Below, piece by piece: positions 1-64,000 of a DNA stretch of 64,000 nucleotides. The stretch comes from a virus. Its lineage: Duplodnaviria > Caudoviricetes. The DNA is taken from positions 8,635 to 72,634 of the IMG/VR virus record IMGVR_UViG_3300037484_000333, one strand, 5' to 3'. The notes beneath the pieces were generated by a model that was given only the letters and a program-made list of their open reading frames with translations, was not told where the DNA came from and did no database searches. Numbering within the stretch: position 1 is the first letter of the stretch; the number at the start of each line of letters is the position of its first letter. Both the position numbers and the translations under genes were made by a program.

Positions 1-3000
1 GATAGTCTAGTACGTAGAGAGGCCTTCGAGGGTGGCCGCTCTATCACCAATATAGCCATGCACGACTATATGGTCCAGGGCCAGTGGGACTACTGGCTGA
101 GGTGGTTCGCACCCTTCCAGTTTTGGTGGACTAGGTCACTATCCAAGATGCCCCTATACATGGCCGATAGGCCTGGGCTGTGGGCAACCTTCAATAGGAT
201 TATTCAGTCCACTGGTGAGAGGGGTGGTTTCTGGTGGGTCACGGACGAACAGCTTAAGGAGAACCCTGAGGTTGGAGAAGCCTTAATCAGATACCGTCAC
301 AAGATCGGCCTACCCTTCAGTGTCAACGTACCTGGTATGGGTGAGGCACAGCCTTACGTCAACCCTTGGAACTGGTTGCCACTATCCCCTATGATGCGGT
401 GGCAGCAAGATGACCAAATGGGTACCAACGTTGGTAAGTTGGCAAACATGGTAGACGGATATGGGTTTGGAATGACTCCACTCCTAGAGGAAGCCATGAT
501 TGGTATGGGGTGGTATGGTGAAGAAGCCAAGAGAAACCAAGGTCTATTCCTCACTAACTTCATTCCAGCACAGGTAGCTGAGATAGCGTTCAAGGGTTTC
601 TCAGGTGGAAAGCTCATACCTTGGAGTACTCCCCAAGACTTCTATGGTGCTAGGCTGGCCCTCCTAAACGACTACTCCAACGATACTGATATGACAGACC
701 AGGACTTCATGGACGCCCTGGCAGAGATAGACAAGTATGAAGGGCAGTTCATGTTTGGCATACCCAGCTTCAATAGCAAGTTCGCACGAGAAGCCTGGGT
801 AGAAGCTTCCAACTACCGAACTCTTAAGCAGGGGCTGTCTCTCGGAACCTCACTAAACGTCTCCCTTAAGTTTGAAGGGGAGACCAACAGTCGCGCAGCC
901 TTTAAGCGTATGGAAAAGAAGATACAAGACTTGAGGTTGAGGTTGGGAAGCGGAGCTATTGGAAGACGGGAATATGGTGACCTCTTAGAAGACGCCTTTG
1001 CCAGCGAACCAATGGGTAAGGTCTACTACTACTTTAGGGGAGACCCAGATGTCAATGCTGGTAGGGAAGACTATTACAGTACTGACGAGGAGATTAAGAA
1101 GAACTTCTTCAGTGAGGTCAGAGGCCTAGCGCCTGGAGACCCTAAGATTGATACCGCCTCTAGTAAGGCTTACGAAGACCGACAAGCTGCTCTACAGGAA
1201 ACTCTAGAGCAGTATAACATCACTGAAGATCAGCTGTTCGGTACCAGTATGAGATGGTGGGAACAGACCTACCCACGTATCTTAAAGGACATAGTTGGTG
1301 GACAGGCTACACCTGAAGACCTTGAGGAAGCTGCCAAAGTCATTACCTGGAGCCAAGACCTACTGGCGGTTCAGGCTGGGAACTTCCTACAGTATGGTAC
1401 TCCCATAGAAACTCCAGAAGAAGTTGGCAAGGCAATGGCCCTAGCCTACTGGGGTATGGATGAGGAAACCTTTAGGGTGGCTGGTGATATAGAGTGGGGA
1501 GACTTCTTTGATACCCAGGAACAGCTGGTTACTAACATGCCTCCAGGTGTTCAAGACCAAATCCTCAAGTTCATTAGAGACCCTGATAAGGTACCACCTG
1601 AGAAGGCTATCCAGGATGTGTATAACAGGCGTGTCCTTAGCCCGTACTATGACGCTAGGAACGCTGCAGTTGAGGGTATAGAAGACCCCGCTGAAGTGCA
1701 GGCTGCTATTGATAAGTTTGATAAAGAGTATGCCATGCCCACTACTGAGGAGTTTGTCCAGTGGGTATTGGATGATTACAACACCGCTTACTGGTTGAAT
1801 GACATACTGCCACACGTGTATACCAAGGAACAGATTGAGAATGCTATGGTTGGACTTGACCACCCAGCTAAACACCAAGCGTTCAGTTGGGAGAACAAGA
1901 TGGAAGTTCTTAAAGCCGATCCAACCAAGACTTTCAGGGCACCTAGTGGAGTTACGGTTGACCAGTTCAACGTTGGGCTCTTTCAGAAGGAACTCGACCA
2001 GCGTGATCAGTATATAGTTTTTAAGGAGATGGAACAACGTGGTGAAGCTGTCAATATGCGAGACCATGCCTACCCCTATGACGGTCAGTTCTTCAGTAAG
2101 GGACAGAAGGCGACTGAAGACTATCAGATAGTTGCCAAGCTCATCAATGAGAGAGACTCCATACTTAGGATAGCACCCAGACTAGCCGATGGTAGCATTG
2201 ACCCAGCTTGGTTAGGACTACGGAGAGAAGACGGTATGACGTGGGCTGGCAAGCTGACTAAGCTTGACTCTGATATAGCCAAGTACACGGAGGTACTTGG
2301 GGCAGATACTGAAGCAGCCCTCGGTGTTGGTGGAGGTACTGGCACAGCATTCACAGGCCCCACACCTGGTATAGCCCAAGTATCCAAGGTAGCACCAGTA
2401 ACTTATAAGACCCTTACAGACTTCTACGTTATGGGTGGAAGGGACTTCCTTGGTGACCTTAGCAAGCTGTGGCAAGGTCAGAAGACTATCAGTGAGAACG
2501 ATATGGTGCCACTAATCAGCCTGTATAATAACTTCTCGTTTGGAGCCACATCGTTTGACCAGTGGATCAACGTGACTCTACCTTCCATCTTCAACGCCCA
2601 ATCACTGGAGATGTTGGTACTACAAGAAACAAGCGCGTTGGGCAACCTACAGAAATGGTGGGCTGGCAAGACCGCCCTAACACCCGACACACAGGCAAAC
2701 CTATACGAGATATTCCAACTTACACACCCTGCAGGCGGTGACTTTGTAGCTTGGGTAACCAAGGAACTAAAGGACCAATTCACTAGCCGAGGCAAAGAAG
2801 TGTTTGATTGGCTGGGAGGCACATCTTGGCTACCACACTATGAAGTAGCTTGGGGTGGTGGAGAAATGTCCTCAGACGCTAGAGAGTTCGCCATCGACCT
2901 ATACTCCAAGATGCCTATGGGTGCGGACACCTTCACCGAGTGGATGTATGAAACACTACCCAGGTCTCTTGGGCAGCAGGTGGTTAAAGCCACTACTGAC

Positions 3001-4056
3001 CCTCAAACTGACACACTATACGGCATCCTCACTAGTGGGGGAGACGCCCTGTGGGACGACATCATCAACCATGTCAAGCTTGGTGAGCCCCTATCACCTA
3101 CTGCTGAGAAGACCCTTTGGACCCTATACAGCCAGTTTAGTGGCAACGCCAACAGCTTCACAGATTGGCTCAGTACTACCATTCCCAACCTGGTTAAGAC
3201 CAGTCCGGCAAGGGTTATAGGCCTGGTAGGTGTAGCAGACCTTGAGAACCTTGTAGACTTTTGGGCTGGATACAATACCCTCAAACCACAGGTCAACGAA
3301 CGCCTGTATAAGATGTGGGCATTGATTGGGTCCACTGAAGACTATGAGAAGTGGGTCAAAGAGACCCTCTTGAAAGACTACCAGAAGAACCAAGTGCAGA
3401 TATTCCTAGACTTGGGAGGGTCGGCTATGGTTGATGACTTGAGGGCTTACTGGGAGAAAGGTGCTCCACTGGCCAAACAGGTGATGGATAACCTCGATGA
3501 GCTGTGGCAGCGCACACCTATGGGTAGTGAAAGTACTGAGGACTGGATTGAGAATATCCTACCAGCAGAGTTCGGCAAGTTCTCAGGTGTCCAAATAGCT
3601 AAGCTGGACGCATGGTCTAGGTTTATGGCCTTAGGTGGTAAGGGTATTATGGGTTCTCTGGTCAAGTACTGGTACCAGGGTATCAAGCAACCTACCAATG
3701 ACTATGACAAGCTGAAGAAGATATACGCACAGATGCCGCTTGGGGCTGAGACTGTTACCGAGTGGAGAAATGAAACACTGCTTTCCCTCTATGAAGGTCA
3801 GGGTAGTAGGGCTGGATCAGGTACCCGCGTTACCTGGACTAACTTCACCTTTATGGCTTCCAAGGTACTGGGAAGAGACTACAAACCCATCATGTCAGAG
3901 CTTGTACGGTCCTTCCAGCGTGGTAAGAGACCTTCCGGTAATGTCATAAAGGCCGTTAACCGTGTTCTCAAACTTGGCATCTTCACTAAACAGTGGGGCA
4001 ATACTAACGAATTCTTAGACATCCTATACGCTGCGTGGTCTAACACGCGTGGATAG
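1..4056 (+). CDS. Giant virion-associated (probable internal/ejection) protein with C-terminal helical repeats; 5'-truncated by the window
   Basis: The frame is open from base 1 (DSLVRREAFEGGRSITNIA-M58). It lies directly upstream of scaffold and capsid. About 7-8 repeats of ~63 aa occur in the C-terminal 550 aa. Confidence 0.6.
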   Translation, partial: DSLVRREAFEGGRSITNIAMHDYMVQGQWDYWLRWFAPFQFWWTRSLSKMPLYMADRPGLWATFNRIIQSTGERGGFWWVTDEQLKENPEVGEALIRYRHKIGLPFSVNVPGMGEAQPYVNPWNWLPLSPMMRWQQDDQMGTNVGKLANMVDGYGFGMTPLLEEAMIGMGWYGEEAKRNQGLFLTNFIPAQVAEIAFKGFSGGKLIPWSTPQDFYGARLALLNDYSNDTDMTDQDFMDALAEIDKYEGQFMFGIPSFNSKFAREAWVEASNYRTLKQGLSLGTSLNVSLKFEGETNSRAAFKRMEKKIQDLRLRLGSGAIGRREYGDLLEDAFASEPMGKVYYYFRGDPDVNAGREDYYSTDEEIKKNFFSEVRGLAPGDPKIDTASSKAYEDRQAALQETLEQYNITEDQLFGTSMRWWEQTYPRILKDIVGGQATPEDLEEAAKVITWSQDLLAVQAGNFLQYGTPIETPEEVGKAMALAYWGMDEETFRVAGDIEWGDFFDTQEQLVTNMPPGVQDQILKFIRDPDKVPPEKAIQDVYNRRVLSPYYDARNAAVEGIEDPAEVQAAIDKFDKEYAMPTTEEFVQWVLDDYNTAYWLNDILPHVYTKEQIENAMVGLDHPAKHQAFSWENKMEVLKADPTKTFRAPSGVTVDQFNVGLFQKELDQRDQYIVFKEMEQRGEAVNMRDHAYPYDGQFFSKGQKATEDYQIVAKLINERDSILRIAPRLADGSIDPAWLGLRREDGMTWAGKLTKLDSDIAKYTEVLGADTEAALGVGGGTGTAFTGPTPGIAQVSKVAPVTYKTLTDFYVMGGRDFLGDLSKLWQGQKTISENDMVPLISLYNNFSFGATSFDQWINVTLPSIFNAQSLEMLVLQETSALGNLQKWWAGKTALTPDTQANLYEIFQLTHPAGGDFVAWVTKELKDQFTSRGKEVFDWLGGTSWLPHYEVAWGGGEMSSDAREFAIDLYSKMPMGADTFTEWMYETLPRSLGQQVVKATTDPQTDTLYGILTSGGDALWDDIINHVKLGEPLSPTAEKTLWTLYSQFSGNANSFTDWLSTTIPNLVKTSPARVIGLVGVADLENLVDFWAGYNTLKPQVNERLYKMWALIGSTEDYEKWVKETLLKDYQKNQVQIFLDLGGSAMVDDLRAYWEKGAPLAKQVMDNLDELWQRTPMGSESTEDWIENILPAEFGKFSGVQIAKLDAWSRFMALGGKGIMGSLVKYWYQGIKQPTNDYDKLKKIYAQMPLGAETVTEWRNETLLSLYEGQGSRAGSGTRVTWTNFTFMASKVLGRDYKPIMSELVRSFQRGKRPSGNVIKAVNRVLKLGIFTKQWGNTNEFLDILYAAWSNTRG

Positions 4057-4072
4057 TGATATAATTATAGGT
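4057..4072 (+). promoter_or_regulatory. Extended -10 promoter (TGATATAAT) for scaffold/capsid
   Basis: TGATATAATTATAGGT; near-identical to 55150-55165 and similar to 59210-59224. Confidence 0.55.
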
Positions 4073-4100
4073 AGGACTTTAACAGTCAAGGAGGTGAATA

Positions 4101-4859
4101 ATGCCGGACCAAGAAGTTAATCCAGGCACTGATGAGGATACTGATGATACGGTCGTGGAGGTTGACAAGTCAATCTTAAGCGATGACGGTACAGCAGTCA
4201 TCCCTGAGGTCTCCGAGGAGGAGAGCGAGGTTGAGACGCTAGAAGTAGCCGAACCCTTACTTGCGCAGCTTAGAGATAAGCTCGCCAAGCAGAAGGATGG
4301 TTATGAAGGGCGTATCGGCAAGTTGCTTGAGGCCAACGACAGGCGGCTTAAGGAAGTAAAGGACGAGTACTCAGGGTACGCGTCCGACCTTCAGAACTGG
4401 GCCAAACAGCAGGTAACATCCGTCCAGGACTACTACGAGAATGTCTTGGAGAACGAGTTGTCTGCAGAACGCTTGGCTGAACACTATCGCACAATGCGCC
4501 GCAAGGAAAAGGAAGCACGCGATCAGGTTCAGCGGATAGCAGTTCAACCAGCAGCGAAGGAGCTAGAGCCGTCTAAGGAGCCAGAGAGCACAGAATCTCC
4601 TGAACTACTGGAGCGCTTATCCAAACTGGAGGCCGAACTGAATGCCACCAAGAAACTGCTGGTTGAATCCGATAAGGAGACACACAGGGTTACTGGTGGT
4701 GGAACTGGTGGAGGCCCGAGAGGTGTTAAGCCAGTGACTGCCCGCGACGAACTGTTGCAAGACCTGCAGGCTCAAGCAGCCGAGGCCAAGCGTACAGGTA
4801 AAATGGGTGATGCGATTAGGCTGAAGGGTGAAATAGCGCTCCTTAAATCACAACGCTAA
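4101..4859 (+). CDS. Capsid scaffolding protein
   Basis: Acidic N-terminus, coiled-coil core, basic C-terminal helix; immediately upstream of the major capsid gene; SD AAGGAGG. Confidence 0.7.
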   Translation: MPDQEVNPGTDEDTDDTVVEVDKSILSDDGTAVIPEVSEEESEVETLEVAEPLLAQLRDKLAKQKDGYEGRIGKLLEANDRRLKEVKDEYSGYASDLQNWAKQQVTSVQDYYENVLENELSAERLAEHYRTMRRKEKEARDQVQRIAVQPAAKELEPSKEPESTESPELLERLSKLEAELNATKKLLVESDKETHRVTGGGTGGGPRGVKPVTARDELLQDLQAQAAEAKRTGKMGDAIRLKGEIALLKSQR

Positions 4860-4879
4860 TAAGAAAGGAGTGAAACAAC

Positions 4880-6124
4880 ATAGCACCTACAGTCCAAACA
4901 TCTGCTAGAACTTCGTATGGCGCATCTCCCAGTGGAGTCGTCAAGAAGCTTAATCTGGTTGAGTTTATCGACCTGCTTACGCCGACTGAGGTTCCTGTTC
5001 TGAGCTACCTTGGGTGGGCTAAGGAAGCTGGTCCTGCAGCTGGAGCTGACTCGCTCAGTATCCCGTGCACCCAGCAAATCCACCAGTGGCAGAACGACGA
5101 ACTGGTTCCGAGTGAGAGCACTATCGCGGCTGGAGAGACTGACAACCATGCTACCACTGGTAGCATTACCCTGTCGGTAGCTACCGGTACTGGTGTCTAC
5201 TTCCGGACTGGTGATGTCGTTATCGTTGATAGCGTCACCACCACTGAGAAGCCGAACACCTACCTGGTTACTGGGGTCTCTACTGATGCCCTGACCCTCC
5301 TGTTTGTTGCAGGAACTGCTACAGGCGAAACCGCCAGTCAGGTCATCAGGAAGATCGGACAGGCTTTCCCCGAAGGGACTGACATCGCCGACACAGGTGT
5401 TGCCCTTTACCGTAGCACGTCTATCAGCCAGACTGAGAATTATCCTCAGATTTGGTATGAAGTCGCTAAGGTTACAGGCAGCCTTCTGTCTACCGAGGTC
5501 TACGGTATCTCTGACCAGCTGGGCTACCAGGTCGAGAAGAAATTCAAGGAACTGGTAATTCAGATGGAGGGAGCCTTCATCTACGGACAGCGGCACGCCA
5601 CCCTTAACTCTGATCGCTACACTGCTGGAGGTCTTGCCTACTTTGTGCGGGACAACGCTACCAACGCCACTAACGGCCTTTACCTGACAGCGGCTGGTGC
5701 GGCCCTCACTGAGAGCATGTTCAATACCCTACTGGAGAACGTTTGGAAGCAGGGCGGCAAGCCCGACACTTGTTTCGTTAACAGCACCCAGAAGCGGTAC
5801 ATGAACAGCTGGCTAACCCCCTACGTTCGGACAGAACGAGATAACCGCGTAGCTGGCATCTTGACTTCCCAGTACGAATCGGACTTCGGGACTATCAACA
5901 TTGTGCTTGACCGCAATGTTCGACAGTCCGACCTGATCATATGCTCGAAGGACAAGCTGGGTATCGGGCCTCTCAAGGGCAACGGTAAGGACAGGAGTTT
6001 CTTCTTGGAGACTCTGCCCAAGACCGGAGACCACGAACGGGCTCAGATCATCGGTGAGTACACCTTTGAAGTTCGTAACAACACCCAGGCTCACGGCTGG
6101 TACGCATTCTTGGCTACATCTTAA
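4880..6124 (+). CDS. Major capsid protein, DUF5309/SU10-like, 414 aa, predicted ATA start
   Basis: SD AAGGAG, 9 nt, then ATA GCA CCT; in-frame TGA at 4871 and no ATG/GTG/TTG until 5564. Motifs FIDLLTPTEVPVLSYLG, HQWQNDEL, MEGAFIYG, RYTAGGL, LPKTGDHERAQIIGEYTFEVRN. Confidence 0.85.
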   Translation: MAPTVQTSARTSYGASPSGVVKKLNLVEFIDLLTPTEVPVLSYLGWAKEAGPAAGADSLSIPCTQQIHQWQNDELVPSESTIAAGETDNHATTGSITLSVATGTGVYFRTGDVVIVDSVTTTEKPNTYLVTGVSTDALTLLFVAGTATGETASQVIRKIGQAFPEGTDIADTGVALYRSTSISQTENYPQIWYEVAKVTGSLLSTEVYGISDQLGYQVEKKFKELVIQMEGAFIYGQRHATLNSDRYTAGGLAYFVRDNATNATNGLYLTAAGAALTESMFNTLLENVWKQGGKPDTCFVNSTQKRYMNSWLTPYVRTERDNRVAGILTSQYESDFGTINIVLDRNVRQSDLIICSKDKLGIGPLKGNGKDRSFFLETLPKTGDHERAQIIGEYTFEVRNNTQAHGWYAFLATS

Positions 6125-6134
6125 TAGAGCATTC

Positions 6135-6163
6135 TGAGGGGTGGAAGTAGCCTCCACCCCTCA
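6135..6163 (+). terminator. 11-bp hairpin after the capsid gene (terminator/attenuator or mRNA stabiliser)
   Basis: TGAGGGGTGGA-AGTAGCC-TCCACCCCTCA; no U-tract. Confidence 0.5.
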
Positions 6164-6177
6164 CAGTGAGGTAAAAC

Positions 6178-6264
6178 ATGGGTAAAGACGTAAGGATTAT
6201 GGCCCCACCTGCTAAGGCAGATGTCGCTATCGGGCCATCCAAAGAAGAGAAGAAAGGGGGTTAG
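6178..6264 (+). CDS. 28-aa hypothetical protein
   Basis: SD GAGG plus ATG; MGKDVRIMAPPAKADVAIGPSKEEKKGG; fills the gap between genes. Confidence 0.4.
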   Translation: MGKDVRIMAPPAKADVAIGPSKEEKKGG

Positions 6265-6267
6265 AAT

Positions 6268-6699
6268 TTGACCGTTTCAGCTAAGTGGTACACTAACGCC
6301 TTTAAGGGTGCCTTCAACAAGGAGGCTGACTTCAACGACGGCACAGCTACTGTGATGTTGCTGACCAACGCTGCGGTTATCAACCAGATTACCAACGACT
6401 TCATCAGTGACCTTGATGGTAATGAGGTGACTGGTACTGGTTATACTGCAGATGGGCAGGCTCTAGTCAATGCTGCCGTCACCAATGCCACAAACGTTGC
6501 CACGTTCGATGCAGATGACGTGACTTGGGCCAACTCCACCATTTCCGCCCAGTTCGCCATCCTGTATATGAACACAGGTACTAATACAACCAGCCGAGTC
6601 CTCAGTTACGTGGACTTTGGAGCAACTGAAGTCAGCTCTGCTGGATCATTTACGATCACCTGGAACGCTTCCGGTATCGCAACCATCACAGCAGCTTAG
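6268..6699 (+). CDS. Minor virion structural protein (beta-rich)
   Basis: Pattern GTGYTADGQAL...TWANSTISAQFAILY...LSYVDFG...FTITW typical of a phage structural family. Confidence 0.6.
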   Translation: MTVSAKWYTNAFKGAFNKEADFNDGTATVMLLTNAAVINQITNDFISDLDGNEVTGTGYTADGQALVNAAVTNATNVATFDADDVTWANSTISAQFAILYMNTGTNTTSRVLSYVDFGATEVSSAGSFTITWNASGIATITAA

Positions 6700-6714
6700 T
6701 AGTAAGGAGTGACA

Positions 6715-8058
6715 ATGGACGCACAAAAGGCGGTAATAGCCGTCTGTGCATGGCGTCAAGTAGAGGTGGCTACTGCTACCTGTCTACATAAAGCTGACGA
6801 AGCGGGCTATAATGTCCACTACCATTGGAACGACGCCCTGATCTCTAGGGCGAGGTCTACTGTGGCTTCTAACTTCCTAAGGGAGTGGTCACAGTATGAC
6901 CTCCTAGTATTTATCGACACAGACATTGTGTTCGACTTGGATACTTTGGAAAAGGTCTGTGACCTTGCCCTAGAGAAACAGGCAGTGGCAGTCAGCCCCT
7001 ACGCCGTCAGGAAGGGAAAGCACCCCTGGCTGGCCTTCCGCCAGCTGGATGATGGTACCCCCATCAAGGTGGGACGAGGGACTAATCCTGTGCCTATAAA
7101 GTATGGAGCCACTGGATTTATGGCTATACCAAGGAGTATCTTGGAGAAGATGGCTGACACCCTTCCATACTGTAACGATCAGACTAGTGGTGGGTTGTAT
7201 CCATTCTTCCTCCCTATGACGCAAGAACAGCCTCAAGGGTACATTGAGTATCTGAGTGAGGATTGGGCTTTCTGTCAACGAGTGCAAGACTGTGGTATGG
7301 AAGTATGGTTACGCTCTGACACATCCGTAGGGCATATGGGAGTTTATGAGTTCACGTTGGCCGACGTGCTCAAGGACTCCGCTTTCCAGACTGAGAAGGA
7401 TTTGGCGGCTGAGGACCTGGCAGAGTACTGGACGTTCTTAGGTAGAGACCTCCCAAACAGTTGGGATGAAGGTGCAATACTCAAGGAGCTGTCAAACAAA
7501 TGGAAAGAAGCCGACCCACAAACTCCAGAAGAGGTGGATGAGTTCTATAAGGGCCAAGATGCTTACCTAATAGACTTGGTTAATCTCAACTCTATGGACT
7601 GGTACTGGAGAAAGGTTGGTAACATCTTAGCGCTAACCGGTGAAGTGGCAGACTTTGGAGGTGGCAACGGGTCAGTATCTATTGCCCTAGCTAGACGAGG
7701 TTGTAAGGTTCACTATGTTGAGCTTAACAGCCCTCAGAAGGATTTCGCAGTGTGGAGGTTCATAAAGCATAAGGTACCAATTGCTGTCCATTCTGAGATC
7801 AACGGACTTAAGAACCTGGACGCTATTGCGGCAGTAGAGACTATGGAACATATACACCCTGACGCCCTACCACAATATGCCCAACAGTTCTATGATGCAT
7901 TAAAACCTGGTGGGCAAGTGCGTACTGCCAGCAGCTTTGGCAAGAGTGAGGTCTCTCCAATGCACTATGATACAGCCCAACAGTTTAAGGAAGCTATGTA
8001 TACAGCAGGATTTACGGGAGGCCCATCTATTTGGGTTAAGAGACCGGAGGTGAGTTAG
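6715..8058 (+). CDS. GT-A glycosyltransferase fused to a class I SAM methyltransferase
   Basis: N-terminal ISRARS...LLVFIDTDIVF (DxD)...SEDWAFC...GHMG; C-terminal VADFGGGNG, VELN, ETMEH, LKPGG. Confidence 0.8.
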   Translation: MDAQKAVIAVCAWRQVEVATATCLHKADEAGYNVHYHWNDALISRARSTVASNFLREWSQYDLLVFIDTDIVFDLDTLEKVCDLALEKQAVAVSPYAVRKGKHPWLAFRQLDDGTPIKVGRGTNPVPIKYGATGFMAIPRSILEKMADTLPYCNDQTSGGLYPFFLPMTQEQPQGYIEYLSEDWAFCQRVQDCGMEVWLRSDTSVGHMGVYEFTLADVLKDSAFQTEKDLAAEDLAEYWTFLGRDLPNSWDEGAILKELSNKWKEADPQTPEEVDEFYKGQDAYLIDLVNLNSMDWYWRKVGNILALTGEVADFGGGNGSVSIALARRGCKVHYVELNSPQKDFAVWRFIKHKVPIAVHSEINGLKNLDAIAAVETMEHIHPDALPQYAQQFYDALKPGGQVRTASSFGKSEVSPMHYDTAQQFKEAMYTAGFTGGPSIWVKRPEVS

Positions 8059-9476
8059 TGGCTGATGCCAATGTAATAGCAGTAGTCGGTACTGCTGACT
8101 CAGCGGCGGGTGTACCTACCGTTGGGTCTGGAACTTTATACTATGTCAGTGTGACTGAAGGGAACGACAGTTATGACGGTACTTCACCGGTCTTTATTGA
8201 TGGTACCATCGGTCCAAAACTGACTATTGCCGGTGCCGAAGCGATTGTCAAAGGAGCTGGTGATATAGTTTATGTGGGACCTGGTACCTACTACGAAAAG
8301 GTGACACTAACCGATAGTGGGGTACTAGGTAGCCCTATTCAGTGGATTGCCGACCCGGAATGTTTACATTGTACGGGGGACTTTCCTGGTGTTGTGAGGT
8401 GGTCTGCTGCAGATTCTGACGACACGCAGGGTACCACGCCTGCTCTCGACTTCGGTAGCGTCACCTACGCTGAGGCGTGGGGGTTCATCTTCGACGGTAC
8501 CTACAGCACAACCAAGGGCACGGTCCACCGGACGGGTGGGGCGGATTTGACCTGCAAGGTGTACGACTGCATCGCGTCGGGCTTCAGTGGGATAAGGAAC
8601 GTCTGGACGGCCCGCTGCTTAGCAATGGGAGCGACTTGTTTCGGCAGTTGCTACAGCGAAAACTGCATCGCCCTTGGCGGGGCCTCCTATGGTTTCGGAG
8701 GGTGGGTGGACGGGTCGAGGAACAATCTGGCGATTGGGTGCTACATCGGGTTCAATCAGTCAGCCGCTTGGGCCATTACGATCTACAACTGCGTGGCCGT
8801 GGCCTGCAACATTGGCTTCTACGGCGGCGCTGCCGCTGACCAGCTGGCTGCACTCAAGTGCCACGTCTGCTATTGCCCGATAGGCTTCCAGGGCATGGTC
8901 ATAACCGACTGCACCCGCGCTTTGTGCCAGGTTCCCTACACCGCGTGCACCGGCGTCACCACTGAAAGCGATGTGGTTGTCTTCCCGAACTTCGATCTCC
9001 TGAAGCGGGCGCTGGAGCCGCTGCCTACAGACAGCCTATATGAAGCTGGCAACGCTACCTACGTTCCTACCACCACCGACTTGCTCAATCGTACTAGGGT
9101 GGCTAATACTATAGACATTGGTCCCTATGAGCTGGCTTCAGTCTCCCTAGCTTGGTCAGTTGCTAGCTATTACGCAACACCGCCTAGTATCACCATGGTT
9201 GGTGTTGGGGAAAAGGTTATCCAGATTTCGGCTGAGAAGGACGTAGAGAAGACCATCAAGGTCTGGACAAAATGTTCGACTGGAACCACCACAATGCCAC
9301 AAATAATCCTTAGGGGTAAAAGTATATCTGCCCAAACCGATACTGTAGGTACCGCCAACGCGTGGGAACAGTTGACTGTTACTGCCACACCCACGATAAA
9401 CGAGGTATTAGAGCTTATATTAAAAGGTCGGGAGGCGGCAAAGATTGTCTACTGGTCCGACTTCGAGGTTGTATAG
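8058..9476 (+). CDS. Right-handed beta-helix (pectate-lyase-like) virion/receptor-binding protein
   Basis: YYVSVTEGNDSYDGTSP...LTIAGA...VYVGPGTYYE start, Cys/Gly-rich beta-helix rungs, DIGPYE motif. Confidence 0.65.
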   Translation: MADANVIAVVGTADSAAGVPTVGSGTLYYVSVTEGNDSYDGTSPVFIDGTIGPKLTIAGAEAIVKGAGDIVYVGPGTYYEKVTLTDSGVLGSPIQWIADPECLHCTGDFPGVVRWSAADSDDTQGTTPALDFGSVTYAEAWGFIFDGTYSTTKGTVHRTGGADLTCKVYDCIASGFSGIRNVWTARCLAMGATCFGSCYSENCIALGGASYGFGGWVDGSRNNLAIGCYIGFNQSAAWAITIYNCVAVACNIGFYGGAAADQLAALKCHVCYCPIGFQGMVITDCTRALCQVPYTACTGVTTESDVVVFPNFDLLKRALEPLPTDSLYEAGNATYVPTTTDLLNRTRVANTIDIGPYELASVSLAWSVASYYATPPSITMVGVGEKVIQISAEKDVEKTIKVWTKCSTGTTTMPQIILRGKSISAQTDTVGTANAWEQLTVTATPTINEVLELILKGREAAKIVYWSDFEVV

Positions 9477-12400
9477 TTGCATATAAGGTTAACCACAGCC
9501 GGTGGACGCCTTCTAGCAAAGCTAGGCTGCACTGACCAATTAGTCTCGGCCGGTGGTGTTCTATATGATTCACTACCTCTTAGCACTGTCATAGCTCCAT
9601 CAGCTAGCACATTTTGGCGGGCTTGGTTCGGGCCTGCAGGTGAAGAAGGTAAGATACAGGTTGATGGTATTACCAACCTTCTAACTGGTACTTACCCTGA
9701 CAAGACTACCAAGACCATGCCTGCAGGGTTCCGTAACATCCACGGTTGCGAGTACGCATCAGATGTCGATAGAGTTTTCTTGTGCACCCGTCTTGGAGCT
9801 ACTGGCAGCACTGGCCCGTACCGCCTAATACGGATAAACCCCGATGACCTCGATGACTACGTTTACTATGAGGCGTCTTCTGCAAACTACTGGCGTGCTG
9901 ACTATCTAATGATAGTGGGTACCAGGGTCTTTGTGTTTTACCAAGACGCAGCCAACCCCACTAAACTATTGATTGACGAGTTCGATACTGAGGATGATGC
10001 ACAACCCCTAACCAAGGTCGCCACTCACGACCTTGGTACAACTTACGGTAGTGCTTGGCAGGCCGATACCGACAACACTTATATGTATATCGGAACTGAT
10101 GCTACCGAACTTTCCGGAACCGGTCACTACATTGTAAAGGTGCAGATCAGTGATATGACGGTGGTAGATAATGCCCAACTGACTGGTACTTGGGATGCCC
10201 ACCGAGGAACCGGTAGTGTGCTCTATGACTCGGAAACCGGCTCTGTGTTTATGGGGTGTCAAGGTGGCGCATTTATCCATAAGGTTAGTGCATCAGACCT
10301 GTCTAGTGAAGTAGTCCAGGGATACCCGTTAAAACACCTTAATGGGGAAACGAAGTCCAGTGAACTTATATCAACTACTGGGTATATATACCTAACTCTA
10401 GAGGGTGGGGCAAGTGTCCCCAACTACGTCGAGGGGCACGTTCTCAAAATTAGCAAGACTGACTTGGCTGACTATGAGGTAATACAGGCCGGGTCTGCGT
10501 CTAACAAGTCGGGATGGGTAGGTTTGCCAGAGCCTGACGGTGACTATATCTGGGTCGGATGGGCTGAAGGGGAGTTTGTACGAATTAAGGTGTCCGATGG
10601 TAGCCAGCAACACTTCTGGTTTCCTGAAACCCAGGTAGCAGAAAGTTGTTTTGCAGGCAGCAGAAACAAGTGGATACTGGGTACTTGGGACGACCCATGC
10701 AAGATAGTTAGAGTAGTCAACCATGTATCGGCAGATAATAGCCAACTCACCAGCTTAGCTCCACGATCCTCATGGGTTCCTGTTAGGCTATTCACTCAAA
10801 AGGACGGAACTATTACCGCCCTAGAGGCCTATACCGATGGTAGCAATAGTCTCGGCACTGGAGTGAACCTTAAAGGGAATACTGCTACCGACTATACAGA
10901 GCCCACCACTACCGAGCTTAACACCACTAATTATCCGACTTTAGCTGGAGCCACCGTTGACGCATTTGGTTGGACCTCCGGCTCACCTAAGTCCATTACA
11001 GGGTCGGCAACTGAAGCCGGTGATATCGGTGACTTCTTAGTCTTGCAAGTTAGCCTGGACTCTAATGCAGCTGGATGTACTACACCAACTGATACTCTAA
11101 CCCCCGTTTATACTACCGGCGGAAGCGATATAACCAAGACCGTAACTCTATATACAGAGTCAGAGAAGATCATATCAGCTGTCACGTCCACTGCTTCAGC
11201 TGCTGCCTTGTTGACCTCTGTCGCTGATAATATAGAAGTGCTTGCGGAAGTAGCTACTGTTAATGCAGCTGCCCTATCTCTAATAGTCGGTATTAGTAAA
11301 GCTATAGTTGTACCTGTTTCTGAGGCCGGTGCCACTGCCATTGCTCCTTCGACCTCAGCTGGAGTTATCATACTACCAGATGTTGAAGAAGCCGACGCCG
11401 TAGTATTCTCGCCTCTGATCTCAATAGGCTTGGCTAGGGCTCCTCCGGCAATTGAGGCTGCAGCCGTTGCTAATATACCATCTATCTCCACAGAAGCTAT
11501 CATTAGTGTACCTACTTCTACTGCGTCGTCAGAAGCGCCACCTCCAGAAATTCTGACTTCCGTAACCTTTGCTATAGCGTTTGCAGAGGCCCCAATCCCC
11601 ATCGTTACAACAGGAGCTACAATCACGTCTCCAGTGGCAGAAGCATCTGTAGAGACTTTAGCACCTGCTATCTCTACTGGAGCCGATGTCATACTTGAGC
11701 AACCAGCTATTTCGACAGCTGAGGCCCCTATTCCCACAATTTCGGCTAGTACTACCATATCCTCTCCAACCGCCACGGCCAGCTCCTCCATTGGTACTAC
11801 CATCATCGGCATTGGTAAAGCTATTGCACCACCAGTTGCCACATCTAACGGTTCTGCAATTCCGCCCCTGAGGACTTATGGGGTCTACGTTCAAATCGAC
11901 GGCGAGTCCAACGACGCCTATGAGTACGAGTTTAACGGCGGAGTCAACGTTGATAACTTCGAGATATTAGTCGTATCAGACGCAAGTGCTGAAGACAGGT
12001 ACTGGGGCGGCCTCCGATTTACTGGTGGAACTTGGCCTTCCTATGGCTCCACCATCACAGCAGCCCGTATCTCCATTCACATACCGTCTATAGTTGGAGA
12101 CGACCCTAACTGTGACATCTATGCAGAGGCTTCGGCCAACCCGTCGGCATTCACCACCGCCACTAATAACATCAGTGGCCGGACAAAGACCTCAGCCTCA
12201 GCTGAGTGGATAGCCAACGGTCTAGGAACAGGTTGGAAAAACTCTCCATCGCTAGTAACAATCATACAGGAGCTTGTGGACTCTTACAACATTGAGTCTA
12301 TAGCCCTAATAATACAACCTAATACTGACGTTAGTAAGTCCCTGATCATAGACGCTTGGGATGAATCCTCTCACACCCTTGGGGCCATCCTACACCTGGA

Positions 12401-15194
12401 GTGGGAGGAGCCCAGCCTCGGTGTAACCTACGCAACCATAGCTACGTCTAGTGCGGCAGCCATAGCCCCAAGTATCTCTACGGGAACTACTATAGAGATA
12501 CCGACAGCTGAGGCTAGCGCCGCTGCAGCCACAGTTGGAATTGGTGGTAGCACACAAATAGATGCGCCTGCAGCTAGTGCATCATCGGCTCTTATTGCAC
12601 CGACAGCCTATGGTCGGTATGGGTGCACTATCAGTGTAAGTGCCAATACTGATGACGCTATGGAGCGAGAGTCGTCTGGAGTTGTTTGGACCGACGACTT
12701 CTATATATATGTGCAGTCCGATACTGATCAATCTACTAGGTATTGGGTAGGTCTAAGATTTACTGGTGGGCCGTTCCCCAATAGAGGGGATACCATTGAT
12801 ACTGCCTACCTGCGAATCAACGTCACTGACGAGATCGATGGTGATAACGCCAACCTAGACATATATGCTCAAGACCGTGCTAACCCAACTACCTTCACCA
12901 CCGATGCATACAACATTACTCGTAGTAGGCCCAGGACTTCTAGCTACACAGAATGGGTATCTGACAGCCTTGGCACTGGATGGGTTCAGTCACCGTCCAT
13001 AGTTGACGTCATTCAAGAGCTTGTCAATTCCTATGACATAACATCAGTCGTCCTTACTCTCAGTCCGAATACCGACGCTACCAAACTCCTAACCCTGTGG
13101 GCTCACGATTGGTCTGGTGGTACTTTTGCTGCACAGCTGCATTTGGAATGGACTCCTCTATCGGGAGGTGTTTCCCCGACTGCAGCAGCAGATGCGGCGG
13201 CTCTAATCCCTTCGGTCCACGCTAGTTGCACAATAACTTCTCCAATTGCTACCGCGACTAGTGCTACACCCACACCGACAGCCTCAACTGGCGCAGAAAT
13301 ACTATCACCAATTGCCACGGCTTCTGCCAACGCACTAATAATCTCCACTATCGGTGGAGTAAGCATATCCGCCGAGACATCTGAGGCCAGCGCAACCACA
13401 CCAAACCCGTCTGTAAAGACTGGAGCCACCATATCATCGCCAGTTGCTACGGCCTCTGCTCAGGCTATTGGGCCTTCCACATCTTATGGTACAACCATAG
13501 AAGCCGAAGTCGCCACCGCCACTGCTAGTGTGTTCAGCAGCGGAGGATCGTCTGTCATCTATCAAGTAGACCAAAGCTCAGATGACGCCGACGAGTACGC
13601 GCAGGCAGACGGGCTTGTAGTACCAGGCGGGACTTCCGTACGGGTAATAGTGGGAATTGCTACGTATTGGGGGGGAGTGCGGTTTAGGACTGGGAGTTTC
13701 CCAACTCTTGGATCGACGATCACCAGTGCCTACCTAACGATTCAGTGCAGGGACGAGTCTGTTGATGATGCAAACTTTGAAATCTATGGGGACGATAGGG
13801 AGGACCCGTCGACCTTCACTGACACCAATTACGACATATCGAGCCGGACACTGACGTCGGCCTTTGTGTCGTGGGTTGAAGATAGTATAGGCGCTGGGTG
13901 GGCACAGTCTCCCTCAATCGTCGATGTGATCCAGGAGCTGGTAGACGCCTACAACGTAGCATCCATCGCCTTGGTACTGAAGCCTCTGAGCGGGAGCAGG
14001 CTAGCTAGGTTCCATTCTTGGGATGAGGCCAGCCACGTCCTCGGAGCAAAGCTATACCTAACGTGGGAAGGACCTCTCGTATCCACTGGGGTTACGGTTG
14101 TTCCGGACGAAGCGGCAGCCAGTGCCGAAGCCCTTGGACCAAATATTGGTGGAAGTCTAACTGTATACGCTACCGTATCTGCATCCAACGCAGATGCCCC
14201 AATACCGGTAATCTCAGTTGGTTGCACAATCTCAGTACCAGTTGCTGAGGCGAACGGGGAAGCGTATCCCGCATCGACTGCCCTTGGATGGGCTCAAATA
14301 TTTGCAGAGGTATCCGTTGCAACAGCAGAAACCCCAGCTCCAGAGTTTGGTGGAAGTGCTACAATACTGGCAACTGTTGCCCAAGCCTCTGCCGAAATAC
14401 AACTACCCACAATAGACCTGGCAGTACCAGTCCCAACATCTACGGCCAGTGCGGCCACACCGGCTCCAACGCTATCGGCTGGAAGTTTAATAACCTCACC
14501 AGTAGCCCAATCCTCTGCATCAATACCGACAGTGGCAGTCGCAGCTGGAACGACTATTCCAGTACCTGTGGCCACTGCAGGTTGTGTAGCCAAGACTTCG
14601 ACAATCCATACTGGGGTAACCATATCTCCGCCAAGAGCTGTTGCCAATGCTACAGCCCGTACTGCTACAGTCGGGGTAGTTGCCCACGTTGGTGTTACAG
14701 CCACAGTTGCTACGGCTTCTGCCGAAACTCCTACCCCTATGATCCAGTGGGAAGTATGGACCTTAGAGTTGGGTACGAGCCTACCGTCTGTTCTAGCCAA
14801 ACAAGGACTGTGGGGTAAATATCTACCATCGGCTGCTAGGATAGACAACATCGTTGGTCCTACGATGGTCAACAACGGGCTACACAGCGGGCTGGTTGTA
14901 AGAGTCAGGATTACGAGTACCACTGGCGCACCCACCGTGACTCCAGAAATGCACTACTGGGACTCTGGTTCGGGCAAGTGGGTAAGCTACATTAACGGCC
15001 CACAATATAGTGCCACTGGCGAGTTCGAGTGGATTTTCTCACCGATAGGTATTGCTACCACCAATTGGTCTCCTATGGGATCAGGTAACATAACCAGAAT
15101 GATAGCTCCAGTACCTGCTGTATGGAGGGTAGGGTTCTATCACGGCAATACCGATAGTATAACTTATAGCGCAATGTATCAGTACATGGCATAA
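9477..15194 (+). CDS. 1905-aa modular tail fibre/surface protein
   Basis: Propeller-like N-terminal region, Ala/Ser/Thr/Pro ~25-aa repeats, three ~175-aa DNRLRE-like domains, and a C-terminal domain paralogous to the next ORF. Confidence 0.7.
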   Translation: MHIRLTTAGGRLLAKLGCTDQLVSAGGVLYDSLPLSTVIAPSASTFWRAWFGPAGEEGKIQVDGITNLLTGTYPDKTTKTMPAGFRNIHGCEYASDVDRVFLCTRLGATGSTGPYRLIRINPDDLDDYVYYEASSANYWRADYLMIVGTRVFVFYQDAANPTKLLIDEFDTEDDAQPLTKVATHDLGTTYGSAWQADTDNTYMYIGTDATELSGTGHYIVKVQISDMTVVDNAQLTGTWDAHRGTGSVLYDSETGSVFMGCQGGAFIHKVSASDLSSEVVQGYPLKHLNGETKSSELISTTGYIYLTLEGGASVPNYVEGHVLKISKTDLADYEVIQAGSASNKSGWVGLPEPDGDYIWVGWAEGEFVRIKVSDGSQQHFWFPETQVAESCFAGSRNKWILGTWDDPCKIVRVVNHVSADNSQLTSLAPRSSWVPVRLFTQKDGTITALEAYTDGSNSLGTGVNLKGNTATDYTEPTTTELNTTNYPTLAGATVDAFGWTSGSPKSITGSATEAGDIGDFLVLQVSLDSNAAGCTTPTDTLTPVYTTGGSDITKTVTLYTESEKIISAVTSTASAAALLTSVADNIEVLAEVATVNAAALSLIVGISKAIVVPVSEAGATAIAPSTSAGVIILPDVEEADAVVFSPLISIGLARAPPAIEAAAVANIPSISTEAIISVPTSTASSEAPPPEILTSVTFAIAFAEAPIPIVTTGATITSPVAEASVETLAPAISTGADVILEQPAISTAEAPIPTISASTTISSPTATASSSIGTTIIGIGKAIAPPVATSNGSAIPPLRTYGVYVQIDGESNDAYEYEFNGGVNVDNFEILVVSDASAEDRYWGGLRFTGGTWPSYGSTITAARISIHIPSIVGDDPNCDIYAEASANPSAFTTATNNISGRTKTSASAEWIANGLGTGWKNSPSLVTIIQELVDSYNIESIALIIQPNTDVSKSLIIDAWDESSHTLGAILHLEWEEPSLGVTYATIATSSAAAIAPSISTGTTIEIPTAEASAAAATVGIGGSTQIDAPAASASSALIAPTAYGRYGCTISVSANTDDAMERESSGVVWTDDFYIYVQSDTDQSTRYWVGLRFTGGPFPNRGDTIDTAYLRINVTDEIDGDNANLDIYAQDRANPTTFTTDAYNITRSRPRTSSYTEWVSDSLGTGWVQSPSIVDVIQELVNSYDITSVVLTLSPNTDATKLLTLWAHDWSGGTFAAQLHLEWTPLSGGVSPTAAADAAALIPSVHASCTITSPIATATSATPTPTASTGAEILSPIATASANALIISTIGGVSISAETSEASATTPNPSVKTGATISSPVATASAQAIGPSTSYGTTIEAEVATATASVFSSGGSSVIYQVDQSSDDADEYAQADGLVVPGGTSVRVIVGIATYWGGVRFRTGSFPTLGSTITSAYLTIQCRDESVDDANFEIYGDDREDPSTFTDTNYDISSRTLTSAFVSWVEDSIGAGWAQSPSIVDVIQELVDAYNVASIALVLKPLSGSRLARFHSWDEASHVLGAKLYLTWEGPLVSTGVTVVPDEAAASAEALGPNIGGSLTVYATVSASNADAPIPVISVGCTISVPVAEANGEAYPASTALGWAQIFAEVSVATAETPAPEFGGSATILATVAQASAEIQLPTIDLAVPVPTSTASAATPAPTLSAGSLITSPVAQSSASIPTVAVAAGTTIPVPVATAGCVAKTSTIHTGVTISPPRAVANATARTATVGVVAHVGVTATVATASAETPTPMIQWEVWTLELGTSLPSVLAKQGLWGKYLPSAARIDNIVGPTMVNNGLHSGLVVRVRITSTTGAPTVTPEMHYWDSGSGKWVSYINGPQYSATGEFEWIFSPIGIATTNWSPMGSGNITRMIAPVPAVWRVGFYHGNTDSITYSAMYQYMA
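11878..14070 (+). repeat. Three diverged copies of a ~175-aa DNRLRE-like domain
   Basis: Approximately 11878-12410, 12617-13155 and 13551-14070; shared DDA.E...YW.G.RF.....P..G.TI..A...GTGW..SPS.V..IQELV...L.L.W. Confidence 0.8.
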
Positions 15195-15229
15195 TAGTAG
15201 TTTATAATAGAAGAAGGAGGTTATATATA

Positions 15230-15631
15230 ATGGCGAGATCAAGTCAAGCTAAATGGGGAGTTCTCCTGGAGTCGGCAGCTCGAACAGTTGACACCTACAG
15301 CGAGGTCATGATCAATGACTATGGGTGTCGTGGGCTTCTTATCAGGATTCGCGTCTCTGCCGGTACTCCCAACACGGTCACTCCAAGGTTGGAGTACCTG
15401 GACGTGGCTGCAGGCACATGGGAGAACTACCTATCGGCAACAGCTTTAGCCGCTAGCACAGAGCAGGATTGGGTAATATACCCACTAGGGTATGCTGCAG
15501 CCAGCTGGAGTATAGCCACCAGCAACAGAGACATCCAAATAGCACCACTCCCAACCCACTGGCGTCTATTTATGGATGTCACCAGTACGGCTTCGGTCAC
15601 CTACAGTGTAGGTTACCAGTACTTAGCATAA
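15230..15631 (+). CDS. Structural protein paralogous to the C-terminal domain of the 1905-aa protein
   Basis: GLLIRIRV..TVTP..EY.D...GTW..YL...IAPLPTHWRL...TYSVGYQYLA aligns with the upstream C-terminus. Confidence 0.65.
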   Translation: MARSSQAKWGVLLESAARTVDTYSEVMINDYGCRGLLIRIRVSAGTPNTVTPRLEYLDVAAGTWENYLSATALAASTEQDWVIYPLGYAAASWSIATSNRDIQIAPLPTHWRLFMDVTSTASVTYSVGYQYLA

Positions 15632-15654
15632 TGATTTGGGGAGGAAGTCCTAAG

Positions 15655-15924
15655 ATGCACCCACGGTTGGGCAAGTTGCAAGAGAGGATTGATAGGGGTG
15701 GTGGGAAGGTTGGTATGCCAGCGCTCATAGAACTTGCTAATGCTCTTGACGAGGTGCTGACAAGGCTGGAGAGGATAGAAGGTTTGCTACCACCCATAGA
15801 GGCTTATATGGTACAGGAGACAAGGACCAACGAGATAGCATCAGTGGAGAGTGTATTGAACTTAGCGAGGAGACTACAGAAGGTAGAAGCGGAGGTAAGT
15901 AGAAATCGACGTACAGTGGGTTAG
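15655..15924 (+). CDS. Coiled-coil hypothetical protein (89 aa)
   Basis: SD GGGAGG then ATG at 15655. Confidence 0.5.
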   Translation: MHPRLGKLQERIDRGGGKVGMPALIELANALDEVLTRLERIEGLLPPIEAYMVQETRTNEIASVESVLNLARRLQKVEAEVSRNRRTVG

Positions 15925-16756
15925 CCTAGAAGAACTTAAAGACGAAATACGGACTTACCTGAGGGACTCTAGTACCACTGACCCACGGTGGACAGATGCC
16001 GAGATATTCCAGTCCGTCAGGGATGGTATCAGGCTGATGTCTCCGTTTGTCTTTACCACTGATGACTATGAACAAGTAGTTACTTCCGGTACTTACCGAT
16101 ATACCCTGCCTGATTACGTCTACAAGGTTAGGAGTGTTAAGGGTAGAGATACCAGTAGTACTGGTGATTGGACAGACCTTAGTTACTGGGAACAGGTCAG
16201 AGGAGTAACCAATAACTACTTCTATATTAGACGGTCGTATGGTGATTGGACTCTTATCCTTAAGTATGATAGGAATATGCCAGAGGTTATCGGCAACCTG
16301 ATATTGGGAGGTGATATGACCAACTCCGCTGCCGAGATGACGTTGGCGGCAGCCTCAGATAGCACGGCGGTAAGGTTGGAATCATTTGGGTACTTGAAGG
16401 TTGGCAATGAGATCGTGTCTCATACTGGGGTTTATGATACTAGTACCCACAAGCTGACAGTCTTGACTAGAGGGCAAAGAGGCACTACTGCTGTGGTGCA
16501 TACTAGTGGGGATGAGGTCAGCCCCATGATAGAAGTACCTAGCTCCAGGATTTATCCCTGGCTTATAGACTACTCTATGGGGAAACTGCACAGGATGCGA
16601 CTGACGGGAGTGGCCAGTGCAGACCTGGCAGGGGATGTTACCGCTATGAGGGAATATGACGCTGCGGCTGAGAGGAACTTGAGAAGGATTATACCACCTA
16701 AAAGTAGCAGGATCATATTCGAGAGGCCGAGGCGCTATTGGAAGAAGAGTACATAG
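15905..16756 (+). CDS. Head-tail adaptor (tail tubular A-like), predicted ATC start
   Basis: SD GGAGG, 9 nt, ATC; in-frame TAA at 15896. N-terminus SLEELKDEIRTYLRD...WTDAEIFQSVRDG is the typical adaptor helix and lies upstream of the first ATG (16037). Confidence 0.7.
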   Translation: MDVQWVSLEELKDEIRTYLRDSSTTDPRWTDAEIFQSVRDGIRLMSPFVFTTDDYEQVVTSGTYRYTLPDYVYKVRSVKGRDTSSTGDWTDLSYWEQVRGVTNNYFYIRRSYGDWTLILKYDRNMPEVIGNLILGGDMTNSAAEMTLAAASDSTAVRLESFGYLKVGNEIVSHTGVYDTSTHKLTVLTRGQRGTTAVVHTSGDEVSPMIEVPSSRIYPWLIDYSMGKLHRMRLTGVASADLAGDVTAMREYDAAAERNLRRIIPPKSSRIIFERPRRYWKKST

Positions 16757-19700
16757 TTGGCTGACCTATCTGACGCTGGGACTAAGTATGACCTGGTCCT
16801 CGACGACCTAGGTCTTATGCTAGCTGGCCTTATGACAAGGGTTGAGGTTACCAACCTCATGCCCAGGGTCTCTATGGCCACAGACCAAAAGCAATACCAC
16901 GACTTCTCAGAGCTGGAGGTATTCGGCCAGCAGAACTTCCATCATGGCAGAGGACAGCTTAACATGGAAGAGACTGACCGCTTCTATGACAGCTGGAACA
17001 TGGACTTGCGGTTTCCTGGTAAAGCCTTTCCAGCCCTCGCTCCTACAGAGTCAGGAGACCTAGCCGGTGCTATTAACGATATGGTTTATTACGAGCACCA
17101 CGCTGGTACTGGTAGAGATAGGACCTTGTTTGCAGTGGCAGAGACTGGTGCTGCTACCACCACCAATACTATTACCGCCAGTGCTGATGACGTTGAGGAG
17201 GGAAGTGACACCACCTACGACGCCACATCTACCACTGCTAAGGTGGGGGCATACCCAGCTGCTGTTACAGTTAACATCCCTATCGACTCTGGAGCCTACG
17301 ATGCGTATCAGATATATTACCAGCTAGCTTACACCGAGTATCCAACAGGTAGTAACCTAAGAGTAGGCACCGACTACTCTCCATATGGATCGGCTAAACA
17401 AAGATCATACCTCAGCTTCCCAACTGGTGATAGTTTGCCTGATGGTGTGACGATTACTTCTGCCTCACTGTTCTTCTACCTAGAAAACAATTATACTAAC
17501 ACGAACTTCAACCTTAGGGTTCGTAAGCACCCTGGATGGACACCAACACTAGCAGACGATGACTGGAGGACTGATGGGCACCAACTAAACGCCGATTGGA
17601 GTACTGTTCAACTAACCAGCGGGTGGCACGAGATATCTCTAAATGCCAGCCCATCCTATCTGACTGACATCAGTTCTACAGCCAGGACTGAGCTTTGTTT
17701 AAGTAGCGATAGGGAGGAGACAGGGGCTACCGTAACCCACGATGAGTACTTCTCCATGTACTCTTACGAGTATGGCGATCACTCCAGGGCTCCATACTTG
17801 AGGGTTACCTATACTTCAGGACTTGGTAGCTTCGACATGGGATTGAGGTTCCAAAGCGTGGCAATACCTAATGCTGCCAACCCTACCTCCGCTAAGATAA
17901 CGGTGAAGGTTAGTGAGGTAATAGCCTCCACCGCCGTAAGGATTTATGGGTTGATGGAATCAGCCGGACAAGCTTCGTTGGATGCATTTAGCTCGTCTAC
18001 TGATAGGCCGTCACAAAAGCTTAAAACCGCCAGCTACGTGGCGTGGACTGTATCTACTAGTGGAGTTCAAGATACACCAGACTTATCCACTGTGGTCAAT
18101 GAGATAGTAGATAAGGCTACTTGGGCTTCTAACAGCCATATGGGATTTGTGTTCTTAGACCAGGGTAATGCCGAAAACCATTACTGTAAGATAGTTACCT
18201 ATGATGGAGACCCAACTAACGATGCCGTTCTCACCGTAGACTATACCGGTAGTGGGGCCAATAAGATTTACTACCTCCACTCCAGTACTTCCGTGTGGAC
18301 TGACGAAGATGCGACACCTGGAACTACGGGTCTAGCTACTAGTGGTGGAGGTGGATCAGACGTTGAGGTCTTTAATCATATGCTGGTAGTGGCCCAACAT
18401 AACACAGCTAATGCCAGGAAGTATAGGCCAGGGGACACTCCTGCGTGGGACGACCTGGGAGTTAAGGCCAAGTTCTTCAAGACCCATGACGGCTGCCTAT
18501 GGCGGGCTACCTACAACCCTACCGAAACGCTGGGAGTGCAGTCACCAAGGTGGGAAGTCCACTATTCTGCCAATGCCGATGCCGACACACCCACATGGTC
18601 TGAGATAACCTTGCTACGATCTCCAACACCCATAACAGGTCTAGACTCATATTCCAACCTCCTTACCGTCCACTATGAAGATGGTATGTGGCAGGTTGAG
18701 AAGGACCCGCAAGGGAGCTATAGAGCCTTCAGGCCTATCAACCAAACGCCGGTAAGAGATGTGTATAATGGTAGAGCCCATGTTGTATTCAAAGAACGTT
18801 ACTACTATTCAGAGCGGCATGGCATGGTTGAATACGATGGTAATGGTATTCAGTATATGGGGCCTGATAGAGCAGACATAGACCCTGAGTTGGACCCTAA
18901 TAGCATGAGCCTTGTGGCTTCAAATAGGGGGCCAATCATAGGCCTGACTCAAGATGGGGAGTTCATGTGGGCATTGACCTACTCTCCATATACCTATACC
19001 CCCAACCAGAATGTGTTGGTGTTTAACAGCCAGGGGTGGAGTCACTATGCTTCAGGTCCTTCTGGTACAGCCTCTAACAATGGTGTCATACACTACCAAG
19101 CTAGGATAATTGCTTCATCTAATCCTAAGCTTAATAGCTATGATACCCTATGGTTTACTGCAGGGTCCAAGATATACTATATAGCGTTTGACCCATACTT
19201 CAGGGACCCGTCAGCCTACGACGCAGTCAATGGTAGTGCCTTCCAAACCTCCTGTAAACTGAAGACCAGTTGGCACGGCCCACTACCTATAGTACCTAAA
19301 AACTGGATGCGGCTACTGGTTGACTGGACAAGGGTAGAGGGCATAGTATCCTCCCTGTCCGCTACGTTCATAAACGATGGTGGTAATGGGCTGGCCCTCC
19401 CCACCATATACTCATCTGGGTTGTTAGAAACTAACATACCATTTGGAAACCTGAGTTTGGAGGGGGTAGTTGGTAGGCGTGCTAGGTGCATATTCACACT
19501 TACTACCGCTGCTTCTACCTACAGCCGTCCACCTATGTTTAACGGTTACAACTACCGGTATGCTTATAGACCGTCTCCTAGGTTGGGGTGGACTATACCA
19601 GCAGCTGTGTACGCTGAGCAAGACCTGTTGGATAGGACTAAGGAGTCAGTGGCTACACTAACCACCAGAAGGAAGCTACAGCAGCTGGCTGGGCAATCGC

Positions 19701-20389
19701 CCCTTAAGTTTAATGATGGCAGCCCGCCAATATCTGCCTTCAATGAGCTGTATAACCCCAGCTTTGAAGGGCCGTTTACTGGTACCACCCCTCAGTACTG
19801 GTCAGAGTTTAACGGACCAATAGGTGGGGAGATGTCATACCTGAAAGCTCCTGTATCTAACCCTGGTGGATACTCCTGGAGTTTGACCTTCGGGAATTCC
19901 TGTGGACTAAGAACCACCCAGACATTCTCTCTTAGCCCAGGTGTCGGATGTAGAGCCTCAGTTTGGGGAATGTCCTCTAGCTCGACCGACCAAGTAGGTG
20001 TGGAGATAAGAATATCATCTACTAACGTCTTAGTGGCTAGTAACTACACCAGTGGTGTTGGGTGGGTCAGGGCGTCTGTATCCTATAACCCTTCGGCAGC
20101 TGAGACCGTCTACATGGCGGTTGTTAAGACTACCGCATCAATGACCCGTACTTACTTTGATTGTGCGGAACTTATACTGGATAAGGATTACCCGCTAACG
20201 GAGTACTTGGATGGCGAGCAGCCAAGGTGTGCGTGGACGGGAGTTCCACATGCCTCAAGGTCTGAGAGACGAGGGTACTGGTTGGTATATATAACAGGTC
20301 TGACCGAGGCTAACAGATTTGGTTCAGAGACGGCTGCTGGTACTGAGACCTGGGGTTCGCAAGTCACCCTAGCCTTGAGGGAAGTCTAG
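16757..20389 (+). CDS. Tail nozzle/stabilisation-like protein with inserted DNRLRE-like and CBM-like domains
   Basis: Follows the adaptor; YDLVLDDLGLML...NFHHGRGQ...RFYDS N-terminus; propeller-like core; NELYNPSFEG CBM-like C-terminal domain. Confidence 0.6.
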   Translation: MADLSDAGTKYDLVLDDLGLMLAGLMTRVEVTNLMPRVSMATDQKQYHDFSELEVFGQQNFHHGRGQLNMEETDRFYDSWNMDLRFPGKAFPALAPTESGDLAGAINDMVYYEHHAGTGRDRTLFAVAETGAATTTNTITASADDVEEGSDTTYDATSTTAKVGAYPAAVTVNIPIDSGAYDAYQIYYQLAYTEYPTGSNLRVGTDYSPYGSAKQRSYLSFPTGDSLPDGVTITSASLFFYLENNYTNTNFNLRVRKHPGWTPTLADDDWRTDGHQLNADWSTVQLTSGWHEISLNASPSYLTDISSTARTELCLSSDREETGATVTHDEYFSMYSYEYGDHSRAPYLRVTYTSGLGSFDMGLRFQSVAIPNAANPTSAKITVKVSEVIASTAVRIYGLMESAGQASLDAFSSSTDRPSQKLKTASYVAWTVSTSGVQDTPDLSTVVNEIVDKATWASNSHMGFVFLDQGNAENHYCKIVTYDGDPTNDAVLTVDYTGSGANKIYYLHSSTSVWTDEDATPGTTGLATSGGGGSDVEVFNHMLVVAQHNTANARKYRPGDTPAWDDLGVKAKFFKTHDGCLWRATYNPTETLGVQSPRWEVHYSANADADTPTWSEITLLRSPTPITGLDSYSNLLTVHYEDGMWQVEKDPQGSYRAFRPINQTPVRDVYNGRAHVVFKERYYYSERHGMVEYDGNGIQYMGPDRADIDPELDPNSMSLVASNRGPIIGLTQDGEFMWALTYSPYTYTPNQNVLVFNSQGWSHYASGPSGTASNNGVIHYQARIIASSNPKLNSYDTLWFTAGSKIYYIAFDPYFRDPSAYDAVNGSAFQTSCKLKTSWHGPLPIVPKNWMRLLVDWTRVEGIVSSLSATFINDGGNGLALPTIYSSGLLETNIPFGNLSLEGVVGRRARCIFTLTTAASTYSRPPMFNGYNYRYAYRPSPRLGWTIPAAVYAEQDLLDRTKESVATLTTRRKLQQLAGQSPLKFNDGSPPISAFNELYNPSFEGPFTGTTPQYWSEFNGPIGGEMSYLKAPVSNPGGYSWSLTFGNSCGLRTTQTFSLSPGVGCRASVWGMSSSSTDQVGVEIRISSTNVLVASNYTSGVGWVRASVSYNPSAAETVYMAVVKTTASMTRTYFDCAELILDKDYPLTEYLDGEQPRCAWTGVPHASRSERRGYWLVYITGLTEANRFGSETAAGTETWGSQVTLALREV

Positions 20390-20904
20390 TGCCTACAAAG
20401 TACCGTAAGTCTGACCTGACCTTGTTGGGTGTTAGGCCTACACCTATGGTACCAGCTATATCCACAAGGCCGAGGACCAGACGGATCGTGTCAATGCCAG
20501 CCAGGGAGCGCAGGCCACGTGGTAAAGAGTTTGGTATGGGTGCCCTTGAGATGCGAGCTATGCAGGGGTACGCAGGAATGACCATACTGGAGAGGATAGT
20601 AATTAAGAAGTTGTTTCAACTCTACGGTGAGGGCGGCTTCATCGTTCAAGAACCATTCTTTGGAGGCCGCATCATATATGGAGGGTTGGTCACAGACTTT
20701 GTAGTCATAGCGGTCTATCCACCCTGTGCCCTAGAAATCCAAGGTGAGTATTGGCACTCCAACCCACTAGGTGAAGAGAGAGACCTCATGCGAAGACTGA
20801 TGATAGAGAGTTTGGGGTACCGGTACGTGGAGCTTGAGGAGTGGGAGATAATGCTAGGGGATGACTACTTGGAAAGCAGGATAGAGGAACTGGTAGGAGT
20901 ATAG
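20389..20904 (+). CDS. DUF559/Vsr-like endonuclease
   Basis: VQEPF...TDFVV...ALEIQGEYWH...RDLMRRLMIESLGYRYVEL. Confidence 0.7.
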   Translation: MPTKYRKSDLTLLGVRPTPMVPAISTRPRTRRIVSMPARERRPRGKEFGMGALEMRAMQGYAGMTILERIVIKKLFQLYGEGGFIVQEPFFGGRIIYGGLVTDFVVIAVYPPCALEIQGEYWHSNPLGEERDLMRRLMIESLGYRYVELEEWEIMLGDDYLESRIEELVGV

Positions 20905-21119
20905 TGGCAAAAAACCTACCAGAGTACCCAGAAAAACATGCAGCTTCCCACGGTAGTACCGACCTACTAGCTATTCCAGACACCGTTGCATTACCAACTG
21001 CTAGTGCAAGTTATGCTGGAGTGTTTATGATCAACTCAGGAGGTGCTTTACAAGCTTTGTATGTATGCCTGAGGTCGGCTGGCGGCACATGGAGTTGGAA
21101 GTTGGTTACGACAGGTTAA
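20904..21119 (+). CDS. Small tail-associated hypothetical protein
   Basis: LYVCLRSAGGTWSWKLV C-terminus resembles fibre/tip motifs; 1-nt overlap with the upstream gene. Confidence 0.4.
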   Translation: MAKNLPEYPEKHAASHGSTDLLAIPDTVALPTASASYAGVFMINSGGALQALYVCLRSAGGTWSWKLVTTG

Positions 21120-21152
21120 GTTGTATAATATAAGTAGAGAGGAGGGTAAGCA

Positions 21153-21392
21153 GTGTTCAGTCTGTTAAAGAAACTAAGGACTGACTTTGCGATCCCCATA
21201 GCTTTAGTGGCAGCTGTAGCCTTTGGTGGACCGCTAGTTGTCATCAGTATCAGAGGAGATGAGTATCATGCACCACCACCTAATTCCGCAGAACAGCTTA
21301 TCATATCAGACGGGTTTGGAGTGGGGACAATGGTTGACGTAGACGGTGATACCATGATGATCGCTCCTATTGATATAATGGTGGCCCCATAA
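21153..21392 (+). CDS. Membrane-anchored hypothetical protein
   Basis: SD GGAGGG; hydrophobic stretch FAIPIALVAAVAFGGPLVVI. Confidence 0.5.
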   Translation: MFSLLKKLRTDFAIPIALVAAVAFGGPLVVISIRGDEYHAPPPNSAEQLIISDGFGVGTMVDVDGDTMMIAPIDIMVAP

Positions 21393-22156
21393 TGGGGTGG
21401 ATGAATTGGGCTAAGTACGGGACGTTACCATTATTACTGGGGGTTCTCTTCGGGGCAGCAGTACTTGATTGGAGTCATAACGAGTACTGGGGGAAGATTG
21501 AACCACAGCCTTCCTACCCGGTAGCAGCCATATACAATGGTGTTGGCACCGACACACAGATTCCCTATTGGTCGGGGTTCCTGTCCAGGCCACTAGAGGA
21601 AAGATACCCATTGTACTACTGCTTGGATGGGGCTGGTTGGTCACAAGACGATCACTATGCCGCCTGGGATGGGTTGGACTCTGACTGGGGTTGGGGCAAG
21701 ATCAACCGTACCATTGCAGTACAAATCCAGGAGCGGTGCGACGAGAAGGCACGAGTGACTGTTATATTCAAGATGGACAGTGCGTTCGTGCAGAACTACT
21801 GCCAGCCCAATGCAGGGTTTACGGTAGTGGCTTGCGTATCGTTCGACGGTTGGAAGTACGTGAAGGATGCAGACTTGTGGGAATATAGTACCGCCATAGT
21901 CCATGTGGAGCCGTACTACTGGGCGAGGTTGGACCACAACTGGAGGGAGCACGTCCTGATCCATGAGTTCGGACACGCGGGTCTGGCTCTATGGGACACA
22001 CCTGCACAGGCTTGCGGTACCACCGTAATGGACTATACCTATGCGCCAAGTTGTGGGCTGTTGCCCTACCCTAGAGCTGCAGACATCGCCGTAACAGACG
22101 CGTTGTATGGACCTTATAGAGACCCAGCGTGGTACAAGTGGTTAAGAGATCAGTAA
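21392..22156 (+). CDS. Secreted/membrane-anchored metzincin-like zinc metalloprotease
   Basis: N-terminal hydrophobic signal; HVLIHEFGHAGLALWD (HExxH) and TVMDY Met-turn. Confidence 0.75.
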   Translation: MGWMNWAKYGTLPLLLGVLFGAAVLDWSHNEYWGKIEPQPSYPVAAIYNGVGTDTQIPYWSGFLSRPLEERYPLYYCLDGAGWSQDDHYAAWDGLDSDWGWGKINRTIAVQIQERCDEKARVTVIFKMDSAFVQNYCQPNAGFTVVACVSFDGWKYVKDADLWEYSTAIVHVEPYYWARLDHNWREHVLIHEFGHAGLALWDTPAQACGTTVMDYTYAPSCGLLPYPRAADIAVTDALYGPYRDPAWYKWLRDQ

Positions 22157-22167
22157 GGGGGTGAAGT

Positions 22168-22371
22168 ATGGAACCCAAACTGTGGTACCTAAGCAAGACT
22201 ACCCTAGTCTCTATTGCTGCGATAGTGGTAGGAGCTGTGTCTGGCATCATTAACCTCATCACAGGCACGGAGGTGTTTGGAGTTGAGGAGCAGACGTCTA
22301 TCGTCTTCGTAGTAGGTGGACTAATTGGACTGGTATTGCGCTTTGTCACTAAGGAACCCATAACCCTGTAG
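22168..22371 (+). CDS. Holin-like two-TM protein
   Basis: 67 aa, two hydrophobic helices, LRFVTKEPI C-terminus, at the end of the structural block. Confidence 0.6.
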   Translation: MEPKLWYLSKTTLVSIAAIVVGAVSGIINLITGTEVFGVEEQTSIVFVVGGLIGLVLRFVTKEPITL

Positions 22372-22387
22372 GTGATGGTGATGGAGA

Positions 22388-22585
22388 GTGATAAAGCTTT
22401 GTCGCCACCTGCTGCTAAACCACTTTAGCTTTACAGACTTGAATGGGGTTAAGGTCCCTAAGATGCGGGAGTGTCTGAAGTGTGGCAACTGGTGGACATT
22501 GGAAGATACTGACAAAGGACCCCGTTGGAAGAAGTCCACTGCTGACATCTGTAACAGTATACGCCAGCACGACCTCCCCAACTGA
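22388..22585 (+). CDS. Small Zn-ribbon-like protein
   Basis: CRH...CLKCG. Confidence 0.4.
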   Translation: MIKLCRHLLLNHFSFTDLNGVKVPKMRECLKCGNWWTLEDTDKGPRWKKSTADICNSIRQHDLPN

Positions 22586-22662
22586 AGATAACAAATAACA
22601 CGGCACCGCAATTATGCTTTATGTTAGTTGCAGTAGCCGTGTTATTTTTGGGCTCAGGTCCC

Positions 22663-23031
22663 TTAAACCTGAGGGACTCCACGTATTGCCCTCAGTGCCT
22701 GCACCTGTCGTTTGGGAGATACCAAACCGTAGATGCTCATGAGAAAACCGCGAGCACGTGCGCCATGTATTCTCCACTCGAGGATGTGCTGGGTATTGGA
22801 AAACGACGTTGGTGATGCGGGCTTCTGACGAACGCTGCCTCCAAACAGAGCCCTCATACGCTCAAGAGGCCAACGGTTCACTTGGCTGATGCATACCGAT
22901 GCTGTTACCCTACCAGAAAGGTAGGCACAGCCTTCGCCCTCAAAGAACCCAGCAGCCCACCGAAAGTCGCCAGGTGTGGCTATCTCAGTGGGCGCTAGGT
23001 CAGGTCGTAATCTTCCTAGGTTAACTCCCAG
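22663..23031 (-). CDS. Single-motif LAGLIDADG homing endonuclease, probable CTG start
   Basis: FRWAAGFFEGEGC motif lies upstream of the first canonical start (22881); frame closed by TAA just upstream of CTG at 23031. Confidence 0.65.
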   Translation of the reverse strand: MGVNLGRLRPDLAPTEIATPGDFRWAAGFFEGEGCAYLSGRVTASVCISQVNRWPLERMRALFGGSVRQKPASPTSFSNTQHILEWRIHGARARGFLMSIYGLVSPKRQVQALRAIRGVPQV

Positions 23032-23037
23032 AACTTA

Positions 23038-23424
23038 TCACACCTTATCCCCCTTGATCGGGAGCTTATCGCCTCCGCCGACTGCGAACGTCATGACACA
23101 AAGAGGGTTAGCAATCGACCCGCCAGTGGTAAAGACCACATCAACCTGGTTCCCCGCAGACAACTGTGTTCCCTTAGTCACAAAGTCGCTGGCAGGTGTG
23201 CTGGAGGTTAGAGTGAACGCAGCATCCAGAATGGTAGTCCCACCGTATTGAACGTCAATGCTTCCGGAGGTGCCAACTGTACCGCAGTCTACCGAGCAAT
23301 GGACTAGTCGAGCCTTGGGAAACGGGATTGTGAAGCTGTAGGTGGCGGAACTAGACAAGGATAGTTCACCCCCTACACTGACCGTCCAGTATGATAGACC
23401 GTTAGATGGTGCTAGTGCAGCTAT
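23038..23424 (-). CDS. Beta-sandwich protein, possibly virion decoration, predicted ATA start
   Basis: SD GAGGAGG-TGAAATAAC-ATA; in-frame TGA three codons upstream; GSIDVQYGGTTIL...LSAGNQVDVVF. Confidence 0.5.
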   Translation of the reverse strand: MAALAPSNGLSYWTVSVGGELSLSSSATYSFTIPFPKARLVHCSVDCGTVGTSGSIDVQYGGTTILDAAFTLTSSTPASDFVTKGTQLSAGNQVDVVFTTGGSIANPLCVMTFAVGGGDKLPIKGDKV

Positions 23425-23425
23425 G

Positions 23426-23596
23426 TTATTTCACCTCCTCGCCTTCGTCGTTTGGATAAAGGAGGCTAAAGATGTCATGTAGCGGTACCTCTATCCTGTA
23501 TGAACGACCATCTCTGTCCTCGGCTGTGACTATCAACAAGTCTTCACCTTCACGTAGCTTGACAGGACACAAGATGATCGGTCTCACACTTACCAT
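23426..23596 (-). CDS. 56-aa hypothetical protein
   Basis: MVSVRPIILCPVKLREGEDLLIVTAED...; fills the gap. Confidence 0.5.
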   Translation of the reverse strand: MVSVRPIILCPVKLREGEDLLIVTAEDRDGRSYRIEVPLHDIFSLLYPNDEGEEVK

Positions 23597-24354
23597 TATA
23601 TCATAATCTTGAGTTTGCTCATGGCTATCTGCAGCTCGAAGGGGTTAGGACGCCGCTTCCTTTTGGCGATTAACTCGTCAACCTTCCGACCCTTAATTTG
23701 CTCATACATCTCCACAATAGACGAGACCCTCTTAATCCTATATGGTGCAGTCTCTCCTTGGTTGTAAGGCCTGTCTATTAGGAAGATGTTGTAGGCACCA
23801 GCGTAGCTCAGCTTTACGGTGTCGTCCAGGTTGTCGTTGAGGCAAGACCTAACCCAGAACAGGTGGGGGAGTACAGTTACATTTCTAACTCTCAGTACTG
23901 GTTTGTTGAAGCCTTGGCCTCTCAGCCACTCCTCAGTCTGTTCTGTGACGTTCTTATCGCCTGTGACGAAGAACCTGGTAGTGGTGAATAGGGAGTCGCT
24001 GCCGTGAAGGATTGCTTGGAGGGCGACTCTGTCGGTTACCGACAGTTTGATAGGGGGGACTCTGAGGTAGAAATTGGGGGAGCTTGATATACTTCTAATG
24101 AGGTCTATGTTGGTGTAGTTTTTCCACCAATCATACTTTGTAGGTGGTAGGGGAATGTCAACCTTGAAGTGGCTCCAGGCATACTCTACTAAGGCAGTGG
24201 CGAAGTCAGCTACCACACCGTCAACATCTATACAGTTTACTCTGTAGGGAAATATAGGGTAGGCCCGACGAGCATAGTGGACCTTCAGTCCCAGCTTCTT
24301 CTCAGGGTAGGGGTGGTATCCTGATTTGTACCCTCTAGGCTCTGTAGAACTCAC
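23596..24354 (-). CDS. HAD-family 5'(3')-deoxyribonucleotidase (NT5C-like)
   Basis: CIDVDGVVADF motif I; LNDN...LIDRPYN. Confidence 0.7.
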   Translation of the reverse strand: MSSTEPRGYKSGYHPYPEKKLGLKVHYARRAYPIFPYRVNCIDVDGVVADFATALVEYAWSHFKVDIPLPPTKYDWWKNYTNIDLIRSISSSPNFYLRVPPIKLSVTDRVALQAILHGSDSLFTTTRFFVTGDKNVTEQTEEWLRGQGFNKPVLRVRNVTVLPHLFWVRSCLNDNLDDTVKLSYAGAYNIFLIDRPYNQGETAPYRIKRVSSIVEMYEQIKGRKVDELIAKRKRRPNPFELQIAMSKLKIMI

Positions 24355-25237
24355 CGTTCACTACAAATCCCTTCGCGTAGATCAATATTTGAGTGAGATA
24401 GAGTTTGTTGTCGTAGACCGTACCGATTACAAAGCCATGTTGCCAGTTTGTGGGCCTCTGCTTTACCCAGTCAGGGTCTAGCCTGCAAAGGCAACCTTGT
24501 TCGAGCCAAGCGTGTTGTCCCCTAAGGTCTGTGAAAGAATAGCATCCAACTCTGTGGGAGTGGCCCACAACGCCCGAACCTCCAACGGCAATTGCGTGGG
24601 CTCTTGCGGTTCCGGATGGAAGTGAGGATACCCTGGAGCCATGCGTGATAGCGAAACCAAGGTAGTCAAGAACGCCGCCATAGGGGAGGGAATGAATACC
24701 GAGGTCATCCAGGCCAATTGCTCGGTTAAAATTAATGAGACCTGCCAACTCTGGAGTACGCCTCGAAATATGTTGATCCCACCTGTCCTCATGGTTTCCA
24801 TACAGGTAGTAGTGTTGGGCATTATTCCACCGCTCTCTGTGGTCAGTCATAAACTGCTTAAAGTAGTTAGTCTCTTGGGCAAAGTTGAACTCTCTTAGGG
24901 GGTTCTTGTTGAATACCGATAGACTGTAGACGTCAGCTATGTCGCCATTCCACACCATTACGTTGGGGTCGAAGTCATCAATGAATCTAGAAACTGCTGC
25001 CCAAATACGCTGGTCGTGGAACGGGTATTGGAGGTCTGATACTATTACTAGTCTGGTGTCGTCAGCAGAGCGCTTGACTTCCTTACGTACAAAGGTAGGT
25101 GGGTCCATAGGTGGCAGGGCAAACTTGCGTTCACGTCGTCGCTTGGCCTCACCACGGCAAGAGTCACCACAGTACTTATCTTGATCCCTATAGGCGTCGA
25201 ATTCTGCGCCGCATAGGGAGCATAATTTGATAGTCAA
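24335..25237 (-). CDS. Calcineurin-like metallophosphoesterase with N-terminal Zn finger
   Basis: CxxC...YCGDSC; SDLQYPFHD, NGDIAD, GNHE, THG, GHSHR. Confidence 0.85.
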   Translation of the reverse strand: MTIKLCSLCGAEFDAYRDQDKYCGDSCRGEAKRRRERKFALPPMDPPTFVRKEVKRSADDTRLVIVSDLQYPFHDQRIWAAVSRFIDDFDPNVMVWNGDIADVYSLSVFNKNPLREFNFAQETNYFKQFMTDHRERWNNAQHYYLYGNHEDRWDQHISRRTPELAGLINFNRAIGLDDLGIHSLPYGGVLDYLGFAITHGSRVSSLPSGTARAHAIAVGGSGVVGHSHRVGCYSFTDLRGQHAWLEQGCLCRLDPDWVKQRPTNWQHGFVIGTVYDNKLYLTQILIYAKGFVVNGEFYRA

Positions 25238-25437
25238 TCAATATTCAGCTCCTTAACTAACCTTAGTTCACGCCTTATGAAGCAAAAGGTACACAAGTCC
25301 ACGTCTGTTCCAGTAGTGCACCCACCGGTTTGCGCCTCTATCCACTCCGTTACCCACTTGTCCAACCACTGGTCAAGTTCAAAGGTCGAGAGGGTGTCAT
25401 TTCCTATTCTACTTCGCACGTAATCACTGAACTTCAT
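25234..25437 (-). CDS. Hypothetical protein
   Basis: Coupled ORF in the operon. Confidence 0.45.
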   Translation of the reverse strand: MKFSDYVRSRIGNDTLSTFELDQWLDKWVTEWIEAQTGGCTTGTDVDLCTFCFIRRELRLVKELNID

Positions 25438-25984
25438 TCAGATACCCCTTTATGTCTTCCTCAATTACTTCTTCAAGTTCCGGCATCCTGAACACACTGG
25501 CTGGATGGTAAGTAGCCCCGACCAACAGCCTGCCGTCATACCTTAGCATACCTCTGCACTGACCGATGGCTATGTTGCCCATAAAGACTTTGGCCGCAGT
25601 CTCACCCAGGCATATAACAACCTTAGGATTGAGGAACTTCAACTCATTAAGGAGGTAGGGGGTACAGGCAGCAACCTCCAGGGGTGTAGGTGTTCTATTT
25701 CTACCCTCTTCATCGGTTGGTCTACAACAGACTACGTTAGTTACCCTAACATCTTCTCGTCGCAGGCCAACCGACCTGAGGATACGGTTGAGGATACCAC
25801 CTGCTCGCCCCTGGAACGGTCGGCCAGTGTCTTCCTCGGTGGCTCCAGGAGCCTCACCTATTAGGACAACCTCTGCATCCATAGGACCGTCGCCAGGTAC
25901 GGGAATACACTGTAAAAGGCCACGATCTACTGCTTCCCGTTGAAGTGGGCAGGCTAAGTTGGAGCAGGAGGTTCCACGTAACAC
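25424..25984 (-). CDS. udg: Uracil-DNA glycosylase, family 4
   Basis: C..C.L...VPGDG...IGEAPGATEE..GRPFQGRAG, TNVVCCRP, NRTP, TYHPA. Confidence 0.9.
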   Translation of the reverse strand: MLRGTSCSNLACPLQREAVDRGLLQCIPVPGDGPMDAEVVLIGEAPGATEEDTGRPFQGRAGGILNRILRSVGLRREDVRVTNVVCCRPTDEEGRNRTPTPLEVAACTPYLLNELKFLNPKVVICLGETAAKVFMGNIAIGQCRGMLRYDGRLLVGATYHPASVFRMPELEEVIEEDIKGYLNEVQ

Positions 25985-26310
25985 TATGCCGTCTTCTCCT
26001 TCAACGCTGTCCAGTACTTCTTGGTAATCAAGTCTGGACAGACCATCTTGTTGGCTGTAAACACTTGGTTCAGCCCATAAGCCAAACGCCTAATAGTATC
26101 CTCCCGCATCCCAAGTGATAGGTACCCATCCACCACATGAAGCAGTTCATGCAGCAGTAGGTGTAGCATCTCTTCTGGTGAAGAGTCTATCAGTACAATC
26201 TCTTTAAGCATGTGGTCTGCACAACCGCCATGCAACGCTCCAATCTCGGCTGGAGGCTGGGGAGCCCTGAAAATTTCCCAGGGTATTCCCAGTACTGTTA
26301 TCGTTGTCAA
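25984..26310 (-). CDS. Small HExxH metallopeptidase-like protein
   Basis: LLHELLHVVD. Confidence 0.55.
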   Translation of the reverse strand: MTTITVLGIPWEIFRAPQPPAEIGALHGGCADHMLKEIVLIDSSPEEMLHLLLHELLHVVDGYLSLGMREDTIRRLAYGLNQVFTANKMVCPDLITKKYWTALKEKTA

Positions 26311-26332
26311 TGCAACCTCCTGGTTATATGTA

Positions 26333-26734
26333 CTAGTTAACGTTAAAACCTGATTCCATCTGAGGAGGTATGGCTTGTACCACTTTCACATCCCTGTTCC
26401 TCGGTCGAAATGCCATAAACTCCTCACCATCTGAATACCATGAGAAGGACAAACCGGATAGTACCTGGTCAAGTGCGGTATTGTAGGCCTCCTCACACAG
26501 CTCCAGGTACTCTGACTTGAACATCGGTACGAAGATGTGGGAGGTCGGGCTACCATGAACACAGCAAACTAGGGAATAACGCTCAGTCAGTTGGGCTGGA
26601 ACTTCTGTCATCAGCTCGTTGTCCATAAGGACTAGGTCTGCTGAGTTATCCCCTAGTAGGATATTGGTCCGCCTTAAGCAGCTATCATCCCTGATTGGTG
26701 TTACTACTACCCAGATTTCCTTCGCCAAGATCAC
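26333..26734 (-). CDS. Hypothetical protein
   Basis: ORF track; operon context. Confidence 0.45.
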   Translation of the reverse strand: MILAKEIWVVVTPIRDDSCLRRTNILLGDNSADLVLMDNELMTEVPAQLTERYSLVCCVHGSPTSHIFVPMFKSEYLELCEEAYNTALDQVLSGLSFSWYSDGEEFMAFRPRNRDVKVVQAIPPQMESGFNVN

Positions 26735-26963
26735 GTCGGACTAGGTCCGATAACCTCTCCTTTAACTCCTCCAAGCTAAGGTCTTCGGGAATATCTACTG
26801 GGAGTGGAGGATTTCCTAGTAAGACCTCTCTAGGTATTCCCACCTTTTCTAAAGTATATCCCATATGCTTTAATTTGTCAAGTGATAAATAGCCAGGGTC
26901 ATCTGGCAGGACTACCCAGCCACGCCCTGTGTCGTCAGTTACTATCAGGCGTCTCTTGGCCAA
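26685..26963 (-). CDS. Hypothetical protein
   Basis: TTG start after SD AAGGA; MAKRRLIVTDDTGRGW. Confidence 0.45.
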   Translation of the reverse strand: MAKRRLIVTDDTGRGWVVLPDDPGYLSLDKLKHMGYTLEKVGIPREVLLGNPPLPVDIPEDLSLEELKERLSDLVRRDLGEGNLGSSNTNQG

Positions 26964-27561
26964 GGTCGTCGTCCTTAGCGAAGAAGTCAGGAGTGGCACT
27001 TGGGTTCGCTGCCATAGCTGCAGCATAACAAACTGTGGCTCCTGCCAATCCTTGGTACATAGGACTTAGGCGATGTATCTTGTACCCTCTGGTGCTATGT
27101 TGGTGGACTCCAAGCTGAGACCCAACAGCCCAAGCATCTTGGTTAGCTCCCAAGTAGACGAACTCCCACTTGTGGTCTTCTTGTAGGTGGCCTATAAGTT
27201 CAGAGATTCTCTCTCTGGTAAACTTCTTGGAGTCATTCTCCAACCCATCGGTGATGACTACACAGATTGAGGGGTCCCCAAAGTCGGCAGGTGATCTACC
27301 TTCTAGGATTCCACCAAGAGCGTCGTATAGAGGAGTCATCCCATCGGGGGCGTACTCCTTATCGGTCAGAGCAGTGGCCTGACTGATAGGACAACTCCTT
27401 CTAGGTAGGCAGTGGTAAGAGTTGAAGGTGAAGATGGTCAACCGCATATCCTGACCACCCTTTTGCAGGCCTTCGATGTACTCATTAAGGCCCTTGATAG
27501 TGTCGTCCCTACGTGGGGCCATCGACCCTGATTCATCTAATACTACCGTTACGTTAATCAA
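26935..27561 (-). CDS. von Willebrand factor A domain protein
   Basis: VVLDESGSM (MIDAS), GMTPLYDALG, VVITDGLENDS. Confidence 0.85.
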   Translation of the reverse strand: MINVTVVLDESGSMAPRRDDTIKGLNEYIEGLQKGGQDMRLTIFTFNSYHCLPRRSCPISQATALTDKEYAPDGMTPLYDALGGILEGRSPADFGDPSICVVITDGLENDSKKFTRERISELIGHLQEDHKWEFVYLGANQDAWAVGSQLGVHQHSTRGYKIHRLSPMYQGLAGATVCYAAAMAANPSATPDFFAKDDDLGQETPDSN

Positions 27562-27801
27562 CTATATTTTCTCCTCTTCCTTAGCGTCAGCCTTATCACA
27601 AAGCTCTATCAGACGGTGGAGGCAAGGTAGGCATAGGTCGCCGCTACCCAGAAACGGTTGACTGCAATATCCACACTCGGAGCAATCGTCGGGGAGGTAC
27701 CCACCCCCACCATAACCACTACTGCCCGCCCTCTCTAACCAGTAGAGTTCTGAGCGTTCAGCCTTTGTTAGTCTTTCCCACCATTCCTTTGTGCGTTTCA
27801 T
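27562..27801 (-). CDS. Zn-finger-like hypothetical protein
   Basis: CSECGYC...CLPC. Confidence 0.5.
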   Translation of the reverse strand: MKRTKEWWERLTKAERSELYWLERAGSSGYGGGGYLPDDCSECGYCSQPFLGSGDLCLPCLHRLIELCDKADAKEEEKI

Positions 27802-28289
27802 GCTTCTACCATAAACTTGTGCTGTTTCTTACTATAATACCGGAACATTTCGAGTAGCTGAATTCCCAGCCTAGCGGGACAAGGACAGTAGTCGATGATG
27901 ACCCCTTCATGCTGAATTGATTTCGCCATTCCTGACCAAGTTGCCCACCTAAGTCTAGGCTTGTCACCATAAGAAGTCTTGACCCAACCATCTGGAGTCT
28001 CGCCAAGAATGCCGGTGACCAGTAGTATTGGTACAGGGTATGCCTCCTTAAGTCTAGATAGTTGGTCAGCCAACCTACTTACCGGTATGCCCTTACGACC
28101 CTTACCTAGAGCTGAGGATATGAGGTCTTCTCCAGTCTTCCTCTCTATACCTACAGTGGTTACTGGTGTTATCATCAGTATGTCGGCTGACGGCAAGGCT
28201 TCCTCTACTACCTCCAGTCCGGCTTTCTCAAGGTACTTACGGACGGAGGCCCTTAGGGCTTTAGGGTCGCGGGTGTCGAGGATAACTAT
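27798..28289 (-). CDS. ERCC4/XPF-like nuclease, predicted ATA (or ACG) start
   Basis: IVILDTRD...LPSADI...IERKTGEDLISS. The first motif is upstream of the first canonical start (28196); ATA overlaps the upstream TAG (ATAG). Confidence 0.7.
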   Translation of the reverse strand: MVILDTRDPKALRASVRKYLEKAGLEVVEEALPSADILMITPVTTVGIERKTGEDLISSALGKGRKGIPVSRLADQLSRLKEAYPVPILLVTGILGETPDGWVKTSYGDKPRLRWATWSGMAKSIQHEGVIIDYCPCPARLGIQLLEMFRYYSKKQHKFMVEA

Positions 28290-28528
28290 ACCCTTCGTAG
28301 CAAGTCAACATCCTCTACAGGAACAGCGACGAGGCGGTACTTACGATTGCGCCGGAACTTGCCCTTTATCGGATAAAGGGTGCACGCATTATCCCCATAG
28401 TCATCTCCAAGAACTATACAGTAACTCCCCCTTCGGGCAAGAAGCCCACCCGTCCTGCTAAACGGGTCAAGCAAGTCTCCTTCAAGCTTAGTGGTCTCAT
28501 ACGTTCCTAGATAGACTTCTTCAATCAT
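28286..28528 (-). CDS. Hypothetical protein
   Basis: Coupled ORF. Confidence 0.45.
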   Translation of the reverse strand: MIEEVYLGTYETTKLEGDLLDPFSRTGGLLARRGSYCIVLGDDYGDNACTLYPIKGKFRRNRKYRLVAVPVEDVDLLRRV

Positions 28529-28686
28529 CGGTACTCAGCCGCCTGACACCAAGGGCAACGACCACCATAAAACTTATCGTCATAGCAGTCGTCGCATACC
28601 CACATACCACAGACTATGCACTCCCATTTGACTATCCTGATCCTGCAGAAGTAGCACTCAACCAGTGCAGTCTTAGGCTTGTCCAT
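28525..28686 (-). CDS. Cys-rich Zn-finger protein
   Basis: CYFC..CIVC..CDDC..CPWC. Confidence 0.5.
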   Translation of the reverse strand: MDKPKTALVECYFCRIRIVKWECIVCGMWVCDDCYDDKFYGGRCPWCQAAEYR

Positions 28687-29011
28687 CGTTAGGGTTACCA
28701 CGATCTTCCTCCAGTGGGAACCTGCCCCATAGACCATTCAGCCACATGACCCATATGATGCCGTAGCCTGCTATGTCGATGGCGGTATCTTCTACTGACT
28801 CATCCTCTCCACTGACCTTGAGCAGGTTCCCCATCCTAGCCAGCTTGTCATTTAGCCTGACTAATAGGCCAAGCTCCCCACTCCTATTGATATTCTCATG
28901 ACCATATTTGCGCTGGCGATCAATGAGGATCGGACGTACCCTTAGCCAAGCCCAGTCTATGGCGTCTTCATATGTCTTAACTGGTTTCTGCTCTACTGAT
29001 ACTACCGACAT
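28673..29011 (-). CDS. DUF1599-like nucleotide-modification-associated / dNTP pyrophosphohydrolase-like protein
   Basis: RQRKYG...GLLVRLNDKLARMGNL...ESVEDTAIDIAGYGII. Confidence 0.7.
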   Translation of the reverse strand: MSVVSVEQKPVKTYEDAIDWAWLRVRPILIDRQRKYGHENINRSGELGLLVRLNDKLARMGNLLKVSGEDESVEDTAIDIAGYGIIWVMWLNGLWGRFPLEEDRGNPNDGQA

Positions 29012-29211
29012 CTAAACCCCATCTTCCTCATAACCACTGGGCGAAAGACCCCGTCCCTAGACGGCAAGAACAGTATGGGAGCATTAGTCTCTTGTTGGAC
29101 TTCTGGAGCGTCCTTATCTAAGAACTTGAAGAACTCTATATCATGGCCCCAAGCGGGGTCTAATTCTACTCCTCCGTAGTCGTTGTAAACTCTTTGTACT
29201 CTTCCCACCAT
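29002..29211 (-). CDS. Hypothetical protein
   Basis: ORF track. Confidence 0.35.
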   Translation of the reverse strand: MVGRVQRVYNDYGGVELDPAWGHDIEFFKFLDKDAPEVQQETNAPILFLPSRDGVFRPVVMRKMGFRCR

Positions 29212-29960
29212 GGTTTGACGGAAGCGTCGTAGGGACGCCTCCACGCCCTCCTTTTCGAGCACTTATCCTTAACGGTAGTCCAGGTCCTCGAAGGCTTACC
29301 ACCCTCGATGTCTATACCAAAGTAAATACAGGTGTCCACCCTATAGAAGTTGCGCTTCTCACCCTCAGGCTTAAACTTGATAGCCTCGAACAGGTCGATG
29401 GTTTCCTTAGTGTCAATGCCGATCATGACTGGGTGAGCGGGTGCTGTCATGACCACGTTGGCGTCAAGGAAGGATGTGGCGTTGTCAACTAACCCAAAGT
29501 TATGTTCCTTCTTGACTACCTGCCACATGCTCAGGGAGTCGGTGTCGCCGCCCCTCTTACCTATAGACCCTTCGGCTTTAAGCTTGGTCAAGTACTCATC
29601 TAGGGTCAAACCATACTTCTTGATGATGTAGGCGTTCTGAGCCTGGTCCCAAAACTTATCTACCATCTCCATGAACAACCAGTCACCGGCTTTGAGCTGT
29701 TTCTTAACCTGGTCGTAGCACTCTTTAATGTCATCCCAGGTCTTAAGAACGTACCACTCTATGTTCTCTACGAATGGCCACTCGTTCTTCCACAGCTTGC
29801 CAAAGCGGCCTTCCCCGTCCATCACAATGCATCTAGACTCAGGGTGGAGGAAGGCTACCTCTAGGATTCTGGTTGACTTGCCACTGTCAGGTGGGCCATA
29901 CCATAAGTGTACTTCACGGTCTGTGGTGGCTAGAACGTCGGCTAGTTTGAAGGGCTTCAA
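29166..29960 (-). CDS. P-loop ATPase (AAA_24/Sak4-like)
   Basis: YGPPDSGKS Walker A; VMDGEG; beside nuclease and SSB-like genes. Confidence 0.7.
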   Translation of the reverse strand: MKPFKLADVLATTDREVHLWYGPPDSGKSTRILEVAFLHPESRCIVMDGEGRFGKLWKNEWPFVENIEWYVLKTWDDIKECYDQVKKQLKAGDWLFMEMVDKFWDQAQNAYIIKKYGLTLDEYLTKLKAEGSIGKRGGDTDSLSMWQVVKKEHNFGLVDNATSFLDANVVMTAPAHPVMIGIDTKETIDLFEAIKFKPEGEKRNFYRVDTCIYFGIDIEGGKPSRTWTTVKDKCSKRRAWRRPYDASVKPWWEEYKEFTTTTEE

Positions 29961-30136
29961 GAATCATCACAGTCCTTACACAGAAGGGTTTTCCAATTGA
30001 AGCAATCGCTCTCCCCACAAGTGATTTCCCCACACTGCTCGCAATAGGTAAAACATTCAGAACACAGTACCGCCCCACAGGTTTGGCAAGTGTATAACTG
30101 GCGGATGCACTTAGAACAAGTTAGTTTCTGCTCCAC
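29957..30136 (-). CDS. 59-aa Cys-rich Zn-finger protein (not in ORF track)
   Basis: MEQKLTCSKC..CQTC..CSEC..CEQC..C...C...CKDC; its TGA overlaps the next TTG. Confidence 0.55.
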   Translation of the reverse strand: MEQKLTCSKCIRQLYTCQTCGAVLCSECFTYCEQCGEITCGESDCFNWKTLLCKDCDDS

Positions 30137-30142
30137 GTCATA

Positions 30143-30313
30143 TCACGTCTCCAGGTCCAGAGTCACTACCGTAATCTCTACCTTGACTACAGTGGCCTCA
30201 GGTATATCCCTGATATCTGCTTCAGCCTCTTTCCTTGAGTTGTAAATGAAGTCGATACCTTCTTCGCCGTCCAGGTCTTCCTTAATCATGTACTTAATGT
30301 AGTGCTTTTCCAT
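30143..30313 (-). CDS. Small protein, paralog 3 of a tandem triplet
   Basis: MEKHYIKYMIKEDLDGEEGIDFIYNSRKEAEAD...VEITV. Confidence 0.55.
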   Translation of the reverse strand: MEKHYIKYMIKEDLDGEEGIDFIYNSRKEAEADIRDIPEATVVKVEITVVTLDLET

Positions 30314-30314
30314 G

Positions 30315-30479
30315 CTAATGTGCTACCTCCCCGTCCACCTTAATGGTTACCGTAGCTTTGAATAGTTTCTCTTTTGGGTCAACCCTGGCCCGTTCGGCAT
30401 CCTCTATACTTGAATAGAGGACCAGTTCCGTGCTGTCTATGTCGTCCTCAAACAAGTAGAACGTGTCGGTCCGATCCAC
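30315..30479 (-). CDS. Small protein, paralog 2 of a tandem triplet
   Basis: SD GGAGG; MDRTDTFYLFEDDIDSTELVLYSSIEDAERAR...ATVTI. Confidence 0.55.
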   Translation of the reverse strand: MDRTDTFYLFEDDIDSTELVLYSSIEDAERARVDPKEKLFKATVTIKVDGEVAH

Positions 30480-30480
30480 G

Positions 30481-30690
30481 TTAAGTTACCTCCTCTGTGG
30501 CGTCGTATGTTATGGTGAGCTGGACTAAGTTCTCTTCCTCACCCTCAAGACGACACTCTTCGGCTTCCTTCTTGGAGAAGAAGACGTTGAAGTCAGCACC
30601 CTTCTGACTTTCAGAGACGGCCTCAAACGCCATCATAATGTCTTCTTCAAAGGCCCAAACCATATAAGTCTTGGGAGTAGTCTTCTTCAT
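30481..30690 (-). CDS. Small protein, paralog 1 of a tandem triplet
   Basis: YMVWAFEED...VFFSKKEAEECR...LTITY. Confidence 0.55.
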   Translation of the reverse strand: MKKTTPKTYMVWAFEEDIMMAFEAVSESQKGADFNVFFSKKEAEECRLEGEEENLVQLTITYDATEEVT

Positions 30691-31457
30691 GTCAATACCT
30701 CCTCTGGCGCTTCTATCTTACCCATCCAAGAACTTCTATACCCACAAAAGTCACACCTCACATGACAGGTTGAACAGTGCCAACCTGGGCGAGGTGGGAA
30801 CCTCTTGTTCAGTATACCGTCAGCAATCTGTGGGATGAGTAAGTCCCTAAGCCAAGCTACGTCATTAGACGTTCGCTCAGTAGTATGTAGCTCAACCCTC
30901 GGACCCTTAGCTAGAAATACTATATACCCGAAGGCTGCTCTGACCTGCTCTAGCTCCAACCCCAGTGCATAGACTGTTGGTTGTAGACTTAGCGGGACAT
31001 CCCAAGGAGTGGGGGAACGGCGGCTGGTCTTATGGTCTACAATAGTAGCGTTGGTGGTGATGGCATCTACTTTACCAACCAACAGTATATCTTCGGCCAG
31101 CCGCCGTTCAAACTTAACCTCAATGGCTCCATTAGCAGGGGTGAGCTGGTTAAGCACTTCTCGGTATAGGACTATCCCTTTCTCAGCTTCCCCCAACATC
31201 TTGACTGGTGACTTTCCCTGCCAATCTACGTCCGCAGACCCAGTATTGAAGTGGTGACGTAAGGATTCGATTAGCTGTTGGTCTGTCATACTGGGAGTAT
31301 GCAAACATTCCTCGACGGCACTATGAACTGATATACCTAAATGCTGTTGGCCACTAGTGGTACTCCACATCTTGTGGATGTAAGTGGCCTCATACCTACG
31401 AGGACAGGCTATGTAGGCAGTAATGGAACCGTAGCTGAGGCGAAGTTCTCCTCCCAC
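30687..31457 (-). CDS. PD-(D/E)XK RecB/Cas4-like exonuclease
   Basis: LSYGSITAYIACPRRY, GKVD, IVDHKTS, QPTVYAL, C..C...C Fe-S pattern. Confidence 0.85.
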   Translation of the reverse strand: MGGELRLSYGSITAYIACPRRYEATYIHKMWSTTSGQQHLGISVHSAVEECLHTPSMTDQQLIESLRHHFNTGSADVDWQGKSPVKMLGEAEKGIVLYREVLNQLTPANGAIEVKFERRLAEDILLVGKVDAITTNATIVDHKTSRRSPTPWDVPLSLQPTVYALGLELEQVRAAFGYIVFLAKGPRVELHTTERTSNDVAWLRDLLIPQIADGILNKRFPPRPGWHCSTCHVRCDFCGYRSSWMGKIEAPEEVLT

Positions 31458-31460
31458 AAC

Positions 31461-32231
31461 TTAGGCCGCCTGGATTTTACCGGCTTCGTCAGTGGTGATG
31501 TACCCAGCGTCTTCCATCAGCTTGAGGACCTTACCATTGGCAATGGTGACCCGCACGTTAGTAGGGATACCAGCCTTATTGGCAAAGTTGCTCATAGCTA
31601 GGATGGAAGCCTGCTTGGTCTTACCAACTGCTACATCCACTAGGTCTGTGGCATAGTCTTCCCAGGAGCCAGACATCTTAGCTCCGGCTTCCTCAACAAC
31701 TGGCTCAATCTCTTCAGCCTCACCATCGGCAGTAGTGGAGTTGATACTATTGAGCACGGCCTCTACTTCCTTGGTGTCGTACTCCATCCCGTGGCCTACA
31801 AGCTTAACCGGGTAGGTGTAGACCCTAGACCTAGAGGCTCCAGGAGACATCTCACTACGGCCTAGCACCAAGTAGATGTTATCCACTAGTGCCTTCTTGA
31901 GGTTCTCAGCGTTCTCTGCTGGAGAGTTGCCACCCTTGATGGTTGTGCCAGCATCCCTACAGGCTAGGGCGAACTGTCCTAGAGGGCTGTTAGGGTTGAC
32001 CTTACCCATTGCTGGATAGTTGAAGAAGACAGTCATCTCACGCTGATTACCGGCTTCATCGGTCTCACCTAGTCTGGCCCACCGGACTACGACTGATCTG
32101 CTGGTGAAGGAACCACTACCATCCTTCCGCTCGATTTGCTCAGAGCGGTAAATGGCCTCCTCACACCTGCCTACGAAATAGAACTCGGTACCCAGATCAT
32201 CTGGGGCCAAGCTCGGAATGGTCTCGGTCAA
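31461..32231 (-). CDS. Putative ssDNA-binding/annealing protein
   Basis: OB-like beta-rich N-terminus with acidic linker, next to the exonuclease; positional inference. Confidence 0.35.
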   Translation of the reverse strand: MTETIPSLAPDDLGTEFYFVGRCEEAIYRSEQIERKDGSGSFTSRSVVVRWARLGETDEAGNQREMTVFFNYPAMGKVNPNSPLGQFALACRDAGTTIKGGNSPAENAENLKKALVDNIYLVLGRSEMSPGASRSRVYTYPVKLVGHGMEYDTKEVEAVLNSINSTTADGEAEEIEPVVEEAGAKMSGSWEDYATDLVDVAVGKTKQASILAMSNFANKAGIPTNVRVTIANGKVLKLMEDAGYITTDEAGKIQAA

Positions 32232-32278
32232 TCAAATCACTCCTTATCTTTGACCGTACTAAACTGTCCTATACCTCT

Positions 32279-32307
32279 ATGTTATACCTCATAATGAGGT
32301 CTGTCAA
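32279..32307 (-). promoter_or_regulatory. Sigma70-type promoter
   Basis: TTGACA-17-TAACAT, preceded by AATTACAC as at 55066-55094. Confidence 0.55.
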
Positions 32308-32482
32308 GTGTAATTCTTTTTCCCATATCCACCCCCTCCCAAAAGCAGCCACATTCTTGTCCGCACCAGGAGGTTGGGTGGAGGAGGGCTTGACGCAGGA
32401 CGGCCTCTTCCCGTCGGACGTTCTCAGGGCTGATGTTCGTTTTGATCAACAAGTCCAGAGCTTCCTCCGGTGTCATGCTCAT
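32282..32482 (-). CDS. Small hypothetical protein
   Basis: ORF track; H..SWC..C.C. Confidence 0.4.
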   Translation of the reverse strand: MSMTPEEALDLLIKTNISPENVRREEAVLRQALLHPTSWCGQECGCFWEGVDMGKRITLDRPHYEV

Positions 32483-33938
32483 GGCTCACCTCCCATACTA
32501 CTGTATCTCTCAACCATGTTGGCAACCTCCTAAGCAGTCTACCTGCACTACCATCCAGTATGTACCCATCACAATGGTCGTCCATACTCCTCATTCCACG
32601 CCCCAACCCTTGCGCCAAGGTTATGACAGTTTGTTCCTCATACCAGTTCCTGTTATCCTTAAACCTGGCGGCTACTACGGCGTCGCCAAGGTCAGGATAA
32701 GGTGCCTTAACCCATATGATGAAACGGCACTCATCACCTGGTAGGTCTACACCACTGGTAGCTGATGGGCTAACCATAATGCGACGGTCACCACGCTTGA
32801 AGGAGCGTAGGGCAGCCAGCCTGTTCTTACCACCAGGCCTGTGAGTCACCATCTCGTGGGCGTAGCGACTGGAGTTGACCAACTGCCTGCTCAGTTCAAA
32901 TTTATGTGTGTGTATAAGTCCTCTCTCTAATGGGTGTTGAGATATGATAGCGTCTACAGCCGATACAACCTTAGGAAACTCTTCCTTGATGTTCTTGTAG
33001 TTCAGCTTAGCCGCTGGCCGGTAGTATATGGGAGCTTGCTCTTTCCTATCAAAGTCCATAGGTATGTCGATATAGTCTATGTCTTCTAGGTCGCCCAGTA
33101 CTGAGGCCGGTGGCGGTGTAGCCGACATTATGACTATCTTAGTAGTGCCCTGGATCATAGCGTCAAACTGTTCGTGCGCCCATATGGGTCGTACCAGATT
33201 GTTCTGCCTTATCCAACCCTTAGACCATGCTACCCTAACACAGTCATCCCGCAGTCTCCTCAACAGTTTGGGAGCTGTATCGTCTAGGAAGGCGTCGGGG
33301 TCATCGGCAGAGAACGAGCTTATCTGGTGCTCTAGGTGTAGTGCCACCTGCCTAAGCCATGTCCTCAGTTCTTCATCAGTATTGGGAGGTTCTCCAAATG
33401 TAGATAGTTTGGACAGGTCTAAAGTGGCACTTCCTACTAAGAAGCTCTCCAAGACGTGCGCTTCGTCGCATATCAACAGAGTGGGAGGTGGTGCAAACCC
33501 TCCAGCCCGCTTCTCGTAGATATAGTAGGCGTAGTTTGTGAGAGTCAGAGGCTGATGCCTTAGGGCTTCTCTCTGGATAAAGTAATCGCAACCACTTATT
33601 TGTTTGCACTCGTAACCTCCCGCACAGGGGGCTTGGCTAACTCGTAGGTGGTCGTACCCGTCTAGTTTGCACTTGAAGGCTGGGCGACCGTATGCTACAA
33701 ACCCATCACTGGCTGCAGAGTACTGGCGTTGGAGCCCATAGTCAGCAGTCAGGATGACAGTCGGTACCTCCAGTAGCCCATAAGTTGCGAGGGCGACGAC
33801 TGATTTGCCAACCCCCGTTTGACCGTCAACCCATACAAACTTTGATGGGCTATCTGCTATGGCTTGGGCAACTTCCAGTTGGGAGGGTCTCCATTCGTCG
33901 TCGGACCCAACCTTTATCCCCAGGTCGCTAGGCTTCAC
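32424..33938 (-). CDS. DinG/XPD-like SF2 helicase
   Basis: GQTGVGKS, DEAH, MSAT, GVDLPGD..RFII..KAPYP, QGLGRGMRS..D. Confidence 0.85.
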   Translation of the reverse strand: MKPSDLGIKVGSDDEWRPSQLEVAQAIADSPSKFVWVDGQTGVGKSVVALATYGLLEVPTVILTADYGLQRQYSAASDGFVAYGRPAFKCKLDGYDHLRVSQAPCAGGYECKQISGCDYFIQREALRHQPLTLTNYAYYIYEKRAGGFAPPPTLLICDEAHVLESFLVGSATLDLSKLSTFGEPPNTDEELRTWLRQVALHLEHQISSFSADDPDAFLDDTAPKLLRRLRDDCVRVAWSKGWIRQNNLVRPIWAHEQFDAMIQGTTKIVIMSATPPPASVLGDLEDIDYIDIPMDFDRKEQAPIYYRPAAKLNYKNIKEEFPKVVSAVDAIISQHPLERGLIHTHKFELSRQLVNSSRYAHEMVTHRPGGKNRLAALRSFKRGDRRIMVSPSATSGVDLPGDECRFIIWVKAPYPDLGDAVVAARFKDNRNWYEEQTVITLAQGLGRGMRSMDDHCDGYILDGSAGRLLRRLPTWLRDTVVWEVSHEHDTGGSSGLVDQNEHQP

Positions 33939-34416
33939 TCAATATCACTACGCCTCTCATGGCGTGGGACCACTCAGCCACTTTCTTCTTCAGCTTCAAG
34001 GTACTACAAAACACGGTACCAGCAGGGGGGACGCTAGGATTGAAGTAGGTATTGGGGTTTGTCCAAAATGTTAGTGCTGACTCCTTGCTCAGGTTGCAAG
34101 TTCCAAAGCATATTCGGGTTGCAGCCTCGACCCCCCCAGACTCACACTCCCAAATCTCACTGCCCCAGTCGAGGCCATAACTAGCTACGTTTGGGATAAA
34201 CCTCACGGCGTCACCGAGGCTCTCAAAGGCCAAGAACTTCCCAATCCTCGGAACGTTCTCCCTATTCGTGGAGTAGTTGTACCTCATTTCGGAGTCTATC
34301 CACGCCGAAACCAACGCCTCTTTCCCTCCCAACCCCTCGACTCTCCTCAAGACCTTCCACACTTTCCTAGTGGATGATCTGCCGCTTGGCTGCGATTCCA
34401 CACAATTCTCTTTCAC
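33928..34416 (-). CDS. Hypothetical phage protein
   Basis: ORF track; coupled. Confidence 0.45.
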   Translation of the reverse strand: MKENCVESQPSGRSSTRKVWKVLRRVEGLGGKEALVSAWIDSEMRYNYSTNRENVPRIGKFLAFESLGDAVRFIPNVASYGLDWGSEIWECESGGVEAATRICFGTCNLSKESALTFWTNPNTYFNPSVPPAGTVFCSTLKLKKKVAEWSHAMRGVVILSEA

Positions 34417-34630
34417 GTTCCCAACCCTCCTTAACCTTTATCAAGTATGCGATAGTTGGTAGGTCGCGTAGTACCAACATCTTAATCCTGAAGGTACCAT
34501 TGTAGGTGGACATAAGGCGTATTCCCCTACCCCAGTCGACCCATACCTGTGGCCCCTTAGTGTAGAGGGAGGTAACTACCAGCCCAGTCTTGTGTGATAG
34601 GTAGGCGAGCTGTTCTTTACTTAGCTCCAA
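34367..34630 (-). CDS. Hypothetical protein
   Basis: ORF track. Confidence 0.4.
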   Translation of the reverse strand: MELSKEQLAYLSHKTGLVVTSLYTKGPQVWVDWGRGIRLMSTYNGTFRIKMLVLRDLPTIAYLIKVKEGWERERELCGIAAKRQIIH

Positions 34631-34876
34631 TCATACCACTACCTCGTACTTGTAACTGAAGGTGAAGCTGCAAGCGGAACAACGGGCTCTATAATCTACT
34701 ATAAACTTTCCCTTCCAAATTCCTACCTCCCAGTCCTCTCGGAGGTCGTCGCACTCAGGACTGGCTTCCAGTAGGTCCTCGTACTCTTGGGGTGTGACCT
34801 TCCCATAGGCTTCGGATAAAGTCTTCTCCCTACTCGCCTTACACTTAGGGCAGATGGTGTAGTTGTTGGCGCTCAT
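34631..34876 (-). CDS. Zn-ribbon protein
   Basis: MSANNYTICPKC...CSACSF. Confidence 0.55.
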   Translation of the reverse strand: MSANNYTICPKCKASREKTLSEAYGKVTPQEYEDLLEASPECDDLREDWEVGIWKGKFIVDYRARCSACSFTFSYKYEVVV

Positions 34877-34888
34877 ATTCCACTCCCC

Positions 34889-35212
34889 TTATTTGCAGCC
34901 TTCTACTCTTATGTAACCATTTGGCCCTGTAACCCACTGTATATACGGCACGACGTAATCACGAGAGTAATCACCTTCGTCCACTCGGACATCCTTACCT
35001 AAGACTTCCCAACCCCCCTCACTGACTGTTAATACGGGATAGTTTTCAGTGTGGCCAAGGACTCTATTACCATCGCCTCTCGGGTCGAACTCGATGTGGT
35101 AGCAATAATCTTTAGCAGGTTTCCACGACTCGTCATATTTGGGATCGCCGCACGCCCCCATAATCCCAACTATACCAACTACCACTACTACCAGTAGGAC
35201 TACCCTTGCCAC
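34889..35212 (-). CDS. Putative lipoprotein
   Basis: Hydrophobic signal ending IMGAC. Confidence 0.55.
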   Translation of the reverse strand: MARVVLLVVVVVGIVGIMGACGDPKYDESWKPAKDYCYHIEFDPRGDGNRVLGHTENYPVLTVSEGGWEVLGKDVRVDEGDYSRDYVVPYIQWVTGPNGYIRVEGCK

Positions 35213-35655
35213 TTCCCCAACTCCTTCCGATACCTATCTCGCCAATATTCATCGGGCAAGGCTTCTACCACTTCCTTGAACTTCTCTATTATCTCAGCCG
35301 CCCTGTCGTCCTGACCATCAGCTAGTAGTTTAGAGTGTAAGGCCTTCATAGACTCCATGTTATCCTTAAGCTGTTGGTATGTACTCTCCTCGTCTATGAA
35401 GTCCCTAATCATCCTCTCACTGGCAAAGGCAGCTGCTAACTTACTGGACTGTAGCTCGTCTTCCCACATATCCATGATGGTTGAGAAGCCATGCCTTACA
35501 ATGTCGGTGATAGTCTCATAGGGGTTGTCAGGAGAGGCTATCAACTTCATGAAGATGGCTTCCCACTCCTCCGGTAGACGTAGCGTTACAGTCCAAACTT
35601 TGGTGCTGGCCCTACCTCGGCGGCCTCCTATGGACTCTTCAGCTAAGTCAATCAT
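35200..35655 (-). CDS. Ribbon-helix-helix-like hypothetical protein
   Basis: VWTVTLRLPEEW...TITDIVRHG. Confidence 0.4.
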   Translation of the reverse strand: MIDLAEESIGGRRGRASTKVWTVTLRLPEEWEAIFMKLIASPDNPYETITDIVRHGFSTIMDMWEDELQSSKLAAAFASERMIRDFIDEESTYQQLKDNMESMKALHSKLLADGQDDRAAEIIEKFKEVVEALPDEYWRDRYRKELGKWQG

Positions 35656-35894
35656 TAACTCGGGTCTTCGTCATACCAGCCTAATTGGTTATCAAATAGG
35701 TCGTCAATATCATCGCCGGAACACCCAAGGTCATCGAGGAATTCCCTTACCTGATACTTATAAAGCCCGTGGTCTAGCAGAGTCCTACAAGTCATGATGT
35801 ACGGTGTTGGCATGGTATCAGACAACCAGTTGACGAGTTCTACTAGTGCTACCCTCCATGGGTTGGGTCTGTCATCAATTCCACCAACACTCAT
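35655..35894 (-). CDS. Hypothetical protein
   Basis: ORF track. Confidence 0.4.
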   Translation of the reverse strand: MSVGGIDDRPNPWRVALVELVNWLSDTMPTPYIMTCRTLLDHGLYKYQVREFLDDLGCSGDDIDDLFDNQLGWYDEDPS

Positions 35895-35904
35895 TATCGT
35901 CCTC

Positions 35905-36468
35905 CTAGCAACGCGAGTTGCCGCAACCCCAGCATTTTAGGCAACCTTCTTCGTGGACCATAATAGACCCACACTCTGGACAACACACACCGGAGCTATT
36001 ACGTATCGGCACGATCAGTGTCTCTATAGTGGTTTCACCTGGTGGAGGTGGGGGAGAATCGAACTCCCCGTCCTGAAGAGGGTTAGCCCCGTACTCCGAG
36101 ACATCTTCTTCAGTCTTCCTTTCACCCCCAAGAAACCTTCGCTCAAGCCACTGAGCAATGTAGTCTAGTATACTAGTCGCCTTCGGAATATCAGGGTTAC
36201 TAGTCAATCCAGCAGGGTCATACCGAGTCTGTTTGAACTTCCGCGTTATGTCTTCCAGTGGGACGTGGTACTGTAAGGCTATCGAAACCATGATAGCGAA
36301 GGCGTCCACCAACCCGCTGACTGTTGACCCCTGCTTACTTACAAATACAAAGAGTTCTCCTGGTGTGCCATCCTCGAACAACCCTACTATAAGGTAGCCT
36401 GACTGGTCTGCTATTTTGAACTTATGTGTAACACTGTTTCTGTCAGCCGGTAGCCTCTTCCTCTTCGT
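35905..36468 (-). CDS. Stand-alone class II RNR C-terminal (TSCPD/NrdJb-like) domain with Zn ribbon, predicted ACG start
   Basis: KRKRLPADRNSVTHKFKI...GYLIVGLFEDGTPGELF...SKQGS...SILDYI...CPECG...EEGCLKCWGCGNSRC; in-frame TGA three codons before ACG. Confidence 0.75.
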   Translation of the reverse strand, partial: TKRKRLPADRNSVTHKFKIADQSGYLIVGLFEDGTPGELFVFVSKQGSTVSGLVDAFAIMVSIALQYHVPLEDITRKFKQTRYDPAGLTSNPDIPKATSILDYIAQWLERRFLGGERKTEEDVSEYGANPLQDGEFDSPPPPPGETTIETLIVPIRNSSGVCCPECGSIMVHEEGCLKCWGCGNSRC

Positions 36469-36667
36469 CTGTAGTCAACTCCTCATCAACTGATATAAAG
36501 ACGGTACCAGTTTCCAACCCTATCTCTATGTCTTCAGGCCAGGCCCACACCACTGCCAAGTCGCCTTGGTCCATGTAGGTTCTAACTAGGGTACCTCTAG
36601 CCCCATAGTAGAAGAATATCTTGGCCCAAGATGATATAAGTATTAGCAAATACTCTATACCCATCAT
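36443..36667 (-). CDS. Hypothetical protein
   Basis: Shares YYGARG with the adjacent ORF. Confidence 0.4.
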   Translation of the reverse strand: MMGIEYLLILISSWAKIFFYYGARGTLVRTYMDQGDLAVVWAWPEDIEIGLETGTVFISVDEELTTDEEEEATG

Positions 36668-36861
36668 ACTAACAACCTATCGCCGGAATAATAAAGGGTT
36701 GGGTGCGTAGAGTACAATGGTACGCAATACCAGACTGTAACCCGCCCACCATCGGACTGGATGGTAGTATAACCTCCAGCATGGGACATATTCCTGATAC
36801 GTCCTCTGGCCCCATAGTACTTGAACATGGCTGTCATACCTGATACAGTTTTCAACCCCAT
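36664..36861 (-). CDS. Hypothetical protein
   Basis: Shares YYGARG with the adjacent ORF. Confidence 0.4.
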   Translation of the reverse strand: MGLKTVSGMTAMFKYYGARGRIRNMSHAGGYTTIQSDGGRVTVWYCVPLYSTHPTLYYSGDRLLV

Positions 36862-38849
36862 GTTTGACCTACCTTCACCTTGAATCGTATGGGCAGCATG
36901 AACTCAACAGTCTTGGCTACCTCGTGTACCGCTTCTTCTAATTCACGCACCAACTTCATAGGACAGTAGTAGTCTAGCGAATCGTGAATCTGGTCGAAAA
37001 AATGCGCCCCTAGCTGTTGGGCATACTTGTCCATACGCACCATGCAGACCTTTATTATATCACCAGACGCAGTGCTCTGCACTACTCCATTAGCTAGTTC
37101 CTTGCGGGCATGGCTCCTGGTACGCGGGTCGTTAGACTGTATGGCCTCAAAGTACATACGGTGGCCTAACCAGGACTCTGCATACCCACGTTCCATGCCC
37201 TCAGCTATGATACCTTCTTGCCACACCCTCAGTACGTGGAGCTTACCTCTTACTATCTGTAGCCTTCTTCTAGCCTCTTGCAGCTCCACATTGTCACGTT
37301 TAGCGCACTCCCTCTCACTCAACCCATATATACCTGCAAAGTTATACACCTTGCCGGTCTTACGTTGTGTAGGTGAGGGATAATCAGTATTAAAGATAAG
37401 TCCACCCGTCATACTGTGGAAGTCTTCACCAGCTAGCCAAGCCTCGACCATTATAGGGTCCCAGCTAAGGCCAGCCATGACTACCATCTCTAGCTGGACG
37501 GCGTCAGCACTTACTATGGCATACCCTTCTGGTGGGACGACCGCGAGCTTTTGCTCCGCCGTGAAGTTTTGGGTGTTTGGACCTTCACTAGCGACTCTAT
37601 TGGTGATAGCCCAAGTTGTCTTGAAGCTAGGATGTAAGCGAGAGTCTGGATAAAGATGGTCGAGGATGACTCTCCACAGAGTCTTCGACGATCCGGCTTC
37701 TTTAATAGACAGTACCCTGTCAACCAGATCGCTAGTTCCTTTAAGGTGGGCAAGGGCTTTGGACCCTGTAGAGCGCGCACCTGCTGGCGTAAAGACTCTA
37801 GCTCTGAGTCCAAGATCATCAAACAGTAGTTTCTCAAGTTGCTTGGGGGATCGGTGATGGACGGGGAAGGTGGCTGCAAGGTGTCGTTCAAGTCTATCCA
37901 ACCCTTCTATTTGGGCCTCAACAAACTGTCGGTCTATCAGTATACCGTGCTTCTCAGCCTTTGTCAATATAGATTGGACTGGGAGATCAATATTGAGGTA
38001 CCTATCAGCTGACCCAGTCTCTAGCATCTTGGGCCATGTGTACTCCAGGTGTAGCCGACGTGTGGCGTCTGCATCCATACAGGCGTATGGGTACAAGCTG
38101 TCAAGGTCGTCCGCTATTACCTCTGTCCACTCCCGCATCTCCAAGCCAAGGTGTTCCCTGGCCAGTCGCTTCAGACCACTGCTTCCACGATAGTGACCGA
38201 GCAAGAAGGCTTGGAGCTTGGTATCATGGTAAGTGAGACTGTCGGGGTCCCATCCAAGGAATAGCTGATCGAAAGGTGCGTTGTGAAATACAAGAGTCCG
38301 GTGTCGGAGCGCGGACCATAACTCCTCAGTCTTGAAGCAGTCGACTGGAATGTAACAGCCAGTCCCTGGAGCCACAGAGAGAGAGACTCCAAGGAGTCCG
38401 TCACTGACGGGCTTAAGTCCAGTAGTTTCTGTGTCGATTCCGACAAGTTCTTCACTCCCTAAATACTCCACAACCTCAGCAAGGGTAGTGACGAGGCGGT
38501 AGTCGCCTGTGGTGATTGGTCCTGGAGGATTTATTGGTACACCTATAGGACCACTAACTACCGCCTCGTCAGGCTGGACCTTACACCCTGCCTTCTTAAC
38601 TATTACCTCTCCTGGGTGGGGTGAGGGCTTAATCCAAATAGTCTTCTTATCAGCGATGGCCAAGACCGAAAGTACCGCCGAGCCCTTAGTGTCTTGTTGG
38701 GCATACTCGTAGATACCCTCAACCCCACCCAGTTCACGAAGAGAGGCCGAAATTAATACGTTGACATACTGGGAGGCTAGGTCCTCAGACAGGTTGAAGT
38801 GTGTAGAGGCCCAGTCTTTAACCGACAGTACGTCAACGAAAAGAAACAG
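36852..38849 (-). CDS. polA: Family A DNA polymerase (665 aa), predicted CTG start
   Basis: Exo I GIDTETTG, FHNAPFD, YACMDA; SADAVQLE (A), KVYNFAGIYG (B), QIHDSL (C). SD GGAG, 7 nt, CTG extends the frame 62 codons beyond the track's TTG. Confidence 0.85.
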   Translation of the reverse strand: MFLFVDVLSVKDWASTHFNLSEDLASQYVNVLISASLRELGGVEGIYEYAQQDTKGSAVLSVLAIADKKTIWIKPSPHPGEVIVKKAGCKVQPDEAVVSGPIGVPINPPGPITTGDYRLVTTLAEVVEYLGSEELVGIDTETTGLKPVSDGLLGVSLSVAPGTGCYIPVDCFKTEELWSALRHRTLVFHNAPFDQLFLGWDPDSLTYHDTKLQAFLLGHYRGSSGLKRLAREHLGLEMREWTEVIADDLDSLYPYACMDADATRRLHLEYTWPKMLETGSADRYLNIDLPVQSILTKAEKHGILIDRQFVEAQIEGLDRLERHLAATFPVHHRSPKQLEKLLFDDLGLRARVFTPAGARSTGSKALAHLKGTSDLVDRVLSIKEAGSSKTLWRVILDHLYPDSRLHPSFKTTWAITNRVASEGPNTQNFTAEQKLAVVPPEGYAIVSADAVQLEMVVMAGLSWDPIMVEAWLAGEDFHSMTGGLIFNTDYPSPTQRKTGKVYNFAGIYGLSERECAKRDNVELQEARRRLQIVRGKLHVLRVWQEGIIAEGMERGYAESWLGHRMYFEAIQSNDPRTRSHARKELANGVVQSTASGDIIKVCMVRMDKYAQQLGAHFFDQIHDSLDYYCPMKLVRELEEAVHEVAKTVEFMLPIRFKVKVGQTWG

Positions 38850-38864
38850 TTGGTAACTCCTAGT

Positions 38865-39110
38865 TTACTTTTGGCCTATTGTCAGGAGCCGACCTACGCC
38901 ATAGGCCACTACTATCAATAAGCTTGCAGCAATGAGCAGAGGCCACATAACGGCAATAACCCCAGCCATACACAGGTCTGCTGTCTGGTCGCTAAGTTCC
39001 CCTCTTAGGTTTCTTGACGCCTCGTTCCTGATATAATGCCTTGCAAGAAGGCTTCCAAGGATGAGGTAAAGGACTGACAACCCCACAATGGATGTTATGG
39101 TTACTAACAA
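38865..39110 (-). CDS. Two-TM membrane protein
   Basis: Two hydrophobic helices. Confidence 0.55.
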   Translation of the reverse strand: MLVTITSIVGLSVLYLILGSLLARHYIRNEASRNLRGELSDQTADLCMAGVIAVMWPLLIAASLLIVVAYGVGRLLTIGQK

Positions 39111-39119
39111 GTTGTGCTC

Positions 39120-39743
39120 CTATCTAGGCCAGCAGGACCACTCCCATTGCCGACCTACACTAACAAACCACGCTGCCGCTTCCCAAGCCACTGTCCTGTT
39201 ACATGGGTCGGCAGCGGCAAAGGGTGTGGTAGCCCAGGTGCTCGGCATAAATTGAAATGGACCTAACTCACCTGAGCTACCTACCTTACATTCCTCATAT
39301 TGGTGGCGGCTCTCGCACCACTCGACATACCATAGGGTGTCAAGAAACTGTTCTACATTATACTTAGAAACCGCAACTTGCGCTAATCTTGGGGGAGTCT
39401 CCCCGTTGTTCGGGATTGGATGTTGTCCTCCCACCCCTGAAGGTACCCCGCCTTGTACCACTCCTTCAGGACTTCCTCCAACTTCTCCCTGTCCTTGTAC
39501 CACGGTAGCGGGTTCAGCCGACGCCACCATAATGCTATCACTTGCGGCAATGAGATCAACTGTCGTAAGAGGCACATGGTTTATACTCCGAACAAGATCA
39601 AAAGGTTGAGCCATAAGAACACTGCGATCAACTTCGTTAAGAAGTCTATCATAGTCCTCCCTACTATCTACCTGCAGGCTAACCGCCGAACACCCTATAG
39701 CTATGGCTATGAGTATTGTGGCTATCAGCGGTAGGAGCCTCAG
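39120..39743 (-). CDS. Secreted/lipoprotein lytic transglycosylase (SLT/lysozyme-like), predicted CTG start
   Basis: VEWCES...GELGPFQFMPSTW...W.CW. The extension adds MRLLPLIATILIAIAIGC; CTG overlaps the upstream TGA (CTGA), 7 nt after GGAGG. Confidence 0.75.
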   Translation of the reverse strand: MRLLPLIATILIAIAIGCSAVSLQVDSREDYDRLLNEVDRSVLMAQPFDLVRSINHVPLTTVDLIAASDSIMVASAEPATVVQGQGEVGGSPEGVVQGGVPSGVGGQHPIPNNGETPPRLAQVAVSKYNVEQFLDTLWYVEWCESRHQYEECKVGSSGELGPFQFMPSTWATTPFAAADPCNRTVAWEAAAWFVSVGRQWEWSCWPR

Positions 39744-39922
39744 GCTCGTTCCTCCACTGTTAGGTTCTTCTTCACTGCTTGGAAACCTATCTGAATGAGG
39801 TTAGCTTTGCCACACTTGATACACTCGAAGTCTTCGACACCACTAGACTCAGCGTACCAGACTTCTCTATTCAGTTCCCCGCAGTAAGCGCACTCCAAGG
39901 CTAGTACAAACCTATCTCCCAT
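39740..39922 (-). CDS. Zn-ribbon protein
   Basis: CAYCG...CIKCG. Confidence 0.55.
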   Translation of the reverse strand: MGDRFVLALECAYCGELNREVWYAESSGVEDFECIKCGKANLIQIGFQAVKKNLTVEERA

Positions 39923-40130
39923 TAATTACCTCCTGTAACTCTTTCAACCTTCCCTCTATATCCACCCACCCACCGCCATACAACCCTTCAAACTTGGCTA
40001 CCTCTCCACACTTAACACATACTCCCTGGTTTGAACCCTCAGGGAGTACCCAATGGTGGGCAGGTAAACTATTACAGGGACAACTATCCCTATGACACTT
40101 AATGGTATCACACATCGCAGAAGTTCGCAT
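39912..40130 (-). CDS. Cys/His-rich hypothetical protein
   Basis: ATG just downstream of the promoter; CDT.KCH..C.C...HHW...CVKCG. Confidence 0.45.
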   Translation of the reverse strand: MRTSAMCDTIKCHRDSCPCNSLPAHHWVLPEGSNQGVCVKCGEVAKFEGLYGGGWVDIEGRLKELQEVINGR

Positions 40131-40139
40131 AGTATTCCT

Positions 40140-40169
40140 ATTATAAGGTAATAAGTCCAGTGGTGTCAA
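40140..40169 (-). promoter_or_regulatory. Sigma70-type promoter
   Basis: TTGACA-18-TATAAT. Confidence 0.6.
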
Positions 40170-40230
40170 GCCATTTCTGACCTGACACCACAAACGTCGT
40201 CAGCGCTGACGGAGGACCCGCGTAATAGGG

Positions 40231-40671
40231 TTAATCGCCTCCGATAATGCGCCTAGTGACGATGACGGTGGCTCCATCAGGTGCCTGGTCGTCGAGGTAG
40301 GCCTGGCGACTGTTCAGGCGGAGGTCACCATCGGCGTCGAGACCAGCGGCTTCCAAGGCGTCGCCGACAGTACCGTTATCCGGAATGGCGAACTCCCTGA
40401 CTTCTCCACCGACCTCTCCAACCTTCACGACCTTCTGCCCACCACGGGGCTGGGTCATGATCAGCACAGAGTCGCCGTTGCTCAGGGGGTGCCGGTCGCT
40501 ACTGATGCGCTCTTGCTGCCCCGCGTGGGTGACCCGTACCTCATCGTTGCCCCAAGATTCGCTGGCAGCCGAGAACAGGTCAGCCACCACAGAACCGGGC
40601 AATAGGGTATAGTTCTTCCGCTCACCACCGATGCGAGCGATAGCCACGTCGATCGTCGTCTCGTTGACCAC
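40231..40671 (-). CDS. Tandem di-ubiquitin-like (beta-grasp) precursor, ...PRGG|QK...IIGG|D
   Basis: Two alignable ~70-aa beta-grasp units, each ending GG; SD AAGGAG plus GTG at 40671; in an operon with E1/JAB/E2. Confidence 0.8.
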   Translation of the reverse strand: MVNETTIDVAIARIGGERKNYTLLPGSVVADLFSAASESWGNDEVRVTHAGQQERISSDRHPLSNGDSVLIMTQPRGGQKVVKVGEVGGEVREFAIPDNGTVGDALEAAGLDADGDLRLNSRQAYLDDQAPDGATVIVTRRIIGGD

Positions 40672-40719
40672 GATCCACTCCTTTCTGGTACTTTGCAGTA
40701 CCAACTAAACTAACAACTA

Positions 40720-41211
40720 CTATTGATGGCAGTTACAACTGCAATTGAAGCCATCTACACAATGGCAGGGGCAGTCGCAGGTATCGTCGTCGTAGCACCC
40801 ACACCTCTCACAGGTGGGCTCCTCTTCCTCCTCCTCTTCATCCTCGTCGTCAGTTGGGTTGGGAAGTTCTCCACGAGGTTCCAGACCATCCGACCGACCA
40901 CCACCTACTGGGAAGCTGGCTGAGTCTGCGTCAGTTCGATTCCACACCCTCAGCACGTCAAGATGACGCAGTAGGGTACCAGTACAGACGTACCGCCCAC
41001 CCACACTGAGACGGTCACCACTGTATAGGATGCCCAGCCTCTCCAGTATAGTGCTAATCCAGGCGTCCCGCCAAGGCATGACCAACTCTATAGTGGGCTG
41101 GTTCAGGCGCGCCACGTAGACTGTGATCATCCTATCGTCGTTGGGCCTATCGTTAGGCCTGTACTGCATGGCTGGACGGGCTGCAGTATAAGGTGCAGGA
41201 TCATTCGTCAT
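40720..41211 (-). CDS. Ubl-like domain plus acidic linker plus 10-Cys metal-binding tail
   Basis: ITVYVARLNQPTIEL...ISTILERLGI...LRHLDVLRV resembles the di-Ubl units; FPVGGG; DDEDEEEEEEE; CERCGC...CDCPCHC...CSCNCHQ. Confidence 0.55.
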   Translation of the reverse strand: MTNDPAPYTAARPAMQYRPNDRPNDDRMITVYVARLNQPTIELVMPWRDAWISTILERLGILYSGDRLSVGGRYVCTGTLLRHLDVLRVWNRTDADSASFPVGGGRSDGLEPRGELPNPTDDEDEEEEEEEPTCERCGCYDDDTCDCPCHCVDGFNCSCNCHQ

Positions 41212-41881
41212 TACCAACTCCCCATGAGTTGACTATGCTGCGAAGGGTCTTGAGATTCTGTATGTACTCTCCCCAACACTCCTCCTTCCTAGCGAACGCG
41301 GCTATCCTGCTGGTGATAACACCTCCAATCACAAAGGGACAGTAGATCACAGACGAGTTGGTACATGGCCTACCGTCCTTACCCTGGTCACCATATAGTG
41401 AGCCTTCATACTTGTCTACGTGGTCTGGGTCACAGGGATTGACTGCGTAGACCCTTAAGTCTTCCCCATCCATACGCCCATCGACGTACAGGGGGTAGTT
41501 AGGGTCATACTTCACAGCCTGCCAGATTTCACTCCTGACAGCCATTGAGTCAACCCCAGAGATGATGACCCCAGGTCGCAGTTTGGTATCAGGGAACCTC
41601 CCATCAACTGCCAGTATGTTGACTGATGATAGATGAGCCAGCTCACGCGCCAACAGAACTACCTTGAGTTCGCCGACTCCATCTGGTGGGTACAAGACCT
41701 GGTTAGGTACGTTGTGGGCCTCTACCCTGTCGAAGTCGATGACCATTAGGTCCTTTACACCCATCTTGGCGACTGCTAAGGCGGTAGGCGAACCTATGCC
41801 ACCTGCCCCGACTATGGTGACTGGAAAGTCGAGTAGGTCAACCTGGACTACGTCTTGTTGCCTCGAATAGTCTATTGCCAA
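41201..41881 (-). CDS. ThiF/MoeB/E1-like activating enzyme
   Basis: YSRQ, VGAGGIGS, DFDRVEAHNVPNQ, SGVDSM..R, VDGRM, candidate catalytic PCT. Confidence 0.9.
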   Translation of the reverse strand: MAIDYSRQQDVVQVDLLDFPVTIVGAGGIGSPTALAVAKMGVKDLMVIDFDRVEAHNVPNQVLYPPDGVGELKVVLLARELAHLSSVNILAVDGRFPDTKLRPGVIISGVDSMAVRSEIWQAVKYDPNYPLYVDGRMDGEDLRVYAVNPCDPDHVDKYEGSLYGDQGKDGRPCTNSSVIYCPFVIGGVITSRIAAFARKEECWGEYIQNLKTLRSIVNSWGVGNDE

Positions 41882-41891
41882 GTACTACCTC

Positions 41892-42710
41892 CTAATGTTT
41901 GTCAAGGAAGGTCTGAAACGGGTCGTCACTGTCACGTCGCTTACCCTTCTTGCCTTTGTTACGTGGGTTACCCCGCTTGTAGGCATCGGCCTTGCTAGTT
42001 GACCTATCTATGCGGATGACCTCTCCATCCACACAGTTAGCGGCCACTTTGGCTAGCGCAGCCTCCACGTCTCTGGCCTTACGGGTATTAGGGTGGAGGC
42101 CAGAGCTGTAGTCGTCCTTAGATACGTTAGCCGAAATACTCTTCCCAATCGGGCCAAAAGGGGTTTGAGGTATTACCACCTTCCGCTCCCTGACCTTCTG
42201 CTTGACCTCCTCGGCACACTCCTCGTCCACATCCATTGCGGGGTATAGAACAGTCAGGTCAAACTCTTCCTCGACGGCAGACGTACCGCCCAGGCATTTG
42301 GGTAGCGTGGCTATGCCGTATACCGATCCCTTCCAGTCGTTAGCCTTATTCCCTACCAGGTAGGCGAACCAAGGAACAGTCTGCCCTACCATTTGTTCCA
42401 TAGTGGTACGGTCTGTCTGGCTCCAGAAGCAGGCAGTGTGGGCGTGGCTATGCCACCAAAGGCGCAGCTCAGTAGGGTCACCGCCTTCCTCCATCCACTG
42501 CTGGATGTACTCGGCTATTGGAGTGGTATCTAGCTCAGTACCACCTGCACTACACTCCTGGTCAAATAGGACGACCTTGGTTATTACTAACCTTCCGTCT
42601 ATCTCCTTTACGTGGCCGAGGCCAGATACTTCCCCAGTGGCGTGCTTGATGTAGGATCGGAGCCTAGAGTATGGCTCCAACTCTATGTATACGTTGGCTT
42701 TGGTTGCCAA
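41892..42710 (-). CDS. JAB/MPN+ isopeptidase
   Basis: GEVSGLG...WWHSHAHTACFWSQTD matches E-xn-H-x-H-x7-S-x2-D. Confidence 0.9.
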   Translation of the reverse strand: MATKANVYIELEPYSRLRSYIKHATGEVSGLGHVKEIDGRLVITKVVLFDQECSAGGTELDTTPIAEYIQQWMEEGGDPTELRLWWHSHAHTACFWSQTDRTTMEQMVGQTVPWFAYLVGNKANDWKGSVYGIATLPKCLGGTSAVEEEFDLTVLYPAMDVDEECAEEVKQKVRERKVVIPQTPFGPIGKSISANVSKDDYSSGLHPNTRKARDVEAALAKVAANCVDGEVIRIDRSTSKADAYKRGNPRNKGKKGKRRDSDDPFQTFLDKH

Positions 42711-42721
42711 AACTTCGCCTC

Positions 42722-44170
42722 CTATCGAGTGACAGTAGTTACTGTAGTTCCCGCGTCTCCATTATGATATACAAACCCTGCTACTCGTTCAATGTCATCC
42801 CAACGCAGTGTCGTCCCAGTGTTGGGATCAACCGCCTCCGCAGGTTCGAGAGCAACTAACTCTTCCAACGCCTCGTCGTAGTCCATGACTGTTGGGGCTT
42901 TCCCTTCCTTCTTAGGTTCCACTCCCACAGGATTCCAGTGTGCGCGCAACCTAGTTATGTATATACCGTCATGTTCCTTCTCGTTGATGTGGTTGAGGAA
43001 CTTGACCAGGACTGCCAAGGCGGTAGGAAAGTCCCCCGCGCCTATCAGCTTGGTTACTGGAGTCTGTAGGTTGCCGAGACAGACGTATGCCCCACCATCA
43101 TAGACGTGAGGGTGTTGAATGTCGTTGTAGAAGCCTTCACTCGTACCCTTCATCACTTCCTTGGCCCGCTGGTTTATTATCCTGATGCGGCCATTGGTGC
43201 CAATAGTAATACGGAAGGCTCCAAGGTCCCACGTATCGCCGTCAGCCTCAACTATGATAGTGTGCGTTTCAGCCACCACTGCTGAACCAGCAATGACTAC
43301 GTTCTTTATACCCTCAACAGCCTTGAGACGGACAAACTCGTCCTTGAGTTCTTCTTCCTTCTTGTCTGGCTCCTCGTAAGCCCTGAGCTGGCGGATATAC
43401 TTGGCCTCGTCTTGCATCCTTCCAACTAGGGCTTCTTGGTAGGAAACTATGTCATTACGGGTAGACTGCAACTGGCCAACCAAATTCTGTTTCTGAGCCT
43501 CATACCCCTTAGTACGAAGTTCGATGTAGAGATTCTCATAGTCAGGAGGTGGAGGTGGAACAGCCACTGCCCTGTTTGACGGTAGCTGCCTGAGTAGTTC
43601 ATGCCACCACCAACCACTAATGCCAACCGCAAATAGGTACAGTACTCTACTATCAATGTAGGCAGCTACCACCTCACCATCTACCTTGATTAGGTGATAG
43701 TCATCGCCCCAGTTCTCAGGGTGGGTATAGGTAGGAGTTGTAGGCCTTCTAACGTTGTCCCGAAGCCTGTTAACACCCAATCCGGAGTCGACCATCACAG
43801 TCCAGCCCCTATGGGTGGACATGACCCCTCTAAAGTCGCTCCTATAGACGTTGAACGGACGTCCAAAGTATGGAGCCCACAAACCCAGCCAACGACGTAT
43901 TGTTGGTAGGCTATACCCAACCCACCCTCGACCATGAGCCTGTACTGCATCTGGTATTGTTAAGGCTACTATACTACGGTTAGTGTTGTATTCAGGCCAA
44001 TACTCAAGGAGACGCAGACCTAACGACCTCCGAACTGCTGCCAAGTGCCTGTAACTAACGGCAATCCCTGTGTTGGCCCCTGCCGTCGCAGTCGGTCTAT
44101 CAGACGGATCACAAGGTATGTCAGGAAGGTCTGCAAGAGTGAAGCCCTCAAGGTAGTAGTAATCAGCCAT
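42722..44170 (-). CDS. Prokaryotic E2-like conjugating enzyme with long N-terminal/coiled-coil extension
   Basis: DLGAFRITI...QHPHVYDGGAYVCLGN...LAVLVKFL (UBC-like HPx-V...CL); SD GAGGAGG plus ATG at 44170. Confidence 0.75.
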   Translation of the reverse strand: MADYYYLEGFTLADLPDIPCDPSDRPTATAGANTGIAVSYRHLAAVRRSLGLRLLEYWPEYNTNRSIVALTIPDAVQAHGRGWVGYSLPTIRRWLGLWAPYFGRPFNVYRSDFRGVMSTHRGWTVMVDSGLGVNRLRDNVRRPTTPTYTHPENWGDDYHLIKVDGEVVAAYIDSRVLYLFAVGISGWWWHELLRQLPSNRAVAVPPPPPDYENLYIELRTKGYEAQKQNLVGQLQSTRNDIVSYQEALVGRMQDEAKYIRQLRAYEEPDKKEEELKDEFVRLKAVEGIKNVVIAGSAVVAETHTIIVEADGDTWDLGAFRITIGTNGRIRIINQRAKEVMKGTSEGFYNDIQHPHVYDGGAYVCLGNLQTPVTKLIGAGDFPTALAVLVKFLNHINEKEHDGIYITRLRAHWNPVGVEPKKEGKAPTVMDYDEALEELVALEPAEAVDPNTGTTLRWDDIERVAGFVYHNGDAGTTVTTVTR

Positions 44171-44462
44171 CAGTTTCCTCCTCGGAGTCCCAAACCATGA
44201 GGATTTCACCATTACTGGAGTGGCTATCCCACAGTTCGTCGGCAGACTTAACGAACTCGTCGGCTTCGGACGGGTCCTCCAAGCTGATAGCCATGTAGCA
44301 GTCTGAGACCCACTGGACGTAGTCTTCCTCGTTCATTAAGATTACCATCTTGGGAGATAGTGGTTCTAGGAATAACTCTTGCAGGGCTACCCTCAGCTCG
44401 TCACAGATCAACATGGAGTCTGAAACCTGCCGCCATATGATTGAGGCTGATGCTACGTTCAC
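44163..44462 (-). CDS. Hypothetical acidic protein
   Basis: Coupled to the E2 gene. Confidence 0.4.
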   Translation of the reverse strand: MNVASASIIWRQVSDSMLICDELRVALQELFLEPLSPKMVILMNEEDYVQWVSDCYMAISLEDPSEADEFVKSADELWDSHSSNGEILMVWDSEEETDG

Positions 44463-44722
44463 TTACCACCTGCCAATCTGCTGAACGATTGCTTCAGAGC
44501 CCTCCAACGTACAAAGGTAAGGCGTTGGCGCTCCTCTTCAGTCAATTCCTCCGACCTTTCACAGAATATACTGGCGAGGTCCCAGGCATGTCTAGCCCAA
44601 GCGGTACACTCTTCACAAAGCCAGAATTTGTAGCCATTATCGGCCTCAAACTCAGCACACTCCCCTGGAGCCGTACAATACTGGCAAACACCATATATTC
44701 TGCCTAACTCCACTACTATCAA
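44459..44722 (-). CDS. Zn-finger-like hypothetical protein
   Basis: CQYC...CEEC. Confidence 0.45.
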   Translation of the reverse strand: MIVVELGRIYGVCQYCTAPGECAEFEADNGYKFWLCEECTAWARHAWDLASIFCERSEELTEEERQRLTFVRWRALKQSFSRLAGGK

Positions 44723-44896
44723 GTCATTTTCACTACCTTTTACTTGTAATTACCACCAGTTAGGGTATTTACTGCCATTAGGATGGTATCTGCAGCCACT
44801 GCCCATCTGTCGTCCTCTAGTATACGCAGGTTCTTCATACATACGTCGTACCTACGCCATAGTTCGGCAAGTGTGGCTGGAGAGTTGTCCTTCATC

Positions 44897-45271
44897 CTAA
44901 TACTTCATCATTACGTCGCCAACCACCACTCCATGAGTACTGGGGTCGAGGGCTATATGTTGTACCCCACTGAAGTTCGGGTTGGACCTAACACCGATAA
45001 GGGGGTGGAACTTCAGCACATTCCCATCTTGGCCAGTTACCAGGCAGTGGACCATAGTGCACTCCACAGTCTCTTCCCTCTGCCAGACCTTAAAGGACTG
45101 TGCTTGTTTGAAGGTCAAGTATATGACTTCGTCGTCATAAGCCTCTTCCGGCTCCACTCCCCGACCTCTAAGCCACTCGCATAGTCTCATCATTCGTACT
45201 TCACCACCCTCTATTTCACCTGCAAATATTACCTTTGGACCACTGGCAGTCCTATTGGGAACCTTCATCGG
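44897..45271 (-). CDS. Hypothetical protein
   Basis: ORF track; start position approximate. Confidence 0.35.
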   Translation of the reverse strand, partial: PMKVPNRTASGPKVIFAGEIEGGEVRMMRLCEWLRGRGVEPEEAYDDEVIYLTFKQAQSFKVWQREETVECTMVHCLVTGQDGNVLKFHPLIGVRSNPNFSGVQHIALDPSTHGVVVGDVMMKY

Positions 45272-45440
45272 CACCCTCTTCTTTTTCAGCCATGTAAAGA
45301 TCGATCCAAACATCAAGACCTTCATCCAGTATGGCAGCAACCATGTCTTCGGGGCTGGAGTACTGGTCGGCGTAGTAGGTGTAGCACTCCATTAGGTCGT
45401 TGTAGGCATGGTCAGCTATTGTGACCACCAGGCTTTTCAC
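45252..45440 (-). CDS. Hypothetical protein
   Basis: SD GGAGG. Confidence 0.45.
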   Translation of the reverse strand: MKSLVVTIADHAYNDLMECYTYYADQYSSPEDMVAAILDEGLDVWIDLYMAEKEEGADEGSQ

Positions 45441-45459
45441 TCATGTTCACCTCCATCTA

Positions 45460-45663
45460 TCAAGTATTGGTCTGGATTCTAATCTCGTGCCAACAAGGTC
45501 GGGTGATAAACTTACCCACCCTTTCCTTAAGGTGAGCCTCGCAAAGATTGAGGGGGGCTGTCATTATGTCAAACTGTAGCTCGTACACCCCGTAGCAATG
45601 GCAAGTTGGACCGTCCGGTGGGTAGTGCTGGCACATTGGCATAGTTAGCTTCCTTATTATCAC
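45460..45663 (-). CDS. Zn-finger-like hypothetical protein
   Basis: CQH...C...LCEAH. Confidence 0.45.
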   Translation of the reverse strand: MIIRKLTMPMCQHYPPDGPTCHCYGVYELQFDIMTAPLNLCEAHLKERVGKFITRPCWHEIRIQTNT

Positions 45664-45697
45664 CTCGTACCTCCTTAGAACGTGCTATACTTTAACT

Positions 45698-46021
45698 ATG
45701 GATACAAACCCAGAGAAGAACAGGCAATACCAACGTGACTGGTACTACCGTAACCAAGGTAAGAAGAAGGCGGCGGTTAAGGCACGTCGAGAGCAGATAA
45801 GGGTAGACCTCCTTGGACTGCGAGGCAATAGGTGTGTAGTATGTGGTGAGACTGCCATAATGTGTCTCCAGTTCCATCACCGTGACCCCTCAACAAAGCT
45901 ATTCGACATCAGTGCTGGCATCAGACGTGGGCTAGGGTGGAACCTAATCCTGGCAGAGGCTGAAAAGTGCGACATCTACTGTAGCAACTGCCATTTGAAG
46001 GAAACGTCTGAAAGTTACTAA
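45698..46021 (+). CDS. HNH endonuclease, oriented against the surrounding operon
   Basis: CVVCG...LQFHHRDP..K.F.IS...EAEKCDIYCSNCH; own TATACT -10 just upstream. Confidence 0.8.
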   Translation: MDTNPEKNRQYQRDWYYRNQGKKKAAVKARREQIRVDLLGLRGNRCVVCGETAIMCLQFHHRDPSTKLFDISAGIRRGLGWNLILAEAEKCDIYCSNCHLKETSESY

Positions 46022-46147
46022 TTTCTGGAACTCCTTGTGACTCCGGTAGGCAATAACTGAACTCAAGGCAATCTTAGAACGCGGTTTCGGTTGCAAGATG
46101 GGGGCACCGTTCTAGGAAAGGGGGTCGATCAGTGGGTAGCTCCACAC

Positions 46148-46525
46148 CTATTTATCATACCCTAACCTCCTCAACTCTTCGTCAAGGAGAGACCGCCGTC
46201 TGAGTAGCTCGTCTCTTCTATACTCTCTCCACGCATCGTGAAGGGTGTCAAGGTTGGTATCATCTTCCAACCACTTCTTCAGTCGCTTGACCTCTGACAT
46301 ATCAGTGGAAAACCAGATACGCTTAAGGTACGCATCTACTGCGTCTACGACTATAGTATCCCAAGGCCGTTGTTCGTAGGCGAGGTACTCGTAATCTACT
46401 GGAACACTAAGGTTGAGTATCTCCCAACCTGGTATCTCTATATGAACGCTGATACTTTCCTCACTGGAGTTGGCCCAATTGAAGTGGCCCTTGCGTACCG
46501 AGACACGATACTGTTCAGCCTTCAT
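46148..46525 (-). CDS. Hypothetical protein
   Basis: ORF track. Confidence 0.5.
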   Translation of the reverse strand: MKAEQYRVSVRKGHFNWANSSEESISVHIEIPGWEILNLSVPVDYEYLAYEQRPWDTIVVDAVDAYLKRIWFSTDMSEVKRLKKWLEDDTNLDTLHDAWREYRRDELLRRRSLLDEELRRLGYDK

Positions 46526-46681
46526 GTTCTTCCCCCAACTGTGGACGTACCCATCCCCTCTTGAACGTTCTCACTTCCCACTTTCCCCACAACCACGAGA
46601 TATATATATCATGCTTGTACGGCTGGAATGGGTCGTCAAACCTCCATACCCGCCAACGTGGGAGACAAGTAGGCACGATTG

Positions 46682-48343
46682 CTACTCCTTACTGAAGTCT
46701 GAGATCAACTGTGGTGTGGCTGTATCAAACCCTACCACATCCAACATACCAGCGTCATTGGGGTCTGCCAGTGTGAAGCCGTTGGATGTCATAGCCACAA
46801 CCACCAGCTTAGCCGGTATCCCAGTCTTCTTGCGGTACAGTTGGAGTGCCTGGAATGGGTGGAGGTCGCCAGCCCAGGTCTCGTCATCAGTGTAGATCAC
46901 GAAGGTGTCAACCTCAATACCTTCCTTAGCTGCCCACACCATGGGCAACGCACAGTCAGTTCCACCAAAGTTCTGGTCACTGGTCTTCTTCATGGCTGAT
47001 ACCAAGGTATCTTTGGCTGTGATGCCGAGGTTCTTGAAGGTTGTAGAGAACCCCATAGTGTAGTAGTTGGGTTCCGTCCTAGCGGTTACTAATGCCATAG
47101 CGGTCGCACCACGTGCTGGTGTCAGACTTGGTATGCCTGCTATTTCACCCCAAGCCATAGAGCCTGACACGTCCAGGGCCAGCAATGTACGCTTACCCGT
47201 AGGCTCCACATTCCCAAAGGCTAGGTAGAACGCATGGTCTAGGGCGTCTACTATCTGAGGTATAGGCTTCCACTCCAGCTTCCCGCGCTCACCATGACCT
47301 TGGCTGTAAGTACCTAGCGCGGCTAACACAGCTACCGGGTGGATGCGTGCGGCCTTAATAGCCTCTTGGTTGGTGAGTCGGTCAACCACTATCTTCGCGT
47401 CTTCAGACATTGGCTTGAGACAACCATTGGCTGTCATGCGGCCAAGGTTACGAAGAGTGGCCGTCATTGGCAGGTTGGGTAGAAGGGCTGACCATACTGC
47501 TGGGTGCTTGAGTTCCTCAGTTGGGATCATCTCCCAGGTTACTACCTTGGAGTGGGCGTTGATGAGCATCTTGGTCGCCGCTTCACCCTTGACCTGTTGC
47601 AAGGCCTCAAAGGCTATGATAACCTCAGGCCACTCACTGCCCCACACTTCCTTGTATGTGCTGACCACCCCCTTACGGTCAACCGTCCGCAGGCCATACG
47701 CTATGCTATCATCCAGGTGTCTGCACGTGACCCAACGATACAATGCGTTGTAGTTGGCCATAGGGGTAGAAGGGTGAGCAAGACGCAGCAAGTCTCTGTG
47801 AGACCACCCACCACGCTGCTGATACTTGCATAGCTGGTAGGCTAGGTCATTGGGGTTATGCATACCATACCAGTGTTGGATAGCCTTACGCAGTACGCTA
47901 CCCCAACCCCTGAGGTTCTTGCAACACTCAGCGAACTGGAAGAGGTGAGTACCTATACGGCAAACGTGAGGGAGAGCTTCAGAGGCGGCACGCTTGGTTG
48001 GAAGGTCACCGAAGCTGATGCACATGGCGAGTGCGAAGATAGCCGGGTCGTTCTTAGGTGCTCGACCTGACTGGCTGATCTCAACTATACGGTTGACAGT
48101 ACGGGGTCCATCAGCCTTGATACAACGCAGTACGGCCTCGGCATTCTCAATTGTGAGCTTTTGGGCTGATGCGTAGTAGGTTCCACCTTCGGAACCCAGA
48201 ATGAGGAAGCGGTCTAGCCTGATCCAGTCATCAACGGGGAAGACGTAGCCTCCAGCATCGTTGACGACCTGGTCAGTGCGACCTGGTACGGGGGTTGATT
48301 GAGGGGTTTGCTTGATGGAGTAGTGCTCGGAGTATAGAGACAA
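46682..48343 (-). CDS. rsr: Ro60/Rsr TROVE-domain RNA-binding protein
   Basis: QVVNDAGGYVF..DDWIRLDRFLILGSEGGTYY, RAPKNDPAIFALA, KYQQRGGWSHRDLLRLAHP, vWA DVSGSM, GGTDCALPM, YTDDETW. Confidence 0.95.
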   Translation of the reverse strand: MSLYSEHYSIKQTPQSTPVPGRTDQVVNDAGGYVFPVDDWIRLDRFLILGSEGGTYYASAQKLTIENAEAVLRCIKADGPRTVNRIVEISQSGRAPKNDPAIFALAMCISFGDLPTKRAASEALPHVCRIGTHLFQFAECCKNLRGWGSVLRKAIQHWYGMHNPNDLAYQLCKYQQRGGWSHRDLLRLAHPSTPMANYNALYRWVTCRHLDDSIAYGLRTVDRKGVVSTYKEVWGSEWPEVIIAFEALQQVKGEAATKMLINAHSKVVTWEMIPTEELKHPAVWSALLPNLPMTATLRNLGRMTANGCLKPMSEDAKIVVDRLTNQEAIKAARIHPVAVLAALGTYSQGHGERGKLEWKPIPQIVDALDHAFYLAFGNVEPTGKRTLLALDVSGSMAWGEIAGIPSLTPARGATAMALVTARTEPNYYTMGFSTTFKNLGITAKDTLVSAMKKTSDQNFGGTDCALPMVWAAKEGIEVDTFVIYTDDETWAGDLHPFQALQLYRKKTGIPAKLVVVAMTSNGFTLADPNDAGMLDVVGFDTATPQLISDFSKE

Positions 48344-48399
48344 AGGCCGTACCTCCCTTAAGACGCTATGGTAGTACGGTCCTTTGCTTAGACGCTATG
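48339..48399 (-). promoter_or_regulatory. 5'-UTR hairpin occluding part of the rsr SD and the start codon
   Basis: CAAAGG-A-CCGTAC pairs with GTACGG-CCTTTG, which covers the SD end and the TTG; 10-nt direct repeat CATAGCGTCT. Confidence 0.5.
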
Positions 48400-48471
48400 A
48401 TACTAAGTCATCGGCCGCACCACCCATCCATCATTTCGTCCTGTCAGTAGTCCGCCGACCACTAATAGGAA

Positions 48472-48547
48472 AAGGCGCGAGGGGTAAGTAGTTGCTATAC
48501 GGAATATACACCAGATAACCGTGTAGCTTCGACCCCTCGCGCGCCTT
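48472..48547 (-). ncRNA. Y-RNA-like ncRNA 1
   Basis: GCGAGGGGU-C-GAAG...ACUAC-UU-ACCCCUCGC: terminal stem with bulged C and G.U/A-U pairs, inner stem GCUACACGG/CCGUAUAGC. Confidence 0.7.
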
Positions 48548-48548
48548 A

Positions 48549-48619
48549 ATACGGGCAAGTAATGTTAGAGGGCGTTTATCCTAAAGAAGTATAGATAACC
48601 CTCTAACTTCGGCCCGTAT
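48549..48619 (-). ncRNA. Y-RNA-like ncRNA 2
   Basis: AUACGGGC-C-GAAG UUAGAGGG...CCCUCUAAC AUUAC-UU-GCCCGUAU. Confidence 0.75.
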
Positions 48620-48631
48620 GTTGTTTGCTAA

Positions 48632-48758
48632 GGGTGAGCAAGTAATTGAAGCAGGGTTGCACCTGTTTGATGGCAGGTGTTGTGGGTTTCGACCCCACTG
48701 CTAACGCGCTTGCACACGTAAGCTTTTTGCCAAATAACCCTACGACTTCGGCCCACCC
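48632..48758 (-). ncRNA. Y-RNA-like ncRNA 3 with tRNA-like internal domain
   Basis: GGGUGGGC-C-GAAG...UAC-UU-GCUCACCC; contains a T-arm-like GUGGG-GUCGAAA-CCCAC and a CACCUG/CAGGUG hairpin. Confidence 0.7.
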
Positions 48759-48772
48759 CATTATTTACTGGA

Positions 48773-48913
48773 GGCTGCACAAGCGGCAGAGACCCAATTC
48801 TGCCAAGGCTGTGGCTCATGGTACGGCGCGCGCATTACGGAAGTTACTGTAGCCATGTTTGTTAGGGAGGGGGCAACCTCTCTCAAACTCTACCGTCCAC
48901 CACCTGTGCAGCC
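48773..48913 (-). ncRNA. Unclassified structured RNA inside the Y array
   Basis: Closing stem GGCUGCACAGGUGG/CCGCUUGUGCAGCC with internal hairpins; lacks the bulged-C motif. Confidence 0.45.
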
Positions 48914-48922
48914 ACAATATGG

Positions 48923-48983
48923 GGCGTAGGCAAGTAGTGACGGACGGGTTAATGCAGTTAACCATCCGTCTTCGGCCTACGCC
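48923..48983 (-). ncRNA. Y-RNA-like ncRNA 4
   Basis: GGCGUAGGC-C-GAAG ACGGA...UCCGUC ACUAC-UU-GCCUACGCC. Confidence 0.75.
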
Positions 48984-49023
48984 ATGTAAAGTTAGGTATT
49001 GACTAGTATTAACTACCCATATC

Positions 49024-49146
49024 TTGGTAGAAGGTAAGCCCATATACACCAGGGCAGGAGTTGCACCTGCCAAGCACAGCGAAACACTGCGGGTATACTT
49101 TTCCCCCACTGGTCTTTTGGGCGTGCACCCCTTTCCCTTCTACCAA
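49024..49146 (-). ncRNA. tRNA-like domain on a long stem
   Basis: 11-bp stem UUGGUAGAAGG/CCUUCUACCAA enclosing D-like, anticodon-like and T-like (GCAGG-UGCAACU-CCUGC) arms. Confidence 0.55.
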
Positions 49147-49157
49147 AGTATGGAGAG

Positions 49158-49343
49158 TTAATCCCTGTTAAGACTTGGCCACTCGGCGAAGGCGAACCAC
49201 AAGAAGGCTAGGATATTGACTAGTGGAATGGGGAATAGTACCCCTAACCATGGATTGTATCCAGCCTTCTGAAGTATCATGCCCCATATTGCGGCCATAC
49301 CAACTGCTATTAGGATGAACAGTACTACCATCAGAACGACCAA
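49158..49343 (-). CDS. Small two-TM protein (DUF805-like)
   Basis: IWGMILQKAGYNPWLGVLFPIPLVNI...AFAEWP. Confidence 0.6.
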   Translation of the reverse strand: MVVLMVVLFILIAVGMAAIWGMILQKAGYNPWLGVLFPIPLVNILAFLWFAFAEWPSLNRD

Positions 49344-49624
49344 CCTTCCAGACAGTGTAGCCCTACCACATGCTTACACGCACCCTGCACAGTACAACCA
49401 CCATTCCTGAACCCAGAGTCTTGACAGTTACACCTCAAGCCATAATCAGTCTCCTGGATAGTGTATGGCTTGTTGTCAGGACTGGTGCAGACCCAGGTAT
49501 TGTCAGACACTTTGGAGTAGTCGTAGTGTTGGACTACCTTGAGGACGCGCGCCTTAGCCCTATCATCTAGGGCAGAGGACTCAACTCTCCTAAGTGCTGC
49601 ATTGCGCTGTTTTACACTGTACAT
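49331..49624 (-). CDS. SWIM Zn-finger protein
   Basis: CNCQD...CKH. Confidence 0.7.
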   Translation of the reverse strand: MYSVKQRNAALRRVESSALDDRAKARVLKVVQHYDYSKVSDNTWVCTSPDNKPYTIQETDYGLRCNCQDSGFRNGGCTVQGACKHVVGLHCLEGWSF

Positions 49625-49629
49625 TTTAC

Positions 49630-49851
49630 CTATCCAGAGATGTACTTAGAACGCGGGGGTGTTTCCTTCCTCCACCCGTGGTTCAAGATAGCATGAGCCA
49701 GGTCGATACCCCACTGACCCTTAAGGTCGGCAATGAGAGCGTCTTGTAGGAGTCGGGCTCCTTTGACATCACCATTATAGGAGCGTGCGCTAATGACCTC
49801 ACAGGCGTTACGGATAGCGCCCAACATTGACTCCAGTGTACGTTCCGTCAT
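49630..49851 (-). CDS. Hypothetical protein
   Basis: ORF track. Confidence 0.4.
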   Translation of the reverse strand: MTERTLESMLGAIRNACEVISARSYNGDVKGARLLQDALIADLKGQWGIDLAHAILNHGWRKETPPRSKYISG

Positions 49852-50117
49852 TGTGGACTATCCCCCTCGTACAACTTCTCACGCGCCTCGTCGTACTTGC
49901 GATCAGGGTCAGGCTCGATGGGGTCTAGCCCAAACTCATGCCCTTCAGGACAATACTTCCACCTCTCACCCCTGTAACCCTGTACCATCATGGGGCCACG
50001 GTGACACGTAGGACAGACCTCGTCGTCCAGCTCTTCCTCGTAGTCTGGGCCAGAGATTTCATATTCCATGCCCGTCACCCCTGGCGGGTAGTCCCATCCA
50101 AAGTCAGGCGTCCTCAT
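49848..50117 (-). CDS. Zn-ribbon hypothetical protein
   Basis: YPPGVTG.E.EISG motif; CPTC...CPEGH. Confidence 0.5.
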   Translation of the reverse strand: MRTPDFGWDYPPGVTGMEYEISGPDYEEELDDEVCPTCHRGPMMVQGYRGERWKYCPEGHEFGLDPIEPDPDRKYDEAREKLYEGDSPQ

Positions 50118-50285
50118 CTCAGTGACTTCCCAAACTCACAAGCTGGTGTGATATGAGAGCCAGCATTGCCGACCATCCGCCGATTGCGAAACCGAGCGCT
50201 ATAGTCAGGTTGCCAGGCAAGTCAGCTATCAACAACGCAGATGTGGATGGTATCGCCATTACCAGGACACAAAACCAGTACCAGA

Positions 50286-50579
50286 TCATTTGTACGCCTC
50301 CACTATATCAATGCAGTAATCATCAGCGTTGACGCACACTCTGTTAGGGTGGCTGCCTGGAACGTAGGCTATGACTTCATCTTCCATACATGGATCGTTC
50401 ATGTGGTTGATGGTCATACCCTCAGCCCACACATCAGTGACAACGTAGTTGGGTACGCATGATATGTCAGTCGGTGGTGGGACTGGGATAACGTACTCGT
50501 CCTTGCCTACTACTGTTCCCAGCCACAGTCCCAAGCACAGCAGCAGTGACCCAGCGGCTAACAGCCATAGACTCTTCAT
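50286..50579 (-). CDS. Secreted Cys-containing hypothetical protein
   Basis: N-terminal signal/TM segment. Confidence 0.45.
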   Translation of the reverse strand: MKSLWLLAAGSLLLCLGLWLGTVVGKDEYVIPVPPPTDISCVPNYVVTDVWAEGMTINHMNDPCMEDEVIAYVPGSHPNRVCVNADDYCIDIVEAYK

Positions 50580-50745
50580 CCGTTATCTCCTCACTCCGCA
50601 ATAGGTGGGGCAGCTCAAGGAATGTACGGTATAGCTGGTGATCGGGTCTCTCTATTAGGTAGACTACATCAGCCAGTGGGCTGTCATGTGGCGCGAGTTC
50701 CCATATGACTGGTTGGGGGTTGATTGAGTTGTAGATGTACCACAT
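50467..50745 (-). CDS. Hypothetical protein
   Basis: ORF track. Confidence 0.35.
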   Translation of the reverse strand: MWYIYNSINPQPVIWELAPHDSPLADVVYLIERPDHQLYRTFLELPHLLRSEEITDEESMAVSRWVTAAVLGTVAGNSSRQGRVRYPSPTTD

Positions 50746-50747
50746 AG

Positions 50748-50972
50748 CTACCTACCTAATAGGCTACGCTCGTGCTCGAAGACGGCTATGAGTCGTAGGA
50801 TGAACTCTCTTGACCTACCACCCAGCCCACGTTGAGCAGCCAACCACACCTCACTCGTCTGCTCCGAGTTCTTTGGGTAGTTGTCCATGACGTAGGATGC
50901 ACAACCCAGTGCTGCTATGATAGTACGTAACTCAGGTGCCCCCAGTTCCACGCGCCTTGTCTTAGTCTTCAC
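50748..50972 (-). CDS. Hypothetical protein
   Basis: ORF track. Confidence 0.4.
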   Translation of the reverse strand: MKTKTRRVELGAPELRTIIAALGCASYVMDNYPKNSEQTSEVWLAAQRGLGGRSREFILRLIAVFEHERSLLGR

Positions 50973-51300
50973 AGGCTACCTTGGTGCCAAGGTTGAACAA
51001 CTCCCTGGCCAGTGCACCACCCTTGAGGTTGCCGTCGTTGACCTGGATTGTCAGGTTGAGCAGCTCCTTAGCGAACTTGGGCTGCCCTATGGGAATGGAG
51101 TCGGTCAACCAGAGTGCTTGCCACAAGTGTTCGGCGTATATTTCCTGCCGTTCACGCAACCTGCACATAGGGCAGGTGGGTGTTGGATTGTAATACCAGT
51201 CGTACCTGCCATACCAGTCGTCGTATGAGTCCTTACTCATTGTTCTCACCTCCAGGCATAGCCTCACAACCCAGAGGATTAGCTCCTTACTCAGAAACAT
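50962..51300 (-). CDS. Hypothetical protein
   Basis: ORF track; start uncertain. Confidence 0.4.
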   Translation of the reverse strand: MFLSKELILWVVRLCLEVRTMSKDSYDDWYGRYDWYYNPTPTCPMCRLRERQEIYAEHLWQALWLTDSIPIGQPKFAKELLNLTIQVNDGNLKGGALARELFNLGTKVACED

Positions 51301-51544
51301 CCCTCTAGTTGTGAGGCTGTGCCCGATGGCGAGTCGGGCTATTACCTCAAGCCAGCCGGTACGTCGATCCTGATCCGGATGTTCGAGTCCCAGACCTGGA
51401 GTATGACAGCCCGGTCATTGAGCATGGTCGCTGAATGGACGACGGCATGGTCTATGTGTGCGTCATCCAGCTTCTTGTCGATGTACTTTAGGAGCGGTGG
51501 TTTGACCTGCATTTGTTACCCCCTCTACTACTAAAGGCAGGCTG

Positions 51545-51585
51545 GGTAGCAGGAGCCAGATGTATCGTATAGTACTCCTGCTACC
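51545..51585 (-). terminator. 11-bp inverted repeat downstream of 51607-52212
   Basis: GGTAGCAGGAG-N19-CTCCTGCTACC. Confidence 0.4.
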
Positions 51586-51606
51586 TCTGTCCGCCGACCA
51601 GCGTCT

Positions 51607-52212
51607 CTACTTGGAGACGTTGATCTTCAGGTGCTTGGTCTTAGCGAACTTGTAGTGGGAGACAGAGCCGACGGTGTGGCCCGTCTTGCCCACGCTGCCC
51701 AGCTTCGACATCACTGTGCCCAAGCGTTGTGGGGTCTCAGGCTTGGCATCGGGGTGCTCAGCCAGGAAGGCCGCACCCTCTGCGTCTATCGGCTCCACTG
51801 TGACGAGAGCCCCCGTCACGTAATCACCGATGGTCACAGGGTTGCGCTCTCCCGTGCCATTGCCACCTCTGCTTGGCCCAGCCTTGAGCACTCGGTCGTA
51901 GGCGTCCTGCCCCACGACGATGCGTCCCAACGTCCCGTCGCCATTGACGGCGAGGGTGTAGGGCACATCAGCCTTGGGCAGTGTCATCTTTTGTGCCAAT
52001 ATGGGCTCGCACAACTTCACCTGTTCCGCAGCCCATGCCTCAGCCTTAGCAGTCCTGGTAGGAATTGCTTCCTTCACCTGGGCTACAAGGCTGGTAGCAC
52101 GTTCGATGTCGCCCGCGCTGAGAGCCTTTTCCAGCTCGGCCAAGCGAGCCAGCTGTTCGTTTGTTACCTTGCTCATTACATACCTCCTTGAACTAAGAGC
52201 GAGGCAAATCAA
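51607..52212 (-). CDS. Hypothetical early protein (GC-rich)
   Basis: Likely ATG start after SD GGAGG (MSKVTNEQ). Confidence 0.55.
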   Translation of the reverse strand: MICLALSSRRYVMSKVTNEQLARLAELEKALSAGDIERATSLVAQVKEAIPTRTAKAEAWAAEQVKLCEPILAQKMTLPKADVPYTLAVNGDGTLGRIVVGQDAYDRVLKAGPSRGGNGTGERNPVTIGDYVTGALVTVEPIDAEGAAFLAEHPDAKPETPQRLGTVMSKLGSVGKTGHTVGSVSHYKFAKTKHLKINVSK

Positions 52213-52236
52213 GCGGCTTCGCTTGCCTTATTCTAT

Positions 52237-52483
52237 TGTCCTTCACATACCCTTGATCCCCAGGAATGGGGCGATCAAGAGGATGGAAGCTTTACAAGGC
52301 ATCATGCTTGTTATCTCTTATGCGATGTGTTTACTCCTTATCAATTGATAGTCCTTGCGATCCTATTGACAATCGCGATCTGATCTGTTATGCTTGACGC
52401 ATGCACAGCAAGCAGCAAGCAGGGATCGCCGGGGGGATCGCTGTCCTTACACATACCCCAGCTCCCCAGGAATGGGGCGATCA
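52237..52483 (+). repeat. ~41-bp imperfect direct repeats (52237-52277, 52442-52483) with a 21-bp identical core
   Basis: TGTCCTT(a)CACATACCC-N4-TCCCCAGGAATGGGGCGATCA occurs twice, flanking a promoter. Confidence 0.85.
52366..52394 (+). promoter_or_regulatory. Sigma70 promoter
   Basis: TTGACA-17-TATGCT with TGn extension. Confidence 0.7.
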
Positions 52484-52505
52484 CGATACATTCGGGAAGG
52501 AGAGA

Positions 52506-53528
52506 ATGACATATGATCTAAATGTATATGCGCCCGCGCACAAGGCAGCGAGATGTTCATATGCGAAGAAGGAGCATAAGACAATGGCGCGCAAGACACT
52601 TCGGGGCACGAGAAATCCTAGCAGGGAGCTTCAGCACGCGGATGATCCGCAGCTGGACATAGCATCCGTGCTCAACACGGGAACGAATCCTGCGATCAAG
52701 ATTACTTCCTGTGGGAATCCAAAGCAGGATGTGAAAATCTTGCGTACGCTCCTTCCCTGGAAGAGCTTTCCCCGTGTGAGACAGATGCTAAGGGAAGAGG
52801 CGGCAAGGGACATAGCGGATGCGAAAGAGCGATATGCGCGATGGACGCATCCTGACAAATCGGCTGAACAAATAGCGGACATGATTAAGGCGGATGAGGA
52901 AAGAATAGAAGCGGGAGATCAGATTTCGGGATGCTGGTTTCCGTACAATCCGCCAGCGGAAATCACGTGGACGCTTGAAGCGGTGGCGCGCATAGCACGA
53001 GCGAGAGATGTCAAGAGAACGCACACGAATCATCCGCTGCCATACAATCCGCCAAAGGAAATATCTTGGGGAGATGTATTCGGCAAGGATAATCCATTCC
53101 CGATACTCCCCAAGATAGAATTCCCCAAGGCAGAATACAAGATGAAGAGCTTCTCGGAAGCGATGGGCTTCGTGTGTACGCTCTTGATGGGATCGAGATT
53201 CATGGCCCCGCGATCAGCGCCCATGTTTGAAGCGCACAGGAAGCAAGCGAGCGACAGCGCATTCTGGAATCGGGAGATTCACATAAGCGAGAAGCCAAAG
53301 GGCGCATGCGAGAATCACGAATGGACGTGGAGCGGACACGGGAGCTACGGCACAGAACAATACGATCAGGAATGGGACACAGACAATCCATTCTGGTGGG
53401 AGAAGCTCGATCACGACACATCGCCCAGCTTGATCGGACAAGGGGAACACGGACACGCCATTGTCTCTTGGGATAGAATCGTAGAGGCAGTGGTCGCAAG
53501 CGCACGAATCGAGGACGAATGGGACTAA
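52506..53528 (+). CDS. Hypothetical protein in the compositionally distinct island
   Basis: SD GGAAGGAG plus ATG at 52506; internal duplication PYNPP.EI.W. Confidence 0.55.
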   Translation: MTYDLNVYAPAHKAARCSYAKKEHKTMARKTLRGTRNPSRELQHADDPQLDIASVLNTGTNPAIKITSCGNPKQDVKILRTLLPWKSFPRVRQMLREEAARDIADAKERYARWTHPDKSAEQIADMIKADEERIEAGDQISGCWFPYNPPAEITWTLEAVARIARARDVKRTHTNHPLPYNPPKEISWGDVFGKDNPFPILPKIEFPKAEYKMKSFSEAMGFVCTLLMGSRFMAPRSAPMFEAHRKQASDSAFWNREIHISEKPKGACENHEWTWSGHGSYGTEQYDQEWDTDNPFWWEKLDHDTSPSLIGQGEHGHAIVSWDRIVEAVVASARIEDEWD

Positions 53529-54372
53529 CGCGCTAATATCGGAAGCGATAGAAGGAGATGCTTACTAAAAGTAAGCGCCTTACTATTAATTAGCTCTTTT
53601 ACGCCCTATCTTTACACACTTTACACGATAAAAACATTATCTACTGTGTTTAGTTCCTTTATTGTCTATTCGTGTGCGATTGACAGCATATGCGAGCATA
53701 TCATAGCAGGGTAATTCACATACGATGAGGTTGTTCGAGGATGTCTCGTATGCGATGTAAGCGCGCACACGCATGTATCATATAAGGATAGCACGCTAGC
53801 GTGCGCGCCGAAGGCGGATATAGCGTATGCGGGAGATGGCGCACATGAACGTATCATATACACACATGTCATGTATGATTAGCACACATAGGGATTGTTC
53901 GTATACGCAGGACAGTAGGGTGAGGGTAGGACAGTGCGGTGTGTGGCTGTGCGGTTAGGGTGCGTTCGGATGGTTGACGGTACTGGGGGATATTCGGTTC
54001 TGATGCTGGGCGGGTGGTATGTGGGCTTAGTCCCTACAGAAAATTTTACAGTTTTTCCGCTTTCCTGAAAGAGCACGTGGTACAAGTCCTATGAAAGTGC
54101 TCGACTCTCTGATAGGCACCATCGTAATGCTCCCAAACTGCGGTGGTGCACGCTTGCCAGTGATTACAGTACTGGAGTTGAGGGGGCCAGTCAGACCCAC
54201 ATTTGGGACAGAACTCCCACCCACCTCGTTGGTATCTAGGTACCTTCTTTAGGTCGTCTTCGCACAACCTTCTTCACACCTTCCCAAATCAATACCGCCG
54301 GTACCGCTATCGGTAGGAACAGTATGAAGGCCAGCCCCGCGACCGGTCCCCATACTAGTGACTTAATAGTCT

Positions 54373-54612
54373 TCACGAATGGTGGCTACAGCTTGCACTG
54401 GTGGTTGTGGTGTAGCTAATGTCGTTGTTACTGGCTACGTAGGAGTTCCCAGCTCCATAGTATGTGGGGTAGTAAGTTGGGTATGTGGGGTAGCTACTAA
54501 TATACCACTTGGCTCCCCATTCCTTACCACAGAGTCGGCAATACGCCACATCACAAATAGAGCAGTGTCCAATACTATAGTGGCTGCAATGTTGATGACC
54601 ATGACTATGCAT
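54373..54612 (-). CDS. His/Cys-rich small protein
   Basis: MHSHGHQHCSH..GHCSIC..YCRLCG. Confidence 0.5.
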   Translation of the reverse strand: MHSHGHQHCSHYSIGHCSICDVAYCRLCGKEWGAKWYISSYPTYPTYYPTYYGAGNSYVASNNDISYTTTTSASCSHHS

Positions 54613-55059
54613 TTAGTTCACCCCCTCTACAGTAAATGGGAACCACCCGCCGTCAATGGCGAATGGCCCCTTACCGTTCTTCCCTTGGGCCTCAGCGAAC
54701 AGGATAAAGCTGCAACTGCCCACCAGGTCGGGCCGCCATGTTCCCTCCAGGTCAACCGAGTCCACGTTCGGCGACACGAATGGCCCGTAGTCTACCGTCA
54801 CGTCCATCCCGTTGCGATATGTCGAGTAGTGGTGCTCCCAATAGCCGTGGTACACCCGGGTGCCTGCTTCGTACTGGCTGCACCAGACAACGCCGGCGGG
54901 GTACTTCACATGTCCATCTATGACCACATGGATGGTGGCGTATCCTCCGTACTGGGGATCGTTCAGCAACGTCGCCGTGGCCGTGGGCGAAGGATCTGCC
55001 CAGGCTGTGAATGGTACCATGCTAAGGGCCACCAGTAGGACCATAAATATGTATCTCAT
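54613..55059 (-). CDS. Secreted protein, probably leaderless mRNA
   Basis: Signal peptide MRYIFMVLLVALSMVPFTAWA; the -10 box ends 7 nt before the ATG. Confidence 0.6.
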   Translation of the reverse strand: MRYIFMVLLVALSMVPFTAWADPSPTATATLLNDPQYGGYATIHVVIDGHVKYPAGVVWCSQYEAGTRVYHGYWEHHYSTYRNGMDVTVDYGPFVSPNVDSVDLEGTWRPDLVGSCSFILFAEAQGKNGKGPFAIDGGWFPFTVEGVN

Positions 55060-55065
55060 AGTTCT

Positions 55066-55094
55066 ATGATACCTTATCTCCGCGCCAATGTCAA
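55066..55094 (-). promoter_or_regulatory. Sigma70 promoter
   Basis: TTGACA-17-TATCAT. Confidence 0.7.
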
Positions 55095-55149
55095 GTGTAA
55101 TTTACAGGTTGCCTAATACGAGAATTGGGGTTCTGGGATCAGATGTCTA

Positions 55150-55165
55150 TTAACATGGCCTGTCG
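55150..55165 (+). promoter_or_regulatory. Extended -10 promoter
   Basis: TGATACAATTATAGGT, 15/16 identical to 4057-4072. Confidence 0.55.
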
Positions 55166-55516
55166 GACATGATACAATTATAGGTGGAAGGGAGACAGGC
55201 CTGTGAGAGGGCCGGAGTACCTTCATTACCCCCCCGTTCCGCTTAGGTGGGCGGGAAAGTGGGAGCGGTCAGGGTACCGTCGTCATGGAGACCGCTAGGG
55301 ATGCGCCGTGGGTGGGGGCTCTCCCATCAAACTGCCAATGTTACACAAAGACAGACCCAAGTCGTCTTGTTGCGCCTGCGGTAATGAATCACCCATAGGC
55401 GTACTATACTGCATGGACTGCATATACCTATATATGTTTAGGGCCTGCAACTACGCAAAGGCAATTCACAGCGGATGGCAATACTCTTATAAAGTAGGAA
55501 GTGTAGGTGTTCATAT

Positions 55517-56329
55517 TTGCGAAAGTCCTTACTCGCCTTCCCCTATTACGGAGGCAAGACTAAACATCTAGATAAGATACTACCACTTATTCCTCCACAC
55601 CACTGCTATGCCGAACCCTTCTGTGGGTCAGCAGCAGTCCTCTTGAACAAGCCGGTAAGCAAGGTTGAAGCCATCAACGACTTAGATGGTGATGTGCATA
55701 ACTTCTTCACAGTACTGAGGGATCGCTCGGATGAACTCATAAGGGCTTTGACCCTCACTCCACATTCCCGCATAGAGTATGCCGCTTCCTGCTACGCCAC
55801 GTCAGATGACCCTATAGAGAAGGCCAGACTGTTTTACACTCGGATACGGCAAAGCTACATGACTAAGCCGGTAACCACTCCAGGGTCATGGTCTTATGGC
55901 CCCTCATTGGACGTAGCCGGTAAGTTTATAAGGCACTTGGGGCAACTGGGAGAAGTTGCCATGCGGCTTAAGGAAGTTCAGGTTGACTGTTTAGATGCTA
56001 TAACCTTCATTAAGCACTGGGATCGCCAGTATACCTTCTTCTACATTGACCCTCCTTACCTGGCTGAGACACGCAGCTCCACAGGAGAGTACACCGTGGA
56101 GACCCGGGACTCCATGCACATGGCACTCATGGGAGAGTTGGCGACTCTCAAGGGTAAGTTCATGCTTAGTGGTTACCACAACTGGCTATATGACGATGTA
56201 GCAGAAGCTTGTGGCTGGAAGGTGGTTGAATGGACCACATGGACCACAGCACATCGTACCAGTGAGAAGACAACCGACAGTAGGGGTAGCCACCCCAAAA
56301 GGACGGAAGTCATATGGCTAAATTATTGA
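55517..56329 (+). CDS. dam: DNA adenine methyltransferase (D12/Dam class)
   Basis: FPYYGGK, EPFCGSAAV, INDLD, YIDPPY; target site unknown. Confidence 0.85.
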   Translation: MRKSLLAFPYYGGKTKHLDKILPLIPPHHCYAEPFCGSAAVLLNKPVSKVEAINDLDGDVHNFFTVLRDRSDELIRALTLTPHSRIEYAASCYATSDDPIEKARLFYTRIRQSYMTKPVTTPGSWSYGPSLDVAGKFIRHLGQLGEVAMRLKEVQVDCLDAITFIKHWDRQYTFFYIDPPYLAETRSSTGEYTVETRDSMHMALMGELATLKGKFMLSGYHNWLYDDVAEACGWKVVEWTTWTTAHRTSEKTTDSRGSHPKRTEVIWLNY

Positions 56330-56502
56330 GAGACAAAGACCGGTGCATGGCTTTGGAGTGTGAGGAACCAGCAGAGTGGGATATAGCTGACTCCCTACTC
56401 TGTAAGGTGCATATTGGCAAACTACTTAAAGGAGAACGTGTAGACTTGATAGACGGCTCGCTAAAGCTGGGACAGGTTAAGAGGGTGAAGGTAATTGGTT
56501 AG
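56314..56502 (+). CDS. Small hypothetical protein
   Basis: C...C...LCKVH. Confidence 0.4.
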   Translation: MAKLLRDKDRCMALECEEPAEWDIADSLLCKVHIGKLLKGERVDLIDGSLKLGQVKRVKVIG

Positions 56503-56995
56503 AGAACCTTGGGACATATACTTCTTGAAACTGGCTACCCTAGTCTCCACAAGAAGTAACTGCTGTCGAAGGCATTATGGGGCTGTAATAGTTAGGGATA
56601 AGGCGGTAGTATCCACTGGTTACAATGGTACCCCCAGTGGCGTACAAAACTGTATTGCTGGTGGGTGCCCCCGCTGTAACTCTGATACACCGCCAGGTGA
56701 AGGCTACGACCGCTGCATATGTGTCCACGCTGAGGCTAATGCCATTCTACTGGCGGCTAAGCACGGCATTGACACTAAGGATACTACCATGTACTGTATA
56801 GCTAGGCCGTGTCTTTCCTGTATGAAGGAAATCATCCAGTCCGGCATATCCACAGTGAGGTACTATGAGTGGTACGACAACAACCTTGAGGTAGAGGAGG
56901 CCTACGGACAATTAATACCGAGGATAAAGCTGGTAAGACACTTCCTGGAGGGAAGAGAACTGACCCGAAGTCAGATGACTACCTGGCCTGGTTAA
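56495..56995 (+). CDS. dCMP deaminase
   Basis: STRSNC.RRHYGAVIV, TGYNGTP, VHAEANA, PCLSC. Confidence 0.9.
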   Translation: MVREPWDIYFLKLATLVSTRSNCCRRHYGAVIVRDKAVVSTGYNGTPSGVQNCIAGGCPRCNSDTPPGEGYDRCICVHAEANAILLAAKHGIDTKDTTMYCIARPCLSCMKEIIQSGISTVRYYEWYDNNLEVEEAYGQLIPRIKLVRHFLEGRELTRSQMTTWPG

Positions 56996-57044
56996 ACCAG
57001 TTCAGACCACTAATCAAAATAGTGAGGAAGGATGGTACTACCGA

Positions 57045-57479
57045 GTGGGCCACGATGGAAAATTTGAACGAACGGATAAAATCAAGCCAGACAAAGTAAA
57101 GGCAAAGATCATAAGGGCAGCAGTCAAGAAATACAAGGAACTGTTAGGTCTCCCCAACTGGCCGGTCTATATGTATTGGGCTTACGACCTAAAGGATACG
57201 GATGAAGGCCCTGAACTGGCTGCCTTTATAGACGTACTGGCTACCGACAATGAGGTACACCTGTTCGTCAACACCCGCATAGTACCGGAACACATTGATA
57301 GGGTGGTCGCCCACGAAATGGTCCACTGGCTAATGGAAGAATTGAGGGTCTTCTCCACAGAGTCTGGAGCCAACGCCAAATACTTCAAGTACCTACTGGA
57401 GAAAGTGGTAGAAGCGGTCGCCATATCAATATCCCAACCCAGCCGCAAAGACCCAGCCATACTGTTGGAGCCCAAGTAG
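57045..57479 (+). CDS. HExxH metallopeptidase-like protein
   Basis: VAHEMVHW. Confidence 0.5.
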   Translation: MGHDGKFERTDKIKPDKVKAKIIRAAVKKYKELLGLPNWPVYMYWAYDLKDTDEGPELAAFIDVLATDNEVHLFVNTRIVPEHIDRVVAHEMVHWLMEELRVFSTESGANAKYFKYLLEKVVEAVAISISQPSRKDPAILLEPK

Positions 57480-57571
57480 TTTGGGTCATGGTGGCCGACG
57501 GGCACAAAGGGTCGAGTGCCGCTAGGCACGAGCCCGACTGCCCCCAGGCCACTACTAGGGAGAGGGTTAAC

Positions 57572-58006
57572 ATGGCTAACGATGAGTGGGAGACACCACA
57601 AGACTTCTTCGATAAACTGGATGCTATATTCCACTTCACAATGGATATAGCCGCTAGTGAGGCTAACGCCAAATGCCCCATATACTTTGACAAGGAGTTC
57701 GACTCACTACACGCTCTCGGTTGGAGTGAAAACCAGGTAATTTGGCTTAACCCACCGTATAGCAAACCATACCCGTGGGTCAAGAAGGCTTGGGAAGAGG
57801 CTGAGTACAACACCATAGTCCTACTACTACCCTCCACCACCGGTGTCAAGTGGTTCCATGAGTTTGTATGGGATGACGAGACAGGTAGGTCAAAGGATAA
57901 TGTACTACTGTACTTCATACCAGGCCGTATCAAGTTCGTAGGGGCCAAGAGTACTCCACGCTTTGATAGCGTACTGGTGGTATTCAAGAGGAGACATTAT
58001 GACTAG
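57572..58006 (+). CDS. Phage N6-adenine DNA methyltransferase
   Basis: DEWETPQDFFDKLD..FHFTMDIAAS..NAKC...WLNPPYS...GRIKF. Confidence 0.85.
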   Translation: MANDEWETPQDFFDKLDAIFHFTMDIAASEANAKCPIYFDKEFDSLHALGWSENQVIWLNPPYSKPYPWVKKAWEEAEYNTIVLLLPSTTGVKWFHEFVWDDETGRSKDNVLLYFIPGRIKFVGAKSTPRFDSVLVVFKRRHYD

Positions 58007-58454
58007 AACCAAAGAGCAGGCAGACCGTAAGATAGCTGAACTGGATGCCCTAAGACCATCCCAATTCATGTCTAAGGAAGAACTTATAGAGTTCAGGGAA
58101 CGCACTTGGCAAAAGCTACTGGATGCTGGCCTGGTCAGTGATAAGCGCACTGGTCAACGGGCTATTAGGGCAGATGGGGTTGTCGGTACTAGAGGCCACT
58201 ACCAAAAGCCCCGTCCTAAGCCTGAAAAGCCACATAACCCAGACTCACCACTGTGGAGAGAATGGATTGAGAAGCGTAGAACCAAAAAGATATTCAAGGA
58301 CAGGCTGAACGACATGCCGATAGTCAGAAGGCTCCACAAGAAAGGCCTATTCAAGACTGACGACCACAGACGTGAATACATGAGGAATTACATGAGAGAT
58401 TACAACAAACGCAAGAAAGAGGCTCAAAGTGCCTTAGAGGAGCCCCCAAATTAA
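57999..58454 (+). CDS. Basic hypothetical protein
   Basis: SD GAGGAG; RREYMRNYMRDY. Confidence 0.5.
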   Translation: MTRTKEQADRKIAELDALRPSQFMSKEELIEFRERTWQKLLDAGLVSDKRTGQRAIRADGVVGTRGHYQKPRPKPEKPHNPDSPLWREWIEKRRTKKIFKDRLNDMPIVRRLHKKGLFKTDDHRREYMRNYMRDYNKRKKEAQSALEEPPN

Positions 58455-58561
58455 TAGTTATCTTATACAGGAAATTGACTTCTATGTTAAATGTGAATAC
58501 AAAACGCGGCATTTAACAGATGTTATACCTATTTTTTGTCGCTACGCTCCAAACTCCAGAC

Positions 58562-58590
58562 TTGACAAGTATATAAGAATATGTTACACT
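58562..58590 (+). promoter_or_regulatory. Sigma70 promoter upstream of the packaging genes
   Basis: TTGACA-17-TACACT with TGn. Confidence 0.6.
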
Positions 58591-58799
58591 TAGGTAAGCG
58601 AAGCAACCCGACGACTATATATAGGTATAGTAGCCGTTAGGCTATAAGGTATTACATATGTTAAACGTGGGCATTTGTAAATTTTAACACCTCATTTAGT
58701 ACCTTAAGCCATACCACATCATCCTCATCCACATGCTCTAGCCACTTCTCGCCACGCAGCATAGCCTTCCTAGCCTCTTCCAGCTTTAGCAACTCTTTC

Positions 58800-59186
58800 T
58801 CAGTCAGCATCTTCTATATCCCTCGCATACCTATTCATCTGTGCAGCCAGGGTATCTAGCTGCCAGCCCTTCTTCCTTTCCTTGTCTCTGAACACCCCCA
58901 CCACAGCCTCGTGTACCAACTCCATGTCGGTACCCTTCAGCTTATCGGTAGTGGCCCCATAGTTCCAGGCCACCCACTTCAACCCAGCAATCAAGGCCTC
59001 AGTGAACACAGCCCTCTCTGACATATCCAGCTCCTTAGCCATAGCCTGGGCCTCATCCTTTAGCTCCCACGGTATATACACTAGCTTGGTAAACCACTTG
59101 GCTGCAGGGATTAGGTGACTTCCATAGTTGGAGCCTACCTCACCTACCATACCACCCCTCATGTAAGTCTTGTTACCACTACTCAT
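58800..59186 (-). CDS. Ribbon-helix-helix-like hypothetical regulator
   Basis: KLVYIPWELKDEAQAMAKELDMSERAVFTEAL. Confidence 0.4.
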   Translation of the reverse strand: MSSGNKTYMRGGMVGEVGSNYGSHLIPAAKWFTKLVYIPWELKDEAQAMAKELDMSERAVFTEALIAGLKWVAWNYGATTDKLKGTDMELVHEAVVGVFRDKERKKGWQLDTLAAQMNRYARDIEDAD

Positions 59187-59240
59187 ACCACCAGTATACC
59201 ACCCTATTGTGTTACAATTATGGTTGAGGAGGTGCGTCTA

Positions 59241-59372
59241 TTGGTAAGTAAGTCTAAGGCTAAGAAGATACTGAAGGATAAGAAGATCAAAGGGAAGAAG
59301 CTCTCAAAGAAACAACGAGGCTACTTTGGCCTCATTGCCGGTGGCAAGAAACCAAGACGTGCAAGTAAGTAA
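59241..59372 (+). CDS. Small basic protein
   Basis: SD GAGGAGG plus TTG; LSKKQRGYFGLIAGG. Confidence 0.55.
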   Translation: MVSKSKAKKILKDKKIKGKKLSKKQRGYFGLIAGGKKPRRASK

Positions 59373-59952
59373 GGCATACAAAGAGGTAGCAGAACCCGTC
59401 AGTCTAGCCCTATTGGAGGGTACCGACGTTATCAACCCTCTATCCATTGTTGGGGCTGCTATTGACGGGTTAACACCAATCCAAGAACACTTCCTCCTAA
59501 TGAGACTACTAGGAGGGTCTGACTCTGTAGCCAGGAAGGCTGCTCTAGTCAAGAAGGAAGAACTGTTTGACTGGAAGGATAAGGATGAGACCTTCCAACT
59601 AGCCTACGAGCGAGTATGTACTGAGCCTGATTTGCTACTCGACCAGGCTATGAAACTTATCCAGCTACTGGCTGCTGTACGGCATGTGGAGTTCCTAAGC
59701 TCTGGAGACTCAAGGGAAAGGCGCTGGGCCATCGACACGGCCTACAAGGCCAGGGAGTCTGGAGCCAGGGCTCGTAAGGACGAAGCCCAGGGTCAGTTTG
59801 AGAAGCTTAAGGCAGACCATGCCCAAAAGCTAGTTAATAAGGAATATGACCGAGATAGAGGAATACGAACGGTGTCTGGAGAGTCCGGAGTACTTCATGA
59901 ACGAGTACCTGTGGCTCCAGGACCCGATAACGTTCGAGACGATCAAGCTTAG
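59359..59952 (+). CDS. terS: Terminase small subunit (putative)
   Basis: HTH-like LTPIQEHFL..., directly upstream of terL; start uncertain. Confidence 0.55.
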   Translation: MQVSKAYKEVAEPVSLALLEGTDVINPLSIVGAAIDGLTPIQEHFLLMRLLGGSDSVARKAALVKKEELFDWKDKDETFQLAYERVCTEPDLLLDQAMKLIQLLAAVRHVEFLSSGDSRERRWAIDTAYKARESGARARKDEAQGQFEKLKADHAQKLVNKEYDRDRGIRTVSGESGVLHERVPVAPGPDNVRDDQA

Positions 59953-61342
59953 TCTTGAGGGGGAGTGGTCCTACCTCACTGACGTGCTGCATGAGTTTCT
60001 AGATACCCGTCTACTTATTATCCTAAAGTCTAGGCAGCTGGGTATCTCAACCCTCTGTGCAGCCTATGCCTTATGGACGGCTATGTTCAGGACTAATGCT
60101 AACATCCTACTACTATCCAAACGGGAGACTGAGGCCCAAAGGCTTATGGGCAAGATTAAGTTCATGAGAGACCACCTACCGGGTTGGCTGTTGCCCAGGC
60201 TTTTGAAGGACACTGAGAGCAAGATGACCTTCACAGGAGACTCCCTAGGCGGTGGTAAGTTCTCAGAAGGATCAACCATTATCGTTCTACCAGCTACCGA
60301 AGATGCAGGCCGCTCAGAAACAGCATCAATTGTTATTTGTGACGAGTGGGCCTTCCACCCCTTCGCAGAGCGTAACTACAGCGCCTTCAAGCCCACAGTT
60401 GATGCAGGTGGGCAGGTCATAGGCCTTTCGACCGCCAATGGCATAGGTAACCTGTTCTACAAACTCTATGCTGGTGCGAAGAAGCATGATAACAACTTCA
60501 AGCATCTGTTCCTACCGTGGCATCTACGGCCTGGTAGGGATGAGCAGTGGTACGAGGAGCGAAAGAGGGAGTACTCCTTCAGCCTACTACTTCTAAACCA
60601 GGAGTACCCTACCAACGACATAGACGCATTCATCATGACCAGCGAGTCGCCATTCGACGCGGACGCTGTAAGGTTCTACTTAGATAATGTGGTTAAGGAC
60701 CCTCTACCTAAGGGCAATCTCCCTACCACCTTGCAAACCCTGGCTGCACATGAGATCAGTGTATGGGAGCTTCCCCAACCACGCCAACAGTACGTCATAG
60801 GGGCAGACCCAGCCGAAGGCATCGGTCAAGACAAGTCAGAGGCAACAGTATGGGACATTGAGAATACACAGGTCTGTAAGATCAGCGGGCAGTTTGACCC
60901 AGACCAGTTTGCTAGAATCCTCAACCTAGTTGGCCATGTTTACAACCAGGCCTTAATAGCCGTGGAGCGTAACAACCACGGGCATTCAGTCCTTAACGTC
61001 CTGTGTCGCTACCTCAACTACCCGCGAGTCTACAAGCACTACGCGTATGACCAGAAGCTCACCCGCAAGATATATAAAGCGGGTTACCCCACTAACGTTA
61101 AGGAAAAAGCTATCATGATGGCTGACATTGTAGCTGCTGTACGTGAAAAAGACTGTATAATTAGAGATAGGGAGTTCTTTGAGCAGGCTACTATATTTGG
61201 TCAGCCTAAAGAACCTGACGATGCGGTGATAGCTAATGCCGTAGTATTGCAAGCCCTCAAGTCTCCACAGGCTAGGGGGAAGCAAAAGATAAAGGTATCA
61301 TACTCACCAATAGGAGGTTATAGGGGAGGCAGACGTAGATAG
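59846..61342 (+). CDS. terL: Terminase large subunit
   Basis: LKSRQLGIS, GRS, VICDEWAF, STANG, IGADPAEG, VERNNHG, DDAVIA. Confidence 0.95.
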   Translation: MTEIEEYERCLESPEYFMNEYLWLQDPITFETIKLSLEGEWSYLTDVLHEFLDTRLLIILKSRQLGISTLCAAYALWTAMFRTNANILLLSKRETEAQRLMGKIKFMRDHLPGWLLPRLLKDTESKMTFTGDSLGGGKFSEGSTIIVLPATEDAGRSETASIVICDEWAFHPFAERNYSAFKPTVDAGGQVIGLSTANGIGNLFYKLYAGAKKHDNNFKHLFLPWHLRPGRDEQWYEERKREYSFSLLLLNQEYPTNDIDAFIMTSESPFDADAVRFYLDNVVKDPLPKGNLPTTLQTLAAHEISVWELPQPRQQYVIGADPAEGIGQDKSEATVWDIENTQVCKISGQFDPDQFARILNLVGHVYNQALIAVERNNHGHSVLNVLCRYLNYPRVYKHYAYDQKLTRKIYKAGYPTNVKEKAIMMADIVAAVREKDCIIRDREFFEQATIFGQPKEPDDAVIANAVVLQALKSPQARGKQKIKVSYSPIGGYRGGRRR

Positions 61343-63279
61343 ACCACGAGGCTCGAATAGAAGCCGACCTAAATTGGATAAATAATAACTACGGGAAGCG
61401 GGATGCTGAGTTCCGTAGATTTTGGCGTTGGTATAAAGGCTACCACTATATGGAAGATGCGGCCCTCGAACCTGAGATTGAGGAAGAGGAGCCTAGTACT
61501 GTGGTGGAGACTCTGCCATCCTCTGAAATCCAACACCTCAGTACTGTAACCCTACCAACTATCATTATTGACAATGCTCATACTCTCCTAACCACTGCCG
61601 ACCCCATCATAGAGGTGGTACTATCCGGTAAGGAAGGTACGCCCCGTAAGGAGAAGGCAGCCAAGGTTGAAAGAGCACTACATGGAACCTACTACATCAA
61701 TAGACAGAATACCGGCACTGACCCAATCTCTGACTCCATACTTAACCAGCTAGTATTTGGCTGGGGTTGTATATACACCGTATGGGACCCCTACAGGGGG
61801 GAGGAACTGGTTGGACCGGAAAAGGGTGATGATGATGAGGAGTACCCTGACTACGACTTCCCCATAATTGTAGAGTCGGTACACCCTCTAACGGTTTATG
61901 CAGTACCTGGGGCGCGCAATGGACGTTGGAAAACCATTATGCGGATATACGAAAGAACTATTGCTGATATTGAAGCAGAGTGGGGTATCGACGACCTAAT
62001 AGCGCGCATCAACAAGGGTAAGCCCAAGAAGGACCAGATGGAAGATGATGCCTACCAGCTGGTGGAATATAGGGATGTATGGTACTGGGCTAAGGTAGGT
62101 AAGAAGGATGTAGTCCACCACGCAGTACAGGCAGGTGGGGAGTTCATCAAAGCACCCATCGCCATGCCTAAGTACAAGTCTCTACCCTATACCATCTTCT
62201 TCTGTAGGCCATTCTCTGACGACGCACCGGAAGGCTACGGCCTCTCACTTCTCTTTCCTGTCATAGAACCAGTTGAAGAGTTGGAAAGCCTTATCAGTCG
62301 TATGAATAGGGCAGTGGACGCCTATGCTGACCCAATCCTAGTCGTAGAGGCGGGGCCTGACCAGGAAGTAGAGCAAGTAGACAAGCGGCCTGGGGCCGTA
62401 TTTGTGGTCCCCTCCGGTGGACGGGTCTACTATGTTAACTGGCAAGGAAGTCCACCTGACGCCTCTGCACTTATCAGCCTCCAGAGAAGTCTGATTCAAG
62501 AGGCGAGCTTTCCCAATGTTACCTTCGGGCAGCAGGGTGGAACTTCAGGACTTGATACTATTTCTCTACAGCAGGGCGGACTGGTACGGGTGGAGATGCC
62601 CAAGCGCCAGGCCGAGATCGCCATTCAGACTGTGAACTCCAAGATTATCAGCCTTATACAGAACTTCCTACCGGCTGACCAAAGCCTGTTCGTGAAGGGA
62701 GTCAGACGAGAGAATAATAAAGACCATCCCTTCAGCCTGAACCTGAAGAAGGAAGACCTGAATGGTATCAGCTATACGTGGGTCAAGATTCAGCCGCGCT
62801 TCCCACAGGCTGCCCTCAGAAACGCTGCTATTGCCCAAGGACTTGTCCAGGCTGGCATGTATGACGAAGAGGACGCCCTGACCGAGTTCCTGTATGTTCA
62901 GGACCCAGTAACCATGCTTAAGAAGATTAAGAGACGGAAGGTTATGAACAATGAGGCTCTCCTGGGCCTTGTGATCCAGATGGCCGCTCAGAAGATAATG
63001 GCAGGGCGGCAAGAGCCTCAAAACGTGCAACCTCCAGGGCCACCGCTGCCTCCAGGGCCTGTCGGGCCTGAAGGTGGACCCATGATGCCTCCCAACATGG
63101 CAAACGCCGCTAGTGGGATGCCGCCTGGGGGTGGAAATGCTCCTTCAGCCTCTGAATTGATCATGGCTTTGAGGGGTATGGCAGAGGAAGGTACGGTAGG
63201 GTCAGAGATGACCACCACCAGCCAATACAAGAATTTGGGTAACGCTATCAAGGGCAAGGCTAATGCCGCGCAAGAATAG
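61339..63279 (+). CDS. Portal protein (646 aa), predicted ATA start
   Basis: Follows terL; SD GGAGG, 9 nt, ATA, with in-frame TAG directly before; adds 37 aa (IDHEARIEADLNWINNNYGKRDAEFRRFWRWYKGYHY). Confidence 0.8.
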   Translation: MDHEARIEADLNWINNNYGKRDAEFRRFWRWYKGYHYMEDAALEPEIEEEEPSTVVETLPSSEIQHLSTVTLPTIIIDNAHTLLTTADPIIEVVLSGKEGTPRKEKAAKVERALHGTYYINRQNTGTDPISDSILNQLVFGWGCIYTVWDPYRGEELVGPEKGDDDEEYPDYDFPIIVESVHPLTVYAVPGARNGRWKTIMRIYERTIADIEAEWGIDDLIARINKGKPKKDQMEDDAYQLVEYRDVWYWAKVGKKDVVHHAVQAGGEFIKAPIAMPKYKSLPYTIFFCRPFSDDAPEGYGLSLLFPVIEPVEELESLISRMNRAVDAYADPILVVEAGPDQEVEQVDKRPGAVFVVPSGGRVYYVNWQGSPPDASALISLQRSLIQEASFPNVTFGQQGGTSGLDTISLQQGGLVRVEMPKRQAEIAIQTVNSKIISLIQNFLPADQSLFVKGVRRENNKDHPFSLNLKKEDLNGISYTWVKIQPRFPQAALRNAAIAQGLVQAGMYDEEDALTEFLYVQDPVTMLKKIKRRKVMNNEALLGLVIQMAAQKIMAGRQEPQNVQPPGPPLPPGPVGPEGGPMMPPNMANAASGMPPGGGNAPSASELIMALRGMAEEGTVGSEMTTTSQYKNLGNAIKGKANAAQE

Positions 63280-63517
63280 GGTTAAGCCACTACCCTGGGA
63301 AGTGGATGTCTATGAGGCTATAGGCGAGTGGCTTGATATAATGACTGAGGTCTTCGATGACGTAGAGGGTAAGATAAACGACGAGAAAGCACTGGAAACA
63401 GTCTTCCTAAAGGTAGACAGTTTAGAGGAAGCAATTTGGTCAGAGAGGGAGGAGAGAGAAGTTGGCGCAAGTACGATCCCCACGCCAGGGGGTCAGCCGA
63501 TACCTGGAGGCGGGTAG
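63263..63517 (+). CDS. Acidic hypothetical protein
   Basis: ORF track; overlaps the portal end. Confidence 0.45.
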   Translation: MPRKNRVKPLPWEVDVYEAIGEWLDIMTEVFDDVEGKINDEKALETVFLKVDSLEEAIWSEREEREVGASTIPTPGGQPIPGGG

Positions 63518-64000
63518 TCCGTTCTGGCGTATGCCGATTGAGTCCAGCCCTCCGATAACTTATCCGGCGGCCACTCCGACTCCAGCGCCATTGCCAGAAC
63601 CGACTCCCATCCCAACTACTCCAACTCCCTCTGCACCAGCCCCTCTAACTTGGGAAGACTGGCTTAACTGGTGGAGGACCGGTGGGGGCTTCCAACCTAT
63701 GGCTGAGGGCGGGGTGGTCGGTATTGTTGGTGAGAAAGGTTGGGAATATGCCCAACTACCACCTGGTACCATCATTGCTCCACCTCAAAATCCGTTTGAG
63801 AGTCCGTCTATGGCTGGTGCCAACCAAGCCTTTAGCCGAGAGAAGCAGGAGGCTGGGTTAAGGCCGTTCCTAACTGGTGGTTTAGTACCGCAGCCACCGC
63901 GCGTTCCCACACCTGGTGACCTCGCACATCGTCAGGCGACTAGGGAAACTACTAGGCAGCGCAGAGAGAATGAGGCTAACAGGCTTCACCCACCCCCACC
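63462..64000 (+). CDS. Pro-rich N-terminus of a large virion protein, 3'-truncated (not in ORF track)
   Basis: SD GGAGGAG plus TTG at 63462; frame open to the window end; MAEGGVVGIVGEKGWE and FLTGGLV motifs. Confidence 0.55.
   Translation, partial: MAQVRSPRQGVSRYLEAGSPFWRMPIESSPPITYPAATPTPAPLPEPTPIPTTPTPSAPAPLTWEDWLNWWRTGGGFQPMAEGGVVGIVGEKGWEYAQLPPGTIIAPPQNPFESPSMAGANQAFSREKQEAGLRPFLTGGLVPQPPRVPTPGDLAHRQATRETTRQRRENEANRLHPPP

Follow-up and report, generated by a model that had tools for sequence, protein, structure and literature searches.

Genes with near-cognate start codons

The window analysed here is a stretch of 64,000 nucleotides from an uncultured 72.5-kb phage genome (IMGVR_UViG_3300037484_000333), and all coordinates are counted from its first letter. 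On the + strand it has a virion module with genes for the major capsid protein, the head-tail adaptor and the portal protein. On the - strand there are a replication module with a DNA polymerase I (PolA), an ERCC4-family nuclease and a stand-alone TSCPD-domain protein, and also an ORFan, a homing-endonuclease-like gene and a lipoprotein-type transglycosylase-like gene. The original prediction gave these nine genes the start codons ATA, ATC, CTG or ACG, and all nine codons were present at the claimed coordinates and strands. In eight of the nine, the coding sequence upstream of the first ATG, GTG or TTG was backed by homology or protein architecture, with conserved N-terminal sequence that has no ATG, GTG or TTG upstream of it. 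An in-frame stop was located 0–5 codons upstream of the near-cognate codon in eight genes and 19 codons upstream in the transglycosylase-like gene, and the first canonical start followed 24–230 codons downstream. The coding sequences begin at or beside these near-cognate codons.

There were 8–9 genes with a near-cognate start among the ~95 phage genes, including those for capsid, portal, adaptor and DNA polymerase, so that such starts would make up about one gene in ten of the genome. Among the confidently placed starts were 19 ATG, 14 TTG, 12 GTG and 8–9 near-cognates, and the share of ATG was ~35%. In well-annotated bacteria ATG, GTG and TTG account for 81.8, 13.8 and 4.35% of starts (bioRxiv 10.1101/063800).

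Capsid, adaptor and portal genes

The major capsid gene (4880..6124, + strand) starts with ATA 4880, preceded by the Shine-Dalgarno (SD) sequence AAAGGAG at 4865–4871 and by an in-frame TGA (4871–4873) two codons upstream. The first canonical ATG is at 5564, which is 228 codons downstream just as predicted, and the first canonical start is listed as codon 231. The Pfam model SU10_MCP covers residues 22–409 (E 4e-65), and the Met of all 12 homologues (P0001–P0012) aligned on ATA 4880. When the aligned start was checked in relatives, as had been proposed, ATG was found at this position in 36 of 36 IMG/VR relatives; relative L024, for example, has ATG GCT CCT ACA GTC where the window has ATA GCA CCT ACA GTC. 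Because all 36 other capsids of the family carry ATG, the capsid ATA is by this comparison a derived singleton, whose persistence is attested by no close relative. Exact-match search of IMG/VR for the capsid leader, in its ATA or its ATG version, gave no match. Two other readings of this region were rejected. A scaffold-capsid fusion by frameshift is excluded by two TAA codons that end the scaffold frame and by TGA 4871, which closes the capsid frame downstream of them, and GTG 4870 is in another frame and shares bases with the SD.

The head-tail adaptor gene (SU10_adaptor; 15905..16756, + strand) starts with ATC 15905, located 9 nt after the SD CGGAGGT. Residues 8–110 match positions 3–102 of Pfam SU10_adaptor, and the first ATG is residue 45. 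In seven relatives the ATG is five residues ahead of a conserved SL..L block, and the ATC here is six residues ahead of it.

The portal gene (61339..63279, + strand) starts with ATA 61339, 9 nt after the SD GGGGAGG, and the codon overlaps the terminase stop as ATAG. Portal homologues of the relatives G001, G002 and G005 align from residue 5–6, and the conserved block R-I/V-x-x-D...Y..R..EF.R...WY precedes the first ATG at codon 38.

Genes of the replication module

The PolA gene (36852..38849, - strand) starts with CTG 38849, with the SD TAGGAGT, 15 nt past the upstream stop. The homologue P0017 (670 aa) is 73% identical along its full length, and its first residues, V-FLFVDV, align without offset to L-FLFVDV in the window; 62 codons separate the CTG from the first canonical start.

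The ERCC4-family nuclease gene (27798..28298, - strand) has three candidate starts, ACG 28298, ATA 28289 (ATAG with the upstream stop) and ATC 28283. The Pfam ERCC4 match starts at residue 8 as counted from the ATA, the first canonical TTG is residue 32, and there is no ATG, GTG or TTG between the in-frame stop and the domain. A non-canonical start is thus needed as predicted; the choice of ATA 28289 as the exact codon is doubtful, since it has the poorest SD spacing of the three.

The third gene (35905..36468, - strand) starts with ACG 36468, and adjacent AAG or AGG codons are alternatives. Its SD is ATGAGGAGT (-8.9 kcal/mol). The match to PHROG 23565 starts at residue 5 and that to Pfam TSCPD at residue 23, both ahead of the first canonical start at residue 30. 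The label NrdJ-C, under which it had been predicted, did not hold, as the product is a stand-alone TSCPD-domain protein; with unrelated neighbours, a split NrdJ joined by splicing was also rejected.

ORF 23424, endonuclease-like and transglycosylase-like genes

The ORFan (23038..23424, - strand) probably starts with ATA 23424, located 1 nt past the upstream stop. Its SD CGAGGAGGTG is the strongest of the set (-13.1 kcal/mol), and its leader GTGAAATAAC-ATAGC resembles the capsid gene leader. The ribosome-binding site and gene packing fit the predicted ATA; against it, the homologue search found none, and the alternative TTG 23358 also has a good SD (-10.6 kcal/mol).

The homing-endonuclease-like gene (22663..23031, - strand) starts with CTG 23031, 6 nt past the upstream stop. 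Residues 21–115 match positions 6–106 of PHROG 5046, and the first canonical start is residue 51. This PHROG is annotated as HNH endonuclease, which disagrees with the earlier label LAGLIDADG.

The transglycosylase-like gene (39120..39743, - strand) starts with CTG 39743, which overlaps the stop of the upstream zinc-ribbon ORF as CTGA. The CTG is followed by RLLPLIATILIAIAIGC, which we read as a putative signal peptide with lipobox. Its homologues of ~200 aa are colinear and have N-terminal hydrophobic anchors, with P0031 beginning L-RWLFILAL. The first in-frame canonical start, ATG 39614, is residue 44, and the call of the record (151 aa) starts at residue 57. The predicted SLT label was without a Pfam match, but the product belongs to a ~200-aa family that has an N-terminal anchor and a C-terminal domain with CES...GPFQF..STW.

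Gene finders of the Prodigal type take only ATG, GTG and TTG, and would shorten the capsid protein to 186 residues. The protein calls of the record were indeed truncated, with 106 aa for ORF 23424 and 603 aa for PolA. If these automatic calls were right, translation would begin at the downstream ATG, GTG or TTG codons and the open frames before them would be untranslated leftovers; for ORF 23424, the good SD at TTG 23358 would suit this reading. However, the capsid would then lose more than half of its fold, portal and adaptor their conserved N-termini, the ERCC4 and TSCPD proteins the beginnings of their domains, and the transglycosylase-like protein its putative signal peptide, and we regard this reading as highly unlikely.

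Ribosome-binding sites and gene packing

The predicted spacing of exactly 9 nt was confirmed for capsid, adaptor, portal and ORF 23424 when counted from the SD run (GGAG or GGAGG) to the start; it is 9–10 nt if counted from the GGAG core. The overlaps of start and stop were likewise real in portal (ATAG), ERCC4 (ATAG) and the transglycosylase-like gene (CTGA). SD duplex energies at near-cognate starts were -5.3 to -13.1 kcal/mol with a spacing of 6–9 nt, the ERCC4 ATA being an exception. Between near-cognate and canonical sites there was no difference in SD energy (median -8.9 vs -8.1 kcal/mol, p = 0.14) or in local mRNA folding (p = 0.96); no compensation by a stronger SD or an open mRNA structure was seen. 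With near-cognate starts the distance to the upstream stop is -26 to +20 nt, like that of canonical genes, and canonical starts only would leave open gaps of 60–700 nt between genes.

As background we took ATA, ATC, ATT, CTG or ACG with an SD of ≤ -8 kcal/mol at 5–10 nt within any 8 codons of gene interiors, where the chance of such an SD-led codon was P = 0.009. Of the 28 ORFs in which 20 or more codons precede the first canonical start, five had one in their first 8 codons, where ~0.25 were expected; this is an enrichment of ~20-fold (binomial P ~5e-6). When homology-supported extensions were tested all against all, this genome gave a clean result, and near-identical loci confounded that of G002. 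ATT 58450 was also considered as a tenth near-cognate start and rejected, as it sits in an AT-rich, promoter-like stretch.

Start codons in related phages and reliability of the assembly

Start-codon identity shifts between relatives, with the pairs ATG/ATA and GTG/CTG and the set GTG/ATA/ATT. The helicase gene starts with GTG here, with ATA in relative G002 and with ATT in relative G001, which are independent assemblies. In the capsid (ATA/ATG) and PolA (CTG against the N-terminal V of P0017) the near-cognate codon is at the start position of the relatives, and in the adaptor the ATC is within one residue of their ATG.

It might be supposed that assembly or sequencing errors, or a non-viable variant with knocked-out starts, produced this pattern, as the genome is one metagenomic contig with a CheckV completeness of 55. 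But a terminal overlap like the 127 bp found here is expected when a circular or terminally redundant genome is assembled from short reads by k-mers, and the sites have no sequence context in common that would point to a systematic error. Start codons occupy only ~0.4% of the genome, so that nine random errors there would imply thousands elsewhere, and yet nothing interrupts the ORFs of 2832, 1905 and 1210 codons. Near-cognate starts in the independent assemblies of the relatives also argue against an artefact or a dead genome, which is very unlikely.

Decoding and initiation factors

A dedicated decoding system, with a special initiator tRNA of altered anticodon or a changed genetic code, would account for near-cognate starts in another way. 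No tRNA was found by ARAGORN in the window and the whole genome or by Rfam in the window, and one altered anticodon cannot account for four different codons. In PolA, 12 of 17 internal ATA codons aligned with Ile of P0017 and none with Met, and reassignment of AUA to Met was rejected. This makes dedicated decoding extremely unlikely. Because the contig is circular from short reads, no long ORFs are broken and internal ATA means Ile, assembly error, decay and recoding are all unlikely.

The original prediction also invoked a phage factor acting on IF3. Six-frame searches gave no match to IF3_N or IF3_C at E ≤ 1, with controls matched in 12 of 14 genomes, and, with no tRNA found either, this claim was not supported. 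For the Ubl operon as a candidate no supporting evidence was found.

In a regulated switch, IF3 would hold the weak starts down early, and a lower IF3-to-ribosome ratio or a phage product would release them, so that expression is timed or dosed. It is known that IF3 screens against such codons and that infC controls its own expression through AUU/AUA (PMC13009471; 10.1101/063800). Weak starts also sit a little further from the GGAG core (median 10 vs 8 nt, one-sided p = 0.025, n=7 vs 29), and this could be the mark of a distinct site class. On the other hand, the predicted gating of late genes is not supported, as virion genes and genes of the replication module (PolA, ERCC4, TSCPD) alike have weak starts, which therefore form no temporal class; the phage lacks an IF3-like domain and tRNA, and the flips between canonical and weak codons among relatives resemble drift more than conserved control. 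Such a switch is improbable.

Proposed mechanism and comparison with known systems

We consider it likely that these genes have genuine SD-led initiation at near-cognate codons, with weak selection on start-codon identity and no dedicated phage factor. The ordinary initiator tRNA would pair with a codon of one mismatch (AUA, AUC, CUG or ACG), and a normal SD of the GGAGG type would position each start. All of these starts are no more than 26 nt away from the stop codon of the preceding gene. SD-driven initiation in the host may tolerate near-cognates and so weaken selection on the start codon, which is probably why the phage employs ATG, TTG, GTG and near-cognates side by side. The yield per mRNA would probably be below that of AUG. 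In Staphylococcus aureus, AUA and AUU starts behind extended SDs reach ~10% of the AUG level and up to 30% (PMC13009471), and in E. coli these codons yield only 0.02–3% of AUG (10.1101/063800). A yield like that of E. coli seems too low for a capsid protein, and this counts against the explanation. A host with loose start-codon checking is plausible, and it fits the flat spectrum of confident starts.

In a more specific form, start-codon identity might be nearly neutral through an IF3-type check in the host or infected cell much weaker than in model bacteria, or the phage might exploit a fall of IF3 which boosts weak-start genes as infection proceeds. We put this forward only tentatively. If it were true, a whole class of uncultured phages would be mis-annotated, and hosts with unusual initiation fidelity would be implied.

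SD-led initiation at near-cognate codons is our preferred reading, and it has known counterparts in infC (IF3), E. coli pcnB, and S. aureus ccpN and cvfC1 (AUU/AUA), which are likewise SD-led, one mismatch from AUG and read by the normal initiator tRNA (PMC13009471; 10.1101/063800). In the infC/pcnB class, too, the start is preceded at proper spacing by an SD that is strong or extended. However, in the known cases a genome has a single such gene, conserved, regulatory and of low abundance, which the weak codon serves to attenuate, whereas in the phage 8–9 of ~95 genes are affected, the most abundant virion protein among them. The phage also uses CUG and ACG, and its codons vary among relatives.

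NCBI translation table 11 includes CTG, ATT, ATC and ATA as alternative initiators, and ACG is absent from it. Three of the four phage codons are already permitted bacterial starts and ACG is not. Annotation assigns the alternative initiators of table 11 to well under 1% of the genes of bacteria (10.1101/063800).

The helicase genes of two relatives suggest that weak starts may be common in uncultured phages. In that case protein catalogues, capsid-based classification and completeness estimates would be biased. Some bacteria would then also accept near-cognate starts far better than E. coli, which bears on natural variation of IF3 fidelity and on phage control of protein stoichiometry.

Host clues

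Search of genome contigs gave only one match, 30% identical, in a Vampirovibrio MAG, and it carries no information on the host. Weak host clues were sigma-70-like promoters with an extended -10, a lipobox and an Rpf-like transglycosylase motif, and Ro60 clusters in which phages and Actinomycetota predominate. The codon usage is rich in ATA and AGR, but thermophily is an unlikely cause of it, since an IVYWREL fraction of 0.381 points to a mesophile.

Start sites and ribosome binding

Nine genes of the window were predicted to begin at near-cognate ("weak") codons: on the plus strand the capsid (ATA 4880), adaptor (ATC 15905) and portal (ATA 61339) genes, and on the minus strand ORF 23424 (ATA), an endonuclease-like gene (CTG 23031), ERCC4 (ATA 28289), a TSCPD gene (ACG 36468), PolA (CTG 38849) and a transglycosylase-like gene, 'SLT' (CTG 39743). 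All nine codons are present at the predicted positions, and the overlaps with a preceding stop codon, as ATAG or CTGA, are likewise confirmed. The open frame begins 0-5 codons 5' of the proposed start, except in the transglycosylase-like gene (19 codons), and the first ATG, GTG or TTG follows 24 to 230 codons 3'. A GGAG-type Shine-Dalgarno (SD) sequence, predicted for most sites, lies 6-9 nt before every start but the ERCC4 ATA. The spacing of 9 nt claimed for four ATA/ATC sites was confirmed for the SD run as written, and is 9-10 nt from the GGAG core.

In gene interiors, an ATA, ATC, ATT, CTG or ACG codon preceded by an SD at or below -8 kcal/mol occurs in any 8 codons with P = 0.009. This combination stood at the head of 5 of the 28 ORFs with long canonical-free extensions, where about 0.25 would be expected (P ~5e-6, our own arithmetic). 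Median SD energies were -8.9 kcal/mol at weak and -8.1 kcal/mol at canonical starts (p = 0.14), local folding was equal (p = 0.96), and spacing from the GGAG core was slightly longer at weak starts (10 vs 8 nt, one-sided p = 0.025, small n). With the weak starts, the distance from the preceding stop to each gene is -26 to +20 nt, much as for canonical genes (5th-95th percentile -42 to +48 nt); canonical starts only would leave nine open gaps of 60-700 nt. The weak-start sites look like ordinary ribosome-binding sites of the phage.

Coding evidence

The Pfam match of the capsid covers residues 22-409 counted from ATA, and alignments with 12 homologues (35-48% identity) span 93-99% of its length and place their first residue on the ATA. 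In the proposed check of start codons in homologues, all 36 IMG/VR relatives (36/36) have ATG at this position; the nearest N-termini read ATG GCT CCT ACA GTC vs ATA GCA CCT ACA GTC in the window. In the adaptor, profile position 3 is residue 8 counted from ATC, and the conserved SL..L is five residues after the relatives' ATG and six after the ATC. For the portal, alignment with the homologues in three relatives begins at residue 5-6, and a block of conserved sequence stands upstream of the first ATG, which is codon 38.

PolA is 73% identical across all 670 residues to P0017, a JGI homologue beginning V-FLFVDV and exactly facing L-FLFVDV of the window. The first V of P0017 would most simply be a GTG start matching the CTG; more distant PolA relatives gave no N-terminal support. 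The domain matches of ERCC4, TSCPD and the endonuclease-like gene each begin 5' of the first canonical codon. Members of the 'SLT' family are ~200 aa long and combine a hydrophobic anchor at the N-terminus with a CES...GPFQF..STW domain in the C-terminal part. They are colinear with the 207-aa product from CTG, which would open with a predicted signal peptide and lipobox. No homologues of ORF 23424 were found, and its weak start is suggested by its SD, the strongest among the nine, by the way the genes are packed and by a leader resembling that of the capsid gene.

If the downstream ATG, GTG or TTG codons were the true starts, conserved domains would be deleted, and we regard this as highly improbable. 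Sequencing or assembly error, or a decayed genome, is also unlikely: the sites have no common sequence context, and random change that struck nine start codons, a class covering ~0.4% of the genome, would have left thousands of substitutions at other positions. Contrary to error or decay, the plus-strand virion module keeps intact giant ORFs of 2832 (genome 4195-12690, in the window up to 4056), 1905 (9477-15194) and 1210 codons (16757-20389). The last, the one of the three scanned, matched no Pfam family. Recoding of internal ATA is likewise unlikely, as in PolA it aligns with Ile at 12 of 17 positions and with Met at none. A scaffold-capsid frameshift fusion was excluded by where the stops lie.

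Start-codon spectrum and relatives

The 45 confident canonical starts showed a flat spectrum (ATG 19, TTG 14, GTG 12), and the ATG share is ~35% once weak starts are counted. In well-annotated bacteria ATG, GTG and TTG account for 81.8, 13.8 and 4.35% (10.1101/063800).

An XPD/DinG-like helicase starts at GTG 33938 in the window, at ATA in the related phage genome G002 (L052:10069-10071, plus strand) and at ATT in G001 (about L051:4007-4009, minus strand). In both relatives a conserved Q-motif-like block, YGL..W.PNQQD, lies upstream of any canonical codon, which indicates that the trait extends beyond this contig. The start pipeline flagged nine weak starts here (seven of them among the nine predicted), two in G002 and none in G001 or G003; the G001 ATT fell below its SD threshold and is absent from the count. 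Over moderate evolutionary distances, start codons thus change back and forth between canonical and weak forms.

Mechanism of initiation

The most economical reading is that the normal initiator tRNA, guided by the SD, starts translation at codons with one mismatch, and that weak discrimination by the host lets these pass. No private initiator tRNA was found in the window or the whole genome. In E. coli such codons yield only 0.02-3% of the AUG level (10.1101/063800); in S. aureus, where an extended SD precedes them, they reach roughly 10%, with a maximum of 30%, and AUA is the start codon of this bacterium's infC and ccpN (PMC13009471). Given a host like S. aureus and plentiful late mRNA, a capsid gene starting at ATA could be viable.

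The original prediction had also suggested a phage factor lowering IF3 fidelity, a switch of late genes, and the Ubl system as candidate. No phage IF3 was found; the switch is unsupported because weak starts sit in virion and replication modules alike; and nothing connects them to the Ubl operon. Known near-cognate initiation concerns single regulatory genes, whereas here ~9% of phage genes are involved. Weak starts on this share of genes, including capsid, portal, adaptor and polymerase, form a variant that was not found described for phages in the literature searched.

Genome, affinity and host

The virus is a single record of 72,634 bp, of which the window is bases 8635-72634. The two ends of the record share an exact 127-bp repeat, from which we read a genome of ~72.5 kb, circular or with terminal redundancy, put together by short-read k-mer assembly. 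Because of the Pfam names SU10_MCP (capsid) and SU10_adaptor (adaptor), the phage is taken as a distant relative of SU10/phiEco32-type podophages. No DNA-level similarity to GenBank phages and no close relative of the virion genes were found; the best cultured capsid match has 28% identity. No tRNA genes were found in the window or the whole genome. All three stop codons are used genome-wide, TAG most commonly. The composition of the whole genome is odd for 51% G+C (CpG observed/expected 0.62, TpA 1.09; ATA 43% of Ile codons, AGR 54% of Arg codons); this CpG-poor, ATA/AGR-rich character is common to G002 but not to G001 or G003.

Several weak hints suggest that the host is a bacterium that has peptidoglycan and uses SD sequences. 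There are sigma-70-like promoters with extended -10; one (TTGACA, 17 nt, TG-n-TATGCT; 52366-52401, plus strand) ends 7 nt before the SD-less ATG 52401, probably the leaderless first gene of an operon. The transglycosylase-like gene carries a lipobox and a transglycosylase motif, which we take to resemble Rpf. Ro60 relatives come chiefly from phages and Actinomycetota, and one capsid homologue occurs in a soil catalogue.

Other features of the genome

The Ubl operon includes a ThiF-type E1 gene (41201-41881, minus strand) and an adjoining Prok-JAB gene (41892-42710, minus strand); Pfam gave no family for the 536-codon open frame upstream of the latter (42722-44332). The plus strand carries genes for two DNA adenine methyltransferases (55517-56329 and 57572-58006), a D12-class enzyme and a Dam-like one.

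No SD in the genome is stronger than TTGAGGAGGTG (-13.5 kcal/mol), found in front of TTG 59241. That codon opens only a 43-codon lysine-rich frame (59241-59372, plus strand) overlapping a 225-codon frame with a weak start of its own (59275-59952, plus strand), a short way before the terminase gene. PHROG and Pfam gave no match to either frame, and the arrangement may reflect a +1 frameshift or a pair of genes that overlap.

Within the TSCPD gene with its ACG start, Rfam tmRNA RF00023 matched 36040-36129 on the minus strand (48.3 bits, gathering threshold 47, only 90 nt); the match has the look of a tRNA-like domain from which the mRNA portion is missing. A Ro60 gene with TROVE and Ro60 vWA domains occupies 46682-48343 (minus strand). 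In the non-coding stretch upstream of it, 48548-48621 (minus strand) matched a nematode sRNA family, presumably a Y-RNA relative (Rfam 38.1 bits, gathering threshold 38). Y-RNA-like genes beside Ro60 would fit.

Follow-up and report, generated by a model that had tools for sequence, protein, structure and literature searches.

The window, i.e. the whole stretch of 64,000 nucleotides analysed here, belongs to a 72.6-kb IMG/VR virus record that has direct terminal repeats and codes also for terminase, portal, DNA polymerase and helicase, which together confirm that the cassette described below is of phage origin. Between positions 40231 and 44170 five genes are found on the minus strand, with gaps or overlaps of at most 17 nt between all of them. 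A preliminary description, made from the sequence, had read these genes as components of ubiquitin-like (Ubl) conjugation; its five open reading frames are indeed all present on this strand with the motifs it gave, and chance is excluded as the source of the gene and motif assignments. The features of the locus are the following:

40231-44170, minus strand: five-gene operon (E2, JAB, E1, Ubl-Cys, di-Ubl) of tightly packed ORFs
42722-44212, minus strand: E2-like ORF as open frame (496 aa), or 42722..44170 from Met15 (482 aa), with variable N-terminus, coiled coil and UBC core
42923..43366, minus strand: UBC (E2) catalytic core, residues 283-430, with profile and structure matches to E2s
43106-43114, minus strand: HPH motif (residues 367-369) within the UBC core
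43079-43081, minus strand: candidate catalytic Cys378, within HPHV..VCLGN
41892..42710, minus strand: JAB/JAMM metalloprotease, 272 aa, with JAMM motif; Pfam Prok-JAB 23.7 bits
42630-42632, minus strand: JAB E27, a JAMM residue
42411-42452, minus strand: JAB HSHx7Sx2D, the JAMM zinc-site motif
41201..41881, minus strand: minimal E1 (ThiF/MoeB-type adenylating enzyme), 226 aa; ThiF E 6e-20
41792-41809, minus strand: E1 GAGGIG, a Rossmann GxGxxG motif
41363-41365, minus strand: E1 candidate catalytic Cys173 (RPCT), a conserved Cys
40720..41217, minus strand: 'Ubl-Cys' protein, 165 aa, with small N-terminal domain, acidic linker and tail with 10 Cys and 2 His
40231..40704, minus strand: tandem di-Ubl precursor, probable start GTG at 40671, ending IIGGD
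about 40438-40647, minus strand: di-Ubl unit 1, ending RGG; Ubl family HMM 18 bits
40237-40434, minus strand: di-Ubl unit 2, ending IIGG; Ubl family HMM 63 bits
40140..40169, minus strand: promoter-like site TTGACA-18-TATAAT, a 12/12 match to the sigma-70 consensus and a consensus match only

The promoter-like site sits just past the di-Ubl stop, and the operon probably ends there on its 3' side.

For the E2-like protein, the start at 44170 favoured in the preliminary description is likely the correct one, because the closest homologue (P0002) aligns from Met15; the source's own gene call starts at Met131. The N-terminal 220 residues are common only to P0002 and are poorly modelled by AlphaFold, and residues 225-430 have pLDDT values of 85-97, with a long coiled coil at about residues 225-297 of the 496-aa frame. 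A search of 1.8 billion representatives returned 406 relatives at E≤1e-3, and the domain profile of this family (A5) matches 130 E2 chains in the PDB with the whole domain covered, UBE2A being matched with E 4.2e-5. In the profile alignment HPH pairs with HPN, the Asn being replaced by His in the phage family, and Cys88 of UBE2A and Cys86 of UbcH7 stand opposite the invariant Cys; indeed, no variation is seen at the residues H, P, H, G, C, G and N across 93 sequences of the family. Structural comparisons point to the same assignment, as the top Foldseek matches of the model are all E2s (probability 0.98-0.99) and the best PDB matches obtained with VIA are E2s as well (Z 7.0-7.2, rmsd about 4 Å, 115-121 residues, the matched span being chain residues 2-142 or 9-150). 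A structural Z of about 7 is middling when taken alone, and the model has six strands versus four in UBC; an unbiased VIA-wide search also ranks E2s first. The UBC fold and the HPHV...VCLG active site proposed earlier are thus borne out by profile matches (E 4e-5), by a Cys within HPHV..VCLGN that is aligned with the catalytic Cys of solved E2s, and by the ranking of E2s in both structure searches. The window protein itself gives no match in Pfam (UQ_con included), PHROG or PADLOC, and UQ_con is matched by 8 of the 93 relatives, the best with E 1.6e-4. Ahead of the UBC core the relatives carry N-terminal extensions with a median of 215 aa and up to 642 aa, and at least two E2 genes lie beside one E1 in 8 of 128 non-redundant loci, features suggesting an enzyme designed to select its targets. 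In MAGs of CPR bacteria, E2-like genes of this family occur with neither an E1 nor a JAB next to them.

The E1 matches Pfam ThiF (PF00899) with 71.9 bits (cut-off 28.1; E 6e-20) and phrog_15670 with E 1.8e-16. Its D111 is kept in 66/66 relatives and Cys173 in 65/66, which upholds the GAGGIG-containing E1/ThiF enzyme and the candidate PCT cysteine of the preliminary description, and the enzyme looks active. Matches in the PDB comprise ThiF, MccB, Uba4, MoeB and UBA5, of which the first four are the closest solved relatives, and in GenBank the phage E1s are labelled 'thiamine biosynthesis protein'. Both observations favour an alternative in which the E1 would thiocarboxylate or otherwise activate the Ubl, making it a sulfur carrier or an intermediate in biosynthesis, in the manner of ThiS/MoaD, CysO-Mec, QbsE-QbsD or MccB-like peptide adenylation, the 'E2' having another role. 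Also, JAB, E1 and a capped Ubl occur together in sulfur-carrier pathways (CysO/Mec, QbsE/QbsD), which counts for the same alternative. However, ThiG, MoaE, rhodanese and cysteine desulfurase gave no match in the whole 72.6-kb record, while control genomes did match, so that the earlier remark on missing sulfur-transfer genes, made for the neighbourhood, holds across the entire record. The E1 is moreover a single ThiF domain in which the Pfam search detected no rhodanese domain, and it is strictly syntenic with a UBC-type E2 bearing an invariant Cys at the catalytic position. We consider this alternative highly improbable.

The JAB protein scores slightly below the cut-off of the Pfam Prok-JAB model (23.7 versus 25 bits). 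The motif noticed initially, E27 together with HSHx7Sx2D, is found, all 84 of 84 relatives share its residues E27, H87, H89, S97 and D100, and the zinc site is intact. In most related loci the JAB gene is placed between E2 and E1.

The di-Ubl ends in GG, followed by a one-residue Asp cap and the stop. Unit 2 has an AF2 pLDDT of 97-98, and Foldseek relates the di-Ubl model to ISG15, linear di-ubiquitin, NEDD8 and SUMO (E 6e-5, probability 1.0, about 155 columns), in agreement with the GG-ended tandem Ubl recognised in the preliminary description, for which both the ISG15/di-ubiquitin match and the IIGGD end speak. Eukaryotic polyubiquitin and ISG15 precursors likewise consist of tandem ubiquitin-fold units, each ending in GG, and a protease strips their C-terminal blocking residue; the phage units differ in being divergent (63 versus 18 bits to the family HMM). 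Among 62 non-redundant relatives the Ubl ends in Gly plus 1-5 capping residues in 56 and in a bare Gly in one, so that the capped Gly appears as the rule in this family, which fits the need for a protease. JAB-less relatives whose Ubls still end in Gly-Ser exist, and JAB processing therefore cannot be a universal rule.

A distinct picture emerged for Ubl-Cys. Three beta-grasp-like domains had been counted at the locus, of which the two in the di-Ubl are supported, the N-terminal domain of Ubl-Cys being only weakly Ubl-like (Ubl HMM 8 bits; model pLDDT 50-70). The protein has no family match among Pfam, PHROG and PADLOC models, and its sole homologue, P0152 (41% identity), shares with it the N-terminal domain and the Cys-rich tail but has no GGG; since the FPVGGG site is missing there, Ubl-Cys is probably not a processed Ubl. 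In 59 of 152 relatives (39%) the E2 itself carries a fused Cys-rich module comparable to this tail, and a RING signature was looked for in the phage module and not detected. Ubl-Cys is probably a zinc-binding accessory or adaptor, a role which is a guess.

Well over a hundred contigs, from phages and metagenomes, carry this conserved set of components. The order (Ubl)-E2-JAB-E1-(Ubl), always co-oriented, is found in viral contigs including those of jumbo phages, and the four parts (Ubl, E2, JAB, E1) occur together in 54 loci. When only non-redundant loci that extend 3 kb or more downstream are considered, 37 of the 40 have an E1 and 32 a JAB, on the same strand. A short ThiF gene is found in 27 of 29 viral records, and wherever both genes were placed (20 records) they share the strand, being within about 3 kb of each other in 19. 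The cassette represents a conserved phage operon family, beyond a one-off; our literature search found no paper describing a phage Ubl-E2-JAB-E1 cassette. In cultured Xanthomonas jumbo phages it comprises a ThiF, an E2 of 892 aa and a Ubl whose very last residues are GG.

In the window phage and in other, apparently lytic, phages the operon lies within the replication/early gene block and not in accessory islands. In the present record it shares the strand of the replication genes and lies a long way from the structural block, and in cultured phages its neighbours are primase/UDG, exonuclease or topoisomerase genes. Given the location in this block, the operon most likely acts during infection, modifying proteins of the host or the phage for takeover or counter-defence, and is less likely to have a part in virion structure; the targets named in the preliminary description, defence or translation factors, are purely inferential. 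These findings weigh against another possibility, namely that virion or assembly proteins of the phage itself receive the Ubl for maturation or protection, for instance to pre-empt host Bil-type tagging or to cross-link structural proteins. Pairs of Ubl and JAB do participate in lambda/T1 tail assembly (Iyer et al. 2006, PMC1779556) and the tail fibre is a Bil target, but the distance from the structural block, the replication-gene strand and the flanking genes in cultured phages argue against it, and we hold it to be decidedly unlikely.

As judged from the sequences, the phage system differs from Bil, Bub and CBASS by the very features which define those systems. Bil (BilABCD; types I and II; class 6d of Iyer et al. 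2006) carries out bacterial ISG15-like anti-phage conjugation and shares all four parts with the phage system, in many cases also their order (Ubl, E2, JAB, E1); in both systems the Ubl may hold one, two or three beta-grasp domains and there is no dedicated E3, so that the E2 is presumed to choose the target. However, Bil resides in host defence islands, whereas the present system is phage-encoded, and the Bil E1 has an IAD-AAD-CYS architecture, whereas the phage E1 is a 226-aa single adenylation domain that the PADLOC BilD model matches with 20 bits, over the Rossmann part only. PADLOC gave no BilA, BilB or BilC match for the window proteins and no BilB among the 93 E2 relatives. The phage E2 differs further in having HPH, in matching eukaryote-type UBC profiles and no PADLOC Bil/CBASS model, and in its long coiled coil and, in many cases, an added Cys-rich module. 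The operon could still be a phage-carried Bil-like defence that excludes superinfecting competitors by tagging their structural proteins, and would then not serve the phage's own infection programme: the gene order equals that of BilA-B-C-D, variable E2 N-termini and tandem E2 paralogues fit an arms race, and the known prokaryotic Ubl conjugation systems are anti-phage. This we regard as unlikely, as apparently lytic phages carry the operon among their replication genes and not in accessory islands, and as it is conserved over very different viral contigs and has an E2, a JAB and a Ubl matched by no Bil or CBASS model.

Bub (6E/DUF6527) also combines E1, E2, Ubl and JAB-type parts and has multi-beta-grasp Ubls. 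Its own features are Tyr/Ser oxyesters, no catalytic cysteines and the DUF6527 serine protease, whereas in the phage family the E2 Cys never varies and 65/66 relatives have the E1 Cys173; moreover, Bub uses fusions (Ubl-E2, JAB-E1 or E2-E1), the phage genes are separate, and a Pfam search found no DUF6527 in any of the five operon proteins. Type II CBASS Cap2/Cap3 shares the E1 plus E2 chemistry with a JAB protease, and weak PADLOC matches of the E1 Rossmann part go to Cap2-type models; Cap2 is, however, an E2-E1 fusion that conjugates the CD-NTase and has no Ubl, unlike the separate phage E1 and E2 with a folded GG Ubl. The archaeal Caldiarchaeum Ub operon is described as comprising Ub, E1, E2, a small RING and an Rpn11-like JAB (PMC3082918, PMC5654768). 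Compared with that description only, the phage operon is alike in uniting a UBC-type E2, a JAB, a Ubl and a small Cys-rich zinc protein, and appears different in that its Cys-rich module has no detected RING signature and its E1 is of the minimal ThiF type.

We thus propose, with a probability of roughly 0.7, that the five genes encode a phage-encoded ubiquitin-like protein conjugation cascade. Fold and family assignments, the conservation of catalytic residues and that of the operon are what has been established, and the order of events is inferred. The JAB would cut the Asp cap off the di-Ubl, exposing its C-terminal Gly-Gly, and possibly also cut between the two units. The minimal ThiF-type E1, probably a homodimer, would adenylate the di-Ubl Gly and then form a thioester on Cys173, from which the Ubl would be handed to Cys378 of the UBC-type E2 and moved to a lysine of the target. 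The latter would be picked by the variable N-terminal region and the coiled coil of the E2, aided by a Cys-rich, probably zinc-binding module, putatively the separate Ubl-Cys protein here and an E2-fused part in many relatives. The JAB may also undo the modification.

A broader and rather doubtful extension is that phages of many lineages (jumbo phages, possibly also crAss-like and Flavobacterium phages) own a self-contained UBC-type ubiquitination whose E2 would be closer in profile to eukaryotic UBC enzymes than to any bacterial defence E2. In it, the Cys-rich module would be an E3-like, zinc-binding specificity factor, and host proteins would be tagged for takeover or for disarming defence.

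Prokaryotic Ubl conjugation (Bil, Bub, CBASS Cap2) has so far been understood as host immunity against phages. A phage-owned E1-E2-protease-Ubl cassette, if true, would mean that bacterial viruses also tag proteins, as many eukaryotic viruses do, and would open a search for the tagged targets. As cultured Xanthomonas jumbo phages hold a version of the cassette, the idea is directly testable. In addition, the E2 family, unannotated and absent from the models of Pfam, PHROG and PADLOC, aligns all the same with UBC enzymes of the eukaryotic type, a finding relevant to how ubiquitination originated; the broader extension, if true, would provide a viral counterpart of, and a possible evolutionary link to, eukaryote-type ubiquitination.

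The E2-like protein, which has no match in Pfam, PHROG or PADLOC, had been the weak point of the finding, and word-indexed homologue searches with it and with the di-Ubl protein, a two-unit precursor of a ubiquitin-like modifier (Ubl), returned nothing beyond the window's own proteins. An exhaustive HMMER search with the E2 yielded 406 relatives, nearly all over residues 225–430, which have the motif HPH[VI]xxxGx[PC]C[LF]GN in common; the residues H, P, H, G, C, G and N are invariant in a domain-only alignment of 93 sequences. In searches of the PDB the whole-protein profile was swamped by coiled-coil matches, so that the domain-only profile was used: it matched 130 solved E2 chains, with UBE2A at the top (E = 4.2e-5, a match covering the complete domain), HPH sitting on HPN and the invariant cysteine on the catalytic cysteine. 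Taken individually, 8 of the 93 family sequences match the Pfam model UQ_con, and none of the 93 matches the E2 model of Bil, a known bacterial system.

The AlphaFold2 model of this protein (pLDDT 85–97 at residues 225–430) shows a coiled coil of 70 residues and, after it, an alpha/beta domain, and the best Foldseek matches in the PDB are all E2 enzymes. Superposition with VIA-align results in a Z of 7.0–7.2 at about 4 Å over 115–121 residues, covering the entire ubiquitin-conjugating (UBC) domain, and a Foldseek-independent search of 48,161 representative chains places E2s first, the other matches being coiled coils. On its own a Z of about 7 would be weak; combined with a profile that matches solved E2s and an active site in register with theirs, it leads us to regard UBC homology of the domain as established. 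The N-terminal 220 residues lie outside the modelled part and are common to P0002, the closest homologue, only. Because P0002 aligns from there, the protein most likely starts at Met15 (position 44170, as in the preliminary description); the source gene call puts the start at Met131.

The operon consists of five co-oriented ORFs spanning 40231-44212 with gaps or overlaps of at most 17 nt, and every motif named in the preliminary description was found in them. The E1 is a 226-aa enzyme of the ThiF family (PF00899, E = 6e-20), which matches phrog_15670, a phage family without annotation, and has ThiF, MccB, Uba4, MoeB and UBA5 as solved relatives. The cysteine of its PCT motif, proposed earlier as catalytic, is Cys173 and is kept in 65 of 66 relatives, among which Asp111 is invariant. 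The JAB protein has a Pfam score slightly below the cut-off (23.7 versus 25 bits), and all 84 relatives examined keep its residues E27, H87, H89, S97 and D100. Sulfur-carrier partners, reported as missing near the operon, are missing from the whole 72.6-kb record.

The modifier end of the operon comprises two genes and the stops between them:

40720-41217, minus strand: Ubl-Cys, a 165-aa protein
40705-40719, minus strand: three stops, all TAG, in frame with both genes
40231-40704, minus strand: di-Ubl

Using an HMM of the Ubls from the related loci (68 positions), unit 2 of di-Ubl scores 63 bits and unit 1 scores 18 bits. Both proteins were folded as an artificial fusion in which the three in-frame TAG codons were read as Gly; unit 2 was modelled by AlphaFold2 at pLDDT 97–98, and the di-Ubl model matches ISG15, linear di-ubiquitin, the OASL tandem Ubl, NEDD8 and SUMO, with E down to 6e-5 and a probability of 1.0. 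Among 62 non-redundant relatives, the Ubl terminates in GG plus 1–5 residues in 31 and in a single Gly plus 1–2 residues in 25, and the window di-Ubl in GG plus one Asp. A capped C-terminal glycine is thus the rule in this family, consistent with a protease being required.

A distinct picture emerged for Ubl-Cys, which had been counted as a third Ubl. Its similarity to Ubls is marginal (8 bits with the family HMM) and its predicted model is poor; nothing was found for it in the ESM Atlas, and the word-indexed search gave one match, a homologue in which the N-terminal domain and the tail rich in Cys are conserved and the FPVGGG stretch is missing. We have therefore not counted it as a modifier, and FPVGGG, missing from the only homologue, is rejected as a cleavage site. 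In 59 of 152 unique relatives the E2 itself carries a fused Cys-rich module, with at least 6 Cys within 40 residues; P0002 and a Xanthomonas phage protein are among them. This suggests that Ubl-Cys may supply in trans a module belonging to the system. Because table 11 leaves the window's large genes uninterrupted, read-through of the TAG stops, which would join Ubl-Cys to di-Ubl, is rejected, and the in-frame stops are probably a coincidence.

The IMG/VR source record has 72,634 bases with direct terminal repeats and codes for a large terminase, a portal, a family-A DNA polymerase, a helicase and a Ro60-like protein. Structural genes occupy the plus strand; the minus strand carries the Ubl operon along with the replication-type genes. 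The large terminase is at most about 30% identical to that of any GenBank phage, and neither blastn nor tblastn gave a match to the region or to the E2 domain among GenBank phages. Two features flank the operon:

46682-48343, minus strand: Ro60/TROVE gene (phrog_850, E 6.6e-90), 2.5 kb upstream of the operon
40169-40140, minus strand: perfect sigma-70 consensus site, directly 3' of the di-Ubl stop

The consensus site probably marks the start of the next transcription unit; behind this putative promoter, and directly 3' of the operon, stand two small Cys-rich ORFs containing CxxC pairs (39740-40193, minus strand; 93 and 60 aa). We see no functional link between the operon and the Ro60 module, as just 2 of the 29 related viral records contain TROVE, in neither case next to the operon.

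Searches for related loci with the E1 or with P0002 found nothing, and a first DNA pattern of the E2 motif, with 6-residue spacing, had no match in IMG/VR. A degenerate DNA pattern of the motif identified 30 IMG/VR loci and at least 120 metagenome loci. A pattern match in Sphingobacterium (L002) is due to chance. Of 29 related viral records, 27 contain a short ThiF gene; wherever it and the E2 gene could both be placed (20 records), the two share a strand, within about 3 kb of each other in 19, usually with JAB in between. Iterated HMM searches of 174 loci found E2, JAB, E1 and Ubl together in 54 and E2, JAB and E1 in 45, with the genes on one strand throughout and arranged as [Ubl]-E2-JAB-E1-[Ubl]; where at least 3 kb of downstream sequence was available (40 non-redundant loci), E1 is present in 37 and JAB in 32. 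What has been demonstrated is this synteny, together with the predicted folds and the conserved catalytic residues. The E2 proteins reach 831 aa, varying mainly before the UBC core, and some carrier contigs are of 130–230 kb.

Tandem E2 genes occur in 8 of 128 loci. Two or three tandem E2 paralogues per single E1/JAB/Ubl set were noted at L015, L017, L022, L023, L036, L037, L042, L062 and L165, an arrangement that resembles one E1 serving several E2s. A JAB-less subtype, E2-E1-Ubl, was observed at L044, L057, L078, L094, L107, L111 and L113; every Ubl of this subtype closes with Gly-Ser, in many cases as ...ERPQGS, and is thus capped although the protease is missing.

Among cultured phages, the Xanthomonas/Erwinia jumbo phages, namely PhiXhv-12 and its relatives, carry a Ubl, a protein with the E2 domain and a ThiF. 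JAB-ThiF pairs also occur in crAss-like and Flavobacterium FpV4-type phages. The loci are:

L178, Xanthomonas phage PhiXhv-12 (PV764601.1), 1245-5121: genes for a 140-aa Ubl protein, an 892-aa protein and ThiF, in this order
L179, crAss-like cr85_1 (NC_055883.1), 2167-5151: JAB and short ThiF genes in the replication module
L177, Flavobacterium phage FpV4, 2108-5178: JAB and short ThiF genes in the replication module

In PhiXhv-12 the 140-aa protein has a C-terminal Ubl domain ending exactly in Gly-Gly, the 892-aa protein combines an E2 domain (E 4.9e-13) with a Cys-rich acidic tail, and no JAB was detected at the locus. An E2 or Ubl could not be demonstrated in the FpV4-type and crAss-like phages: the cr85_1 gene upstream of JAB is unsupported as a divergent E2 (hhalign probability 3%, despite an HSH...PCLG motif that recalls the E2 signature), and the FpV4 gene upstream of JAB-ThiF has no similarity to one. 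The E2-like gene is also found in two CPR bacterial MAGs. In Ca. Zambryskibacteria (L004/L006) the copy at L004 is apparently split (334 and 148 aa) and has NUDIX, bactofilin-like and OMP decarboxylase genes as neighbours but neither E1 nor JAB, and in Ca. Vogelbacteria (L003/L005) the locus is cut by the contig end.

The phage operon and Bil are alike in parts list and gene order, whereas their protein families and E1 architecture differ. None of the features of Bub (oxyesters, fusions, DUF6527) applies to the phage operon, and CBASS Cap2, unlike it, is an E2-E1 fusion without Ubl. We have found no published description of phage-encoded E2-JAB-E1-Ubl operons in a search of literature outside subscription; the nearest item is a report on Asgard viruses, with E1 homologues alone.

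The most likely mechanism is a classical Ubl conjugation cascade, in which JAB would uncap the Ubl, which would then pass to Cys173 of E1, to Cys378 of E2 and to a lysine of the target; we infer every chemical step, as well as the targets. Since the operon stands in replication or early gene blocks, we slightly prefer a role in infection, by host takeover or counter-defence, to one in virion maturation or in superinfection exclusion. PhiXhv-12 offers a tractable model system.

What the first reader, a model, noticed from the sequence alone, without database searches (positions are those of the whole stretch)
40231..40671. Polyubiquitin-style precursor: two head-to-tail Ubls, each ending GG, capped by one extra residue
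The protein reads Ubl1(...IMTQPRGG)-Ubl2(QKVVKVG...TRRIIGG)-D-stop. This mirrors eukaryotic polyubiquitin genes, where tandem units are cut after each GG and the last unit carries a blocking residue. The two units are divergent, so JAB processing could release two distinct modifiers from one gene. Alternatively only the terminal D is removed and a di-Ubl is conjugated.
Basis: partly seen in the sequence, partly recalled or inferred. Interest (0 to 1): 0.8.

Follow-up and report, generated by a model that had tools for sequence, protein, structure and literature searches.

The report
Phage tandem ubiquitin-like protein precursor
An uncultured tailed phage encodes two ubiquitin-like units fused head to tail, each keeping its own Gly-Gly tail, beside its own E2-like, JAB protease and E1 genes; relatives carry one to four such units, so it looks like a viral counterpart of a polyubiquitin gene, but cleavage has not been shown.

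Summary
On the minus strand, 40231-40671 encodes a 146-aa protein: unit 1 ends PRGG (residue 78), unit 2 ends IIGG (145), then Asp146 and the stop.

AlphaFold gives two confident beta-grasp domains joined by a weaker linker that holds the internal GG. The best fold matches are ISG15, polyubiquitin and linear di-ubiquitin.

The gene is the last of an operon that also encodes:
- an E2-like protein (invariant PH...C-L-G),
- a JAMM/JAB peptidase with an invariant catalytic motif,
- a minimal ThiF-type E1 with one invariant Cys.

A full-library search found 110 relatives with 1, 2, 3 or 4 units. 107 of 109 internal unit ends keep the tail G-[N/G/A], including 19 of 21 where neighbouring units share 50% identity or less. 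The E2-JAB-E1-Ubl cassette is complete in 21 of 26 related loci of at least 6 kb. In three distinct loci the only tail is internal, so it needs cutting to be exposed.

Comparative evidence therefore favours polyubiquitin-style processing. Conjugation of the whole di-Ubl, as in ISG15 and BilA, is not excluded. Targets are unknown.

This scan has already reported similar phage cassettes in other genomes. I found no paper describing them.

The parts
40231..40671 (-). Tandem di-Ubl gene: 146 aa plus stop, GTG start
   Evidence: ORF and sequence. AlphaFold2 pLDDT 92.3 with two beta-grasp domains. Foldseek top hits are ISG15, polyubiquitin and linear di-Ub. 110 homologs in the full-library search.
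40678..40683 (-). Shine-Dalgarno site AAGGAG, 6 nt before the GTG start
   Evidence: Read directly from the sequence.
40438..40671 (-). Ubl unit 1 (residues 1-78), ending PRGG
   Evidence: Unit HMM 42 bits, 2.8e-14. Beta-grasp at residues 7-72 of the model.
40438..40449 (-). Internal tail P75-R76-G77-G78; the proposed internal JAB cleavage site lies after G78
   Evidence: G77 is at least 90% conserved in 51 two-unit relatives. 107 of 109 internal unit ends keep G-[N/G/A]. QPRGGQ is identical in the nearest homolog. The tail lies in the lower-pLDDT linker. Cleavage itself is inferred, not shown.
40237..40437 (-). Ubl unit 2 (residues 79-145), ending IIGG
   Evidence: Unit HMM 76 bits, 6.8e-25. 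G144 is invariant in alignment A4.
40234..40236 (-). Capping residue Asp146, followed by TAA at 40231-40233
   Evidence: Sequence. The nearest homolog ends exactly at GG. Family caps: 0 residues in 42 proteins, 1 in 34, 2-4 in 21.
40720..41217 (-). 165-aa ORF between E1 and the di-Ubl: weak Ubl-like N-terminus, FPVGGG, a poly-acidic run and a Cys-rich tail. The true start is probably downstream of the TTG, which overlaps E1.
   Evidence: Sequence. Weak unit-HMM match: 7.4 bits, E 0.002 in a database of only 8 sequences. Not found with alignment A1 at E<=1. No Pfam, PHROG or NCBIfam hit. No p165 relative among ORFs of five viral loci, L002-L006; the later loci were not searched with it.
41201..41881 (-). 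Minimal E1 (ThiF family, 226 aa), GAGGIG nucleotide loop, invariant Cys173
   Evidence: Pfam ThiF 6e-20. PADLOC Cap2 E1-E2 models down to 3e-12 and BilD 4.6e-5. Cys173 is invariant in 29 family members.
41892..42710 (-). JAMM/JAB metallopeptidase (272 aa)
   Evidence: Pfam Prok-JAB 4.8e-5, 23.7 bits, just under the 25-bit cut-off. E27, H87, S88, H89, S97 and D100 (E...HxHx7Sx2D) are invariant in 23 family members.
42722..44212 (-). E2-like protein: variable N-terminus, coiled coil, and a C-terminal UBC/RWD-like domain at about residues 283-432 (42917-43366). The public gene call starts later and gives 366 aa.
   Evidence: Profile of the C-terminal domain against PDB: 27 of 31 hits are UBC E2 enzymes (best E 0.013), aligning hPHv..G..CLG on HPNv..G.iCL. 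P368, H369 and C378 are invariant in 23 members. AlphaFold model is poor overall (pLDDT 42.5) but reaches 60-73 for most of 285-415; its best fold match there is the KNL1 RWD domain, Z 6.5. Gene call of 366 aa.

Best explanation
The gene encodes a two-unit ubiquitin-like (ThiS/MoaD-type beta-grasp) precursor. It is the modifier of a phage-borne E2-like / JAB / E1 / Ubl cassette.

Proposed mechanism; steps 1 to 4 are inferred, none is shown:
1. The JAMM/JAB peptidase removes Asp146, exposing the IIGG tail. It most likely also cuts after the internal PRGG (G78), releasing two different single-domain modifiers.
2. The minimal ThiF-type E1 adenylates each exposed Gly carboxylate and probably forms a thioester on its invariant Cys173.
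3. The Ubl passes to the invariant Cys378 of the E2-like domain.
4. The Ubl is attached to amino groups of targets that are still unknown. These could be host or phage proteins. The cassette sits among replication and nucleotide-metabolism genes.

What is shown: the anatomy, the family-wide conservation of each unit's tail, the catalytic motifs and the conserved gene neighbourhood.
For: Structure of the protein:
- Two confident beta-grasp domains with a less confident junction that holds the GG. pTM is 0.56 although pLDDT is 92, so the domains have no fixed mutual orientation.
- Fold matches are polyubiquitin, linear di-Ub and ISG15.

Family behaviour:
- 110 relatives have 1 (30), 2 (53), 3 (19) or 4 (6) units.
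- Later units begin where the first unit begins after its Met, so the units are truly head to tail with little or no spacer.
- The internal tail G-[N/G/A] is kept in 107 of 109 cases, and in 19 of 21 where adjacent units share 50% identity or less. Recent duplication alone therefore does not explain it.
- Cap length after the last tail is 0-4 residues in 97 of 108 proteins.

Loci that point to single units as the working entity:
- Some loci replace a fused gene by several adjacent Ubl genes (L013, L016, L025, L038, L047).
- In L007, L008/L030 and L029 the only Ubl gene has its single KGN tail INTERNALLY. It is followed by a tail-less Ubl-like domain and a helical extension, so the tail can only be exposed by endoproteolysis.

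Neighbourhood and enzymes:
- The cassette is complete in 21 of 26 related loci of at least 6 kb. The other five are cut at a contig or locus end.
- The JAB catalytic motif is invariant, as are the E1 and E2-like cysteines.

Precedent: BilC, a JAB, removes one residue after the reactive Gly of BilA and also cleaves a BilA-GFP fusion (PMC10557695).
Against: - There is no biochemical evidence for cleavage at either site in this family.
- In this protein the two tails differ at -3/-4 (P-R against I-I). In most relatives all tails of one protein are identical, so one E1 and one JAB may not serve both tails here.
- Unit 1 is the more divergent unit (42 against 76 bits, with a 4-residue insertion relative to the nearest homolog). 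This is what a specialised, non-activated N-terminal domain of an ISG15-like di-Ubl would look like.
- Four relatives (P0037, P0086, P0097, P0104) have lost the first unit's tail. At least some family members are therefore used as uncut di-Ubls.
- The multi-beta-grasp Ubls of Bil and Bub operons are treated as whole proteins in the one study I read (PMC11601603).
- The exact scissile bond is uncertain. Only the first Gly of the tail is invariant, and BilC cuts directly after that Gly.
Confidence: 0.5

Rival explanations
1. ISG15/BilA-like di-Ubl. Only the terminal Asp is trimmed by the JAB, and the intact two-domain protein is activated at IIGG and conjugated as one unit. The internal PRGG is a flexible linker kept for structural reasons, or for later editing.
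For: - ISG15 is the top Foldseek hit.
- Type I Bil Ubls overwhelmingly have two beta-grasp domains, and Bil/Bub Ubls with 2-3 domains are handled as whole proteins (PMC11601603).
- Here the units are only 22% identical and have different tails, as expected for specialised domains.
- Four relatives lack the internal tail altogether (P0037, P0086, P0097, P0104).
Against: - The internal tail is retained in 107 of 109 unit ends, and in 19 of 21 diverged pairs.
- QPRGGQ is the best-conserved stretch between this protein and its 50%-identical homolog.
- Unit number varies from 1 to 4, and fused genes alternate with separate single-unit genes in the same cassette.
- Some relatives have their only tail at an internal position (L007, L008, L029).
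- From general knowledge, not tested here: the N-terminal domain of ISG15 has no Gly-Gly tail.
Confidence: 0.33
2. Sulfur-carrier system. The units are ThiS/MoaD-type carriers that the ThiF-like E1 thiocarboxylates for the biosynthesis of a thio-cofactor or a modified nucleoside. The JAB only trims the tail, as in the CysO/Mec+ and QbsE/QbsD pathways.
For: - Homolog units match Pfam ThiS and NCBIfam ThiS/MoaD models.
- The E1's best named matches are ThiF and MoeB.
- Database annotators call related phage E1s 'thiamine biosynthesis protein'.
Against: - An E2-like protein with an invariant Cys and a PH motif is a fixed member of the cassette. Sulfur-carrier pathways do not use one (PMC10557695).
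- The searches here turned up no rhodanese, cysteine desulfurase or cofactor-synthase gene next to the cassette.
- All NCBIfam ThiF/MoeB scores are far below the equivalog cut-offs (58 against 275 bits).
- Most relatives end in Gly-Asn and come as 2-4 tandem units, which is not known for sulfur carriers.
Confidence: 0.07
3. A non-conjugated beta-grasp protein, for example an adaptor or decoy that binds the host's own Bil-, Bub- or CBASS-type E1/E2/JAB enzymes. The tails would serve as bait and not as reactive ends.
For: Bacterial Ubl pathways act against phages (PMC11601603), so a phage decoy is conceivable. No target or conjugate is known for this family.
Against: The Ubl almost always travels with its own E1, JAB and E2-like genes, whose catalytic residues are invariant. 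That is hard to explain if nothing is activated.
Confidence: 0.05

Closest known systems
Eukaryotic polyubiquitin genes (e.g. UBI4, UBB, UBC) and ubiquitin-fusion genes
   Same: Head-to-tail beta-grasp units, each with its own Gly tail. Variable unit number (1-4 in this family). The last unit is followed by a short variable cap. Family members also occur as tailed units fused to an unrelated C-terminal part.
   Different: The units are ThiS/MoaD-like, not ubiquitin. The two units here share only 22% identity. The presumed processing enzyme is a JAMM metalloprotease encoded next door, not a cysteine DUB. The majority tail is Gly-Asn. Processing has not been shown.
Bil (Bacterial ISG15-like) systems, BilA-D, types I and II (operon type 6d of Iyer et al. 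2006)
   Same: Four separate genes for Ubl, E2, JAB and E1. Bil Ubls have 1-3 beta-grasp domains. The JAB BilC pre-processes the Ubl by removing as little as one residue after the reactive Gly (PMC10557695; PMC11601603).
   Different: This cassette is encoded by phages, not by a bacterial defence island. PADLOC Bil models give only a weak BilD hit for the E1 (4.6e-5) and nothing for the Ubl, E2-like protein or JAB. The E1 is minimal (226 aa). The E2-like domain has a histidine before the Cys, as eukaryotic HPN does, whereas type 6d E2s have theirs downstream (PMC1779556). It sits at the end of a long protein with a coiled coil. Every unit keeps a tail.
Bub / '6E' operons with polyUbl (Iyer et al. 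2006 type 6e; Ubl3 of Gong et al. 2024)
   Same: One to three tandem beta-grasp domains in an E1/E2/JAB operon. Iyer et al. already called this 'reminiscent of eukaryotic poly-ubiquitin' in 2006.
   Different: In Bub operons the E1 is fused to a JAB or an E2, and a DUF6527 protease is present. Ubl3 acts as an intact protein that forms Ca2+-dependent dimers and filaments. Here the enzymes are separate genes.
ISG15 (vertebrate di-Ubl)
   Same: Two tandem beta-grasp domains and a C-terminal Gly-Gly. It is the top Foldseek hit.
   Different: From general knowledge: ISG15 is conjugated whole and its N-terminal domain has no Gly-Gly tail. Here the internal tail is conserved.
PRTRC cassettes of plasmids and ICEs (NCBIfam TIGR03734-03742)
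   Same: ThiF-type E1 together with JAB-, E2- and Ubl-like proteins on mobile elements. This lead came from earlier scan notes.
   Different: The E1 scores 31.5 bits against TIGR03736, whose cut-off is 144.75. No PRTRC model matches the Ubl, the JAB or the E2-like protein.
ThiS/MoaD sulfur carriers with JAB trimming (CysO/Mec+, QbsE/QbsD)
   Same: A ThiS-family fold, a Gly-Gly tail with extra residues removed by a JAB, and a ThiF-type adenylating enzyme.
   Different: Those pathways have no E2 and no tandem units, and they sit among cofactor or cysteine biosynthesis genes.

Membership tests
Ubiquitin-like beta-grasp modifiers (ThiS/MoaD clan) | Beta-grasp fold in each unit | tested here: met
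   AlphaFold2 pLDDT 92.3 with two beta-grasp domains. Foldseek hits to di-ubiquitin and ISG15 at E about 1e-8. Homolog units hit Pfam ThiS above its cut-off.
Ubiquitin-like beta-grasp modifiers (ThiS/MoaD clan) | Flexible C-terminal tail ending in Gly (Gly-Gly or Gly-x) | tested here: met
   PRGG at residue 78 and IIGG at 145. G144 is invariant and G77 at least 90% conserved. Both tails lie in lower-pLDDT segments.
Polyubiquitin-type precursor | Head-to-tail units, each with a complete tail, and a variable unit number among homologs | tested here: met
   1-4 units per protein. 107 of 109 internal ends keep the tail.
Polyubiquitin-type precursor | Short capping extension after the last unit | tested here: met
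   Asp146 here. The family has 0-4 extra residues in 97 of 108 proteins.
Polyubiquitin-type precursor | Endoproteolytic release of single units | not testable with these tools
E1-E2-DUB Ubl conjugation system | Adenylating E1 with a nucleotide-binding loop and a catalytic Cys | tested here: met
   Pfam ThiF 6e-20. GAGGIG loop. Cys173 is invariant in 29 members. Activity was not tested.
E1-E2-DUB Ubl conjugation system | UBC-fold E2 with a catalytic Cys preceded by an HPN-like motif | tested here: inconclusive
   In the profile search against PDB, 27 of 31 hits are UBC E2s, but the best E is only 0.013. PH...C-L-G is invariant. The AlphaFold model is weak and its best match is an RWD domain at Z 6.5.
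E1-E2-DUB Ubl conjugation system | JAMM motif E...HxHx7Sx2D | tested here: met
   Invariant in 23 members. The Pfam Prok-JAB score of 23.7 bits is just under the 25-bit cut-off.
Bil system (BilABCD) | Matches to the BilA, BilB, BilC and BilD family models | tested here: not met
   PADLOC gives only BilD at 4.6e-5 for the E1, and nothing for the Ubl, E2-like protein or JAB.
PRTRC cassette | Scores above the NCBIfam cut-offs for the PRTRC proteins | tested here: not met
   TIGR03736 scores 31.5 bits against a cut-off of 144.75. There are no other PRTRC hits.
ThiS/ThiF or MoaD/MoeB sulfur-transfer pathway | Equivalog-level match of the E1, and a sulfur-donor or cofactor-synthase gene context | tested here: not met
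   The best ThiF model scores 57.9 bits against a cut-off of 275. The neighbours are an E2-like protein and a JAB, and no biosynthetic genes were found.

The most novel reading that the evidence does not exclude
Tailed phages run their own ubiquitin-like conjugation pathway, and its modifier genes are organised like eukaryotic ubiquitin genes: mono-, poly- and fusion precursors cut by a dedicated JAMM protease. In this phage one gene would yield two different modifiers (tails PRGG and IIGG), perhaps for different targets. That would make it a prokaryotic-virus analogue of polyubiquitin processing, and possibly a phage tool against host defence.
Probability: 0.45. Interest if true: 0.85.

Novelty: new variant of a known kind. 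Interest (0 to 1): 0.68.

Why it matters
Bacterial Ubl conjugation (Bil, Bub, CBASS Cap2/Cap3) is currently understood as cellular machinery, mostly directed against phages. A conserved and apparently complete E2-JAB-E1-Ubl cassette carried by many uncultured phages would show that the virus side uses the same chemistry.

The polyubiquitin-like layout is a feature so far regarded as eukaryotic: tandem units that each keep a reactive tail, short caps and fusion precursors. The question is directly testable with four recombinant proteins. If confirmed, it would give a minimal, self-contained Ubl system (226-aa E1) and a new class of phage host-takeover or counter-defence functions.

In this particular gene the two units are strongly diverged, so it is a good case for asking whether one precursor feeds two distinct modifiers.

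Tried and rejected
- The look-up of encoding contigs. The genomic context of the nearest homolog P0002 could therefore not be seen.
- Complex prediction. I had planned to test the JAB against unit 1 plus the junction; the job did not run.

Searches that found nothing:
- Word-index protein search found only the proteins themselves, for the di-Ubl and for the E2-like protein.
- megablast of 10 kb, and tblastn of the di-Ubl, of a typical KIKGN Ubl (P0028) and of the E2 domain, against 50,697 deposited phage genomes: no match. I could not name a cultured phage with this exact cassette.
- The E1 alone has distant relatives (28-37% identity) in Flavobacterium, Xanthomonas, Salmonella and other phages. 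In Flavobacterium phage FpV4 I confirmed only an E1 and a JAB, with no family-type Ubl or E2-like gene.
- The search for related loci with the E1, with P0002, with alignment A7, and with the too-diverse alignment A1 gave nothing.
- PADLOC, PHROGs and NCBIfam gave no family for the Ubl, the 165-aa ORF or the E2-like protein.
- Five literature searches found no paper describing a phage-borne cassette of this type. The library lacks most subscription journals, so this is not proof of absence.

Weak results:
- The whole-protein AlphaFold model of the E2-like protein was poor (pLDDT 42.5). The fold list was dominated by coiled coils, and only the RWD hit at Z 6.5 is relevant, and it is weak.
- ESM Atlas returned only unnamed, mostly viral clusters.

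Rejected idea: an internal translation start for unit 2. It would truncate strand 1.

Full report
WHAT IS THERE

The window is part of a 72.6-kb IMG/VR virus record with direct terminal repeats. It is a tailed phage: it has a large terminase subunit, a portal protein, a family-A DNA polymerase and a helicase.

The finding lies on the minus strand. window:40231-40671:- starts at a GTG, 6 nt after an AAGGAG site. It encodes 146 residues that read ...IMTQPRGG(78) QKVVKVG...TRRIIGG(145) D(146) stop.

TWO REAL UBIQUITIN-LIKE UNITS

- A unit HMM built from homologs matches residues 16-90 (42 bits) and 90-156 (76 bits) of the longer 157-aa ORF.
- AlphaFold2 on a 51-sequence alignment gives mean pLDDT 92.3 and two beta-grasp domains (7-72 and 79-139). 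Confidence dips at the junction and at the C-terminal tail. pTM is only 0.56, so the model gives no fixed orientation between the domains.
- Foldseek's best PDB matches are ISG15, a polyubiquitin fragment and many M1-linked di-ubiquitins.
- The two units share only 22% identity.
- Homolog units match Pfam ThiS (PF02597) above its threshold, so the fold belongs to the ThiS/MoaD branch of the ubiquitin superfamily.

THE OPERON

Upstream on the same strand, with gaps of about 10 nt or small overlaps, lie four genes.

1. A 496-aa protein. Its C-terminal 150 residues give a profile whose PDB hits are almost all UBC E2 enzymes: 27 of 31, best E 0.013. The conserved hPHv..G..CLG aligns on HPNv..G.iCL. 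Pro368, His369 and Cys378 are invariant in 23 relatives. The structural model is weak, and its best match in that region is an RWD (E2-like) domain at Z 6.5. I call it E2-like, with membership not fully proven.
2. A JAMM/JAB peptidase. Its E...HSHx7Sx2D motif is invariant in 23 relatives.
3. A 226-aa ThiF-type E1 with one invariant cysteine, Cys173.
4. A 165-aa ORF with a weak Ubl-like N-terminus, an acidic run and a Cys-rich tail. No relative of it turned up among the ORFs of five viral loci, L002-L006.

THE FAMILY

Word-index searches found nothing. A full HMMER scan of 1.8 billion cluster representatives found 110 relatives. Their lengths fall into classes of about 70, 140, 210 and 285 residues.

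- Splitting them with the unit HMM gives 30 one-unit, 53 two-unit, 19 three-unit and 6 four-unit proteins.
- Almost every unit, internal or terminal, ends in x-[K/R]-G-[N/G/A]. Terminal tails are GN in 74 proteins, GG in 22 and GA in 9.
- The last tail is followed by 0 residues (42 proteins), 1 (34), 2-4 (21) or more than 4 (8).
- Later units begin where the first unit begins after its Met, so the arrangement is truly head to tail.

- Internal tails are kept in 107 of 109 internal unit ends, and in 19 of 21 cases where neighbouring units share 50% identity or less.
- In the only close homolog (P0002, 50% identity), QPRGGQ is the longest identical run. That protein ends exactly at IIGG, without a cap.

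GENE CONTEXT ELSEWHERE

- Of 26 loci of at least 6 kb, 21 carry E2-like, JAB and E1 genes next to the Ubl. The other five are cut at a contig or locus end.
- Contigs range up to 185 and 209 kb, so the cassette occurs in jumbo phages as well as mid-sized ones.
- Several loci carry two to four separate Ubl genes in a row instead of, or beside, a fused one (L013, L016, L025, L038, L047).
- In L007, L008/L030 and L029 the only Ubl gene has its single KGN tail in the middle. It is followed by a tail-less Ubl-like domain and a helical extension. If the E1 needs an exposed Gly tail, these proteins must be cut internally. This is the strongest comparative argument for endoproteolysis in the family, although it is still an inference.

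COMPARISON WITH WHAT IS KNOWN

- Tandem Ubl domains in bacterial E1/E2/JAB operons were noted in 2006 and called reminiscent of polyubiquitin (type 6e, now Bub; PMC1779556).
[quoted passage not shown] There they are treated as whole proteins, and some form Ca2+-dependent filaments (PMC11601603).
- A JAB that removes a single residue after the reactive Gly, and that cleaves a Ubl-GFP fusion, has been shown for E. aridi BilC (PMC10557695). This gives the Asp146 cap a direct precedent.

The present cassette is not a Bil, PRTRC or CBASS member by the available models. It differs in five ways:
- it is phage-borne;
- its E1 is minimal;
- its E2-like domain has a His before the Cys, as in eukaryotic HPN;
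- that domain sits at the end of a long protein with a coiled coil;
- every unit keeps a tail.

I found no paper on such a phage cassette in the searchable library. Earlier notes of this scan report similar cassettes in at least 13 other genomes.

VERDICT

The polyubiquitin-style reading is the best-supported one on comparative grounds (about 0.5). It is unproven, and for this particular protein it is weakened by the different tails (PRGG against IIGG) and the divergent first unit, both of which also fit an ISG15-like uncut di-Ubl (about 0.33). A sulfur-carrier role is unlikely because an E2-like protein with an invariant Cys is a fixed partner and no biosynthetic genes are nearby.

The position of the scissile bond is open. 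Only the first Gly of the tail is invariant, and BilC cuts right after the equivalent Gly. The targets and the benefit to the phage are unknown. The cassette sits in the replication and nucleotide-metabolism region, which suggests an early or middle function such as host takeover or counter-defence, but that is speculation.

Noticed in passing
window 40720-41217 (-): 165-aa ORF between E1 and the di-Ubl. It has a weak Ubl-like N-terminus (unit HMM 7.4 bits), then FPVGGG, a run of Asp/Glu and a tail with 10 Cys. No relative of it was found among the ORFs of five viral loci, L002-L006. One distant relative of the Ubl (P0084) also has a Cys-rich stretch right after its KGN tail.
   Followed up: partly
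L007:6995-7609, L008:6010-6984 (same as L030), L029:4577-5245: Ubl genes in which the only Gly-Asn tail is internal: tailed unit, then a tail-less Ubl-like domain, then a helical or coiled-coil extension. These look like ubiquitin-fusion precursors and would need endoproteolysis to yield a modifier.
   Followed up: partly
Family-wide (P0003-P0110; loci L002-L050): The majority tail is Gly-Asn, not Gly-Gly (74 of 105 terminal tails). From memory, other E1-like enzymes (MccB of microcin C7) act on a C-terminal Asn through a succinimide. Whether Asn here is the reactive end or the first cap residue is unknown.
   Followed up: no
L002/L003/L026: 5142-5462 and 5716-6288: In a 185-kb phage the JAB gene is split into two ORFs about 250 nt apart, and both halves match the family. 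This could be a frameshift, an insertion or an intron.
   Followed up: no
L005: 9623-9892, 11844-13736, 13742-14200: This phage contig carries, about 2.5 kb downstream of the first cassette, a second Ubl-like gene (ending PEGN) and a second JAB-containing protein (630 aa) followed by an E1 gene. A 786-aa P-loop ATPase-like ORF lies between the first cassette and this second Ubl-like gene.
   Followed up: no
L028:7001-7519: A two-unit Ubl whose units, both ending KIKGN, are separated by a 28-residue spacer made almost entirely of Asp, Glu and Gly.
   Followed up: no
window 42722-44212 (-): The public gene call for the E2-like protein is 366 aa (74% of the 496-aa ORF), so the true start may be near residue 131. 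The N-terminal 280 residues are poorly conserved and poorly modelled.
   Followed up: partly
L051 (Flavobacterium phage FpV4, NC_041872.1 58986-69555): A cultured phage has a distant E1 (annotated 'thiamine biosynthesis protein') directly preceded by a JAB-like gene, between primase/UDG and an exonuclease. No family-type Ubl or E2-like gene was detected. It may be a related but different cassette.
   Followed up: partly
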